Assembly (NCBI GenBank): GCA_014905635.1
Contig: JABVCE010000013.1
Span: 372,001 to 436,000 of the forward strand
Direction: 5' to 3'
DNA: 64,000 nt
Source of the DNA: Scenedesmus sp. PABB004
Taxonomy: Eukaryota
The notes beneath the pieces were generated by a model. It saw only the letters and a program-made list of their open reading frames with translations, was not told where the DNA came from and did no database searches. Below are positions 1-64,000 of the stretch, piece after piece. Numbering within the stretch: the first letter of the stretch is position 1; each line of letters opens with the position of its first letter. Made by a program: the position numbers and the translations under genes.

Positions 1-774
1 ACGACGAGGCGCGGCTGTCGGCGCTGCAGGCGTACGCGGCCGAGCTGGGCCTGGGCGGCGCGGTGGAGTGGCACGTCAACGTGCCCTACGCCGCGCTGCG
101 GTCGCTGCTCGGCGGCGCGGTCGGGGGGCTGCACACGATGCTGGACGAGCACTTTGGTATCAGCGTGGTAGAGTACATGGCCGCGGGTGCGTGCCGGCGT
201 GGGCTTGGTTAGGGTTGAGGCCGGTGTGACGGGCGTGCGGGCGCCCAGGGCGCCGCCCAGCGCGCCGCCCAGCGCGCCCGCGGCCCATGTGCCGCCGCCG
301 CGCCGCCGCGCCGCCCAGGCGTCATCCCGATCGCGCACAACTCTGGCGGCCCGCGCGCGGACATCGTGGTCGCGGCGGAGGCCGGCCCCGACGGCGGCGC
401 CGCGCAGCGCACGGGCTTCCTCGCCGAGACGCGGGAGGAGTACGCCGACGCCATCCGCACGGTGCGTGTCGGGGAGGGGGCTTGGCGGCAGGGGGCACGC
501 GGGGCGAGCGGGGGCGGGCGCCGCGGCACCGTCGCGGCGGCGTCGCCGCGCCCCGCCGCGCGCGCGGGGGGCCCCGTGCCTCACGCCTCACGCCCCGCCG
601 CGCGCCCCGCCCTCGGCCCGCCAGGTGCTGGAGATGGACCAGCGCGACCGGCTGCGGATCGCGGCCGCGGCGCAGCGCCGCGCGGCGACGCTCTTCTCGA
701 CCGAGCGCTTCACCGCGGCGTTCCTGGAGAGCGTCGCGCCCGTGCTGCCACGCCCTCGCGCCGGCGGGCCGTGA
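1..774 (+). CDS. ALG11: GDP-Man alpha-1,2-mannosyltransferase ALG11, 3' part (last 3 exons, 5' truncated)
   Basis: Spliced peptide ..[61 protein letters not shown] carries the GT4/ALG11 EHFGIxVVExMAAG and HxSGGP motifs. Confidence 0.9.
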
Positions 775-1509
775 GGCGAGCCGGGGGTGCCCAGCTGCAG
801 CGGCAGCTGGACGACCGCCGCGACGCGGGGCGGCGGCGTGCAACCGCTGCAACCGCACGCGTCTGGCCGCGCCGCCGCGCGCTCTCTGGGCGCTCTCGCC
901 GCGCGCAGCGGCGCGCTGTGCCGCCCCGACGTCAGGCTCGCCCCGGCCAGGCCGCTGTACAGCGATCGCAGCCCTGCTGGCCCGCGCGACGCGCGCATCC
1001 ATCGCGCGACTGCCACGGCGGCGTGCGCGGCGCGCCAGCAGCTCCGCCGCTCCGCCTGCGAGATAGACGAATTGAAGGCATTCCGATTGTCCACCTCCCG
1101 CGGGATCAGGAGGCCGCCCCGCAAAGTGCCAGCTCTTGTTGCCCGCCCGACTGCTCAACCGCTTCTCCCTGCTCGCCTGATAAGCGCCCAGCTCCACCGC
1201 TCCTCCCGCACTCTCACGCCTGACGCCCTCGCACTCCCAGCACCTCAGGAGCTCCGCAGCCACCGTGAGTGCCGGCGCAAGGCGGGCGCCGTGCTGCAGG
1301 CCGGCGCCTGCGCGAGCGCGACCCCATCGCCCGCGCCAGGCAGCTCAGACGGCAGTGGCACAGCGACTTTGACAGATCGCGCCGCGCCGCGGCCGCTGCG
1401 CGCGCGTCTCGGGTCCGGGGCGCACCGTCAGCCTGAGCACGCGCGCGCCGTCGCCCGCCCCGACGCGCAGGCCCCTCCCGACCTGCTGCGAGTCGCAAGC
1501 TCAGGCACC

Positions 1510-3110
1510 ATGAAGGCCGCCGTGTTCGCCATCCTGCTCCTGGCCGGCTGCGCCAATGGTGAGCCCGGGCGCGCGCGGCTGGCTGTGCATGACGCGCCGC
1601 CAGCTCCGCGCGCCGGCAGCACGGCAGCACGGCAGCGGCGCCAGACTCATCCAGGACGCGTAGAATGCTGCCAGCGACAGCCGGAGTCCAACTGCCGCCC
1701 CCGCGGGGCGGCGAGCATGAGGTCGTGACCGCGAAATCGCGGGCCGGCGCCAACGGCCATCCCCGGCGCGGCGCGCGGTGCCCAGCGCGCAGGCCAGCTC
1801 GCAGGATGCGTCTGGCACAGCCACGCCGCGCGCGGGAGGCGCCAACTGCCGCCGCCAACAGCCGGCATTGACCTCTCCGCTGCGCCCTCCTGCCACCCCC
1901 GCCTCCCGCGCAGCCAACAAGGGCCTGAGCATCTCCATCAGCCACGACGCCGCGGCGCCCGCCGCCGGCAACCCGTCGGCGCCGCCCGCGGCCGACAGCC
2001 CGAGCCACGTTGACCAGATCAACGCCGCGATCGCCGCCAAGACCGCCGCCGCCAACCAGGCCATCGCCCAGGGCACCGCCGCCGTCAACGGCGTGATCTC
2101 CCAGAAGGTCGACGCCGCCAACTCGGCGCTGTCCCAGGTGCGCGCTCCGCGCGCGCCGTGCCGCGCCCACCGCTGGCCCGCGCTGGCCCTGCCCCTCCGG
2201 CGTGCTGCGTGCCGAGCTCACGCCCCGCGCCGTGCCGCCCGTCGCGCAGGCGACCACCGCCGCCAACGCCGCGCTCAAGGCCAAGACCGATGCCCTGAAC
2301 CAGGCGCTGGAGCAGGCCAACGCGCAGAAGGCCGCCGTGCAGAAGGCGCTCACCGACGCCATGGCCAGCAAGACCGCCGCCGCCGCGCCCGCCGCGTCCA
2401 CCGATGATGGCAAGAGCTTCTCCCTCTCCACCGGCAAGGGCTCCATCTCGGTGTCCGTGAGCAAGACCGACGCCGCGCCCGTGGCCGCCAACCCGTCCGC
2501 GCCCCCCGCGGTGAGGCCGGTGCCGCGCCCGCGCCGCGCCGGCGGCCCGCCCAGCCCCGCCGCCGCGCGCCACGGCGCCGCGCGCGTCGCTTGGCCGCGC
2601 TTCTGACTCTCCGCCGCCCGCCTCTCCCCGCCGCAGGCCGCCGACAGCCCGAGCCACGTTGACCAGATCAACGCCGCGATCGCCGCCAAGACCGCCGCCG
2701 CCAACCAGGCCATCGCCCAGGGCACCGCCGCCGTCAACGGCGTGATCTCCCAGAAGGTCGACGCCGCCAACTCGGCGCTGTCCCAGGTGCGCGCGCGCCG
2801 CGCCCACCGCCGGCCCACCGCTGGCCCACGCCGCGCCCTGGCCCTCATGGCCTCGCCGGCGCCCGAGCTCACGCCCCGCTCCGTGCCGCCCGCCGCGCAG
2901 GCGACCACCGCCGCCAACGCCGCGCTCAAGGCCAAGACCGACGCCCTCAACCAGGCGCTGGAGCAGGCCAACGCGCAGAAGGCCGCCGTGCAGAAGGCGC
3001 TCACCGACGCCATGGCCTCCAACAAGACCGATGCCGCGCCCTCCACCGGCAAGGGCAGCATCTCCATCGACATCAGCAAGTCTGTGGGCAAGGGCCGCAA
3101 GATGCTGTGA
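1510..3110 (+). CDS. Secreted Ala/Gln/Asn-rich protein with internal tandem duplication, function unknown
   Basis: Signal-peptide exon MKAAVFAILLLAGCAN (1510-1558), then exons ~1914-2137, 2250-2510, 2637-2786 and 2901-3110. Strong C/G-ending codon bias. Ends ..SVGKGRKML*. Confidence 0.8.
1989..3017 (+). repeat. Intragenic tandem duplication (~1989-2367 and ~2637-3017) covering two exons and an intron
   Basis: ADSPSHVDQINAAIAAKT..ALSQ|ATTAANAALK..ALTDAMAS occurs twice with nearly identical exon DNA and related but diverged introns. Confidence 0.95.
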
Positions 3111-3806
3111 AGCGTCGCGCGGGGCCTCCTTCCCTTCACCACAGATAGGCTGCACCGTTGAGAACTGATTTTTTTGACCGTCGGGGCTGACCACACGGGC
3201 GGCGCGTGGGCGGGTGGTATGCGCGCGGGCTGCGGCGTGGCCAGGGCGCCGCTGATGGCGCCCGCGCCTGCGGCAGGCCGCGCGGCAGCATTGCCGCCGG
3301 CCTGCAGCCTGGCCTGTGTGCGCGCGCTGCGTGGCGCGCGCGCACAGCGCGGCTGGCCGCAGCTCGTCCCACCCACCCCTCTGGTGGTCACTGGCTCCCT
3401 GAGTGTTCACTGCCCTGGCCGGCGCAACATGTCACTGGCTCGTCTGAAAAGGTGTTGACGAGGCAGCCATGTCACAGCGGACGTCGCCGGGCGGCTGTGT
3501 GTGCTCGGCAGGCACAGCCGACATTGCTTGATGACCATGTACATCAAACACACACCTCATCGGGCGCGCGCAGCCCGCGTTGGCCGGTGCTGACGGGCGT
3601 GCTGACGGGCGTGCGAGCGGGTAAGTGAGGTTACGTACCCACACAACGAACAACTCCCCTCGCTCGCCCAGCCCTTCCAGCCCGCCGCGGCCAGGCAGGC
3701 GCGCCCGCCTGGTGGTCAGCCCTGCTGCTGCGGCTGCGTCTGCAGGTACCGCTCCACGCCGTCGGCAAAGCGGTTCTCCCTGCGCGGAAACCGCGGCGGC
3801 GGCGGC

Positions 3807-4662
3807 TCAGCGGGGCTTGCGGCGCTGCTCCAGCACCGCGCCGCAGCCCGGCGCGCGCGCGCACTTGAGCGCGCTGCCGTGCTGGAAGCTCCGGATCGCC
3901 GCCATCATGGCCTCCGAGGTGACCAGGTCCCCCACCGCGCCGATCGACAGCACCGAGCACAGCGCGCGCAGCCGGTCAACGTACGTCAAGCCGCCGCGCT
4001 TCGGGTGCTGTGGCAGCTCCGCCTGCTGCTGGTGCTGCTGCTGCTGGTGCTGCTGCTGCTGGTGGGGCTGCTCTGGCTGCGGCCGCTGCCCGCCACGGGG
4101 CTGGTCGTGCTGGTCGTGGCGGTCGTGGTGGCGGTGCGGCGGCTGGTGCTGCGCCGGCATGTGCTGCTGCGGCTGCTGCGCCGGGTACAGGGCCGGCGGC
4201 GCCTGCTGGCCCTGGCGGTGCGCCGGCTGCGCCGCCTCACCGCCGCCGCCCTGGTAGCGCCACTCCGGGTCCCTGCGGGCGGGCAAGCCGTGGGCGGCTG
4301 CGCCCCCGCCGCGCCGCCGCGTCCGGCCGCAGCGCCGCACCGCGCACGCACGCGTGCAAAAACTTGCAGCTGCTGCCGTAGCTGCAGCGGCCGGTCGCCG
4401 CGTAGTGCGTGCAGACCTTGCCGCGCTGCTCGCGCGGCGCCTCGCGCACGGCCGCCGGCGGCGGCCCGCCGTCGTGGGAGAACTTGCACGTCGAGCCGTA
4501 GCGGCAGCGCCCCGACGCCGAGCTGCGGCGGGGCGGCGGCCGGTCTGGCGGGCGCGGCTCGCGCGCAGCGGCGCGCGACGGCGGGCAGCGGCGCTGTCGC
4601 CGGCGCCCGCGCGCTCACAACTCGTGGCAGGGCCGCCGGTCGCCGCCGTAGCCGCCGTACAT
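3807..4662 (-). CDS. Two-CCCH zinc-finger protein with Q/H-rich tail
   Basis: MYGGYGGDRRPCHEF|SASGRCRYGSTCKFSH..KVCTHYAATGRCSYGSSCKFLHA|..: two C-x7-C-x5-C-x3-H fingers. Confidence 0.8.
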
Positions 4663-4977
4663 GGCTGCTGCGGACAGGGCGCGGCAGGCGGGCCGCTGCT
4701 ACTCCGCAAAGCGGCGGCGGCAGCTCGCGCGCGGCGCTGGACGGCGGCGGCGGCGTCGTGGGCGTGCAGCGAGCGGGCGCGCTGCTGGAGCGTGGGCGTG
4801 GAGCGAGTGATCGACTTGGGGGCGAGCCGCGACTGACACGCCAAGGACGCGCGCGCAGAGACCGCGGCCCATCACACGCCCTGCTCCGCGCCTGTAGGGG
4901 TGCCTGATCGCCCCCACGCCGCGTCCAGAGCTTGCCCGTCACGCCAACGTCACAGGGCGGGGCGGTACCTCGCAGCC

Positions 4978-7595
4978 ATGCACGCCCGCGCCACACGCGC
5001 TCCTCGACCACCTGCTGCTGCGCCGCGAGCTCCGACGACGACGCGGCGCGGCGTCCCGGCGAGGGCAGGCATGCTGGAGGGGCTGAAGAGCATGATGAAG
5101 GTGCGGCGCTGACGCGCGGGCGGCGGCACGGCGGCGGCGCGGCAGCAGCAGCGCCAGCCACTCGCGGTCGGACTGCTGCCGGGTGCGAGGGCTGCAGGCC
5201 AGGCTGCAGCCGCGCCCTCAACTGTCCGTGCCCCTCGGCTCCGCTGCCGTGCCGTCGGCGGCAGCAGCAGCACCAGCGCGCCGCCCTCCGCCCGCTGCCG
5301 CCGCGCGCGCCAGGGCGGCGCCAAGGCGGCGCCCGCCCTGAGCTTCAGCGACACCGCCCCCAGCTGGGACGCGCTGGCCGACATGGTCAAGGTGCGGCAC
5401 GGCGCAGCGCGGCCGAGGCCTGCGGGGCGTGCGCTCGCCGACGCGGCGCGTCGCCGCCCGCAGGCCCAGCAGCTCGAGTTTGGCGTCAGCTTCACCGCGC
5501 CCGACCTCGAGGCGGGGCCGACGAGCCCGCTTTCGCTCAAGCGCACGTTTGGGTCGAGCGAGCCCATCCGCGTGAAGCTCTACCGTGACCACGCGGCGTG
5601 GTGCCCGTACTGCCAGAAGGTCTGGCTGCAGCTCGAGGAGAAGCGCATCCCCTACACCATCGAAAAGGTGGCCGCCGCCGCCGCCACTTGGCCGCCGCCA
5701 GCCCCGCAGACCGCGCCGCCCGACGCGGGCGCGCTGCGCCCAGCGGCCCGCCGGCTCGCCCGTGCCTCGCCCGCCGAGGCCCCGCCGCCGCCGCCGCCGC
5801 CGCCGCCGCGCCGCCGCCGCCGCCGCCGCCGCCAGATCAACATGCGCTGCTACGGCGACAAGCCGCCCTCGTTCCTCGCCAAGGTGCGCCGCCCGCCGCG
5901 CGCGCCGGCGAGGGGGGCCGCCTCCCAGCGCGCGGCGGGCGCTCCGCGCGGCGCGCGGCCAACCAGCGCGCGCCGCCGCGCCGGCAGGTGCCGTCGGGCC
6001 TGCTGCCGGTGCTGGAGCTGGACGGACGCGTGGTGACCGAGTCGGCCGTGATCATGCAGCTGCTGGAGGACTCCTTCCCGGAGCACAAGCGCCTGATGCC
6101 GCAGCCCAACAGCCCGCAGCGCCCCCGCGCCGACGCGCTGATGCGCCTCGAGCGCCGCTTCTTCAGCGACTGGCTCAACTGGCTCTGCAGGCGCGGCGGC
6201 GGCGGTGTGGCGCGGCGCGGTGCGGCAACGGCGGCGGAGGCAGCGGGGCGGGCCTGACGCCGCCGCCGCCGCCGCCGCCGCAGCGGCTGGAACCAGGCGC
6301 AGGCGCAGGTGCAGCTGGAGCGGACGCTCGGCGCGATCTGCACGGAGCTACAGGCCGACGGGGTGGGGCCGCGCGGCGCGCGCCGCAGGGCCCGAGCCGC
6401 CCGCACAGCTTCCTGCGCGGCGGCCCGCGCGGCTGCCCGCTCCGGCCCGCGCGCCGACCGCCCCCCGCCGCCGCCGCGCCACCAGGGCCCCTTTTTCCTG
6501 GGCCGCGACATCAGCCTGGTGGACATCACCTTTGCGCCCATGCTCGAGCGCGCCGCCGCGAGCCTCTGCTACTACAAGGCGCGCGCCGCGCGCGCCGCCC
6601 GCGGCCCGCGCCCCACGGCCCGCGCCCACGGCCCGCAGCCCGCGGCCCGTGGCCGCTTGCGACTGCCGCTCATGTTCTGCCTCTCGGCGCGCGGCCGCTG
6701 CTGCGCAGGGGTACGTGATGCGCGGCAGCGGCAAGTGGCCCGCGCTGGAGGCGTGGTTTGACGCGATGGAGGCGCGGTCGACCTACCTCGGCACCAAGAG
6801 CGACCACTACACCCACGTGAGCCCGCGCGCCGCGCCGCGCCGCACGCCGCGCCCGCTGCGGGCACGCCGCGCGCGCGCCGCGCCGCCCGGCAGCTGCCGA
6901 CTGGTCCCCGCTGCCGCCGCCGCCGCCGCAGTGCCACGACCTGCCGCCGCAGCTCGGCGGCTGCCACATGACGCCCGCGGGCGAGGCCTTTGCCGCGGCG
7001 ATCGACGGCCAGGACGCGGGCAGCTGGCGCCTGCCGCTCGCGCCGCTCAGCGCGACGTCGACGCCCGAGGCGTACTCGCCCGGCGAGAACCCGCCGGTCG
7101 ACCGCCTGGCCGCGGCGGCGCGCCTGGTGGCCAACCACGACGCGGTCTCGCGCTTCGCGCTCCGCGGCGCGGGGCAGCCGGGGCCGCGCCCCGTGTCGGC
7201 GCCGCTCGCCGACCCGAGCGGCGTCGCCGCGCTGCAGCACGAGCGCGCGATGGACGCGGCGCTGCGGCACGTCGCACACGCGCTGCTGGTCGGCGTGGAG
7301 GCGAAGCAGGTGCAGGAGCACGCGCTGCAGGTGCGGCGCGGCGGCGCGGCAAGCGCGCCGCGCGCACGCCGCGCGCTGCCGCCCGCGGCGCCGCGCCGAG
7401 CGCCGCCGCCGCCGCCGCGGCCGGCAGGTCAAGGAGGCGGGCGAGTTTGCGGGCGGCGCGGTCGTGGCGAGCGCCGAGTACCTGCGCGACAGGGTGGGCG
7501 TGCCGCGCGACCTGCGCCTGCCGGCGGCGCGCCAGCTGCGCGCGCACCTCAACTGGCTCATCGACACGCTCGCCGGCGGCTCGCCGCCAAGCTGA
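4978..7595 (+). CDS. Glutathione S-transferase family protein (CPYC active site), probably plastid-targeted
   Basis: [41 protein letters not shown]..|[21 protein letters not shown]-terminal [19 protein letters not shown]; Arg/Ala-rich transit-like N-terminus. Confidence 0.85.
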
Positions 7596-8183
7596 GGGCG
7601 ACACACGGCGTTGGGTCGGGGCGGGTGAGCCGGCGGCGCGTGGCGTGCGCAGGAGCGGCGACCGAGCGAGCGCGGCGGCGACCGAGCGAGGGCAGGGCGG
7701 GGCGCCGCGGGGTTGAGAGCAAGGCCATGCTTGGTTATGGCGAGCGCAACGCGTTCGCTGTCGCTGCGCCTGCCACGTTTGCGCGCTCACGCGTCTGGCG
7801 GCGCAACCGCTGCCGCATCGCCGCCGCTGCTGCTGCGCCCCTGGCCTGCAAGACAGCCGGAGGCTTTCGAAGCATTCCTCTACGCCAGTTCAGGCAGCTC
7901 GCCGCGGCAAGCGGCCCCCCAGCTCAGGCGCACGCTCCGCCGCTGCTGCCGGCACACCGCGCGACCGGCCAGCGCCAGCCCCGCCGCCGTCCCGGCCGCC
8001 GCCAGCCAGCGGCAGCCCCGCCGCCCTCCCGGCCGCCGCCAGCCAGCGGCAGCCCCGCCGCACAGCCAGCCGCCGCCAGCGAGCGGCAGGCTCGCAGTCG
8101 GCCGGCGGCAGCGGCGCATGCCGCCGCGGTCGACGTTTGAGATCGGCGGCGCGTCGCGAGGGACTGGCCAGCGCGGCAGCAGC

Positions 8184-9514
8184 ATGAAGTCCGGCGGCGG
8201 CGTGCTGGTCATCTCCGCGTCGCAGCTGCTCGTCGGCCTGTGTCTGCTCGGTCTGTACGAGGGCTACAAGAAGTGAGCGGCGCGCGCGCCCGCGCAGCGC
8301 GCCGCCGCGCCCTGCGCTGCCGCCCGGCCTCGTGCCAACCACCCGCCGCCGCCGCCGCCGCCGCCGCCGCTGTGTGGTCCGCGGCAGGTACTACTTCAAC
8401 TCGTGAGAGGGCGCGCGAGGGCGCGCGGCGCGCGCGTGGCGCAGCGCGCCACGCCGCTGACCGCCGCGCACGCGCCCACGCCCGGTCGCCCTCTCACGCC
8501 CTCTCTCGCCCTCTCTCGTTCTCTCTCTCGCTCTCTCTCGTCTCACTCTCTCTCGCCCTCTCTCTGGGGCAGCTACATCGCGGAGCTCGATGCGCACGAG
8601 AAGGCGGCGCCCGGCGACGCGGCGGGCGTGGACCTGCGCGTGTCGGCGATGGAGAACCCCATGGACTGGCGCAGCCCCATGGTGCGCCGCCGCCGCGCCA
8701 CCCGCCCGCCCGGCCCACTCGCACACACCAGGCGCTCGCCTGATGGACGCCACCCCTGGCGTCACGCCCCGCCGCTCTCCCGCCTCGCCCCCCGCCCTGA
8801 TGAGCAGGGCTTCACCTACTACCTCGCCATGCTCATAAATATCTTCTCCATCTGCGGCCTCGCCGGCGTGCTCAACGCGCAGCGCGAGCTCGTGCGCGCG
8901 CGCCGCGCGCCGGCGCGCCGCCGGCCCGGGCCGCGTTGCGCGCCACCTTGCTCTCGCCCGCCCGCACGCCCTGACCTGCCCCTCCGCTGTGCACCGCCCC
9001 GCGCGCCGCCTCGCTCTCGCCCGCCAGGTCATCGCGTTCTTCAGCTTCAATGCAGTGCAGTCTGTCGTGAGCTTCCACACCGTCGTCGACATGCTCGTAG
9101 ACGCGGGTGCGCCCCCGCGCCCGCGCTCGCGGCGGGCGGGTGCGGCCGCGCGCCTCCCCGCTCCACGCGCGTCCGCGCCCCGCCCCGACCCCCGCCGCCG
9201 CGGCGGCCGCCGCGCGCGCGGCGCAGGCATCAACTACCGCGGCGAGCCGCCGCAGCTCAGCGGCTACGAGAAGGCCGCCGCCGCGTTCCTGATCATGAAC
9301 TTCGGCCTCGCCGTCGCGGCGACCGTGTTTGCGATGAAGGCCGTCGACGAGGCGCGGCGGCGCGGCGCCCGGCACCCGGGCGCGCGCCGGCGGCGCGCGG
9401 CCCGCACGAACGCGCGCCTCGCTTCGCGCGCAGATCCGCCTGAAGCAGCGAGAGGACTACAGCCGGCTCACCGTGCTGAGCGACACGCTGGCGTTTGAGG
9501 CCGACCACGCGTGA
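8184..9514 (+). CDS. Small ~4-TM membrane protein of unknown function, includes a 15-nt microexon
   Basis: MKSGGGVLVISASQLLVGLCLLGLYEGYK|KYYFN|SYIAE..|GFTYYLAMLINIFSICGLAGVL..|VIAFFSFNAVQ..|..AAFLIMNFGLAVAATVFAM..|IRLKQRE..ADHA*; splice phases are consistent. Confidence 0.7.
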
Positions 9515-9977
9515 CGCCGGCGCGAGCGCGCTGCGCGCGAGGTGCGGTCGGGCGCCGCCCGGCGCGGCGGCAGGCGGCGGCGAGCTCTCGGCGGTGACCG
9601 CGAGTCCGTGGAGAGCGGTCCCGGGCGGCGCGCGTGGCTGCTGTCGGCCGGACGTCGCGCGGCACAACAGATGATGCCGCACCCGCCTGTTCAGCATCCC
9701 CGCAGCCCCGCGCGCTGTCTCCGCGGCCGCGTTCGCAGTTGGCCATCTCACAGGTCCCAGACGCGTGCTGCCCCAGCCCCCGCCAGCCCGCGCACGACGC
9801 TCGGCAGCAGGCCGCGGCCGCCAGGCTGCTCGCAGCGCTCCGCCACGCGCCGCACGCCCCCGCCGTGCCGGCACAGCACGGCCAGACGCCACCGCCAGCC
9901 GTAGCGGTCGCCAGCCGCCGCCCAGGAGCAGGCCCCAGGCGTCGCCGCCCCGCCGACAGCCCGCCGCCGCCGCCGCG

Positions 9978-10744
9978 ATGCCGAAGAGCAAACGCAACAA
10001 AGTCGGTGCGTGGCGGCCGCCCTGCAGAAGCCACCGCGACAGCACCACCCTCGCATTGAAGGCCGCGCCGCTGCAGCTGTCGCCGCGGCGGCGCCGCCGC
10101 TGCTGCCGCCGGCCCACCGCGGCTCGCTGCTCCGGCGCCTGCGCCGCCCCGCACGCGCGCCGTGCGCAGTGAACCTGACCAAGGCCAAGAAGAAGGACCG
10201 CGCCTGGAAGGAGGGGCTCATCGCCCAAGTCCGCAGCGCGGCGGAGGAGTGAGCCGCCGCCGCCGCCGCCGCCGCCGCCGCGCGGCCACCGAGGGCGCCC
10301 CACCGCGCCTCACCGCGTCGGTCGCCTCCGCCTCGCCGCGCTGCGTCGCCCCCGCCGCCGCGCCAGGTACCCCTCTGTCTGCCTGTTCCGCTACCACAAC
10401 ATGCGCAACGAGCTGTTCAAGGAGCTGCGGGAGACGCTCAAGGGCTCGGGCAGGTGCGGCGGCGCCGCCGCCGCCGCGGCCACGCCGCGCCCGGCCGCAG
10501 CGCAGCAGCGCGCGCAGCGGCGGCGGCAGCGCCGGCCGGCCGTAGCGGCGGCGCGAGGCTGACGCTCGCGTGCGCGCGGCTCTGGCGGCGCCAGGTTTGT
10601 GATGGGCAGCAACAAGGTGCTGCAGGTCGCGCTCGGCAAGACGCCCGCCGACGAGCTGCGCACCAACCTGAGCCTGCTGAGCGCGAAGCTGCAGGGCCAG
10701 GTCGGCCTGCTCTTCACCAGCAGCGACAAGGACGAGGTGCGCGA

Positions 10745-10779
<35 letters not shown>

Positions 10780-11078
10780 TGTGGCGGCGGCGGCGCGCGC
10801 CCGCGCCTGGCAGCCGTCGCGTGCCGTCACGGCGCCGCGCGCGCCCGCGCTCGCCGCCGCCGCGCAGGTGCTGCGCATGCTCGGCGAGGTGCACGAGGCG
10901 GACTTTGCGCGCGCCGGCAGCACCGCGTCGCAGGAGTTCAAGCTGAGCGCGGGGCCGCTGTCCAACCACGTCGGCCCGCTGCCGCACACGCTGGAGCCGC
11001 AGCTGCGCAAGCATGGCCTGCCCACCAAGCTCAACAAGGGCGTGGTGGAGCTGCTGGCGGACCACGTGGTGCGAACCA

Positions 11079-11122
<44 letters not shown>

Positions 11123-11524
11123 CCGCAGCGCGCCCGCGCCGACGCGCCCGTGCCGACCGCCGTGCGCGCCGCCGCGCCGCGCAGGTGTGCCGCGCAGGGC
11201 AGACGCTGGACCCCAACCAGGCGGCGCTGCTGCGGGTGTTCAACGTAAAGATGGCCACCTTCCGCCTCACGCCGCTCGCGTGGTGGAGCAGCGACGGTGC
11301 GGCCGCGCGCGCGCGGGCGCCGCCGGGCGGCCGCGCGGGCGGCCCGCGCCCCGCGACCGGCCCCGGCGGCGCCTCATATGCCCGCCTGCGCGCGCTCGCG
11401 CGCGCCGCCAGGCGACGTGTTTGAGGAGCTCGCGTCTTACGACGGCGACCCGGAGGCGGACGGCGACGGCGGGGACGGCGAGGACGAGGACGAGGGCATG
11501 GAGGCCGGCGGGGATGACGAGTAG
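9978..11524 (+). CDS. MRT4: Ribosome assembly factor Mrt4 (mRNA turnover protein 4, uL10 paralogue)
   Basis: MPKSKRNKV|VNLTKAKKK..NMRNELFKELRE..GSNKVLQVALG..GQVGLLFT..DFARAG..HTLEPQLRKHGLPTKLNKGVVEL..; acidic C-terminal tail. Confidence 0.95.
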
Positions 11525-12089
11525 AGCAGGCACAGCCCGCCGCGCCCTAGGGCCCCGGCCGCAGCCGGTGAGCGCCGCGGCGGCGGCGGGCGCTGCTGGC
11601 GGGCGCTGCTGGCGGGCGCGCGCGCGCGCAGCGGGGCGGGGCGCGCGAGCGTCAGACACTGCCGCCCGGCCAGGGCGGGCGGCCGCCGGCGCGCCGCGCA
11701 CCGCCGCGGCGCGCCGCGCGGCGGCCCGCCCGCCCCGGGCGCGGCGCGCGAGCCCCGCCGCGGCCGGGGGCGCGGCGTGAGCTCACGGCGGCGCAGAGCG
11801 AGCCCTTGCTGCGCATGGTGTGCCGGCTGAGACGTGCCGCGCCACACAAAGGCCAGCATGACACTGCCAGTGCGTGCCGCCCGCCCCGCAGGGCTCGAGC
11901 GCGTCGTGCGGCGCAGGGCTCAAGCGCGTCGTCGGAGGGCGAGGTGTCGGCGCGCGGCGGCGTGCGCGAGTAATCTGCTGCTGCCGCGCCCGCGCCCCGT
12001 CCAGCAGCTCCGCCACAGCCAGCGGGTGCTTCGCGCACGCGCGCAGCAGCAGCGGCGGCAGCCGCAGCGCGCCGCTGTCTCTGGCGGCT

Positions 12090-13850
12090 ATGGACGTCGA
12101 GGGGCGTGCGGCGGACCTGTTGGACCGCCTGGAAGCGCTCGGGTGAGCTGCGGCGCCGCTGCGGCCGCGCTGGATGCATCTGCCCGCGGCGCCGCCTGGC
12201 GCGCCGCTCAGCGCACGGCGAGGGTGCGGCGGGGAAGAGATTGGGTGGCTGCTAACGGTCACGAGGCGCCGACCAGCCAGTCTACGCGGCGGGCCGGCGG
12301 CGGCGCCGCTGCTGCTGCTGTGCCCGGCGCGCGCTCACCCGCGCCGCGCCGCGCCGCCCCCCCCCCTCGCACGCATCCCAGCATGGCGTCCGGCCTGACT
12401 GAGGCCGACCTGACCGGTGCCGGCGTGCGCGAGCCGCTGTGCGCGGCGTGCGGCGCGCTCGCGGGCGCGCTCGCGGCGCTGCCCACCGACCTGGGGGTCG
12501 TCGACGACCCCGGCCACGCCGCGGCGGCCGCGGCCCAGCTGCGGGCGGCGGCGGCGACGCAGCGCGACGCGGCGCACGGCCGGCTCGACGCGGCGCTCGC
12601 GCGGCTCGTGCGCGCGGTCGACCCCGCGGCGGCCGCGGTCGCGGGCGGCAGCCGGGTGGAGCTGGTCGAGGTCGCCGTCGCGCACGTGCAGGCGGGCCGC
12701 ATCCTCGCGCACCGGCGGCGAGCCCGCGCGGCGGGCGAGGCGGCGCCCGCCGCGCAGGCAGAGCCGGGCGCCGACGCGGGCGGGCGGCGCAGCATGGAGC
12801 TGGACGCGAGCAGCGAGCTCGAGGCGAGCCGGGAGCTGCGGCAGATGGCCAAGGCGCTCAAGCTGGACGCGTCGCGCAGGTGCGGCGGCGTGGCGCGGCG
12901 CGCGGCGCGCGGCGTGCGGCGCGCGGGGCGGCGCTGCTAGTGCCTGGGCCGACGACGCGCGCCGCGCCGCTGCCGCGCGCCGCCCGCCGCCCGCAGCCGC
13001 GCGGCGCCGGTGCTCGCGGAGCTGCTGCCCGCGGCGCGCGCGCTCGTCGGCCGGCTGCCGCCGGCCTTCTGGCAGCCGCTCGCGGCGCTGGCGGGGCTGG
13101 ACGGCGGGCAGGCGGACGTGCTGCGCGAGGTGGACGCCGCGCTGCGCGACGAGTACCGGCTCCGCCGCCGCATGCTCATCGAACGCGTCAAGGTGTGCGC
13201 GCCCGCGGGCCGCCGGCCGGGCGGCCGGCACGCGGCCCCGCGCCCCGGCGTGCCGCTGGCCGACCGGGGGCCGCGGGAGGAGCAGCGGGGGCAGCGGCCC
13301 ACGGGCGCGCCGCCGCAACCACACGGCGCCGCGCCGCGCCGCAGGTGACGCTGCAGTCGTTCCTCTGGGCGCCGCGCGTCGCGGAGCGCGGCACGCGCGC
13401 CGAGCTCGAGGCGCTCGTCGCGGGCTGGCAGGGCGCGCTGGCGGAGGAGCCGGGCGCGGGGCTGGGCGCCCTCGGCGCCGCGTGCGCGGCCGACCTCGCG
13501 AGCGTCATGCGCCGCGCGACGAGCGGCGAGGGCGGCGCGATCGACGCCTCGGTGAAGCGCGTCCTCATCGGCAAGGTGGGGCGGCCAGCGCCGTGCGCCG
13601 CGCCGCGCGGGCGGGCGCAGCGCGGGGGCGTCAGAGAGGCAGCACGCGGCGCGCGGCGCGCGGCGCACGGCGCGCGGCTCAGCACCGTGCGCCGCGCGCG
13701 CCCGCGCCGGCCCGCAGGTGCCCGACCGCGGCGGCCGGCCCGAGGGCCGCTCGGCGCAGGCGAGCATGCCGGCGTGGGCGCCGCGCCGCGAGGGCGCTGG
13801 CGCTGGCGGCGGCGGCGGCGGCGGCGGCGGCAGGGGGCACCGCGGCGGGC

Positions 13851-13887
<37 letters not shown>

Positions 13888-13957
13888 GCGCGGCAAGGGC
13901 GGTGGCGGCCGCGGCGGCGGCGGCGGCAAGCGGGGCCGGTCGGGGCGCGGCGGCTAG
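12090..13957 (+). CDS. FAM98: FAM98-family protein with RGG-rich tail
   Basis: LRDEYRLRRRMLIERVK|VTLQSFLW..SVKRVLIGK|VPDRGGRP matches the FAM98 (DUF2465) motifs; Gly/Arg-rich C-terminus; first exon MDVEGRAADLLDRLEALG. Confidence 0.85.
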
Positions 13958-13998
13958 CGCGGCCGGGACAACGTTGCAACTCCAGCCCCACCGCCAGC

Positions 13999-15828
13999 TC
14001 ACGCGAGCCACTCGTCGTTGCGCACCGCCTGCAGCCGCCGCGTCGAGCCGGGCGCGCCGCCGTCGGCGCCGTACACGAGAACGGCGCGGGACAGCCCCGC
14101 GCCGCGCCCGTGCAGCACGCCGACCTCAAACTCCAGCGGCTCAGCGGCGGCGCCGTCGGCCAGCGACGGGATGCGGGCCGGCAGCCGCGCCCAGCAGCCG
14201 CCGCCCGGGAACCAGAGCATGACGCTCCCCGCGTCGTCGGCGCGCCCGGCGGCGCCCGCGGCCGAGGCGGCGGCGGCGGCGGCGAGCGCGCGCAGCTCGG
14301 CCAGGTCGGGCGCGTCGCCGTCGGGCGCGCCGCGCTCGCTCTGCGCGCACAGCAGCTGCTGCGCCGCGTCCGAGCTGTAGGCGTACGTCGTGCACGCGTG
14401 GCGCAGCGACGGGCAGGCCGCCAGGCCGCCGAGCAGCTCGCCCAGGCTGGCCGACCTGTGGGCGGGCGGCGGAGCCGCGCCTCTGTGGCGGCTGCGTGCC
14501 TCGGCGGCGGCCGCCCGGTGCTGCCGCGCCCGGCGCGCCCAAGTGCATGCATCGCCGCGGCCGCGCGCACCCGTCCCGCGCCGGCGGCGCGACGCGCGGC
14601 AGCACCACGCGGGCGTGGTCGTCGCCCGACACCTCGCGCGGCTCGACGGCCTTCTGCCAGCTGTAGCGATAGCTGCTGAGCTGACCCGTCGTCCAGTCAA
14701 AGGCGACGCCGAGGGTTGACCCCTGCCACACGCCGTCGTCGTCGGGGTGCTGCAGGCGGCGGCGGCGGCGGCGGCAGTGTGGGCGCGGCGCGCTGGGGGC
14801 GCCGGCCCTGCCTTGGCAGCCTGCTCGGCGGGGGCCGCTGGCGGGGGCCGCCGGCTGCCCATCCGCCCGCCCGCACGCACCGTGAGGAGGATTTCAGTGA
14901 ACCAGTAGGACCCCGGCGGCGACGCCGCGGCGAGGCCGGCGCCCCAGGCGTCCGGCAGCGCCGCGTTCACAATCGCCAGCCCGCTGCTGGCGAGCGGCAG
15001 CAGGCGCAGCACGCGGTGCAGCGGCGCGCCCGCCGCCTCCCAGCCCGCCAGCGACGGCTGCGCGCGTGCGGGCGGGGCGGGTGGGCGCGCGGCGCGGGGC
15101 AGGGCGGGGCGGCGGCGCACGCGGCGCGGGCCAGCCGCCGCGCCGGGCGCCGCGGCGCGGCGCGGCGCGTCGCACGCTGAGCTGCGGCGCGTCGGGCGAG
15201 AACGTGAAGCGCGTGGCGGTGGCGGACAGGGCGGCCTGGTCCCACACGACGTCGCCGGGGGCGCCGCCGGCGGCCGTGACGCCGGCGTCGCTGCTGCTGG
15301 TGGTGTAGTAGCTGATGTCCACGCTGGCCGGCTGCTCCAGCGGGTGCGGCCCCAGCGGGCTCAGCCCCTGGTCGTCGCCGCCGGCGCCGCCACCGCCGCC
15401 GGCGCCGAGGCGCGCGCGCCAGAGGTGCAGGATCGCGCCGCGCGCCGCCGGCGGCGCGCCGCCGGCGCCGCCGGCGCCCTCGCGCGTCTCCCACTCCCCG
15501 AGGCGGCCCGCCGCCCAGCCGGTCGGCGTGAGGCCCGGCATCGTCGTCAGCAGCGTGCTCCACAGCTCCTCCTTGCTCACCGGCGCCGGCGCCGCGGCGA
15601 GGCGCGCCGCGGCGCCAGCAGCGCCGCGCGCCCGCAGCGCGGCGCGGCGCGGGCGCAGCGGCGGCGCTGGGCCCCCGCGCCGCGCCGCGCGCCAGCCGCC
15701 TGCGCGGCGGTGTTGCGGTGCGGTGCGCACACCTGGCGGTGAGGGCGCAGCGGGGCAGGCGGCGCATGGCCAGGCGCGAGCGCGGCGCAGCCTGGCGCAC
15801 CGGCGCTGGCGGCGCTGCCGCTGATCAT
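13999..15828 (-). CDS. Putative DUF3598/BFA1-like beta-barrel protein, paralogue A (start uncertain)
   Basis: ..KEELWSTLLTTMPGL..GRLGEWE..RFTFSPDAPQLS|PSLAGW..AIVNAALP..WFTEILLT|..VMLWFPGGGCWARLP..LEFEVGVL..LSRAVLVY..NDEWLA*. The C-terminal pattern recalls DUF3598. Confidence 0.55.
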
Positions 15829-16133
15829 GATCGGTCCCTGCGCCGTCGTGCGTGGACGCAGCGCAAACAGAAGCGCGGGAATGCGCGGCGAGGCGGGCGC
15901 GGACGCTGCGGGTGAGAAGGTTTTTGACTCGAATGCGACGGCGGCGCATTCGGGCGGCGCAGCGGCTCTGAGCGCTTGCCCTCCCCGATCGCCGCCCGCC
16001 GTGCACTCTCCGCCCTGTCGCCACCGACCCGCGCGAGCACGCCCTGCCGTCCCGCCCTGCCGCCGCGACACAAGGCGCACGCAGCGGTCGCTGCTCACCG
16101 GCGCCAACCGCCGCAACCGCAGACCGCGCCGCC

Positions 16134-18256
16134 ATGCTGCTGCAGCAGGCTGCTGGCGGCGCCGGCCTGCACCAGGCGAGCGGGCGGCGGCGGCGCGCCG
16201 GAGCGCTCGCGGACGGCGCGCGCGAGCAGCGGCGCAGCGCGCGCGCGCCGTCGAGACCGCGCCCGCGCCCCCGCGCCCGCAGCGCGCGGCGCTGTCGGCG
16301 GCTGCGCCGGCGGCCCGCGCGCGCCCGCGCGCATCGCGCCGGGGCGCGGCCGCCGCGCCCGCGGCGCGCGAGCCGGACGCTGCGCAGGCGCCGCGGCCCT
16401 CCGCCGGCGCGCGCCACCCGAGCGCTCAGGAGTGCTTCGACGACATGCTGACCATGCTGGGCGGCCTGGACGACAGGCGCGGGCGCGGCGCGCACGGCGC
16501 GGCCGCCGGGGGCGGCGCGCCCGGCCGCCGACCCGCGCCCGGCAGCCGACCCACGCGCCCGCCGCCGCCCGCGCGCCGCCAGCCGCCTGGTCGGCTACGC
16601 CGGGCAGTGGGCGACCTGGGACGTCAGCGCCGGCGGGGCCGCGCCGCCGGCGCTCATCGACGCGAGCGTCAACATCCGGCTCTGGCGCATGACCGACCGC
16701 GGCGCGCAGACGCTGAAGCAGAGCAACCTCTATCAGCGCCCCGCCAAGATGGCGGGTGCGCGGCACCCGCGCCCGCGCCCGCGCCCGTGCCCGCGCACGC
16801 GCACGCGCACGCGCGGCCAGCGCCCGCCCGGCACACGGGGGCGCCCGCGCCGCCCGCGCCGCCGCGTCCACCGCCGCGCCTCGCGTCAGGCCCCAGCACG
16901 CGCTTCCTGCCGTATCTGTCAGGCAACACAATGGAGGGCCGGGCCGACGGCTACGGGCTGCGCGAGTGGAGCTTCGGCCCCGACAGCGACATGCTCAGCG
17001 TGGGTTTAGGGTTTCCTAACCCCGCCCCGCGGGCCCCGCGCGGCGCCCCGCTCGGACAGGGGCTGGCCGGCGCCTCGCAGGGCGCGGGGTGCAGGTGGCG
17101 CGCCGCGCCCACGCCCGCCGCGCGCCGCCCGCCGCCGCCGCCGCGGCCGCAGCCCGACGCGTCGGCCTGGCGCGCCGCGCCCGGCGCGGGCGAGCGCAGC
17201 ATGCGCGTGCTGAGCGTGCCCGGGCGCGCGGCGACGATCGTCAACGGCGCGCTGCCGTCGGGGTTTGAGGCGGGCCACGTGCCGCCGATCTGGGTGCTCG
17301 AGTTCATCGTCAAGGTGCGGCGGCACGGCGGCGTGGGCGTGGGCGTGGGAGGGCGTTGGCTGGGCTCGAGCTCGGCAGCCCAGCCCCGCCCAGGCGCAGC
17401 ACCGCGCCGCCGGCGCGGGCGCGCCGCGGCCGGACCCGCGCCGCGCAGGAGCCCGGCAGCGACGCGCGGCGCTGGGCGAGCATGGCCTGGTACGAGCACG
17501 GGCGCCTCGCGGTCAGCCGGTCCATCAACGAGGACGCCGCGGCGCTGCCGGACGACCTCGAGGCCCGGTCGATCGACCCCGCCGCGTTTGTGTTTGCGCC
17601 GCGGCGCGACGGGTGCGGCGCACGCGCGCGCAGGCGTGCGGCGGCGGCGCGCGCGGCGCTCCGAACAGCAGGGACCCTGGTCGCCCCCGACTCCGCACCG
17701 CGCGCGCCGCGCGCGCCGCAGCGAGCTCGGCGGCATCGAGCGCCACATGGCGAGCGGCGCGGCGAGCCGCGCGGGCGCCGCCACGGCGTTCACCTACGGC
17801 GCCGACGGCCGCCTCGCGGTCGAGAGCGCGGCCTGCGCCTGGTCGCTCGGCGCCGCGGCCGCGTTTGCGCCCGGCGCGCCCGCGGCCGCGCCCGCCGCGG
17901 GCGGCCTCGCGGAGCAGGACTTTCCGGACTGGTCGTACAGCCGCGTGCCGCGCGACCTGCCCGCGCTCATCGCCGCCGGCCTGCCGCGCGTCACGTTTGA
18001 GGCCGGCACCGTGCTCGGGTGCGCCGCCGCCGACGCCGCCGCGCCGGCGGGCTCGCGTGCAAGCGCGCGCTGGCCCCCTGCCCGCCGCGCGTGCGCGCCC
18101 GCGACACGACGGCCGCGTGCGGCGCCGCGCAGGGACGGCTCGGTGTCCCGCTGGCTGCTCACGTACGAGACGGGCGGGCACCGCCTGCTGGAGTCGGCGG
18201 TGTTTGAGCACTATCCAGCCGCGGGCGGCGGCGGCAGCGGCGAGGCCAGCAGGTGA
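16134..18256 (+). CDS. Putative DUF3598/BFA1-like beta-barrel protein, paralogue B
   Basis: Transit-like N-terminus; ECFDDMLTMLGGL..GYAGQWATWD..EWSFGPDSDMLS|PDASAW..TIVNGALP..WVLEFIVK|..FPDWSYSRVP..VTFEAGTVL|..SRWLLTY..AVFEHY; TGTAA at 18351 downstream. Confidence 0.6.
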
Positions 18257-18350
18257 CGCCGCGGCGGGGCCTGCACGGGGGGCGAGCGCCCGAGGGTCTG
18301 CATGACGGGGTCTGGTTACCGCCGCGCGCCGCGCGGCTGATGTACACAAG

Positions 18351-18355
18351 TGTAA
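18351..18355 (+). promoter_or_regulatory. Candidate chlorophyte polyadenylation signal TGTAA
   Basis: TGTAA ~95 nt after the stop at 18256. UGUAA is the known chlorophyte poly(A) signal. A similar site lies at ~30265 after the CBP60-like gene. Confidence 0.55.
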
Positions 18356-18468
18356 CAGTGAGCTGCGCCTGGCCGGCCGCCGCCGGCGCGTCAAGGAAGG
18401 CCCCGCCGGCGCCGGCGCCGCCGCCGCCCCGCGCGCCGCGGCCGGCGCCGCCGCGCGCGTGCGCGCGC

Positions 18469-20788
18469 TCACACGAGCGGCGCGCTGTCGAGCTCGGCGT
18501 CGTCGTACGCGAGCATCGCGCCCCGCGGCACGGCGAGGTAGATGCGCTGCCCGACGTCGAGCCGCAGCTCGCCGTCGGCCTGCGCGCGCGTGACGGCGTA
18601 GTCGACCTCCACGTCGTCGTCAAACCGCAGCGTGTACTTGACCGTCCACCCCAGGTTAGACTTTTCGGCGACCGTCGCGGGCGTGACGGGCACGCCGGCG
18701 ATGCTCTCCGCGTAGTCGCGCACGAGCGTGATGTCGCTCGGCCTGAACATCACGCGGCCCTTGCCGCCGGGCGCGAAGCCCGCGCGCCGCACGAGCGCGC
18801 AGCCCGCGGGCACCGAGTTGGTGTCGCCGACGAAGCTGAGCACGAATGGCGTCGCGGGCGCGCGGATGATGTCGTTGGGGCTGCCCGCCTGCTCTATGAG
18901 CCCGCGGTTGAAGATCACGACCTGGTCGGCCAGGTCAAACGCCTCCTCCTGGTCGTGCGTGACGATGATCTGTGTGCGGCGGGCCGGCGCGTGGGCGCGG
19001 CGCGCGGCAGTCAAAGGGGACGGAACGCGCGCGGGCCGGCGCGGCGGCGGCCGGGGGTCGGCAGCGGCCGGGAGCGGCGACGCGCGGCGCGGCGCGGCGC
19101 ACCGTGGTCACGCCGACGCTGCGCACAATCTCCTTGAGCCCCGCGCGCAGCTGCTTGCGCACGACGGCGTCAAGCGCGCCAAACGGCTCGTCCAGCAGCA
19201 GCAGCCGAGGGTTGCTCGCGAGCGCGCGCGCGAGCGCGACGCGCTGCCGCTGCCCGCCGGAGAGCTGGCGCGGGTACCTGCGGCGCCGCGCCGCGCACGC
19301 ATGCGGGCAGCGCGCGCGGGTGGGCGCGGCGCGGCGCGGCGCCGGCCGCCCGCCGCCGCGCGGGGGCCGCCCCCACGCCGGCGCCGCGGCGCACCTGTCG
19401 CCGAGCCCCGTGAGCTGCACCAGCTCCAGCAGGTCGGCCACGCGCTTGTCGTGGTCCACCGGCAGCTTGCGCACCTGGCGGCGCCGCGGGCGCGGGCGCG
19501 GCGGCCGCGTTGCGCCCCCCGCGGGGCGCCGCCGCGCCCCGCAGCTCGCGCAGCCCCGCGCGGCCGCGGTCGCCCGCTTGCCCGCGCGGCGCGCACCTGC
19601 AGGCCAAACTTGATGTTGTCCGCCACGTTCATGTGGTTGAAGAGCGCGTAGCTCTGAAACACCATGCCCACCTGGCGGCGGCGAGAGCACCACGGCCGCG
19701 GCGAGAGCGGCGGCGAGAGCGTGGGCGCGGGCGCGGCGGCGCGAGGCGGCGCGCGCCGGCTGCCGCCGGCTGCCGCCGGCTGCCGCCGGCTGCCGCCGCG
19801 CCGCACCTGGCGGTCCTGCACCGGCAGGTCTGTCGCGTCGAGGTCATCAAAGTATATCTTGCCGCCCGTGGGCAGCTCCAGGCCCGCGACCAGCCGCAGC
19901 AGCGTCGTCTTGCCTGCGGCGCGCGGCGCGCGCTGTGAGCGGCCGCCGCGCCGCCGCCGCACCGCGCGCGGGCGCCGCGGCGCAGGCCGGCCCTGCGCGG
20001 GCGGCCGCACCCGAGCCGCTGGGGCCGAGCAGCGCGCAGATGGTGCTGGGCGGGATGTCGACGTCGACGCCGTCCACCGCCTTGAACACGCCCTTGGCGG
20101 TGTTGAAGTGCTTCACCATGCCACGCACCTGCGCGCCGCGCCGCCGGCACGCCGCGTTGGGCGCGCGCTGCCGCGCCGCCCGCCGCGCCCGCCGCCGCGG
20201 CGCCGCGCCGGTTGCGCACCCGCACAAACAGGCCCGTGCTCTGACGCTCCGGCGTCAGCTGGATGCCGTCCACCAGGTCCTCGCTGCTGTCCAGCGCTGG
20301 CAGCGGCGCGGGCGCTGCTGCGCCGATGCCGTTGAGTGCCGCGGCGGCGGCGGGCGCCTGCGGCGAGCGCGGCGCGGCGCTCGGCGGCCGCGCTCCCCCT
20401 CCGCCCCTGGCTGCCCACTCCCCTCTGCCAGCGCGGCGGCGCCCCGGGGCGCGGCGGCGCGGCGCCGCGCCGGCGGCCGCCGGCGCACCTGCTGCGCCTG
20501 CTGCTCCGCCGCCGAGCTCTCCACGCCAGCCGCACGCGCGGCGGTCGCCCTGCGGCTGCGCGGAGCGGTGAGGCGCCGCGTCAGCTCCGCCCTGGCGGGC
20601 GGGCGGGGCGCCAGGGCGCCGCAGCGGGCCGCACACCTCGGTGGAATGGTGGAACGGGTGCCCGGCTGCTGCTGCACGGCGCGCGCCGGCCGCGAGCGGG
20701 CGCCGATCGCGCTTGTGCGCGTCGCAGCGCCCGGCGCGCCGGTGCCGCGGGCGGGCGCCGCGCCGGCCGGGGCGCGCCGCAGCAGCAT
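18469..20788 (-). CDS. cysA: Plastid sulfate ABC transporter ATP-binding subunit (CysA/SABC)
   Basis: [21 protein letters not shown] (Walker A), [67 protein letters not shown]; transit-like N-terminus. Confidence 0.9.
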
Positions 20789-21053
20789 GGCTGCGGCGGA
20801 GCGAGCTGCGCGCTTGTCGTGGCCAGTCGACCGGGCGGCTGCTGGGACCGAGCGAGGGCCGCTGAGCGAGAGGGCCGCTGCTGCTGCGAGCAGCAGGGCT
20901 GGCTGCCCCTGAGCGAGGCCGGGCTTGCGGGCGGGCTGCGCAGCGTGTCGGCCACTGAAACGAGCTGCCTGCAGGCAGCGGGGGCCCGGGGCTGCTGCGA
21001 CGCGCTACACCGCGCCGCTGCGCCGCCGCGCCCCCAGCCCCGCGCGCCGGCCG

Positions 21054-21605
21054 TCAGTCGTCGCCCATCATGGGGTCGGCCGGCTCCGCCGCGTCGCTGG
21101 TGCCCTCCATGTCCTCGCCGCCGGCGGTCGTGCGGCGGTGCGCGCCGGCGCCGCCGGGCGCGCCGGCGCCGGCGCCGGCGTCGGTCGTCGGGTCTGCGTC
21201 CATGAGCCCGCTCGCCGCCGGCTCGCCGCCGCCGAGCGCGGCGCCGCCGCCGGCACTCGCGGTCGGCGCGGCCGTGATGTGCGCGCGCGCGCCGCGCAGC
21301 CGCGCGCGCATCGCCTCGTACGACCGGCGGTCGCGCCGGCTGACGCTCGGGCTCACGCTGCGCAGCGCGGCCTCAAAGTGCCGCAGCAGCACGAGCGGGC
21401 GCTGCGCGGGCGGGGCGCCGCCGCCGGCGGGCGCCTGCATGGCCTCCTTGAGCGCGAGCACCGCCGCCTCCTTGACCAGCGCCGCCACGTCCGCCCCCGA
21501 GAAGCCCTCGCAGCGCTCGCTCCTGCGCGGCGGGCGCGGGCGCGTGCGATCAGGACCGCCGCACGGCGCGCGCGCGCCGCCGGCGCCGCCGCCGCAGGGT
21601 CCATG

Positions 21606-21638
<33 letters not shown>

Positions 21639-23165
21639 GCGCCCGCGCCCGCGCCCGCGCCCGCCGCCGCACCGCGCGAGCGCCTGCGCGCCCTCGAGCA
21701 CGCCCGGCGCCATCGGCGTGCGCCGCCCCGCGGCCGCGAGGATGCCGGCGCGGCCGTCGGGCGGCGGCAGCGGGACATACAGCACCTTGTCGAGCCGCCC
21801 CGGGCGCAGCAGCGCGGGGTCGATCATGTCGGGCCGGTTGGTCGCGGCGACGACGTACACGCCCTGCGGCGGCGCGGCACAGCGCGCACAGCGCGCGGGG
21901 CGCTCAGCGCGCGCGAGGCGGGCGGCGCGCGCGCCGGCAGCCCGCACAGCACCCCGCCCGACTAACGCGCGCGGCCTGCCCCCGCCGCCGCCGCGGCGTG
22001 GGCGGGGCCCGCGCCCCGCCGCGCGCGTCCCGCGCGCGCCCTGCGCCGCACCCCCATCCGCCCCCCCCCTCCACACACACACCGCCCCTCAGCAGCTCGG
22101 GGCCCTGCAGCGCAGCGCGGCCGGCCGCCACACACACACCGCCCCTGCCCCGCGCCCGCGCACCAGGCGCGCGTCGATGCCGTCGAGCTCGGTGAGCAGC
22201 TGGTTGACGAGGCGCTCGGCGGGCGCGTTGTTGTCGGAGCCGCGGCGCGGCGCGAGCGCGTCCATCTCGTCGAAGAAGAGCACGCACGGGTGCGCCGCGC
22301 GCGCGCGCGAGAAGAGCGCCCGCACCGCGCGCTCGCTCTCGCCGACGTACTTGTTCAGCAGCTCGGGGCCCTGCAGCGCAGCGCGGCCGGCCGGCGCCGC
22401 GCGTGGCGGTTGGCGGGCGGGCGTGCGGCGGCGGGCGGGCGGGCGGCGACGTGTGGGTTCGCGGCGGCGTGCGTGGCGCGCGGCGAGAGGCGCGGGGCGG
22501 CGCGGGGCGGCGGGCACGGGCGCCGGCGGCGGGCGGCGCGGCGGGCGGCGCGTGCGGGCGGGCGGCGCGCGCGGCGCGGCGCGCGGCGGGCGGCGCGCAG
22601 GGGGTGTCGCGCCTTGATGCTTATGAAGTTGGCCCCGCTCTCCGCGGCGACGGCCTTGGCGAGCAGCGTCTTGCCGCACCCGGGCGGGCCGTGCAGCAGC
22701 ACGCCGCCGCCCGCGGCGAGGCCCATCGCCGCAAACGCCTCGGGGTGCGCGATCGGCTGCGAGACCGCGAACGAGAGCTCCTCGCGCACCTGGGCGCGCG
22801 CGGCGCGCGGGGGCCCGTGAGCGTGCGGCGCGCGGCGCGCGGGGCGCGCGGCGAGCGGGCGGCGGCCGCCCCAGCCACGGCGGCGCACCTCCTCGAGCGA
22901 GCCCACGTCGTCCCACGTCGCGTCGGGCTTGGTGGTGAAGCCCTCGCGCCGCACGCTCGGCTGCACCTTGGGCAGCGCCGCCTCAAAGTCGGCCATGCTG
23001 ATGGCGAGCCCCGACAGCTCCGCGTGCGTGAGCGCGCCGCCGCCCAGGCGGCGCACCGCGGGCCCCGCGGCGGCGGCGGCGCCCGCCGCCGGCACGAGCG
23101 CGACCGCCGCGCCTGCCGCTGCTGCGGCCGGCGGCGCTGCTAGCGCTCCTGCTGCTGGTCCGGCA

Positions 23166-23219
<54 letters not shown>

Positions 23220-26049
23220 GCCGCTGCGCCGTCCGTGTCCGCAGCTGCGTCCGCCTCTGCTGCGGTCGCGGCCGCGCCCGCGCCCGCGCCGTCTGCGCCC
23301 GCGTCCGCGCCCTCCAGCGGCGGCAGCGCCTGCGTCCGCGCCGCCGCCTCGCGCGCCGCCTGCGCGCCGTCGAGCTCGCTGAAGATGCGGCTCACCGCGA
23401 CCGCGGCCGCCTCCTTGGTGAGCGCCGCGAGGTCGGCGCCGACAAAGCCGGGCGTGCGGCGCGCGATGGCGCCAAAGTCAAAGCCGCCCTGCAGCCGCAG
23501 GTTGCGCGTGAGCACGCCCAGGATCTGGCGCCGCGCCGCCTCGGTCGGGATGCCGAGCGCGATCTCGCGGTCAAACCGCCCCGCGCGGCGCAGCGCGGGG
23601 TCGAGCGCGTCGGGGCGGTTCGTCGCGCCGATGACGACCACGTGCGGCCGCGGGCGCGCCTCGTCCGCCGCGTCGGCACCGCCGGCCGCGCCGCCGCCGC
23701 CGGGCGTGCCGTCGCCGGGCGCGCCGTCGCCGGGCGCGCCGTCGCCGGCCGCGGCGGCCGCCGCAGCCGCGGCCGCCGAGCCCGCCGCGGGCGGCGGCGG
23801 CGCGGAGAGGTCGTCCATGCACGTGAGCATCTGCGCGACGATGCGGCGCTCCATCTCGCGCTGCGCGGTGTCGCGCTTGGGCGCGATGGCGTCGATCTCG
23901 TCGATGAAGATGATCGCCGGCGCCGCGTCGACCGCCTCCTGCGCGCGGTGCGGTGCGGGTTTGGGGGCGCGCGGGCGCGCGGGGCGCGGGCGTGGGTGGG
24001 CAGTTTGGGGCGCACTGCAGTGCGCGCCGGCGGCGGCCGGGCGGCCGAGCCGCGCGCGGCGCGGCGCCGGCGCGCCTGGAATAGCTGGCGCAGCCGTGCC
24101 TCGCTCTCGCCGCTCATGCCGCTGACGACCTCGGGCGCGCTCACGCGCAGGAAGGGCACGCCGCACTCGCACGCGATCGCGTGCGCGAGCGCCGTCTTGC
24201 CGCACCCGGGCGGGCCGTGCAGCAGCACGCCGCGCGGCGGCTCCACGCCCAGCCACCCGTACACCTGCGGCGCGCGCGCGCGGGCGCGGGGGGCCCCCGT
24301 CGGCGCCGGGCGCGCGCATCTGTCGCCGCGCCGCGTTTTGCTCGTTTGAACGCGGGCGCTGTCGTTAATGCAACAATAACAATAAAAATAACAATAACAC
24401 CCACCCCACCTCGGGGTGCTTGAGCGGGTACTCGATGAGCTCCTTGATGTCCGCCAGCACCTCCTCCACGCCGCCCAGGTCGGCGTAGCGCAGCGCGCGC
24501 GGCTCTGCGGCGCGCGGCGCGCGGCGCCCGTGAGCCGGCACGGGCGGCGGCGGCGCGCGGCGGCGCGCGGCGGCGGGGCGCGGCGGGGCGGGGCGCGGCG
24601 GGGGCGCGCGCGCGCCCGCACCCGAGATCGCGGAGCCACCCTTGCGGCTGCCGCCGCCTGCGGCGCCGGCGCCGCCGGCGCCTGCGCCGCCGGGCGCCGC
24701 GCTCACGCGCCGGGCCCTTTTGCTCACCGCGCGGCTGCGGGGGCGGCGGCGGCGGGCGCGGCGGCGCGGGCGCGGCGGCGTCAGCACGGGCGCCCTGCGC
24801 GCCGCCCCGGCTGCCGTGTTGTGTGGTGGTGTGCTGTCGGGCTGCCGCGCCTGGCTACCTGTCTCTGCCAATGCCCGCCTCCTCGGCAGACCTGGTCTTC
24901 TTCTGCTTGCCAGCGGCCGGCGTCGCCGCTGCCGCCTCGCCGCCGCCGCCGCCCGCAGTGCCTGCTGCAGGGGGCGGCCCCGAGGCCGCTGACGTCGACG
25001 GGCCGCCGCCCGCTGCCGCTGCCGCCGCTGCGGCCGCTGCCGCCGCAGCGGCCGCTGCCGCCGCCGGGGCTGCGCCTGCAGCGCCCGGCGGCCTGGCCGG
25101 CACCGCGCCGCCCTTGGCCGCCTTGGCGGCCGCCGCGGCGGCCCGGGCGGCCTTCTCCGCCGCCAGCGCGCGCGCCGCCGCCGCGGCGACGACGTGCGGC
25201 GGCGCGAACGCGGGCGGCGCGTCGGGGTCGGGCTCGCTGCTCGCGCCGCTGCCGCTGCCGTCGCCGTCGCTCTCGCTGCCGCTGCCGTCGCTGCTGCTGC
25301 CGGGCGCCGCCGCCGCCTTGCTGGCACTGTACATGTGGAGCAGCGAGCTGTTCAGCCCCGTGCCGCCGCCGCCGTGGGCCGGCGCGGGCGTGCCTGCGGC
25401 CGCTGCCGCTGCAGCGCCGCTCGTGCCCGCTGCCAGCGCGGCCGCAGCGTCGGGGTCGAGGTCGCCACCGCCGCCGCGCCGGCCGGCGCCGCCGTCGCTG
25501 CCGCTGTCGGCGCCGCCGTCCTCGCCCTCGTCGGAGCTGTCGGAGCCGCCGTGCGCGGCAGCCGCCGCAGCTGCGCGCGCCGCCACGTGCTGGCTCTCCC
25601 GCGCCTGCGCGGCGGCCGCCGGGCAGGGGGCCTGGCGGTCAGGGGGCCGGCGGCGGTCAGGGGGCCGACGGGGGGCAGCCGGCGTGCTGGCGGCCGGCGC
25701 CCGCTGTCGACAGCGTCGCCACGGCGCGGCGGCCGGCGCGCGGCGGTCGCCGGCGCGCGGCGGTCGCCGGCGCGCCGCGGCGCCCCACCTGCAGCGCCAG
25801 CTCGGGCTTGGCCACCCCGCGCGCCTGCACCGCGGCCACGGCCTTGGCGACCATCTGGCGCAGCGCCGCGACCTGCCGCCGGCCGTACTCCTTGTAGCTG
25901 CGCCGCAGGTGCTCCACGACGTCGTCCAGCTCGCTGATGTCGTGGTTCATCGCATACTGCTCCACGCGCGGCACCAGGTGCCGGTCCAGCAAGTACAGGC
26001 CGCCGCCGGCGCCGGCGCCGCCGCCGGGCGTGCCCTTCTTCTTGCCCAT
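21054..26049 (-). CDS. NVL: Type II AAA+ ATPase NVL/Rix7 (CDC48C), 60S biogenesis
   Basis: N-terminal ..[17 protein letters not shown].. domain; two AAA modules with [37 protein letters not shown]..DPALxRx[13 protein letters not shown]. Confidence 0.92.
22089..22393. repeat. 39-bp direct repeat (22089-22127 and 22355-22393) in the NVL gene
   Basis: tcagcagctcggggccctgcagcgcagcgcggccggccg appears twice. Confidence 0.9.
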
Positions 26050-26349
26050 CGCGCCCGCGCCGCCCGCTGTGGCCCACGCTGGCGGTCTGCAGCGCGGGGC
26101 GCCGAGTGCGCAAGCTTTGGGCAGAGGAGCTCGACCGGCAGCCCGCCAGGCTGCCGCCCTGCGGACGGAGGCGCCCCGCTGCGCCCACGCCCTTCCCAGA
26201 GCTCGATCGCACATTAACCCGCATTCCTGTGCTAGCGGGGAGGCGTTTGGCCCGGATTGACGACCAGCTGCTGCCAGCCCGCTTCTCGCTCGGCGGACGC
26301 CCAGCGGCCCCGGGGGCGCGCGCCCAGACGCGCCCCGGGTCGCGGCGCC

Positions 26350-28747
26350 ATGGAGTTCGGCGGCGTGGCCATGCCGCCCGAGCTGAGGCCGTACAGGCAC
26401 CAGGTCGAGGTGCGCCCGCCCGCCCCGCCCAGCGGCGCGCCCGCACCGCCCGCGGGCGGCGCGCCACGCCTCGGCGTCCGCCGGCGCAGCGGCCCGGGCC
26501 GCGCCGGCGCCGGCAGGGCGCCCGCCGGCGCGGCGCGGCGGGCGGCGCAGCAGCAGCGAGCGCGGCGGCGCCCGCCCCGGCGCCCAGCGCCGCCCGCGCC
26601 GCCCCGCCGCAGGCCTACGCGCACGCGAAGCTGCAGCGCTTCGCGTACGCCTTCGCGCGGCGGCTCAACCCGGGCCTCACGAAGGAGCAGGTCGACTATG
26701 TCGCCGGCGAGACGCTGCAGGCGATGGCGGCGCTGGCGGAGCCGATGCCCGCGCCGCCCCAGCAGAACCTGCGCCTCGTGCTGCGCCACGACTGCCTGTG
26801 AGCCTGGCGCCGCGGCGCGGGCGCGCGCGCGCCGCGCCGCGCCGCGCCGGCGGTTGCGGCGGTTGGCCGGGCGCGAGCACGCCGCCGAGCGCACTCGCCG
26901 CCGCCGCCGCCGCGGCGCCGCGCGCGCAGGAGCTCCGGCTGCGGCGACGCGGGGTGCGTGCTGTGCCAGTACAACCCGTCGCGCATCTGCAAGCGCAACC
27001 TCAAGCAGAAGTACCTCATCGACGACCACCTGCGCGCCAAGTGCGGCGCGGGGCTGCGCGTTGAGGTGGTCGACGAGAACGGCGCGTGCACGGCCGACCC
27101 GCTGCCCGACATGCAGCTCGAGGTGCGGCACCGCGCCCGCGCCTGTGCGGCGCGGCGCGGCACAGCGCCTGCTGCGCGGCGCGCGGCGCCCGCCCCCCGC
27201 CCGCCGGCCCCGCCCGCGCGCGCCGCGGCGCGCGTTGCGAGCCCCCGCCGCTGCACGCGCACGCGCGCCCGGCCGCAGGTGCACGTGCTCAACGGCGAGA
27301 AGTACAAGGAGGTCTGCCCCGACAACACGCTGCTCAGCCCGGCGCAGCTGCGCGCGTGCATCATCGCGCCCAACGCCAAGAAGCCGCTGCTCAAGCGCGA
27401 GAGCGCGCTCGGCGTGTTGAGCGAGGACGCGCGCATGTTCCTGCCCGTCGAGGTGCGCCGCCGCCGTCGCCGCCGCCGCCGCCGCCGCCGGCAGCAGCAG
27501 CGGGCCCGGCAGGGCAGCGGGCCCGGCAGGGCAGCGGGCCCGGCAGCCATGCGCCCGCGCACGACCCCGGCCCCCCTCACGTGCCGCGCGCGCCGCCGCC
27601 GCCGCCGCCGTCGCCGCCGCCGCGCCGCCGCGCCGCGCAGCAAGGCCAGGCGCCGCTGTCGGAGCTGCAGTGCACCACGAGCAGCGAGGCGCTGCTCGCG
27701 GGCAAGGCGCCGACGTTCCGCCTGCTCGTCTGGGCGGCCGACCGCTCCGGCGCGCACCTGCCGCACGTGACGTACGTCGTGAGCGAGTCGTTTGTCGTCG
27801 CGACCAAGCGCGTGAAGCACGCGATCAAGAGCGACATCCCCTCCATCGGCGACCACGTGAGCAAGCTCGTGCACATCGGCAAGGCGACCGTCGACAAGCT
27901 GCAGGACCTGCGCCAGGCCGCGGCGGAGGAGAACATGGACGTCGACCTGCCCGACGGCCTCGTCCGCGTCGACAAGGCGCGCACGCCGCGCCGCGCCGCG
28001 CGGCCGCGCTGACGGGCTGGTCGCTGCCGGGCCGCGCCGCCGCCGGCGCCGCGCGGGCGCCGCCGCCGCCGCCGCCGCCGCGCCGCCGCGCCGCCGCGCC
28101 GCCGCGCCGCCGCGCGCGCCGCAGGTGGGGCAGTTCCGGCAGCTCGTCGAGCTGAGCGAGCGGTCGAGCGACCTCAAGCACAAGCTGCGCCACCTGCTCA
28201 AGCTCTCGCCCGAGAAGTGGGACGAGGTCACGCAGCACGCGCTGAGCGCGGTCGTGCCCGACTTCCGGCCGCGCGCGTGGTGGTGCGCCGGCATCCAGGG
28301 CGCGCTGCTCTTCCCGACCAAGAACGGCGCGGTGCTCGCGGAGAACGCGCTCGCGTACGTCGGGCGCGACCCCGGCAGCGGCGCGGAGGCGGTGACGCCG
28401 ATCCAGCAGGTCGACCCCATGCTCTTCAACCTGCTGCCCAAGCTCAAGCAGCAGGCGATGCAGGACTGGTTTGCGCCGGGGCACACCGGCTGGGCGGTCT
28501 ACTGGCACGACCCGGCCGACCCGCTCGCGCAGCAGATGCAGCCGGGGCCGAGCGGGCCGCCGAGCTACCTCGCGCAGCTGCCGCCGGGCATCACCCAGGC
28601 GGCGGCGTTCGCGGGCGCCGCGGCGGCGGCCGGCGGCGACGGCCTCGCGCCGGGCGGGCTGCAGGCCGTCGGCAACGGCCTGGCCGCGCCGGCCGGCGCG
28701 GCGGCGCAGGCGCAGCTGCAGGCGCAGCTGCAGGCGCAGCTGCAGGC

Positions 28748-28780
<33 letters not shown>

Positions 28781-29729
28781 CCAGCAGCAGCTGGCGGCGC
28801 AGCAGGGCGGGGTCATGATGCCCGCGCCCAAGCTGCCGAGCTCGGCGCCCACGACTGCGACGGCGGCCGCGGCGGTCGCGGCGGCGGCGGCGGTGGCGGC
28901 GGGTAGCGCCTTTGCGAGCGGCGGCGGCGCGCCGCCGCCCGTGGCGTGCCCGCTGCCGGGGCAGCAGCGCCACAGCGTGCCGGGCTACGGCACCGCGCGC
29001 AGCCCGTTTGCGACGCAGAACCTGCAGCAGACGCTGTCGGCGGCGTTCCCCGCGTGGTCGCAGGGCGGCACGCCCGCCAGCACGCCGCACAGCACGCACG
29101 GCGGCGGCGTGAGCGGCGGCGGCGCACGCGCGAGCGCGCCGGGCGGGCCGGCGCCGGGCCAGGCGCCGGGCGGCCCGTCCAGCGGCGGCGCCGGCGGCGG
29201 CCTCAGCAACGGCGGCGCGCCGCCGCCGCCCGGCGGCGCGCCGGGGCAGCCGCTGGCGCTCAAGCCCGAGCCCGGCGCCGGCGGCGGCGGCGCAGCGGCC
29301 GCCGCCGCCGCGGCCGCCGCGGCGGGCGGGCTGGCGGGGCCCGAGGTCTCCAAGCTCGCCGGCATGCTGCCGAGCCTGGAGATGCTCAACACGGAGGACC
29401 TGCCCTCCATCCCCATCGACCGCAACACGAGCCTCTGGAGCCTGGACAGCTTCCAGCAGATGCAGATGCTCGCTGAGCTGCCGAGCGTCGGCGTCGGCTC
29501 GATGCTCGGAGACCTCGGCGGCGCCCGCCTGCCGCCGCACGGCGGCGGCGCCGGCGCCGGCGGCGCGCCCGCGGGCGGCGCGCCCGCGGGCGGCGTGCCC
29601 GCGGGCGGCATGGCCGTGGGCGGCGACGGCCAGCCCGAGCGCGCGCTGAGCCTGAAGTTCAGCATGAGCCTCGACCTGGCGGAGGTGCCGGAGGAGCTGC
29701 GCGGCGGCGGCAGCGGCGGCGCGAGCTGA
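26350..29729 (+). CDS. CBP60/SARD1-like (calmodulin-binding protein 60) putative transcription factor
   Basis: ..LSELQCTTSSE..TFRLLV..SESFVVATKR..K..PSIGDHVSKLVHIGK..KL..|VGQFRQLV..KLRHLLKLSPEKWDEVTQHA follows the CBP60 motif order; Q/G/A-rich low-complexity C-terminus. Confidence 0.75.
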
Positions 29730-30744
29730 GCCCAGCGGGCGCGCCCGCACGGCCCGCGCCGGCGGCGCTGCGCGGCCTGGCGGCGCGGTGGGAGGGCGGG
29801 CGGGGCCGGTCTGCGTGGGAACGGCAGCCAGCAGCGCGACTGCGCAGCGCCGCGAGCAGGGGGCGAGGCGGGCAGGGGGCGAGTGGGCGGGTCGCGGTGC
29901 TGCCCCTGGGTGCCACGCTGGCGGCCGGGGGCGTGGGCGTGCGGGGGCGTGCATGCGCAGGCTTGCAGTGATGCCTTGGGGCGGGCGGCTGGGCGGGGCG
30001 GCTGCGCGCGCGGTCGCCCGCGCCGCGGCTGGACGACCGCGCGCGTGGTCGCGCGGCGCGGCGCGGCGCGGCGCGGCGCGGCGCGGCTGCCTTTGTTGCA
30101 TTGCTCAATCACACGTTGTGTGATGAACGCACGCCGCCACCAGCTGCGAACGCGGGTCGCTGTCCGGGTGCCGCGCGGGCGGACGGTTGGGGCTGTTGGG
30201 CGCGCGCGCCCCGGCGCGCGCGCGCGACGATCCCGCCCAACGACGCAGCGCTCGCGCACACTGCTGTAATCGCCCTTCCTTTAGCGCCCGCCGGCGCCCG
30301 GCACCGCCAGCTGGACGCGGCCGAGCGCCGCCGCTCCCGGCCAGCCTCCCGCCGGCACGCCGCAACGCGGCGCGGCAACCCGGCGCGATGCGCCGCGCAC
30401 GCAGGTGTGATCGCCACGGTGCGCTCCACGTCGATCGGCGGCGCGGCGGTGCTAACTGTTGACCCGCCCAGCAACGGAGAAGTGACGACGGTGGCTTCTG
30501 TTCCGCCGCCGCCACTCTCTTTTAAGAATGCCCCGCGGCCCGCCCACAGCACAGACTACGGTCGCGAGACTCTCCCGCTCGCGCACACGCGTCCCTCCGC
30601 ACCGAGGCAGCCGTCAACTGAGCGGCGCGACCAATCCCGCAGAGCCCCCTGGCAGCCCGCACGCGTGCTTGAACGCTCCCGCGCAGCTTCGCGACACTCC
30701 CGCCCGCCCGCAACCGACCGGGCGAGGCGTCGTCGCGGCGCAAC

Positions 30745-31606
30745 ATGGCCGAGAACAAGCGCTGGCACGGGCGCAGCGAGCAGGACGTGATCCTCTTCTT
30801 CAAGTGCTTTGGCTGCACCAAGGTGCGTCCGCGCACCGCTCAGCCGCCGCGCCGGGGCAGGCGGCGCCCAATCCCAGGAGGCCGGAAGCTCGCGCATGCG
30901 GGCGCCCAGGGGCGGCTGTGGGCCCGGCGCGCCGCGGCGCGCGGTCGCGAAGGCCCTGCGCCGGTCCAACAAACCTGATGGGCCGCGCGCAGGCGGTAAA
31001 CCATGACTACGCGGCGTGCTTCGCCTGGCACAACGACGCCGAGCGCCGCCGCTGCCTGCTCTCCACGCCCTACTCCGCCAAGATGTGCCCCGACATGAAG
31101 CAGGTGCGCCCAGCGCCGCGTCGCTGCGTCTCGCGGGCAGCTGCAGCAGCAGTACGCGCCGCGCTCACACACTCTCGCATTAGCACGCGCCGCTGACCGC
31201 CTGACCGCCTGCCGCCGCGCCGCCCGCAGACGGGCGCGTGCCCGCGCGGCGAGGCCTGCTCCATGAGCCACACGCTGTTTGAGTACTGGTGCCACCCCAT
31301 GCGCTACCGCACCAAGCTCTGCAAGCAGGGCGCCGGCTGCAGCCGGCCCTTCTGCTTCTTCGCGCACGCCGAGGCCGAGCTGCGCCAGCCGAGCGAGGCG
31401 CCCAAGCCGCTGGCCGCCCTCGGCGCCGGCCTGACCGGCCGCCCCGGCAGCGGCGAGGTCGCGGCGGCCGCGGCGGCGGCGGGCTACGCGCCGCCGCTCG
31501 GCGGCGGCAGCTGCGGCGGCAGCCCGCGCCCGCCGCCGGGCCTCGTCTACGTGCCGCAGCCCCCCGCGCACAGCCACGCCGCCGCGCTGCTCGCGGCGGC
31601 GGCGGC

Positions 31607-31638
<32 letters not shown>

Positions 31639-32429
31639 GCCTGCTCAACGGCGGCGTGGACGGCATGCTGGGCATGCTGAGCCTCGAGCCGTGCGCCGGG
31701 GCCGCGCCGCAGCAGCTCGGCAGCCCCTACAACAGCCCCTGCAGCGCCTGCACGGCCGCAGGCTGCAACAGCGCCAGCACCAGCAGCAGCAGCAACGTGC
31801 TGGTGCCGCTCGGCGACGCGGGCGACAGCAGCGGCCGCCTCGTGCCACCCGGCGGCGCGTGCTTCGCCGCGGTGCCCGACGTGATCCCCGCGGAGCTGCC
31901 GGCCGGCGGCGGCGGCGGCTTTGCGAGCGCGTCGGGGCCGCTGCCCATGGCGGCGGGGCTGTCCGCGTTCGCGCAGCAGGCCGCCGCGTACGGCCTGCCC
32001 GCGCCCGACCTCGCCGCGCTCCTGGACCAGTCGCTCGCGGCGGCCGGCGTCTGCATCGGCACACCGGGGCCAGCCGACCCCGCGCCTGGCTACGGCTGGC
32101 CCGCGCCGGCGCGCGCGCCGATGGCGGTGCTGCAGGCGCCGCCGCAGCCGCCGCAGCGCGTGTCGATGCCGGGCACGGCACCGGCCGGGCTGTTTGCGCC
32201 CGGGGCGTATGGCCAGCAGGCGATGGAGCTGACGGGGCTGCAGCAGCAGCTGGAGGCGCTGCTCAAGGCCCAGGGGTCCGCCGCCGGCCTTGGGGGGGTG
32301 CAGATGCCCTGCGGCGCGATGCCCGCGCACGCCGGCTTTGCGGCGCCGGCCCTCGGCGGCAGCCGCGACGGCAGCCCCACCGCGCTGGGCGCGGTCGTGC
32401 CGACCAGCATCGCCGCGTGCTGGCCGTGA
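30745..32429 (+). CDS. Plant-type tandem CCCH zinc-finger (RR-TZF-like) RNA-binding protein
   Basis: FKCFGCTK|AVNHDYAACFAWH..ERRR..YSAKMCPDMKQ|TGACPRGEACSMSHTLFEYWCHPMRYRTKLCKQGAGCSRPFCFFAH..ELR: CHCH motif plus two CCCH fingers. Confidence 0.88.
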
Positions 32430-33485
32430 GGAGCCAGGACGCGGCGCCGCTGGAGCCGTTTTTTGACGCAGGGTCGCCTGCTCATGGCGCGGCGCGCGGC
32501 GAGGGAGGGCGGGGGGCTTAGGCACTCTTGGTCTCACACAAGCACTGCGCACAAGTGTGTTGCCCGGCTGCAGCGCATGCGCGGCAACGCGCGGGCCGCG
32601 TTGTGGCGAGCAGGCCTAGTCACACCATCGTCCGCCCCGCGGGCCTGCACAAGGCCCGCCTCTTTGTCTCCCCCCTATCTTGGTTCTCGAGAACCTCAAC
32701 CCCATCACAGTCTTTGGTCAGCTGGTGCGACGGCCAGCCGGGCTGCGCGCGGGCGCGTGAACGCGCGCCGCAGCCGAGCAGGAGCGGCAATGACTGCACC
32801 CGGAGGTACATGCTGCGTGGCATACGCCTGCCCACAATTCACTCTAAGAAGAAACTCAAATGGACACACACATTTCGGGGCGCGCGCGGGGGTGTGAGCG
32901 AGGGCGGTCCGCACGGCACACGTGCGGGGAGCAGGCTGGTTGTCGCCAGCCTGTGTGGCGCGTCGGCGCGCGGGCCGCCTTTCTGTGGCCCGGCGCCGGC
33001 GCGCGCGGCCGCGGGGTTTGCGTCACATGTGTCTGAGCTGTGGCGGCGGGGGGAGCATGCCCCCCGAGGCGTGTTAGTAATCGAGTAATCGATGCACTGA
33101 CCTCCCTGAGCGCTGCCGGCGCCACGCCCGACGTCCGTGCGTCAGTTACTCGGGCCGATCCCGTCGAGTCGTCAGGCGATCAATCGATCACGGCGGCGCC
33201 GACCTCGGGGCCCGCGCTCACTCGCCCGCTCACAAGCGAGCCTCCGCTTGCAATTGCTCCTGCTACTGCACATCACCGCAAGCTGCCCGCAAGCAGCCCG
33301 CGCACTGCAACAACGTACAACAGGGGCGCGCCCGCGCCGCGGGCGCAGCGTGCGCCCAGCAGCCGCGCTGCTGGCCAATCGCGCAGCGCGTCCCAGCGCG
33401 GCCGCCCCGAAAAAAAAACCCCGGAAAACACAGGGTGCCGCTCGCGCAGTGCAGCCCCCCCCCCTTGTCGCGCGCCGCGCGCCGC

Positions 33486-33549
33486 CGCGCCGCGTCACGT
33501 GAGCCCCTCGACCAGCGCGCCGCGTCACGTGAGCCCCTCGACCAGCGCG
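33486..33549. repeat. 30-bp perfect tandem duplication spanning the protease stop codon
   Basis: cgcgccgcgtcacgtgagcccctcgaccag x2. Confidence 0.9.
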
Positions 33550-35628
33550 ACCTCGCAGTCGGGGCCGGTGAATTCCATGTCGCACACGCAGCGGCCGTTG
33601 GAGCACATGCCGTTGCGGCACGGCCGCGCGCACGCGAGCTCGGGGCAGACGAGGCGCGCGATGGGGCACTTGAGCCGCCCCGACGTGAAGCCCCGCCCCG
33701 GCAGCTGCTTCGCGAGGTCGATGGCGCCGCCTGCGGCGCAGCGCGGGCGCGCGCGTGGGCGGCCGCCGGGCCGCGGCTGGGGCCGGGGCGCGCGCGGCGG
33801 CGGCACGGCGGCGGCCGCGCGCGCGCACCCTGCGGGCAGGGCACGGCCACGCTGCCGCTGCCCTCAAAGTTGAACACCGCCTCGACCTCGCCCCGCGGCG
33901 TGCAGCGCGTCTCGAGGCACATCGCCTGGCGCATGAGGCACGTGGGGTCGGCGGCGGCGCCGGGCGCGCGCGCGCCGGGCGAGGCCTTGGCGGCCATGCA
34001 CGGCGGCGTCGCGCCCTCGGCCTGGTAGCAGCGGCTGTTGGGGTTGCCGACGGTGCCGCCAAAGGTTGAGTGGTGAAAGTAGAAGGCCTGGTGCCGCATC
34101 GTCGACCAGGCTGCGCCGGCGGCGGCGGCGGCGGCGGCGGGGGCAGCGACGGGGTCGGGCGAGTGCTGGCCAACAGGCGCCGCGGCCCGGGCGGCGCGCG
34201 CGGCCGCCGCGCGGCGCGACGGGGCCCCGGCCGGCGCGGCGCGGCGCGGCGCGGCGCGGCGCGTCTCACTGCTCGCGCTCTGGCAGCTGAGCGCGCTGCC
34301 GCGCAGCACCGAGGCGCCCGCGAGGAGGCAGTTGTCGTCGTCCACGCCGTCAATGCACACGCCGATGCCCTTGTAGTCGTACGTGCACTGGTCGGCTGCG
34401 GCGCGCGGCGCGCGGCGCGCGGGACGCGGGACGCAGGCGGGCGGGCTGTCGGCCTGGGCCGCCGCGCGCACGCCGCACGCAGCATCACGGCGGCGGCGGA
34501 GAGGCCGCGTCGCGCGCGCGCGCACCGTTCTCGCGGTCCGCCGGGCAGTAGTAGTTCTGCCGCGGGTTGCGCGCCAGGAAGGTCCCGCACGACTCCATCG
34601 CGAGGTCGCACCCCGCGCCCTTGCCAAAGTTGGCGGGCTGCGCCAGGTCCATGCGCGTCGTGTACCTGCGCGGCGCGCCGCCACGGCGCGCGGGCGACGT
34701 CGGGCGCGCCCCCGGCTGCGGGCGCGTGGGGCTCGCCCCGGGCCGCGGCGCGCGAGGCGCGCGCGCGGCGCGCACCAGCCGGTCGACTCGAGCAGCGTGA
34801 GCGTGAACTCTGTGATGCGTTTGACCGCGCCGTCCTCGCTCGTCGCTGGCATCATGAGCTCGTGCCCCGACACGCGCTGCTTGAAGTGGCTCGCGAGGCT
34901 GCCGACGTCGGCGGGCGCGCCGGGCAGGCGGTCGCAGCCAAAGTGGCGCTGCGCGAGCGCGCGCATCGCGGGGAACGCGATGAACATCGCCGCCGCGCCG
35001 CCGGTGCGGTTGAGCGACCCCGCGGGCAGCGCGCCCGCGCCGACGATGCCCGACGCGGCGCCGCCAAACTGCACCGCGACCTGCTCCGACTTGGGGTAGG
35101 GGTTCCAGGTCTCGCTGTCATAGTACAGCGGGAAGAGCTGCCCCGAGAAGCCCTGCGACGCGCGGGCGGAGGGAGCAGCGCGGCGCAGGCGGGCGGCGGC
35201 GCGGCGAGCGCGGGTCGGCGGGCGGCGCGCGGCGCGCGGCGGGCGGCGGGCGCGCCGCGCGGCGCCCTTGTCCTCGCCCCCCTCCCCCGCGGCGCGGCGC
35301 ACCAGGGCGTGCACCGACTCGTGCACGATCGTGTTGAGCAGCCGCCGCGGGCTGCTGCGCTGGCTGAGGGGGCAGATGTTCATGCCCGCCGCGATGGGCC
35401 GCCCGGTGACCATGTCGGTCATGCAGGGCAGCGTGTACGCGAGCGCGCCGGCCTTGCAGTCCTTGGTCTGGTTGGCCGTGACAAACAGCACCATGTCCGC
35501 GCCCCGCACGCCGCCGCCCTCCCACAGCGCCGCCGCGTACGCGTCGTTGCAGAACGCGTCGGGGCTGCCCGCCGGCGGGCGGGGCATGCGGATCGCGAAG
35601 CGCCGCGGCACGCGCACCTGCGCGCGGT

Positions 35629-35664
<36 letters not shown>

Positions 35665-36344
35665 GCCGGCCGCCCCGCGCGCGCGCGCGCGCGCGCGCGG
35701 GCGCGGCACGCACCTGCACGAATTTCTGGAGGATGCGCACCGCGCCCGGCGCGAGCTGCTCGCCGAGGCGCTTCTTCGCGTCGGGCGGCAGGTAGGAGCC
35801 CTGCAGCTGCATGATGAGCTTGATGCGGATCGGCGCGGGCGCCGTCTCCGCCACCATCTGGCGCACGCGCTCGCCCTGCCGCCGGCGGTGCGGGCGGCGC
35901 GCGGCGGCGTCGGCGGCGGCGGCGCCGCTGGCGGCCGCCGGCGCACCCCAGGGCACCCGGCCGGCGTCACCAGCGGCGCGCGCCCGCTGCTGCTTGCGCC
36001 GCCGCCCGCACCTGCATGCGCTCCTTTGCGCCCCTCACGGCGCGCAGCTTGAGCTGCTGCTCGGCGAACGCCGCGTACTTGTCCCGGATGTCGGGCGAGT
36101 CCATGCTGCAGGCGCCACCTGCGGAGAGACGGCGATGGCTCGCCCACGCCCCCCACGCCGCCCCGCCCGCGCGCCACGCCGCGCGGGCTGCGGCGCGGCG
36201 GTGCCCCTGCGGCCTCTGGCGCCGCCTGCGCGCTCCCGGGGGCGCCGCGCGCGCACCCTCCGCGCCGGGCGCGTGCACCGCGAGGCAGGCGAGCACCACC
36301 AGCGCGCCGGCGACGCCCGCGCCCACGCCCGGGCGCGCCCGCAT
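33525..36344 (-). CDS. Secreted leishmanolysin/GP63-like metallopeptidase (M8) with C-terminal EGF-like domain
   Basis: Signal peptide (..GALVVLACLAVHA..); ADMVLFVT..GALAY..C..D..GRPIAAGMNIC; HESVHAL|GFS (HExxHxxGF); SHFKQR..HELM; ITEFTLTLLESTGW; C-terminal CRNGMCSNGRCVCDMEFTGPDC. Confidence 0.88.
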
Positions 36345-36592
36345 CCTGGCGCTGCCGGTGCAGGCGGCTGGCAGCGCCCAATCGCTCAGGCCATGCCGGG
36401 CGCCGCGGGCGCTGCTGCGCGAGCGACTGCGATCGGACGGGGGCCGCCGACGAGCTGGGCGAGCTGGCGCGAACCTCGGAAGCACCTTGGCCCGAGGCGG
36501 CGGCCGGGCTGGCGCTCGGCGGCGGGCGGGGGCTCTGCAGCGCGCACGTCACGCACCCGGTCACACCGCACGCGCCGGCGACTGGCCGCCTC

Positions 36593-37997
36593 TCAAAGCG
36601 GGCACGCCGCCGCTCGCTCCTGCACCACCGCCGCGACGGCGCGCCCGGCGGCGCGGAACGCGCCGACGGCGGCCGGCACGACGCGCGCGCGCTCGCACGC
36701 GTCCTGCGAGCGCGCGGCGGCGCACGCGTCCTTGACGCGCGCGAACTCGCGCGAGAAGGCGTCGCTCCCGCGCGACGCGGTGTCGCGGTGCATGCAGACC
36801 TTGCGCGCGTCAAACGGCTCCAGCTCCCACGCGCAAAACGGCTTGGCGCCGCAGCCCGCGCTGCTGTTGTAGGCGCGCGCGCACACGGCGGCCTGCCGCA
36901 CGTAGCACGCGCCCGCGCAGTCGCCCCACACGGCGGGGCTGAACTCGGCAAAGCCCTTCTTGAGCGCGGCGACCTGCTTCACCGTGCGGTCCCCGAGCGA
37001 CGCTGGCACGCAGCCGCCGAGCGCGTCCGAGAAGGCGCAGCCGGGCACCGCCGCGCACAGGCGCTTGCCGCCCTCCGTGGCGGTGCTGCACACGCGCCAG
37101 GCGGCCGCGTCGGTGCCCGCGCACGTGAACGCCGCGAGCGTCGCGTCGCCGTCGATCACGGGCGCGCCGACCCAGTTCACCAGCTGCGGGCGCGGGGGGG
37201 GGGGGGGGGGGGCGGCGCGCGCGGCGCGGGGGGGGGGGGGGCGCTCGCCGGCAGCGCGGCGCGCACCTCGAACGCGTCCGCGCCGACGCAGCTCTTGCTC
37301 CAGTACATGCACCGGTTTGCGGCGTCGGCGTTGCAGCGCGCCTCGCTGGGGTGCCCGCTGCACACCAGGTTGCGGTCGTAGGCCAGCGCCACCGCCCTGG
37401 TGGTGCGCGCAGCGCGGCGCGGCGCGGCGCGGGGGCGAGGGCGGCCCGCGGGAGCGTCGGCGCGCCCGCCCGCGGCGCGCGGGCGCCGGCCGGCGGCGCG
37501 CCCGCGGCGCCGCCGGGTTTTCACCTGTGGAAGAGCGTGGTGGGCTTGGCGCGGAGGGAGAGGTACACGAGCTGGCTGGGGAGGCACAGCTCGCGCACGT
37601 CGCTCCAGAGGCACTGCGGCACGTCTGGCACCGTCGCGCCGGCTGCTCGCGCCGCCGCCGGCGGGGCGGCAGCGCCTGCTGCTGCTGCGGGCGCGGGCGC
37701 CGGCCGCTGCGCGAGCCGGCGGCGGTGCGCGGCGCCCTGCAGCGCGGCCAGCAGCCGCCGCAGGCCGCCCGTGAGCTGCGCCGCTGCGTCCCCGCCCGCC
37801 GGCGTCGTCGCCCCGGAGCCTGCGGCGGCGCCTGCGGCGGCGGGCGAGAGAAGGCAGGCCTGGGCGTCGCCGCGGCGCCACAGGCAGCTGCAGGCAGCCC
37901 CAGCCTCCAGCCAGCGCCTGAAGCGGCCATGGCTCACGCTGGCCTCACCTGCCAGCGCCAGCAGGCCCAGCAGCAGCCAGGGGGCGGGGCGCGGCAT
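36593..37997 (-). CDS. Secreted cysteine-rich protein, unknown family, paralogue 1
   Basis: Signal peptide MPRPAPWLLLGLLALAG; QCLWSDVRELC..|RAVALAYDRNLVCSGHPSEARCNADAANRCMY..|..WGDCAGACYVRQAAVC..CGAKPFC. Confidence 0.75.
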
Positions 37998-38364
37998 GCG
38001 CGACGCCTCCCGCGTCGAGGACTGCCGCAGACGCCCGGCGCCGCGTCGCGACGTGCGTTTGGTCCTACGACGCAGCTGCGCGGCGCGTCCGCAGGGCGAG
38101 GCGGGTGCTCTTGCGGCGCGCAGCACCCGCTGACGACGCCCGTAGCGAGGCGGGGCTGCCGTGCGACGCGCCGCGGGTCGCGTGGGCTGGTCTCTGCACG
38201 ACAAAGGTGAGCTTGGAGACCGCGGCGCGGCCGTAACACGTGCAGCGTTCGCGAACCCCGCGAGCTGATGATGCCGAGGCAGCAGCAGTCGCCCGGCGCG
38301 CCCACACTCGCCCGCCCAGCCTCCACCGCCCCAGCCATCTCTCCCGTCCTCCCACTCCATCACA

Positions 38365-39326
38365 ATGGCCCTCTCCGCCCGCACCTCCAGCCTTGCCAGC
38401 CGCGCCGCGCGCGTGCAGGTGCGCGCGCGGCCTCGCGGGGGTGGGCCCCAATCGCGGGCGACCGGGACCGCATCTCCGCGACCCCGGGGGCCGCCAATTG
38501 GCGCCGCCCCCGGGCGGGCCGCCGCGATCCATAACGCTCCGCGTCGCTGCCGCCCCGCCCCGCCCGCCGCGCCGTCCATGCAGGCGCCCCGCGTGGCGCC
38601 CGTGGCCGCGCCCCTGCGCGCGCGCAGCCTGGTGGCCTACGCCGTGGTGAGCGCGCCGCGCGGGCGGGCGCCGCGGCGCATGCCCCGCCCCGCCGGCGCT
38701 GACGCCCAGCGCCGGCCGCAGGACAAGGAGGCGGTGCTCGCCGACGTGCGCTCGATCATCTCTGAGCAGCTCGGCGCCGACCTGGACAAGGTGCGCGCCC
38801 GGGCGGGGCGTGGGGGGGCAGCTGATGGCGCTGGCCAGCGCCGCGCGCGGGCGGCGCCGCCGCCCAGGCCTGCGCCTCACCCGCGCGCCGCGCCGCGCCA
38901 GGTCGCGCCCTCCGCCAAGTTCGTGGACCTCGGCGCCGACTCCCTGGACACCGTGCGCGCGCGCGCACGGGCGCGCTGCGCGCCGCGCGGCACAACCGCC
39001 GCCGCGCCGCGCGCTGACCGCCCCGCTTCGCCGCGCCGCCGCCGCGGCGCAGGTGGAGATCATGATGGCCCTGGAGGAGAAGTTCGAGATCACCCTGGAC
39101 GAGGAGGGTGCGTGCTGAGAGGCCGCCGCGCCCGCCGCGCCGCGGCGCGGGGGCGCCCTGTTCACGGCCGCAGCGCGCTGCGGCGCCGCTGCGTCGCCGT
39201 CGCGCGCGCGCGCGCGCCCACGCCGCCGCCCCGCTGCCCGCGCGCGCCCGGCCCGCAGGCGCTGAGAAGATCAGCACCGTGCAGGAGGCGGCCGACCTGA
39301 TCGCCGCCCAGATCGCGTCCAAGTAA
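38365..39326 (+). CDS. ACP: Plastid acyl carrier protein
   Basis: Transit peptide, then DKEAVLADVRSIISEQLG..KFVDLGADSLDT|VEIMMALEEKFEITLDEE|GAEKISTVQEAADLI; DSL phosphopantetheine site. Confidence 0.97.
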
Positions 39327-40193
39327 GCAGCCCGCCGCGGCGGCAGCTGCTTCCTGGCCGGCCGGCGCGCCGCGCGCGGCGCCGGCGCGCGGGGCTGCAG
39401 CCGCAGCACGCGCGCCCGGCGCGGCGCGCCCGGCGCGCCGGCCGACGTGCCAGCCAGGGCAACAACCCGGCGGCGGACGGACGCGCGAGGTGTCAGCCTC
39501 GCGGGGCGCCGGGCGCCGGGGTGCTGGGCGGAGCGCCCCCCGCGCGCGCCGTCCGCGGCCGCCGCCGCAGCCGCGGCGGCGGCTGCGTCGGCGGGCGCGA
39601 GGGACGGCGGTGGCGGCGGCGGCGCGGCCGGCGCCGCGCGCGCCAGGCGGCGGCGCGCTCCACAGGGCGCGCGCCGCTGGCGGCGCGGCGCGCGGGCGCG
39701 CGCGCACCGTGCGGGACCCCACCTGCGGGCGTGCGCCGCAGCGGAGCCACTGCTCGCAGCGGCGCGCGCCCGCGCGTGGCGCAGGGCAGGCGGTTGAGGG
39801 TGTGTGTGTGTTGCAGCCTCCTTGACCGACCGCTGAACCATCAGCTGTACAGAATCTGAGGCTCGAGCTGGCACTTGCAGAGCGTGCCCGTGGCAGTGCA
39901 ACTACGTTTGCTCCGCTCCTCTGCGGCTGGGCTCGCCGCGCGCGCACGCGGGCAGGGACAGCGAGCAGTCGCCGCCGGTTGCCAGCGCGCGTGCTCGTCA
40001 GCAGCAGGTCTGCGCCCTCACAGAGCTCGCCGCAGTGCGTGTGCCGCCGCTGCCCCCTCGGTTCCCCCGCCAGTCGCTGCGCTCCCCTGCCCTCGACGCG
40101 CTCACACAAAAACGCCCCCAGCCCGCTCTCTCGCGCCGGCGGCCGCCGGCACACACAAAAACGCCCGGCACGCGCGCGCGCGCCGCGCCGCGC

Positions 40194-42306
40194 TCATGCC
40201 GCGACCGCGGCCGCGGCCGCGACGGCCGCAGCGACGTCGTCCTCGGTGCAGTAGATCGGGTCGGGCAGCCCCGCCACGCCCGCGAGGTGGCTGCGCAGGT
40301 TGGCCTCGAGCCGCGCCTTGTTGGCGCCCGTCGACGTGCCCACGAGCGCGCCTGCGGCGGCCGCGCGGCGAGCGGACCGTCGGCGCCCCGCTCTCTCAAC
40401 TCTCCCTCGCTCTCCCTCTCCTCGCGCCCCCCCTCCCTCGCGCGCCCCTCTCCGCGCGCGGGGCGCCGCACCGTTTCTGAAGTACAGGAACGACGGCGTG
40501 CTGCGCAGCTTGAAGTCCTTGAACAGCGCCTTGCAGCCCGCGTTGGCGTTGCCGTAGAGCTTGAGGAACACCGCGCCGCCCGCGTAGTCGGCCGCGAGCC
40601 GCTCGTACGGCTTGGCCACGCCCTTGCACGGCCTGCGGGGGGGGGGGGGGGGCGGTCAGCTGCGCGCGCGCGCGCAAGGGGCGGGCGGGCGGGGGCGGCG
40701 CGGGCGCGGCGCGGGCGCGGCGCGGGCGCGGCGCGCGCCCACCTGCACCAGGTGAGCCCGCAGAAGAGGATGACGAGCTTGTCGGCGTGCGCCGCGAGCG
40801 CGTCCTCGAGCTCGCCCGCGCTGAAGATGACGCTCACGTCGCCCTCCACAGTCTGAGGAGGGGGGTGTCGGGGCGCGGCGCGTCGGGGCGCCGGCGCCGG
40901 GGGCGCGGGCGAGGCGCGGGGGCGCCGCGCGGCGGCCCGCCGCGGGCGCCGCGCACCTGCAGCAGGCTGCCCGCGCCGGGCGTCCACGTGTCGCTGCCGC
41001 CGCCCTCGCGCGCGCTGAGCCAGGCCTGGACCTTGCGCAGGTCGAGCAGCTGGTCCTGGAACATGGCGAGGAACTCGCCAAACTCAATCTGCCCAGACTC
41101 GTCCTTGTCTGCGCGCGGCGCCGCGGCGCCGCGGCGGCGGGCGTGGGCGGCGGCCGCACGGCGCCGCGCGGTGCGGCCCCGCGCCCGTGGCCGCGCTCCC
41201 CCGCCGCGCCGCGCCGCCCGGGCGCGGGGCCCGCCGCCCTCACGACGCACCGTACTTCATAAACACCTCTGCCACCTTCTCCATCGACAGCGGTGTGCCG
41301 AGGGTCTTGAACAGCTGGCCCAGCTCCGTCGCGCCTGCGGCCCGGCCGCGGCGGCGGCCCGGCTCGCCCGCGCCGCCGCGCGCGGGCGCGCCGCCCGCCG
41401 CCCGCCGCGCGCGCCGCGCCCCTCCCCCCCCCCCCCCCCCCCTCGCCGCCGCCGCGCGCGCACCGATGGTGCCGTTGCCGCTGCCGTCCACCGCGGCAAA
41501 GGCGGCCTCGTACTCCTGGATCGCGCCCTCCAGCACGAGGCCGTCAAAGAGGAGCTGCTTGAACTCCTCGAAGTCAATGTCCCCTGGCGCGCGCGGCCGC
41601 GAGGGCGCGGCGCGGCGCGGCGCGGCGCGGCGCGGCGCGCGCGGCCCGGGCGGCGAGGTGGGCGCGCGCGCGCTGGCGTGGGCACGGCGGCGCTGGCGGC
41701 GCGGCGGCGGCGGCGGCGGCGCACCGCTCTTGTCCTTGTCGTATTTCTCCATCGCCGCGTCCAGGCTCTCCTCGGGCAGCCAGTGCTGGCGGCGGCGGCG
41801 GCGGTGAGCGCGGGCGGGCGCCGCACCGGCGGGCGGGCGCGGCGCCGCCGCGCCGCGCTGCGCCGCCGCACCTCTGCGACCATGAGCGGGTAGGCGAGCC
41901 CGCCCTCCACGCTCTCCAGCAGCACGCGCAGCTCCGCGCGGTCAATGCGGCCGTTGCTGCGCCAGCGCGGCGCGGGCGCGCGGGTCGGCAGGGCGCCGGG
42001 CGCATGCGGCGCGCGGCTCGCTGCGCGGCGGCGCGCGCACCCGTCGAGGTCGGCCATGCGGAAGCGCTGCTCCAGGTCGGTCAGCATCTCCTCGTCGGCC
42101 GGCGCGATCACGTCGGAGGCGGGCAGGGGCAGCGCGCGCGCCGCCGCGCCGCGACGCCGCTGCAGCGCCGCGCCGGTGGCGCCGCTCGTGCCGCTGGCGC
42201 CGCGCGCCCGCGCATGGAGCCGGGAGGGTCCGGCCTTGGGCGCTGCGTGGGCAGGCGCGGCCGCGCCGAACGCCCGGCGCGAGGTGCTGGCTCGCGCTGC
42301 GAGCAT
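40194..42306 (-). CDS. CRX1: Calredoxin (four EF-hands plus thioredoxin domain), plastid
   Basis: EF loops DLDG|NGRIDRAE, DKDKS|GDIDFEE, DGSGNGTI|GATE, DKDESGQIEFGE, followed by a Trx domain with WC|RPC and FLKLYGNAN..TPSFLYFRN|G. Confidence 0.9.
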
Positions 42307-42588
42307 TCCGCTGCTGCTGTTGCCGACAACAGCCTCTGAGGCTCTGCCGAGCACGGTGGCGTGCAGGGCGACTGGACTGTGGTCCGATCTGCGTGCGGGA
42401 ACGAGCGCGCGCGAGCCCTGGGTGTCAGTTGGGCCCGAGACGGGTTTGGCGTGCTCCCGCTCGCCCCTTCACACGACGCCCGCCCGGGCCCGCCGCAGCG
42501 CAGGCGCCCGGGGGAGGGGCCGCGCGCGCCGGCGGCGCCGCCGCACGCGCCGGCGCCGCTGCTGCCGCGCCCCCGGCGGCGCGCTGCG

Positions 42589-45500
42589 ATGGCGTGCGTG
42601 CTGCCGGTGAAGCCGGGCAGCGCGGGCGGGCTCACCTGGCCGATCCAAGCGGGGTGCGCGGCGCGGCGCGGCGCCGCGGCGCGGCGCGCCGCCCGCTCGC
42701 AGCCGGCGCTGCTCGCGCCCGCCGCCGGCCCACGCCGTGCCGCCGCAGGGGCGCGGCGGCCACCACCATCGACCGGGGCGCCGCGCCGCTGCTGCTGCGC
42801 GCGAGCGTGCCGGGGCTGCTGCTGCCGGCCGCCGAGGGCCGCGACCACAGCCTCGTGGCGCCGGGCGAGCTCGCCGCGCCGTACCAGTGCGCGCGGCGCG
42901 GGAGGCGCGGCGGCGCGGCGGGGGCGGCACCACCGCGCCCGCGGCCGGCCGGCCGCGGTCGTCGCCGACGCCGCCGCGCGCGCGCGCCCGCTGCTCCCGC
43001 AGGCCCGCCGACGCGGTGCGGGAGGGCCTGGCCTTCTTCGCCCGCCACCTCTCGCACGAGGGCGCCGTGCCGGCGGAGCTGCTGCAGCAGCTGCTGCTGG
43101 ACGACGTGGCCGGCGGCGGCGCGCCCGCGGCGGCGGCCGCGGCGCGCGGCAACGCGCTCGCGGCAGCGCCCGTGCGGCTCGCGAGCGGCGGCGGCGGCGG
43201 CGGCCACCCGGGCGGGGCGCTGCTGGTGCTGAGCTGCGCGGGCGCGGTCGGGCAGCTCCTCTGCCTCACGCTGGTGCGGCCGGGCGCGGTCCCGGCGCAC
43301 GCGCTCGCGGACGGCGGCGGCGCGGCGCGCGCGCCGGCGGCGGCGCCTGGCCAGCAGCCCCCGGTGCCCGTGGAGCTGGCGGCCGAGCGCGTGGCGATGC
43401 TGGACGTGGGCTCAACGGTGCACCATGTCGCGCTGCGGCCGGCCGGCAGCGGCTGGGCCGTCCCGGGCGGCGGCGGCGAGCAGGCGCAGCCGATGGCGCT
43501 GGCGCTGGTGCGCACAATGCACAAGGTCTATGTGGCAGCGGCGCTGCGCGGCGCGGGCGGCGCCTGGCGGCTGCTGCTGCTGGGCGTCGCGCGGTTCCCC
43601 GCGCCCGTGCTCGTGGCGGAGTGGCACCCCGAGCTGCACCAGGTGCTGGTCGGGACGGAGGACGGCGCCGCGTGGCTGCTCGCGGCCGGGCCGGCGGCGC
43701 TGGCGCCGGCGTTGCGGCGCGCGGCGGCGCGGCGCGCCCCGGACTCGGGTGCGGCAGCAGCGGCCGCGGCCGCGGCGGCGGCCGGCGACCCGCTCGCAGA
43801 CGGCGCCGGCGTTGCGCACCCCGACGCTGGCCTTGAGCACCTGGCGGCCGCCCGGCTGGGCCGGCTGCCCTGCTGGCCTGCGGCGGCCGGCGGCGCCGAC
43901 GCGCCGGTGCCGGGCGCGCGCCTGCTGCTGCAGTTTGGGGCGCACCCGCGCGAGGTGCTGGCGGCGTGCGGGGGCACGCTGGTGAGCCACAGCATGCCCA
44001 CGCAGGAGCAGGCGGAGCAGGCGCAGGAGCAGGAACAGCAGGCGCAGCCGGTCAGCCAGGTGGGCGCGTGGCCGGGCAGGCTGCTGCTGCAGCTGCCTGA
44101 CGGCGAGGCGGTCACGGCACTCGCGACCTGGGGCGGCGACGGCAGCGGCGGCGGTGGCGGCGACGCCGGCGGCGGCGCGCCCGGCTGCCGCACGGGCTGC
44201 GTGCACGCGCGGCACCTGCTGGCCGTGGCCACCAGCCGGCGGCTGCTGCTGCTGGACCTGCGCAAGCCGGGGCAGGAGCCCCTGCTCATATGGCAGCACG
44301 GCATGGCCGACGAGCCCCCCGTGCTGCTGTCGCTGCTGCCGACGCCGCCCCCGGCGGCGCGCGCGGCGCAGGCCTGCGGCGCGGGCTGCTTCCGCGGCCG
44401 CGCGCTGCCGCCGGGGGCCGCGGACGGCGCCGCGCCTGGGCAGGGGGAGCAGCTGCCGGCCGCAGCCGACGGCCAGGGCGGCGGCGGCGGCGGCGGCAGC
44501 CTGATCGAGAGCCTGCAGGCCCTCGACCCCACGCTGCTGCCCAGCCAGCTGCTCGCGAGCGCCAGCCAGCAGCAGCTGGGCGAGCTGGCTGAGGCGCTCG
44601 GCCTCGGCACCGAGGCAAGCCAGGTCGGCGACCCCGCGGCTGTGCTGCTGCAGGAGCTGGAGCGCCAGCGCGAGCAGCAGGGCGGGCCGGCCGCTGGCGC
44701 CGCAGCGGCCGCGGCGGCGGCCGCTGCGGCCGCCGCCGCGGCTGACGGCGGCGAGCAGCAGGCGCCCGGCGACCTGCACGGCACGCTCGTGTACGCTGCG
44801 CCCAACGGCGGCGACGTCCATGCCGTCGCGTTCAGGCTGCGCAGCCCCGAGCTGCTGCAGCCGAGCCCCGCGTCGCTGCTCGCGGGCGGCGCCGCGGCGT
44901 CGCTGGCCGGCGGCGCTGCCGCGCGGACGGCGGCGGGCGGTGCGCAGGTGCCGGGCGCGGCGGCGCTGCGGTTTGTGACTGCCGCCATGCAGGCGCTGGC
45001 GCTGCAGGCGGGCGGCGCCGCGGCGGAGCCCGCCGCCGGGACCTTCACCTCGCCGCTGGGCAGCTGGCAGCTGCCGGCGACGGTGCAGGCCACCACGCCC
45101 GGCGCGCCGCGGCAGCTGGCGCCGCCGATCAGGCGCGTCGCTGCGCGGCAGCTGCGGAAGCTGCAGGAGGCGCGCGCGGCGGCGGCTGCGGCGTGCGGCG
45201 ACCCCAGGTGCGCAAGCGCCGCGGCGGTGGTCGGCCGGCGCCCGCGGCAGCGGGCGGGCGAGGCGCGGCGGCCGGGCGCGCGGCCAAGCAGCGCCTCGCC
45301 TCGTTGTCGCTCAGGCGGCGGCGCCCTGTCGCCGTCCCTCGCAGGTCACTCACCGAGTTTGGGCACCTGCCCGGCGCCGCCCTTGACGCGGCCAAGGCCG
45401 ACGTGGCGGCGCAGGCCCTGGCGCGCATGCAGGCCGCGCCCGACCTGCAAGGCCTTGCCCTGTGCCCGCTGCCCTGGTGCTGGGCCGGCGGCGCGGCGCG

Positions 45501-45929
45501 CGCGCTGCTGCTGCGCGCCAACGCGGACGGCGACGTCCTGCTGCAGCTGTGTGCGAGCGCCAGCCCCGTGATGGCGGCGGACCGCCAGGCGGCTGCGGGC
45601 AGGGGCGGTGCCGCCGGTGCCGCTGCGGCAGCGGGGGCGGCGGGCGGAGGCGCCGCGGCGCCGTCCCTGACGCCGCTCCTGGTGCCGGCGCCGGCGGCGC
45701 TGGGCGTGGCGCAGGCGGCGGCCGCGCCGGATCGGGGCTTCGCCGCCCTCGAGGCGTGGCTGGACGGCCAGGTTGAGCCGCCCACGCTCACCACCGAGGC
45801 GCAGCTGTCCGCGAGGCCGTATGGCGCGAGGTTCAAGGAGCGGCTGCATGCGGCGCGCTCGCTGGTGCCGCTGGTGGCGCACGTGGCGGCCATGCGGCGG
45901 CTGCTCGCGCCGCCAGTGCGGGCGCAGGC

Positions 45930-45989
<60 letters not shown>

Positions 45990-46072
45990 CGAGAAGCAGC
46001 CGGGCGTCGGCGGGCCAGCCGCTGCAGGCCTGCGGCGGCAGTCGAGCCGGCAGCGACGCCAGCAGCAGTGGC

Positions 46073-46123
<51 letters not shown>

Positions 46124-47895
46124 TGCAGGTGCATCAGCAGCACCAGCAGCAGCGGCAGCAGTCGCTTGTGCGGCCGCGACGCCAGCAGGCACTGCGCCGG
46201 GCGGGGCGCCACAAGTTCGCATGGCCTGTGCCTGCAGCGGTTGCCGCCTCGCCGGCCGCGGCGCTGCTGGCGGCGGCGGCGGCCAACGGCGCTGCCAGGG
46301 CAGTGGCGGGCAGGTCAGTGTGGACGGTTGCTCTGCCGGACGCGCAGCCAGCGGCTGCAGCGGCTGGGGAGTCGGCCGACGACGCCGGCCTCGTCGCCGC
46401 GCTGCAGCAGCTGACGGCGGACACGCCCTGGCCGCTGACCCCGCTGGAGACGTGGCACCAGCTCATGCTGCAACGGCAGCGCGCACGCCCGCGCCGCCGG
46501 CGGCGGCGGCACAGCGGCAGCGGCAGCGGCAGCAGCAGCAGCAGCAGCAGCAGCGGCAGCAGCAGCAGCGACGAGGACGGCGCCAGTGAGGGCCGCGCAG
46601 AGCTGAACCAGGCGCCGGAGGGGCGGCGGCTGGAGGCGCCGCACCTGCGCCTCGCTGCGCAGCTGCTGCGGGCGCAGAGGCAGCAGCGGTTGGCCGCGCC
46701 GGCGCCGGGCGAGGGGCTGCTGCGGGACTCGGTGACGCTCGGCGAGGTGGCGGCGCCCGGCGGCCTGGGGCCGGTGCTGCAGGCAGTGCAGGCGCTGCAG
46801 CGGGCGCAGCAGGCAGAGGTAGCGACGCAGCTGACCGAGGCTGCGGCGCAGGGGGCGCCCGGCAGCGGCGCGGGCGGCGCGCAGGAGCAGGCGCCGCAGC
46901 CGCAGCTGCGCCTGCGGCCGCTGATGCTCAACTGCCAGAGCCTGCTGCCGGCAGGCGCAGTCGCGCGCGTGTGGGCGCGTCGGTCGCCGCTGGTGGGCGG
47001 TGCGCCGGCGGCGGGCGCGGCGCCGGGCGGCGGCCAGACCCGGGCGGCCGCCGTGGCGCGCGTGCTCGCGGGCGACTGCGCGCCGCGGTGCACCCTGCTG
47101 GAGCGGCCGGGTCTGCCGCTGCTCGACGTGGCACCGCGGCTCGTCCCCGACGCGGAGCCCCCGGCCGGGTCGGCGCCGACCCGGGCGCGGCCCGGCGGCG
47201 CGGCGCTGCGGCGTGCGCCGCCCGCCGCGCTGGCTGCGACGATGTCGCGCGAGGCCCAGGAGCGCTGGCTGCTGCTCGCGGACGACTGGGACGCCGCCGG
47301 CGGCGTCGGCGGCGCGCGGCCGCTCAGCGACCGGCAGCGCCGCCGCGAGGCGCGGCGGCAGCAGCGACTGCAGCAGCGGCTCCACCAGCAGCAGCAGCAG
47401 CAGCGCGCGCCGCCCGGGCCGGGCGGGCTCGACGGCAACGGCGCCAGCGCGGCGGCGGGGCCCAATTGGAAGGGGCACCGCGTGCGGTTTGAAGACGAGC
47501 TGCCGGCGACGGCCCCGCCAGGCAGCGACCCCGCCGCCGGCGCGCAGCCGGCCCTCGGCGGCGCGGCCGCGGCGGCCGCGGCGAGCCCCGCCGAGGGCGG
47601 CGCGAGCCCCAGGCCCAAGAAGCACAAGCACAGGCACCGCGGCCGCGGCGAGGAGGGCGGCGGCAGCCAGGGAGATGCGGGCGCCGCGGCGGGGGCGGCG
47701 CCGGCCGCGGGCGGCAGCCAGGGCGGCAGCCAGCCCGCGGGCTCGCAGCCGCAGTCGCAGCCGCGCTCGCTGCTGGCGTCGCTGTCGCAGCCACAGGCGC
47801 GCGGCAGCCTGCTGCTGTCGCAGCTCGGCGCGTCGCAGCAGGGCGCCGGCCGGAAGGGCGCCAGCGGCCTGCTCCCGGGCTCGCGGCGCCGGTGA
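42589..47895 (+). CDS. Large protein with TAF1C/Rrn6-like beta-propeller region and low-complexity polyQ C-terminus
   Basis: VAEWHPEL..VGTEDG, LQFGAHPREVL and LLAVATSRRLLLLDLRKP..PLLIWQHGM..PP resemble plant TAF1C; intron ~45209-45344 joins the two long ORFs; KKHKHR NLS-like motif. Confidence 0.55.
45931..46122 (+). repeat. Coding CAG microsatellites (polyQ): (CAG)19 at 45931-45987 and a second tract at ~46075-46122
   Basis: Directly visible pure CAG runs. Confidence 0.95.
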
Positions 47896-48172
47896 GCGCG
47901 CGCCGCGCCGCGGCCCGGGCCGGCTGGCTGGCGAGAGGGAGTGGAGGGCCTCTGCAGTGAGGGCCGTGGAAGGCAGGAATTGAGAGCCAACTGAACCCTC
48001 GAGCTCGGACGTCACCGCCGCTGTCCGCGCGGGTGACGGCGCGCCGCCGCGCTCTTGGCCTTCTCCCAGGCTGTAGCCAGCGCCAGGCGCGCACGCCGAT
48101 CACAATAGACAGCGCCCGGCGGCATGCTCTAGGCCGGGCCTGCAGCTGCCGGCCAACCCACCGCTCGCCGGC

Positions 48173-50654
48173 ATGGCGCGCCGGCCGCGGGGCGGGCCGC
48201 AGTGCGCGCTGCTGGCGGTGGTGCTGCTCCTGGCCGGCGCGGGGTCCGCGATCGGCGACCACGGTGCGCTGGCCGGGGGGTCTTCATGCAGCGCCCGCCT
48301 GGCGCGCGCTGGGGCCCCGCGCGGCCCGGCCGGGCGGTCGACCGTGGCTTCCCCAGGCTGACGGCGGTCCCGACCCGCAGGCGCCGGGCGCGGACTGGCG
48401 GGCGTGGCGCACGCGCTGCGCGCAGGCGCGGAGCACGTGTGGGCGCACCGCCCGCGCGCGCTGCTGGGCGCCGCGGCGGCCGATGCAACCGGTCCGCGCG
48501 ACGCGGACGCCGCGCGGGCGGGCGCCGCGGCGGTGGCGCAGCAGTGCTACTGGGATGGCGCGAGCCAGAGCTGCGACGCCGATGATGCCGTGAACATCAT
48601 GTACGCCATCCGCTCGCGCCCCGCGTCGGCGTACCTGCGGTGAGAGCGAGGGGGCCGCGCGGGGAGGCGACGCAGCGGCGGCACCGGCGGCGGCGGGTGC
48701 CACCGGAGCTGCTGCTGCTGCCGTCGCTGCCGGCGCGCGCCCGCGTCAGCGCGCCCCGCCCTGCCACCGAGCCCGCGCCCCCGCCGCCCCCCTCGTCCCC
48801 GCCGCCCGGCCGGCCGCCAGGTACCTGCTGATGACGTACGACCGCGAGTCGGCGTGCGGCGCGCACGGCAGCGCGGCCGCGTGCAACGCGGACAAGGCAC
48901 ACCGCTGCATCTACCTTGATGACATCCTCAGCATCATAGAGGCAGACGGCGCGCCCGACGACGGCGCGCCCGGCGCCGGCGGCGGCGCCGCGAGCGCGTT
49001 TTCGGCGGCGCCCGACTGGCGCGGCGACCGCGAGGTCGCGGCCGCGCCGGGCGGCGGGGCAGAGCCGGAGCAGGCGTCGATCGCGGCGTGGTGGGCGGCG
49101 GTGCGGGCGGACGGCGCCGGCGGCGCCGCCGCGGCCCAGGAGGCGCTCGCGGGGCGGCTGCAGGCGCAGCAGCGCGAGCTGCTCGAGCTGCTCGGCGGCT
49201 CGCCGTCGCGCGCGGCGCAGCCGCAGCGCCTGTTCATGGCCGACGCGGCGCCGCCGCCGGCGGCGAGGCAGCAGCCGCAGCAGGCGAGGCCCGCGCCGGG
49301 CAAGGCGGCCGCGCCGGGCAAGGCGGCGCCGCCGCCGGGCAAGGCGGCGCCGCCGCCGGGCAAGGCGGCGTCGCGGTGGCCCCAAATCATGTGCACCAGC
49401 ACCGACCTGCTTGAGAACTACATCTTCACGCGCTCCGCGTACAGCAACCCGCTGCAGGCCCCGCTCGCGATGCACTGCCCCGGCTCGCGCGCGCACGCGC
49501 TGCTCGCCTGCATGCGCCAGCCCAACCTGGGTGCGGCGCCGCGGCCGCAGCAACCCCGCGCCCGGGCGCCGCGGGCGGGCGCCGGCGGGCGCCGCCGCCG
49601 CCGCCGCCGGCGCGCTGACGCGCCGCGCCCGCCCGCGCCGCCGCCGCCGCCGCAGCCGCGTGCCGCAAGGCGCCCGACTGCGTGGTCGTGCCGGGCGCGC
49701 CGGGCGGCGCCAAGCAGGAGATGTGCGTGAGCCGCGCCTTCAAGGCCCTCGACGCCGCAGGCGAGTGGCGCCGCCGCGCGGCACGCGCGCGCCGTCGCGG
49801 ACGTCACTGGGACGCGCGGCCGCCCCTTGGCTCGTGCCTGGCTCGACTTTCCCGGCGCTCACCCCCCCCCCCCCACACACACACACAGGCATGAAGAAAT
49901 TTACGTTTGACGTCGCCCTGGGCGAGCCCTCGGCGATCGGCGCGTGCGACGGCGCGTGCTGGATGCGGCAGGCGCTGCTCTGCAACCGCACGGCGAGCGC
50001 GGACGCGTGCGCCGCGCTCAGCTTCTGCCGCCGCACCGGTGCCGGGGCGTGCGCGCCGCGGCTGTACATGCAGGACGACTTTGGCAGCAGCGTCCAGGAG
50101 TACATGGTGCGGGGCGCTGCCTGCCTGCGCGTGCCACGCGGCGCGGCACGGCGTGTGCGCCGCCATGCGCGCGCCGTGCGCGGGACCGCGGCGGGCGCGC
50201 GCCCCGCTCGGCGCCCGGCGCCCGACGCCCCCGACGCCGCCGCCCGCCGCGCCGCGCCGCGCCGCAGGGCGAGTGCGTGGACGTTGACAACCGGCGCGAC
50301 TGCGAGGCGCTGCGGCTGCGGCTGGTCAACAAGGGCAGCTACGCGCGCTGGGCGATGGCGCCGGCCGCGACGCAGCGCTGCGGCGTCGCGAGCATCAACG
50401 GCCTGCTCGGCGGCCGCGGCCGCGCGGCGCAGCGCGCGCCGGCGAACGAGCGCGGCGGCGGGGCGGTGGTCATTGCCGCGATGGGCGCGCGCGAGCAGCA
50501 GGCGGCCGAGGTCGCGGCCGCGGCCGCGGCTGCCGCGGCGGCGGCCAACGCGGCCAAGCTCGTGTCGGGGCGCGGGCCGGCGGTGCTGCGGCAGATTTAC
50601 TTTTCGGACGGCGCCGCGGCGCCTCAGTACCGGCAGCCGGGCGCCGGCGGCTGA
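48173..50654 (+). CDS. Secreted cysteine-rich protein, unknown family, paralogue 2
   Basis: Signal peptide (..CALLAVVLLLAGAGSA); QCYWDGASQSC..|RYLLMTYDRESACGAHGSAAACNADKAHRCIY..IGACDGACWMRQALLC..CAALSFC. Confidence 0.75.
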
Positions 50655-51704
50655 GCCGCGCCGCGCCGCGGCCGCGCGGCCGCGCCCGCGCCGGCCGGCG
50701 CGCGCGGGCGCGGGGGCGCAATGAAGCGACGCCGCGCATGCGTGCACGGTGCGGCGCGCGGGTGCGTGCTTTGGCTGTGGGGCGTGCGAGCGTGGTGCGT
50801 CGTGCCAGCAGCTGACGTCACGCCGGCGGTGCTCTGTGCCTTCCTTGGTGTGTGATGGCGCTGGCTGCAGGGACGTGCACAGCCGGGTCCCCCAGGATTG
50901 GGTTGGTTGGGGGGAGGGAGGGACACCAGGGGGGGCTGTGGAGGCGAGATTGCGGCGCGTGCCGTGCGAGGCGGCCGCTGGCAGCGGCGACCGGCTGCGC
51001 GCCCGGCGAGGGCGGGCGGCTTGGGAGCCGGCCGGCGCATGCGGACTCGCGGGCAGGGGGGCTGCTGCAGCACACATCACTCGTCGTCGCTGCTGTGTTG
51101 ACAGGAGTTATTTCCGCCTTGCGTGCGGCTTGTACACTCTCGGGCGACGCGCACGACCCCGCCACCACCGCGCGGCGGCGGCGGGCGCGCATAGTTGGTT
51201 CAGGCAGGCAGCCGTGTGTGCACGACGTGCACGACGGCGCGCGCCGGTGTGCACCACCACTACCGGCGCGCCCGTCTCACAGGCCGTTGCGCACGGTGTG
51301 TGCGCGCGCTCCTCAGACTCACGCGCACTGCCCCCGAAACCCACCCGGAACCACCATCGCCTCTGCCTTTTCTTTGTGCGCGTGCATTGTACCCAAAACC
51401 CCATCATCCGACGACACGGCGGCTGCAGGTTAACCTCGTTGCTGCGTGCTACACTCTTCCTCAGCCGCACGAGTGGAGTGAGCGCGCTCAGCGGCACCCG
51501 GCGCAGAGCAGCAGCGCGTTCAAAAGCCAGTGCCGCCCGCCGCTGCCTCCAGCAGCGGCCTGCACAGCGTGCGCCCGCTGGCAGTCGTGTAAGGCGGTGT
51601 GTGCTGCTGGTCCTGCGCAGACCCGCGGCGGCTGCGGCGCGCGCAGCAGCGCGTGCGGCGGCGCGAGCAGCAGCGCGCCCCACCGGGCGGCGCGCCGCGC
51701 GCCC

Positions 51705-53961
51705 ATGGTGGCGCGGCAGGTCGCCGCCCACTACGCCCTCCGCGCGGGCCTGGTGCTGTGCGCCTGGGCCATGCGGGCGGTCGCAGCGCGGCTGCGCGGC
51801 CGCGGCGGCGGCGGCGCGCAGCGGCGGCGCGGCACGGCGGCCGGCCGCGGTGCCCCTGGCGGCGGCGGCCCCGTCGTGAAGCTCATCGAGCGGCCCGGCC
51901 AGCAGTTTGTCCCCAGCAACCCACGGTGCGAGCGCGCGGGCGGGCGGTGCGCCCAGCGCTGTGCGGCGGCGCCCACGGCACGCAGGGCACGACGACCCGC
52001 GCCGCCGCCGCCGCCGCCGCCGCCACTCCCGCGCGCGCAGCTGGCTTGTCGATGCAGCGGGCTGGACGCCGGAGCAGGCCGCGGCGCTGGTGCCGCCGTG
52101 TCCGGCGCTCGCTGCGCTCGGGGCGGACGCGCTGCGCAGCTTGGAGCTGGGCAGCGACGAGGCGCGGCAGCTGTTTGCGCTGGACCCTCGCTGGCGGTAC
52201 CTGAACCACGGCAGCTACGGCGGCGCGTACGTGCTGGCGCTGGAGGCGCAGGCGTGGTACCGGGCGCAGCTCGAGGCGCAGCCCGTGGCGTTCATGGAGA
52301 CGGCGGCGGTCGCGGGCACGGTGCGGCGGCGCGCCCCCGGGCGCGGCAGTGCGGCTGCCGGCAGCCGCCGCGCGTGCGCCAGTCTCCCCCCATACACACA
52401 CACACACATCGAGCCGTCGGCGCCCCGCAGGTTGCAGCGGTCGCCGACGCCGCGGCGTTTGTCGGCGCGGACTGGCGGGACTGCGTGCCCGCGGTCAACG
52501 CGACGTCGGCGGTCAACGCCGTGGTCAACGCCCTGCCGCTGCGCCGCGGCGACCTGCTGCTGATGGCCAACACGACCTACCCGGCGGTGCGTGTTGTGCA
52601 CCGCGCGCGCGTGCTCGCGTGCGTGTGCGGGCGCGCGCAGGCGCGTGCTGAGTAGCGCCGCGCGCCGCAGGTGCGCAGCACGCTCGCCGCCGCCGCGGCC
52701 GCCGCGGGCGCGGGGCTGCTGGAGCTGGAGCTGACGCTGGAGGACCTCGGGGTGCGCCGCGGCGGGCGCGCGCGGCGTGCAGCTCACGCAGCACGCGCAG
52801 CTCTGCGGGCCTTGCCGCCGGGGCGCCCGCGCTCGCTCGCTCGCTCGCACGGTCATGCCTCGCGCCCGCGCGCGCGGCCCCGCCGCGCAGGACCCGGCGC
52901 GCCTGGTCGACTGCTACCGCGCCGCGCTCGCGGCCGGCGGGCGGCGGCTGCGGCTGGCGGTCGTCGACCACGTCGCGAGCTTCCCGCCGGTCGTCCTGCC
53001 CGTCCGCGACATCTGCGACCTCTGCCGGTGCGCGCCGCGCGGGCGCGGCGTGGGTGGGCGCGCCGCGCGCGGCGCGCCGCGGCCGGGGCGCGCCGCGACG
53101 GCATGCGCCGCCGCCGCCGCCGCGCAGCGGCGCGGGCGTGCCGGTGCTGGTCGACGGCGCGCACGCGGTGGGCAGCCTGCCCGACCTGGACGTGCCGTCG
53201 CTCGGGGCGGACTACTACACGTGCAATATGCATAAATGGCTGAACACGCCCAAGGGCGCTGCGCTACTGTGGGTGTCGCCAGCGCGGCAGGCGAGCGTGC
53301 GGCCGCTGGTCGTGTCGCACGGCTACGGTCTCGGGTTCAGGGCGGAGTGGCTGTGGCAGGGTGCGCGCGGGGGCGGCCCGGAAGCGCCGCGCAGCGCGCG
53401 CGCTGCGCGAGGGGCGCAGCGCAGCGTGCGCGGGCGGCTCACGCGTGCGCGCGCGCCGCCCCGCGCGCGCGACTGCCGCTCGCAGGCACGGCGGACCCGA
53501 CCGCCTGGTTGGCCGTGCCGGCGGCGCTCGCTGTGCACCGCGCGCTGGGGCCGGAGCGCGTCGCGCGGCACAACCGGGAGCTGGCTGCGGACGCGGCCGC
53601 GCTGCTGAGGGCCGCGTGGGGCACGGAGCGCGCGCTCGGCGCCGGCGGCACCGGCATGGCTGCCGTTGAGCTGCCCTGGCCGCTGGCGCTGCCGGCGCGC
53701 GGCGGCTCGGACGCCGCGGCCGGGTGCGAGCCGCCCCCGGCGGGTGTGCGCGCGCCGCCCACGCCCGCAGACGCGGCCGCGGTGCAGGCGCACCTGCGGC
53801 GGGCGCACACGATCGAGGTGCCCATCGCCGCGGTCGGCGGCGCGCTGTGGGCGCGCGTGAGCGCACAGATTTACAACCGACGTGGAGACTACGTCGCCCT
53901 GGCGGCCGCCGTCGCGGCGCTGCGCCCGGGGGCGGCGAGGGGGCCGGCGGGAGCGCAGCGC
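51705..53961 (+). CDS. PLP-dependent class V enzyme (L-cysteine desulfhydrase / isopenicillin-N-epimerase / Egt2-like); 3' end unresolved
   Basis: YLNHGSYG, VNATSAVNAV, AVVDHVAS, VLVDGAHAVG, DYYTCNMHKWLNTPKG (PLP lysine), GTADP, RVSAQIYN. Confidence 0.85.
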
Positions 53962-54874
53962 GTGACGGCGCGTTATCGTGACCGCCCTGCCCTCGAAGCG
54001 CCCTCGCGTTCGCGCACCTCCCTCGCCGTCTGCGCGCCGCAGCAGCCCTGCGCATCCCTCCTCGCAGCCGCCTTGAGGTGCGGCCGACGCGCTGCGCGTG
54101 CACGCGCAGCGCGTCACGTGACGGGCCGCAGCGGCGCGTTGCTCGGGCACGCCCAGCGCCGTGGCTTGGGCGATACGATCGGTAGCTCGAGCGCGCGAAT
54201 GTTTGGCGCGCCGGGCCCGGCCGCAGGCTGTCCAGGCTGCGCAGGCTGGCCCGAGGCTGCGGCGAGCCGGCGGGGGGCGGCGCGCGGGTCTGCAGAGAGA
54301 GAGAGAGGACCCCCTGGAGCTGCGGGTTGTGAGTTGCCTGCAATCAAACGATCGATTGCCCGCGCAGCGCAGTGCGGAGAGTGCCGCAGACGCACACAAC
54401 GCCCCCGGTCGCCCACAAAAAACCGGGGCCGCGCAACCGCTGCAAATCAGCGCAGCGCGCGCCCCAAGCCTGCGTCAGCCCGTGCCGGCGGCGGCCCGTG
54501 CCGGCGCCGGTCCTGCCCCAAAACTTGGCAGAGGAAAGTGTTGTCTGTGTCTGTGTGTGTGTGTGTGCTCCGCATCACGCGGCGGCCAGGCCTCAGGGGG
54601 GTCGCGCGCCCGCCTGCCCCCCCCCCCACCTGGGCACAGGCACACACGCACGCGCCGCCCGCCCTGCATCTTCTCCCGCGCCCTCCCTGCCGCAACGCCC
54701 CGCGCGCCGTGCCTGCGCTGTGCTCGTCTGCTGGCGCGCCCTCCCTGCCCCCCCCCCCAGCCGCGTCGCCGCCGCGCTCGGCAGATCCTGTGCCGCGCTT
54801 GCCCTGCCTCGCCCACCCGCCCGCCGCCCCTGCGCGGCCGTCAGCGCCGCCGCCTCGCGCTCGCCCGCCAGCGC

Positions 54875-57158
54875 TCACTTGCCGCCGCCAAAGCCCTTGC
54901 CCTGCCCCGGCGAGTTGCTGCGGCCGCCCTTGTTCTGGCCGCCGCCGCTCTTCTTGCCCCCCGAGCCCGCGCCCGCGGGCACCTTGGCCGACGCAGCGGC
55001 GCGCGCGCCGCCGTCGGACGCCACGGGCGTGGCGGGCGCGCCGGCGGCGGGCGCGGGCGCGCCGCCGCCGCCGCCGCTGCTCGTCGTCGCGCCCGGCGTG
55101 CGCAGCGAATCGAGCTTGGCGCGCAGCTCAGCGACGAGCTTCTCGGCCGCCAGCCGGCTGCGGCGCTCCTCGTTGAGCTCCTGCTGCGCGGCCGAGGTGG
55201 TGCTGCGCGCGGCGTCGACCTCCGCCTGCGCCTTGCCGAGCTGTTCCTCGATCTGTGGGCGGCCCGGGGGCCAGACAGGAGGCAGCAGGGCGGGGCGGGG
55301 CGGGGTGCGTGGGTGCGTGGGCGGGGGCGTGGAGGGGCTTGACGCGCGGCGGAGCACGCGGCGCAGCACGCGGCGTGGCGCGGCGCGGCGCGGCGGTGGC
55401 GGCCGGCGGCCGGCGCGGCGCCCGCACCTTCTGGAGCTGCGCGCGCGCCGAGGTGCCCTCCTCGGCCGCGGCGGCGGCGCGCGCCTGCGCCTCCTGCAGC
55501 GCGCCCTCCGCGTCGGCGAGCTGCTTCGCGACCTCGCTCTGCTGCCCGCGCAGGTCAAACTCGGCGTTGCGCGACGTCGTGCGCAGCTGCGCGAGCTCGC
55601 GCTCCGCCGAGGCGAGCTTGTTCGCGATGTCGCGCTCCCGGTCCTGCAGCTTGGCCAGCTCCGCGCCGCTGCTCGCGCTCGCCTGCGCGCGCGGGGCCGG
55701 CGTGGGCGCGGGGGCCGAGGGCGCTGCCGGCCGGCCGCCGCCGCCCGCGCGGGCGCCGCCGCGGCGCGCACCTGCTGCACGCTCTTGGCGCTCGCCTCGA
55801 GCTCCGCCTCGAGCGCGGCTGCGCGCTCCGCCGCCGCGGTGCGGGACGCCTCGATCTCGGCGACGCGCGCCTCGGCCGCCGCGAGCTGCGCGCCGTACTC
55901 AGCCTTCAGGCCCTCCACCTTTTGGTTTTCATTGGAAGGAGGGGGGGGGCGTGGGCGGGCGCCGCCGGGCGGGGGCGGGCGGGCGGGAGGGCAGCGCGCG
56001 GCGCGTCGCGCCACACCACACACTGCCGCACCTGCTTGTTGAGGGTGGCGTTGGAGTCGTTGAGCCCCGAGACCTTGGCCTCCAGCTCCGCCACCGCGCG
56101 CTTGAGCGCCATGCTGCCGCTCTGCTCCGCCTCCAGCAGGTCGCCTGGCGAGGCGGGCGGGGGCGGCGGCGGGGTGGGCGCGGCCCGCGGCGGCGGCGGC
56201 GGCGGCGGCGTCTGGGCTTAAGGTTTAGGTCCCCGCCCGAGCCCAAAACCCGCGCGCACCCGCGGTGATGTACTCGGACTTGATCGCCTCCAGCTGGGCG
56301 CGCAGCTCCGCGCTCACGCCGCGCTCGCCCTCGAGCGCGGCCGCGGTGTCGGCGAGCGCGGCCTTGACGCCGCCGAGCTCGGTGCTGAGCGACGCGCTCG
56401 CGGTGCGCAGCGTCGCGTTGGCCGCCTGCTCCGCGCTCAGCAGCTTCTCAGTCGCCTCGGCCTGGGCCTGCGCGCACGCGCGGGTCGCGGAGGGGGCGGG
56501 GGGGGGGGTCAGACCGGCGCGGCGCGGCGCGGCGCGGCGCGGCGCGGCGAGGCCTCCTCCTCACGGCGCGGCGCCGAGGACACCCCTGCGCCGCGCGCCG
56601 CGCGGGTTGGAGGCCCCACCTGGAGGTTGCGCATCTCGCGGCGCAGCGTGTCCGCGGCGGCCTGCGCCTCCTCGAGCGCCGCGCCGAGGCTCGTGACCTT
56701 GGCGTCGCTCGCCTCCAGCGCCGCCTGGGTCTGGGTGTAGAGCGACTGCAGCTTGGACGCCTGCGCGGCGCGGCGCAGAGCGCGGCGAGCAGTGCGCGGT
56801 GTGCGGCGTGCGGCGCGCGGTGGCGCGAGGGGGCCGGTGCGGCGTGAGCACGCGCGCGCGCTGCGCGGTGTCGTGCCGCGCCGCCGCCGCGACCGCCGCC
56901 GCACCGTCTGGCGCTCGGTCTCGAGCTCCGCCGCGACCTCGGCGTACTCGCGCTCCGCGCGCGCGCGGAACTGCGCCGCCTCCTCCGCGTCGGCCGCGGC
57001 GCGCGCGGCGAGCTCGCTCGCCTGCTGCTTGAGGCGCGTCATGGCGTCCTTCATGCCTGGCAGGGCCGGGGAGGGTTCAGGGTCGAGGGTTTAGGGTTCG
57101 GGGCGGCGCAGCCGCCGGCGCGACGCGCTGTGCGGCGCGCAGGCTGCGTGCGCGGGCA

Positions 57159-57209
<51 letters not shown>

Positions 57210-59142
57210 GCGGCGGCGCGCGCGCGCGCGCACCGGAGCCCTCGACCTGCAGCGTCGAGATGAGGTCCGCCTGCTCCGCCACGCTGGCCGAGGCCGAGTC
57301 GAGCGACGCGAGCGCGGAGCTCAGCTGGGCCTGCGCGGGCGCGGGTGCGGGTGCGGTCAGCGGCCGCTGCGCCGGGGTCGGGACTGCCCAGCCGTGCGCC
57401 CGCGTCCGGGGCGCCCGCCGCGCGCCGCGCCGCCCGCTCCGCACCTGCGCGGCCGCGAGCTCCGCCGCCTTGGCGTCCGCCTCGTCGCCCAGCGAGCTGA
57501 GCGCGGCGGCCTGCTGCGAGACCTGCGCCGACGCCTCCTCGAGCATGCGCCGCACCTCGCCCGCCTCCGCCTGCGGCGCGCGGGGCGCGGGCCGCGGGGC
57601 GCCGCGCCTCTGGGTGGGTGGCCGCGGCCCGGCCGCGACGCGCGTCCGCGCGCGCGCGCGCCCCGCGCCGCCGCGGCGGCCGCGCCGCGCGCGCCTGCGC
57701 GGCAAACTTGGCGGCGCGCTCCGCGTCGAGCAGCTCCGCGCTCGCGGCGGCCTCCTCCTTCATCGCGTCGACCAGCCGCTTCTCGGCAGCGAGCGCGCGG
57801 CCCGCGAGCTCCGACGCGCGCGTCGCGGCCGCGCGCTCCTGCTGCTCCAGCTCCAGCAGCTGCGCGCTCGCGGCCGCGCTGAGCGCGGCCTCCTCCTTGA
57901 GCCGCGCCACGAGCGCCTGCTCCGCCTCGAGCGCCGCGCGCGCCGCGCCCGCCTGGGCCTTGAGCGACTCCACGGCCGAGCGCTCCGCGGCGAGCTTGTC
58001 GTCCAGCGCCGCCTGCGCGCGCCCGCGGCGGCGCCGGCACCGGCGGCGGCGGCGGCGGCGCTCAGGGCGCGCGGCCGCCGCCGAGGCGCAGCGGCGCGGC
58101 GCGGCGCGCCCCGCGCGGCCAGCCACGCGCCGCGCGCCGCGCGCGCCGCGCGCCTCGCTGTCGCGCTTCTGCGCCGCGACGACGCCGGCGATGCCGCAGC
58201 CGAGCAGCAGGCCCAGCGCGGCGCCGGGGTTGACAAAGTCTGCGGTCTCGAGCTCGGCAGAGTCGCCCATGGACGGAGACTGCGCGCGCGCGGGGTTGGG
58301 CGGCGGCGGTTGGAGAGGAGGGGGAGCATGGCGGCGTGCGCGCGTCGGTCGGCCGCGCGGCGCGCGGCGGCGCCGCGAGCGCGCGCGCGGGCGCGCGGGC
58401 CCGGCCGGCCGCCGCGCACCGTGGCGCTCGCGACCGCCAGCGCGGCGCGGCGCTGCGCCGCCTGTGCCTCGGCCTGCGCCGCCTGCAGCTGCGCCTGCGC
58501 GCTCGCGAGCTGGCTCTGGAGGTCGCCGAGGCGCTGGCGGTCGGCGCTCGTGAGCTCGGCGCGGGGCTTGGCCTGCAGCGCCTCGTACTCCTGCGGCGCC
58601 GCGCGCGGCGCGTGCCTGACCGCAGCGCGGCGCCCCGCGGATCGCGGCGCCATCGCGCCCACCGCGCGCGGCGCGGCGCGGCGCGGCGCGCCGCGCCGCA
58701 CCCGCAGCGCGGGCGACGCCGTGAGCGCGGGCAGGGCGCGCGCGCCGCCGGTGCGGGTGGCGATGATCGCCTCCATCTCCGCCGCGGCGTCGCGGCTCGC
58801 GGTGCCGAGGTGCGCCGTGTTGGGGCGCTCGTACGGCGCGGCGCCCGCCGGCAGCGTCTGCCGGGCGGCGGCGGCGTGCGCGGCGGCCGCGGCGGCGCGG
58901 AGCATTGGCCCCCGATCCGCCAGGACGCGCCGGCGGCGGGCGGCGGCGGCGCGCAGCCGCCGCGCCGAGCGCCGCACCAGCAGCAGCGACGCCAGCCCGG
59001 CAGCGGCGCCCGCGGCGGCAGCCTGCCAGGCGGGCGCGGAGCCGGGGCGCGCAGCGGAGGCGCGCACGGCCAGGCGGCGCGAGAGGCGCCCCGGGGCGCG
59101 CGCGGGCGCGCCCGGGCGGGCGGGGCGGGTGCAGAGCTGCAT
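54875..59142 (-). CDS. Plastid membrane-anchored long coiled-coil protein (MFP1-like architecture)
   Basis: Transit peptide (..RRLAVRASA), hydrophobic stretch ending ..LPAGA, TM segment GAALGLLLGCGIAGVVAA, then many Ala/Glu/Leu heptad exons; ends ..GKGFGGGK*. Confidence 0.65.
57072..57103 (+). repeat. Degenerate interstitial TTTAGGG-type telomeric array in an intron
   Basis: AGGG TTCAGGG TCGAGGG TTTAGGG TTCGGGG heptamer phasing. Confidence 0.55.
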
Positions 59143-59581
59143 GCTGCTGGGCGAATTGCGGCGCCCAGGCGCGCGCGTTCGATGGGGCGGGGTGCGCGAG
59201 GTGAGAGAGAGGCGACAGAGCGCGCGGACCAGCGCCACCTGGAGGCTGGCGGGGTCTACGCGAGCGGACGGGCCTGACTGACATTGACGCGTGGCCGGCC
59301 TCGCCCAGCCGGCTTCGCCCTCCCTCTCACGATCTCGCGTCGACGTCGCACGTCGCCATCGCCGCCCAGCTCGCTCGCCGGCCGATCTGCGCACGCCGCG
59401 TGCGGAGCCGCTGCCGTCCCGCCCCGCACGCGCCGCTGCTTGCCCGAGGGCCCGCTGATCGCTGCCCGCCATGCCGGCGGCCCCGCGCCGCGCGCCGTGA
59501 GCCTGCGGGCGCGGCGCAGCCGTCGCGCTCGCCGGCCGGCAGCGCCGGCGCCGCTGCCGCTGCTGCCCGGCGGCCGCCGCG

Positions 59582-61225
59582 ATGCGGCGGCGGGGCGCGC
59601 CCCCGGCGCGCCCGCCTGACGCCGGCGCCGGCGGGCCCGGCGGCGGCGCGGGGCCGAGCAACGCGCCGCCGCCGGCCTCGGCGGCGGCGCCCGGCGCGCC
59701 GCCGCCGCCGCCGCCGCCGCCGCCCGGCGGGCTGCGCGTCGGCTGCCTGCTCGAGTTTGGCGACGCGCGCGTGGAGGGCGCGTACCAGGCGTACGTCTAC
59801 AAGCTGCAGCAGACGGCGGACGTCTGCCTCGTCGTGGTCAACCTCTTTGCCGTCGCGGTCGCGTTTGTCAAGCAGCACGTGATGCCCGCCGGCGCGGGCC
59901 CCGTCACGACCGCGCTCTGCCTGCTGAGCGGCGGGCAGAGCGCGCTGCTGCTCGCGCTGCTGCTCGCGTGGCCGGGCGCGTACGCGCGGCACCGCGCCGC
60001 GATCGTGTGCGGGACGCGGCTATACCGCCTCGCCGTGTGGCTCGCGTTCCTGCGAGACCCCTACCCGCCGCGCCTCTTCCGGCACAACCTCTCGCTCCGC
60101 CTCTTCCTGCTCTCCCCCGCGGGCGGCAACGTGTGGATGGCCCTGTTCTACCCGCTGCCGCTGCCGCTGCACCTCGCGCTGCTCGCGCTCTCGAGCGCCG
60201 CCGCGACGTGGCGCAGCGCCGCGCTCGCCGCGCGGCTCGCCGCGCTCGAGGTGCCGCCCGAGGCGCTCGCGCACGCGCACCGCCAGCTCAGCCGCTTCTC
60301 CAGGCGCGCGGCCGCGGCGCGGCGGCCTGCGGCGGCGGCCTGCGGCGGCGGCGGCCGCCAGCGGCGGCACGCGCGCGCAGGGCCAGCCGCCCGACCCCCT
60401 CCCTCCCCTCTCACGCCTCGCCCGCCGCCCCCCCCTCCCCCTCTCGCCGCCGCAGGCTGTTTGAGATGCCCAGCGGGCGCCTGCTCGCGCGCTGGCCGCC
60501 GCCGCCGCTCGGCCCCGAGGACCAGCTGTGGTGCATGTACGCGTTTGTCGCCATCGTGTACGGCCTGCTGCTGCCGCTGATGCTGCTGCTCATCAAGGAG
60601 GTGCACTTCAGAGGTGACACACACGCCGCGCAGCGCCCCGGCGCCCCGCCGCGGCCGCGCGGCGGCGGCCCCGGCCGCGACCCTCGGCGGCGCCCGGCGC
60701 GAACGCCGCCCCCGCCGCCCCCGCCGCGCCGCGCCGGCCGCAGTGCGCTTCCTGCAGTGCCTGCGCCCCGTGGTCGCGGGGCGCGCGATGGACGCGCCGC
60801 GGCGCGCGCTGTACAGCGTGACGACGTCGGCCGTGTTCCTGACCGTGACCATGGTCCCGTGCGCGTGGACGCTCGTGCAGCTCGCGGCGCGCTTCCTCGC
60901 GTCGTCGCAGCGCGCGCTGCGCGCCGACGCGCTGCTGCTCATGGCCACCGTGCTGGGGCTGGAGGTCTTCATGCGCTTCTGGCTGCTCGCCGTGCTGCAG
61001 CTGCTGCTGCAGCGCGTCGTGCGCCCGGGCCTGCTGTGGCTGCTGCTCCGCGCGTCGGGGCGGCCGTCGGCGGCGCCCGCGGCGGCGGCGGTGGCGCCGG
61101 CGGCGGCGGCGTCGGCGTCGGGGGGCGCGGCCGCCGCGGGCGGCGGGGCGCTCGCGCGCCCGGGCGGCGCCGGCGGCGCGGCGGGGCGCGTGCCGGCGCG
61201 GCCGGGCGGGCCGGCGCTGCGCTGA
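59582..61225 (+). CDS. Multi-pass membrane protein of unknown function
   Basis: LEFGDARVEGAYQAY followed by hydrophobic helices (VCLVVVNLFAVAVAFV, ALLLALLLAW, MYAFVAIVYGLLLPLMLLLI, VFLTVTMVPCAW, LLLMATVLGLEVF); 2 introns. Confidence 0.6.
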
Positions 61226-61892
61226 GGCGCAGGCGGGCGCGCTGCACATGCCTGTGCATGTGCACAGGGAAACTCGACGACGCACGCACGCATGCAACAA
61301 ACGCCTCCCGAGAACCGCCGCGTGATCATGCATTTGTGCAGGCCGGAAGCAGTGCGGGCGGGGCTGCAGGTGTGCGCGGCGCGTGGCCGCCGGACTCGCT
61401 CGTCTTCTTTCAAGTTAGTGTCCAACTCTATCTCAGCACGCCGCGCGCAGCGGCCTCTCGGCCCCGCGTGCGCGCTTGGATCGCTGCTCTGGCACAAGCA
61501 CACCTTCGGCTGACGCACTGCTCTGCTCTGCTGCGGCGTTGAGGGGCGCGCGCTGCCTCGTGCGGGGCGGCGCGAGCGGGCGGGCGACGCTGGAGCCGTG
61601 GATGACTGCGTCTACGTCTGTCGGAGGGGCGGCGGGGGCTTGCTCAGCAACGCCGACTCCGCGCCGCGGTCGGGTCGGGACGTCGCAGAAGCGCGGCCGC
61701 CGCTGCGCCGCCACGGTTCCTGCCGGCGCTCGCCGCTGAGCCGCATAGCGCGCCCACACCCCGCGCGCGTCACGACGCGCCCGACGCGCCGCACGCCAGG
61801 CCCTCGCCCGCCCTCGCGCGCCCGGCCGCCGGCGCCGGCAGCCCGCGCGCGCCAGGCCGCCCCGGCCTCGGCGCGCCCGGCCTCTGGGCGCC

Positions 61893-64000
61893 ATGGCCAA
61901 GGGTAAGACGTCCGCGGGGGGCGGCGGCGGCGCCAAGCCCAAGCACTCGATGGACGCGTCGCGGCCGAACGGCGCCAAGGCCAAGGCGGGCCAGCGCGAC
62001 GCCGCCACGGTGCGGCGCCTGGCCATGTACAAGAAGCGCGCCGTGCGCAACAAGAAGGGCAAGATCCTGCACGAGGTGCGCCCGGGACGGGCCCGGGAGA
62101 CGGCGCCGCGCATGCCGGCGGCTGCGCCCGCTGCCCGGCGCGCATGCGCGGCGCGCGGCGCCCCGGCGCGCCGGTCAGAGCTCGGCCGGGGTCCGTACCG
62201 TCGCACGCGGCTGGCCGCGCGCTGCGCCGCGCCGCCGGAGCCGCGCGCCGGCCGCAGCCGCCGCGCTCGCCGCTGCTCACCCGCGCCGCGCCGCGCCGCG
62301 CCGCGCCGCGCCGCGCCGCGCCGCAGGACCTGCAATCCAAGGACCTCCCCACCACGCGCATCCAGCCCGACCGGCGCTGGTTTGGCAACACGCGCGTGAT
62401 CGGGCAGAAGCAGCTGCAGGAGTTTCGCGACGAGATGAGCAGCAAGATCAACGACGCCTACACCGTGCTGCTGCGCGAGAAGAAGCTGCCGCTGCAGCTG
62501 CTGGAGGACCCGGAGCGCAAGGTGCGCGGCGGCCGGCGCGCGGCGGCGCACGCGCTGCGCGCGCGCGCGGCGGCGCGGCGCGCCCGCCGCGCCGGCGCGC
62601 CCGCCGCGCCGGCGCGCCCACGCGGCCGCGCCCGCGCCCGCGCCGCCGCCGCGCAGGTGGGCGGCAAGGCGGCGCGCGTCGACCTGCTCACGACGCAGCC
62701 GTTCGCGGAGACGTTTGGCCCGGGGCGCAAGCGCAAGCGCCCGAAGCTCGCCGCCGAGGGCTACGAGGCGCTCGTCGCGTCGGCGGCGGACAAGGAGGAG
62801 CGGTTTGAGACCGCGGCCAACGCCGTCGTGCCGGGCGAGTTTGGGGAGTTCAAGGACGCGGTGAGCGCCGCCCTCCCGGAGCCTTCGGCCGCCCGCGCTG
62901 CCGCTGCGCCGCTGCGCTGGAGCGCGCGCACCGGCCGCCGCGCCGCGCTCACGCCCCTCGCGCCGGCATGCGTCCCCAGGCCAAGGACGCGATCTTTGAC
63001 AAGGGCCAGTCCAAGCGCATCTGGGGCGAGCTGTACAAGGTGCTGGACTCGTCCGACGTCGTCATCCAGGTGCGGCACTCGCACAGCAGCGCGGCGGCGG
63101 CGGCGGCGGCGGCGCGGCGCCGCGCCGCGCCGCGCCGCGCCGCGCCGCGCCGCGCCGCGCCGCGCCGCGCGGTGGCCGACGCGCCGCGCGCCGCCTGGCG
63201 TCACAGGTGCTGGACGCGCGCGACCCCGAGGGCACGCGCTGCCGCTTCCTGGAGACGCACATCCGCAAGAACGCGCGGCACAAGCACCTGCTGCTCCTGC
63301 TGAACAAGTGTGACCTGGTGAGCGAGCGAGCGCGCCGGCCGAGAGCTCTCCGCGCGCGCCTGCGCCCGCGTGTGTGCGCGTGTGCCGCCTTGCGCTGTGG
63401 CGGCGCGCGCTGCGGCCAGCCAGCCTCGCCAGCGGGGGGAGGTGGAGAGAGGCGGGGATGAATGACACATTGTCCGTACCATCAGAGCGCCCTCGGGCTG
63501 CTGATGAACAAACGTGGAATCTCGTTAGCCTGAGCCTCTCTCTCTCCCCCCATGCTCGTGCGCCTGGCTGCCTGCCTGCGTGTCTGCGACTGCGTGCGCG
63601 CGCGCGCGCGCGCGGCTGAGGTGATGGCAACACACAACTTAAATATACACCGAGCTCTGCACTGAGCGACACACCAACCCTGATCAGCCGCACGCGGCTG
63701 TGCTGTGTGTGCTGCGCGTGTGCTGTGGGCGTGTGTGCTGCTGTGGGCGCGCGCCTCGCGCGCACCCGCCCGCCGCGCGCGCTCACGCGCCGGCCCGCGT
63801 CCGCGCCCGCGCCCGCAGGTGCCCGCGTGGGTGACCAAGCGCTGGCTGCACACGCTCAGCCGCGAGTACCCCACGCTCGCGTTCCACGCGAGCCTCACCA
63901 ACCCCTTTGGCAAGGGCGCGCTGCTCGGCCTGCTGCGCCAGCTCGCGCGCCTGCGCAGCGACAAGCAGGCCATCAGCGTCGGCTTCATCGGCTACCCCAA
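61893..64000 (+). CDS. NOG2: Nucleolar GTPase Nog2/GNL2 (NUG2), 5' part, truncated by window end
   Basis: [88 protein letters not shown]. Confidence 0.96.
63445..63542 (+). ncRNA. Intronic box C/D snoRNA, double guide for 25S rRNA
   Basis: Terminal stem gagagaggc/gcctctctc; C GGGATGA 63455, D' CAGA 63483, C' CTGATGA 63501, D CTGA 63530; guides ttgtccgtacca and ggaatctcgtta are antisense to conserved LSU rRNA UGGUACGGACAA and UAACGAGAUUCC (recalled sequence). Confidence 0.85.
63612..63691 (+). ncRNA. Intronic box C/D snoRNA guiding 18S rRNA
   Basis: Terminal stem gcggctga/tcagccgc; C GTGATGG 63621, D' CCGA 63650, D CTGA 63680; guide acaacttaaatatac (63634-63648) is antisense to plant/algal SSU rRNA GUAUAUUUAAGUUGU (recalled sequence). 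Confidence 0.85.

Follow-up and report, generated by a model that had tools for sequence, protein, structure and literature searches.

GC-AG introns, which keep the AG acceptor and replace the GT donor with GC, are spliced as U2-type introns in animals and plants; PMC3167603 describes their compensation by stronger remaining positions of the 5' splice site. Their average share in plants is 1.2%, at 36.3% GC (PMC6310983). Enrichment in GC-AG introns is already published for GC-rich algae. The prasinophyte Micromonas pusilla (65.9% GC) has 496 major non-canonical sites in 8,831 introns, or 5.6%, by annotation figures (PMC6310983); among pelagophytes, GC-AG introns amount to 14-17% in Aureococcus and ~14% in Pelagomonas, which the authors credit to high GC content (bioRxiv 10.1101/2024.10.30.620910); and in Emiliania huxleyi GC-AG accounts for 56% of the 241 junctions that were mapped (PMC4028052). 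Across kingdoms, splice-site GC content is correlated with genomic GC content (PMC7072748). The literature searched contained no account of GC-AG introns in Sphaeropleales, and the 15 best genus-name matches listed were likewise silent on GC-AG.

The 64-kb stretch of Scenedesmus sp. PABB004 DNA that was analysed here (the window) resembles each of these systems in part. Its GC-AG share, ~10% (11 of 107 to 12 of 120 introns, depending on the analysis), is about ten times the ~1% norm, as the original prediction had held, and the chance of finding at least 11 GC-AG introns among 107 at a rate of 1.2% is 8e-8. It shares with animal and plant GC-AG introns the donor, the acceptor and the stronger remainder of the 5' splice site (PMC3167603), but the share is ~10% rather than ~1.2%, and the compensating consensus is the local AG/G-GCG, not GCAAGT. 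As PMC4028052 describes for E. huxleyi, the genome is GC-rich, the AG acceptor is kept and the donor is often GC; GC is the majority donor in E. huxleyi, however, whereas GT still accounts for ~90% here. The pelagophytes, which are stramenopiles, have a similar GC-AG fraction but only 0.19-0.92 introns per gene, and M. pusilla, also a GC-rich green alga, is a prasinophyte with less than one intron per gene; the alga analysed here is intron-rich. The predicted proteins of the window find their best matches in Sphaeropleales. A Pfam search covered 150 of 154 periodicity segments, and an Rfam search of the whole window at gathering thresholds returned no matches. Exons and introns are short and numerous, the median length of the supported introns being 128 nt. 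The excess of GC-AG introns goes together with extreme composition, as had also been proposed: G+C lies between 75 and 82% in every 4-kb bin, and the interiors of introns contain 45% C, 41% G and 6.8% T.

At all 11 positions that had been listed as GC donors (Table 1), exonic AG is followed by GC; ten of these donors read GCGCG, and the one at 49761 reads GCGAG. The predicted acceptor is CAG in every case. At nine sites the GC3 codon-periodicity signal ends no more than 1 nt from where the exon was claimed to end; at the other two it ends early, by 7 nt at 49761 and by 12 nt at 57694.

Table 1. GC-AG introns of the window. Exon letters are in lower case and a slash marks the exon-intron boundary; scan scores are those of the GC-AG junction and of the best GT-AG junction; the last column is the loss of parse score (nats) when GC donors are banned around the site.
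Position	Strand	Intron	Length (nt)	Boundary	Gene	Homolog scan	Loss
6191..6283	+	GC-AG	93	cag/GCGCGG...CAG	GST-like	first of 835 combinations (362.7; GT-AG 326.0); gapless in 10/10 homologs	
6579..6708	+	GC-AG	130	aag/GCGCGC...CAG	GST-like, same gene	first of 281 (294.3; GT-AG 173.0); gapless in 10/10	
9352..9433	+	predicted GC-AG	82	gag/GCGCGG	small membrane protein	parser only	13.3
16477..16582	+	predicted GC-AG	106	cag/GCGCGG		parser only	13.6
22371..22612	-	GC-AG	242	aag/GCGCGA...CAG	NVL/Rix7-like ATPase, D2 AAA domain	first of 645 (360.9; GT-AG 284.4); gapless in 8/8	
23113..23289	-	possible 12th GC-AG		acg/GCGCGG	NVL linker region	parser	
23939..24075	-	GC-AG	137	cag/GCGCGC...CAG	NVL/Rix7-like, D1 AAA domain	first of 361 (340.9; GT-AG 314.0); gapless in 7/8	
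27977..28124	+	GC-AG	148	aag/GCGCGC...CAG	CSE family	first of 576 (774.1; GT-AG 750.1); gapless in 10/10	
49761..49888	+	predicted GC-AG	128	cag/GCGAGT (sole non-GCGCG donor)		parser only	13.9
57571..57694	-	predicted GC-AG	124	cag/GCGCGC	long coiled-coil protein	parser only	17.4
58013..58153	-	predicted GC-AG	141	gag/GCGCGC	coiled-coil, same gene as 57694	parser only	9.3
60304..60455	+	GC-AG	152	cag/GCGCGC...CAG	multi-pass membrane protein	first of 202; best GT-AG 43 lower	

The most direct evidence for these introns comes from a scan blind to splice motifs, in which alignment to homologous proteins is the only basis for scoring a junction and the candidates are all donor positions combined with AG acceptors within 60 nt. 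(Gapped tblastn of the homologs passed straight through stop-poor introns; enumeration of junctions was used instead.) The claimed GC donor ranks first at all six sites checked in this way, with margins over the runner-up of 6-14 at 6191, 6579, 22612, 24075 and 27977; the margin is only 1.0 at 60304, where the runner-up is also a GC donor and GT is absent from -45 to +127. The scan was applied to 29 junctions and, at a margin of at least 4, resolved 19 of them: five as GC, all 14 others as GT and none as any other dinucleotide. Individual sites add detail. The acceptor of the 6191 intron has no in-frame GT donor, Pfam AAA profile coordinates are continuous over the 22612 junction, and an in-frame stop codon lies at +33 of the 27977 intron. 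The best GT-AG alternative at 24075, an in-frame GTGCGC located 60 nt downstream, would add 20 low-complexity residues with a codon score of -11.3. At six of the 11 sites, protein homologs thus indirectly place the splice junction right at the GC and leave the interval out of the coding sequence. The possible twelfth intron at 23289 on the reverse strand falls in a variable linker, where its scan margin is 0.6 and switching off this single site costs the parse only 0.5 nats. In the same gene, exon 23290-23938 was suspected of hiding a further intron, but the segment is just an insertion rich in Gly and Asp (score 613.3 with no intron, 618.4 for the best model with one).

The remaining sites depend on a self-written, unsupervised Viterbi/EM gene parser whose training data are the window only. 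Its 107 well-supported introns comprise 92 with GT and 15 with GC donors; the latter include ten of the claimed sites, and the eleventh, 27977, is present in the raw parse. When all 16 donor dinucleotides are allowed to compete from a uniform prior, with EM run to convergence, the 120 resulting introns have 97 GT, 12 GC and six CT donors and one each of five others, and the 12 GC donors are precisely the 11 claimed sites and 23289. (The earlier count was roughly 130 introns; well-supported introns number 107-120 here.) Of the six CT introns, four run past a stop codon into the following gene, apparently because genes were merged, and two come from predictions that are short or antisense. In pairwise runs, in which a single dinucleotide is admitted beside GT, decoys gather about as many donors as GC does (CG 15, CC 15 and CA 14, against 15) and, by a shift of 1-3 nt, can replace true GC donors; the dinucleotides were therefore judged by total score and in the 16-way competition rather than by counts, and only these two measures set GC apart. 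The total parse score is 4634.6 with GT alone, 4824.7 with the best decoy and 4965.7 with GC as the second donor. Banning GC donors within 400 nt around each claimed site costs the parse 8.8-35.7 nats. On these sequence grounds the observation holds, with six of the 11 GC-AG introns supported by homology and the other five predicted by the parser.

What finds no support is the claim that these GC donors are without a compensating match. AG occupies -2/-1 in all 11 GC donors and in 35 of the 92 that have GT (Fisher p = 6.7e-5), a comparison that is biased because the original prediction and the parser both prefer consensus sites. In the subset verified by the motif-blind homolog scan, the full AG+GCG consensus is present in 6 of 6 GC donors and 6 of 14 GT donors (p = 0.024). 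The local consensus GCG at +3 to +5 is found in 10 of 11 GC donors and 67 of 92 GT donors, with G at +3 in 91 of the 92. The GC donors, reading GCGCG(G/C/A) or GCGAGT, accordingly follow the local U2-type consensus, GTGCG; none of the 11 resembles the U12-type 5' motif.

These GC-AG introns are probably of the ordinary U2 type, spliced by the major spliceosome of a very GC-rich, intron-rich chlorophycean alga and generated by GC pressure on unchanged splicing. C at +2 would cost one base pair with U1 and would be tolerated only where exonic AG and intronic G at +3 and +5 keep the remaining contacts; AT-to-GC pressure, whether from mutation bias or from biased gene conversion, would turn T to C at the sole GT position at which the spliceosome accepts a transition, and could so bring about the tenfold excess, with selection against GC donors staying at roughly the level of an ordinary genome. 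The quantitative side of this proposal can be approached through a mutation-selection estimate. The intronic C/T ratio of the window is 6.65 (8.96 in the G_G context) and falls to 0.115 at donor +2, a penalty against C of S ~4.1-4.4, compared with a plant average of S = 3.85. Combining the plant penalty with the window's intronic C/T predicts 7.9-16% GC-AG introns, on the assumptions that plant introns are strand-symmetric in composition and that a single selection coefficient applies throughout; ~10% is observed. For M. pusilla the same estimate predicts 4.0%, compared with 5.6% annotated. Since the GC donors fit the local consensus elsewhere and the estimate predicts 8-16%, a variant U1 or U6 would not be needed, nor would a change in U1C. 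GC pressure on an ordinary splicing apparatus is the simplest explanation of the excess, in line with reports on other GC-rich algae. Composition does not suffice for every lineage, because E. huxleyi, with a genomic GC content of ~65%, has a GC-AG share of 56%, far above what the same estimate allows.

A change in the splicing machinery itself, through a variant U1 5' end, U6, U1C or Prp8, by which this lineage would recognize GC nearly as well as GT, appears unlikely. In its favor, the frequency is about ten times the norm, the E. huxleyi share exceeds any compositional expectation, and the local GTGCG consensus mismatches canonical U1 at +4 and +6 by the U1 pairing rule; moreover, for the GA donors of Eurytemora and Oikopleura a variant isoform of U1 has been put forward (PMC7072748). 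But confinement of GC donors to full-consensus contexts is the prediction of an unchanged, mismatch-penalizing U1, the frequency fits the plant-average penalty, and the two heptamers are not used alike: among sense-strand occurrences in modelled transcripts, AG/GCGCG serves as a donor at 10 of 34, as against 28 of 38 for AG/GTGCG. It is equally doubtful that the fit to composition is a coincidence and that this lineage recognizes 5' splice sites through a modified component (a U1 isoform, U1C or a U5/U6 contact) for which AG/GCGCG is a second legitimate donor class; if that were true, some GC donors might be regulatory, a candidate being 24075 with its downstream in-frame GTGCGC.

A different kind of objection, improbable to about the same degree, is that several of the five sites known from the parser (9352, 16477, 49761, 57694 and 58153) are mis-modelled and that GC-AG introns really make up closer to 5%. 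The parser does make false GC calls elsewhere (three of its 15 GC calls, and many more in the raw parse, fall on antisense strands), the gains at these sites are modest (9-17 nats), and two of them have potential GT competitors, a weak in-frame GTGGCT at +27 of 58153 and in-frame donors of the GTCG type upstream of 9352. Yet the alternative GT donors contain rare bases, such as C at +3, in-frame GT is absent near 57694, all five sites survive the competition among 16 dinucleotides, and all six sites that could be checked by homology were confirmed; even six GC-AG introns among ~110 would still amount to ~5%. Scarcely any credence is due to the notion that the genome really has GT, with C at +2 arising from faulty assembly or base calling or representing a minor allele: relatives do show GT at two sites, but eleven independent T-to-C errors would be required, each hitting the second base of an intron and each in a full-consensus donor, and other dinucleotides show no comparable excess.

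Returning to GC pressure on ordinary splicing, which remains the preferred reading, the orthologous positions in relatives suggest a direction of change. A comparison of orthologous introns, of the kind suggested with the prediction, points to it at 27977 and 60304, where relatives imply an intron that starts with GT and the window has GC. At 27977, the unspliced ORF proteins of five of five diverging relatives continue after ...VDK with Val (GTN), while the window would continue with Ala (GCG). At 60304, 10 of 11 relatives' unspliced ORF proteins imply GT after ...RFS-R (a stop from TGA, Tyr or Cys), and the window's own read-through residues are R-R. At these two sites, then, the GC donors would be derived from GT donors. 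At the DNA level, no orthologous donor was found for the CSE-family exon in 14 metagenome loci of relatives: L001 and L005 lack an intron at this position and the other loci are split elsewhere, and the parser run on L001 and L002 yielded no further evidence on that donor.

The window supplies a new chlorophycean point, at the ~80% G+C extreme, on the plot of GC-AG frequency against genome composition. It favors the view that composition is enough with the spliceosome unchanged, and it raises no new question. The practical consequence is that gene finders restricted to GT would mis-model about one intron in ten in such genomes. The database proteins of relatives already exhibit a related failure: most of those whose sequence departs at the junctions of 27977 and 60304 read into the intron or stop there, so that unspliced gene calls truncate these proteins.

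About 10% of the introns predicted in the window (11 of 107 to 12 of 120) are of the GC-AG type. The excess put forward in the original prediction is thus confirmed: at a rate of 1.2%, the probability of at least 11 GC-AG introns among 107 is 8e-8. At all 11 sites that had been claimed, the GC follows an exonic AG; the intron opens with GCGCG at ten of them and with GCGAG at 49761. This reading alone is weak proof of a junction, since the window has 68 copies of the AGGCGCG heptamer, both strands counted, and GC makes up 22% of all its dinucleotides. On the sense strand of the modelled transcripts, 24 AG|GCGCG heptamers (13 exonic, 11 intronic) go unused and 10 are used. The heptamer by itself is insufficient to define a GC donor.

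For four genes, each junction was scored solely by peptide alignment to 5-10 homologs, every donor position, of any dinucleotide, being enumerated with every AG acceptor within 60 nt. The claimed GC donor ranks first at each site for which scores are tabulated. The junction at 27977 is gap-free in 10/10 homolog alignments; the margin at 60304 is small because the second-ranked donor is also a GC (419.2 vs 420.2). Of the 29 predicted junctions of these genes, 19 are resolved at a margin of at least 4 (10 fall below the coverage or margin needed), as 14 GT, 5 GC and no other dinucleotide; 5/19 is no estimate of frequency, the genes having been picked because they hold claimed sites. The intron 23939-24075 (-) also contains a consensus donor in frame, gca|GTGCGC at 24015; this site is 60 nt downstream of the GC one, and its use would add 20 Ala/Arg/Pro-rich residues to the conserved D1 AAA helix. 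The homologs score it lower than the GC donor (314.0 vs 340.9), but it could serve for alternative 5' splicing. A candidate twelfth GC-AG intron, 23113-23289 (-), starts at acg|GCGCGG in the variable linker of NVL, with no AG at the exon end; it is predicted by the parser described next, and the homolog scan gives no decision there.

Predicted GC donors in the window, with top GC and best GT-AG scores from the homolog scan
Donor (strand)	Gene	Combinations	GC donor	Best GT-AG
6191 (+)	GST-like	835	362.7	326.0
6579 (+)	GST-like	281	294.3	173.0
9352 (+)				
16477 (+)				
22612 (-)	NVL/Rix7-like	645	360.9	284.4
23289 (-), candidate	NVL/Rix7-like			
24075 (-)	NVL/Rix7-like	361	340.9	314.0
27977 (+)	CSE-family	576	774.1	750.1
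49761 (+)				
57694 (-)				
58153 (-)				
60304 (+)	multi-pass membrane protein	202	420.2	377.2

A Viterbi gene parser, which scores codons by log-odds and splice sites by weight matrices for donors and acceptors and tracks the frame across introns, was trained by EM with the window as sole training data. Run with GT and GC donors, it yields 107 well-supported introns, 92 GT and 15 GC; ten claimed sites are among the 15, and the eleventh is present in the raw parse. Three of the 15 are artefacts, antisense to + strand genes; another, at 35711 (-), switches to TG when all 16 donor dinucleotides compete; and 23289 (-) is an extra candidate outside the claimed list. In pairwise runs (GT plus one other dinucleotide) decoys are called about as often as GC, so that intron counts alone do not discriminate; the total parse score is 4965.7 with GC as second donor, 4824.7 with the best decoy and 4634.6 with GT alone. 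Sixteen-way competition under a uniform prior gives 120 introns: 97 GT, 12 GC, 6 CT and 1 each of five others. Its GC set is all 11 claimed sites plus 23289 (-) and nothing else. Four of the six CT introns run past a stop codon and end in the following gene; such donors, invented just upstream of an in-frame TGA (e.g., 7592, 29726 and 50651 (+)), fuse neighbouring genes across 588-996 nt, and are rejected as a parser artefact. These fusing calls show close same-strand gene packing. If GC donors are disallowed up to 400 nt from a given site, the parse loses 8.8-35.7 nats, depending on the site. The parser, frame logic and poor nearby GT alternatives together point to the predicted GC donors at 9352, 16477, 49761, 57694 and 58153.

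In all three kingdoms, genomic GC is reported to correlate with the GC content of splice sites (PMC7072748), and G+C is 75-82% throughout this 64-kb window. The C/T ratio is 6.65 in intron interiors, 8.96 between two G's and 0.115 at donor +2, which corresponds to a scaled penalty against C of ~4.1-4.4. The reported plant average (1.2% GC-AG, 98.7% GT-AG, 36.3% GC; PMC6310983) gives a penalty of 3.85 if composition is strand-symmetric. Applied to the window, in what is a sketch and no fitted model, 3.85 predicts 7.9-16% GC-AG, the range being set by the neutral ratio used, and the link to GC pressure is thereby supported by the roughly 10% seen. The same penalty gives an expected 4.0% for Micromonas pusilla (65.9% GC), where 5.6% are annotated. 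GC pressure acting on an unchanged spliceosome would suffice for the excess; the variant U1, U6 or U1C that had been proposed is unnecessary. The E. huxleyi genome has a G+C of about 65%. Its GC-AG share, reported as 56% of 241 junctions (PMC4028052), is far above the expectation from a penalty of 3.85, and other factors may operate there. A literature search found no publication pairing "GC-AG" with "Sphaeropleales". The value of the excess is mainly practical, for annotation.

Among the window's 92 GT donors, G stands at -1 in 76, at +3 in 91 and at +5 in 87, and C stands at +4 in 69. By this local rule the GC donors are not weak, and the contention that they lack compensation is contradicted. 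AG at -2/-1 is found at 11/11 GC donors vs 35/92 GT donors (p = 6.7e-5, with selection bias); in the subset verified blind to motif, the full AG+GCG consensus is found at 6/6 vs 6/14 (p = 0.024), and AG alone at 6/6 vs 10/14 (p = 0.21, not significant). Such richness in consensus is the compensation for U1 mismatch at +2 reported for GC 5' splice sites (PMC3167603). Donor use on the sense strand of modelled transcripts, 10/34 for AG|GCGCG and 28/38 for AG|GTGCG by labels that come from our own parser and are partly circular, suggests that GC is still a poorer donor signal than GT.

Among the database relatives are several ORF calls made without splicing, which extend into the intron. At 27977 (phase 0) all five relatives that diverge after ...VDK continue with Val (GTN), where the window has Ala (GCG); P0223, a sixth diverging match, lacks the ...VDK exon end and is uninformative on the donor. 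At 60304 (phase 2), ...RFS-R is followed by an immediate stop in five relatives (TGA, as in GTGAG), Tyr in two and Cys in three, GT being implied in all ten; one has His, which is compatible with GC, and the window reads Arg-Arg, from GCGCGC. These read-through residues place introns at identical positions in relatives, which are mostly GT at the two sites where the window is GC. Judged from these residues, the GC state looks derived. In DNA-level comparison, the 27977-28124 intron is absent from the CSE-family gene of two metagenome relatives (L001:3342/3343 and L005:3409/3410; G+C 75% and 48%) and present in five other relatives, so that its presence varies. Many of the proteins related to window genes 27641-28124 and 59756-60455 (P0159-P0163, P0167, P0265-P0280) are unspliced ORF calls, reading into the intron or ending at the TGA created by AG|GTGAG; deposited proteins are consequently shortened or carry intron-encoded tails.

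Codon-position periodicity marks many short exons on both strands. Their translations (150 of 154 periodicity segments scanned for protein families) match ordinary eukaryotic families: a GST-like protein, ribosomal protein P0, a two-domain AAA ATPase with a nucleolin-binding domain (NVL/Rix7-like), an ABC ATPase, a leishmanolysin-like protease and an NGP1-type GTPase. Rfam families were found nowhere in the window. The top protein matches for three genes are to Chlorophyceae, chiefly Sphaeropleales (Scenedesmus sp., 92%; Tetradesmus, 85%; Raphidocelis, 85-86%; Monoraphidium, 83%), marking the source as an extremely GC-rich chlorophycean alga. Triplet runs of the (CCG)n/(GCC)n type are frequent in the introns, with long ones in the GST-like gene at 5690-5835 and 6240-6283 (+).
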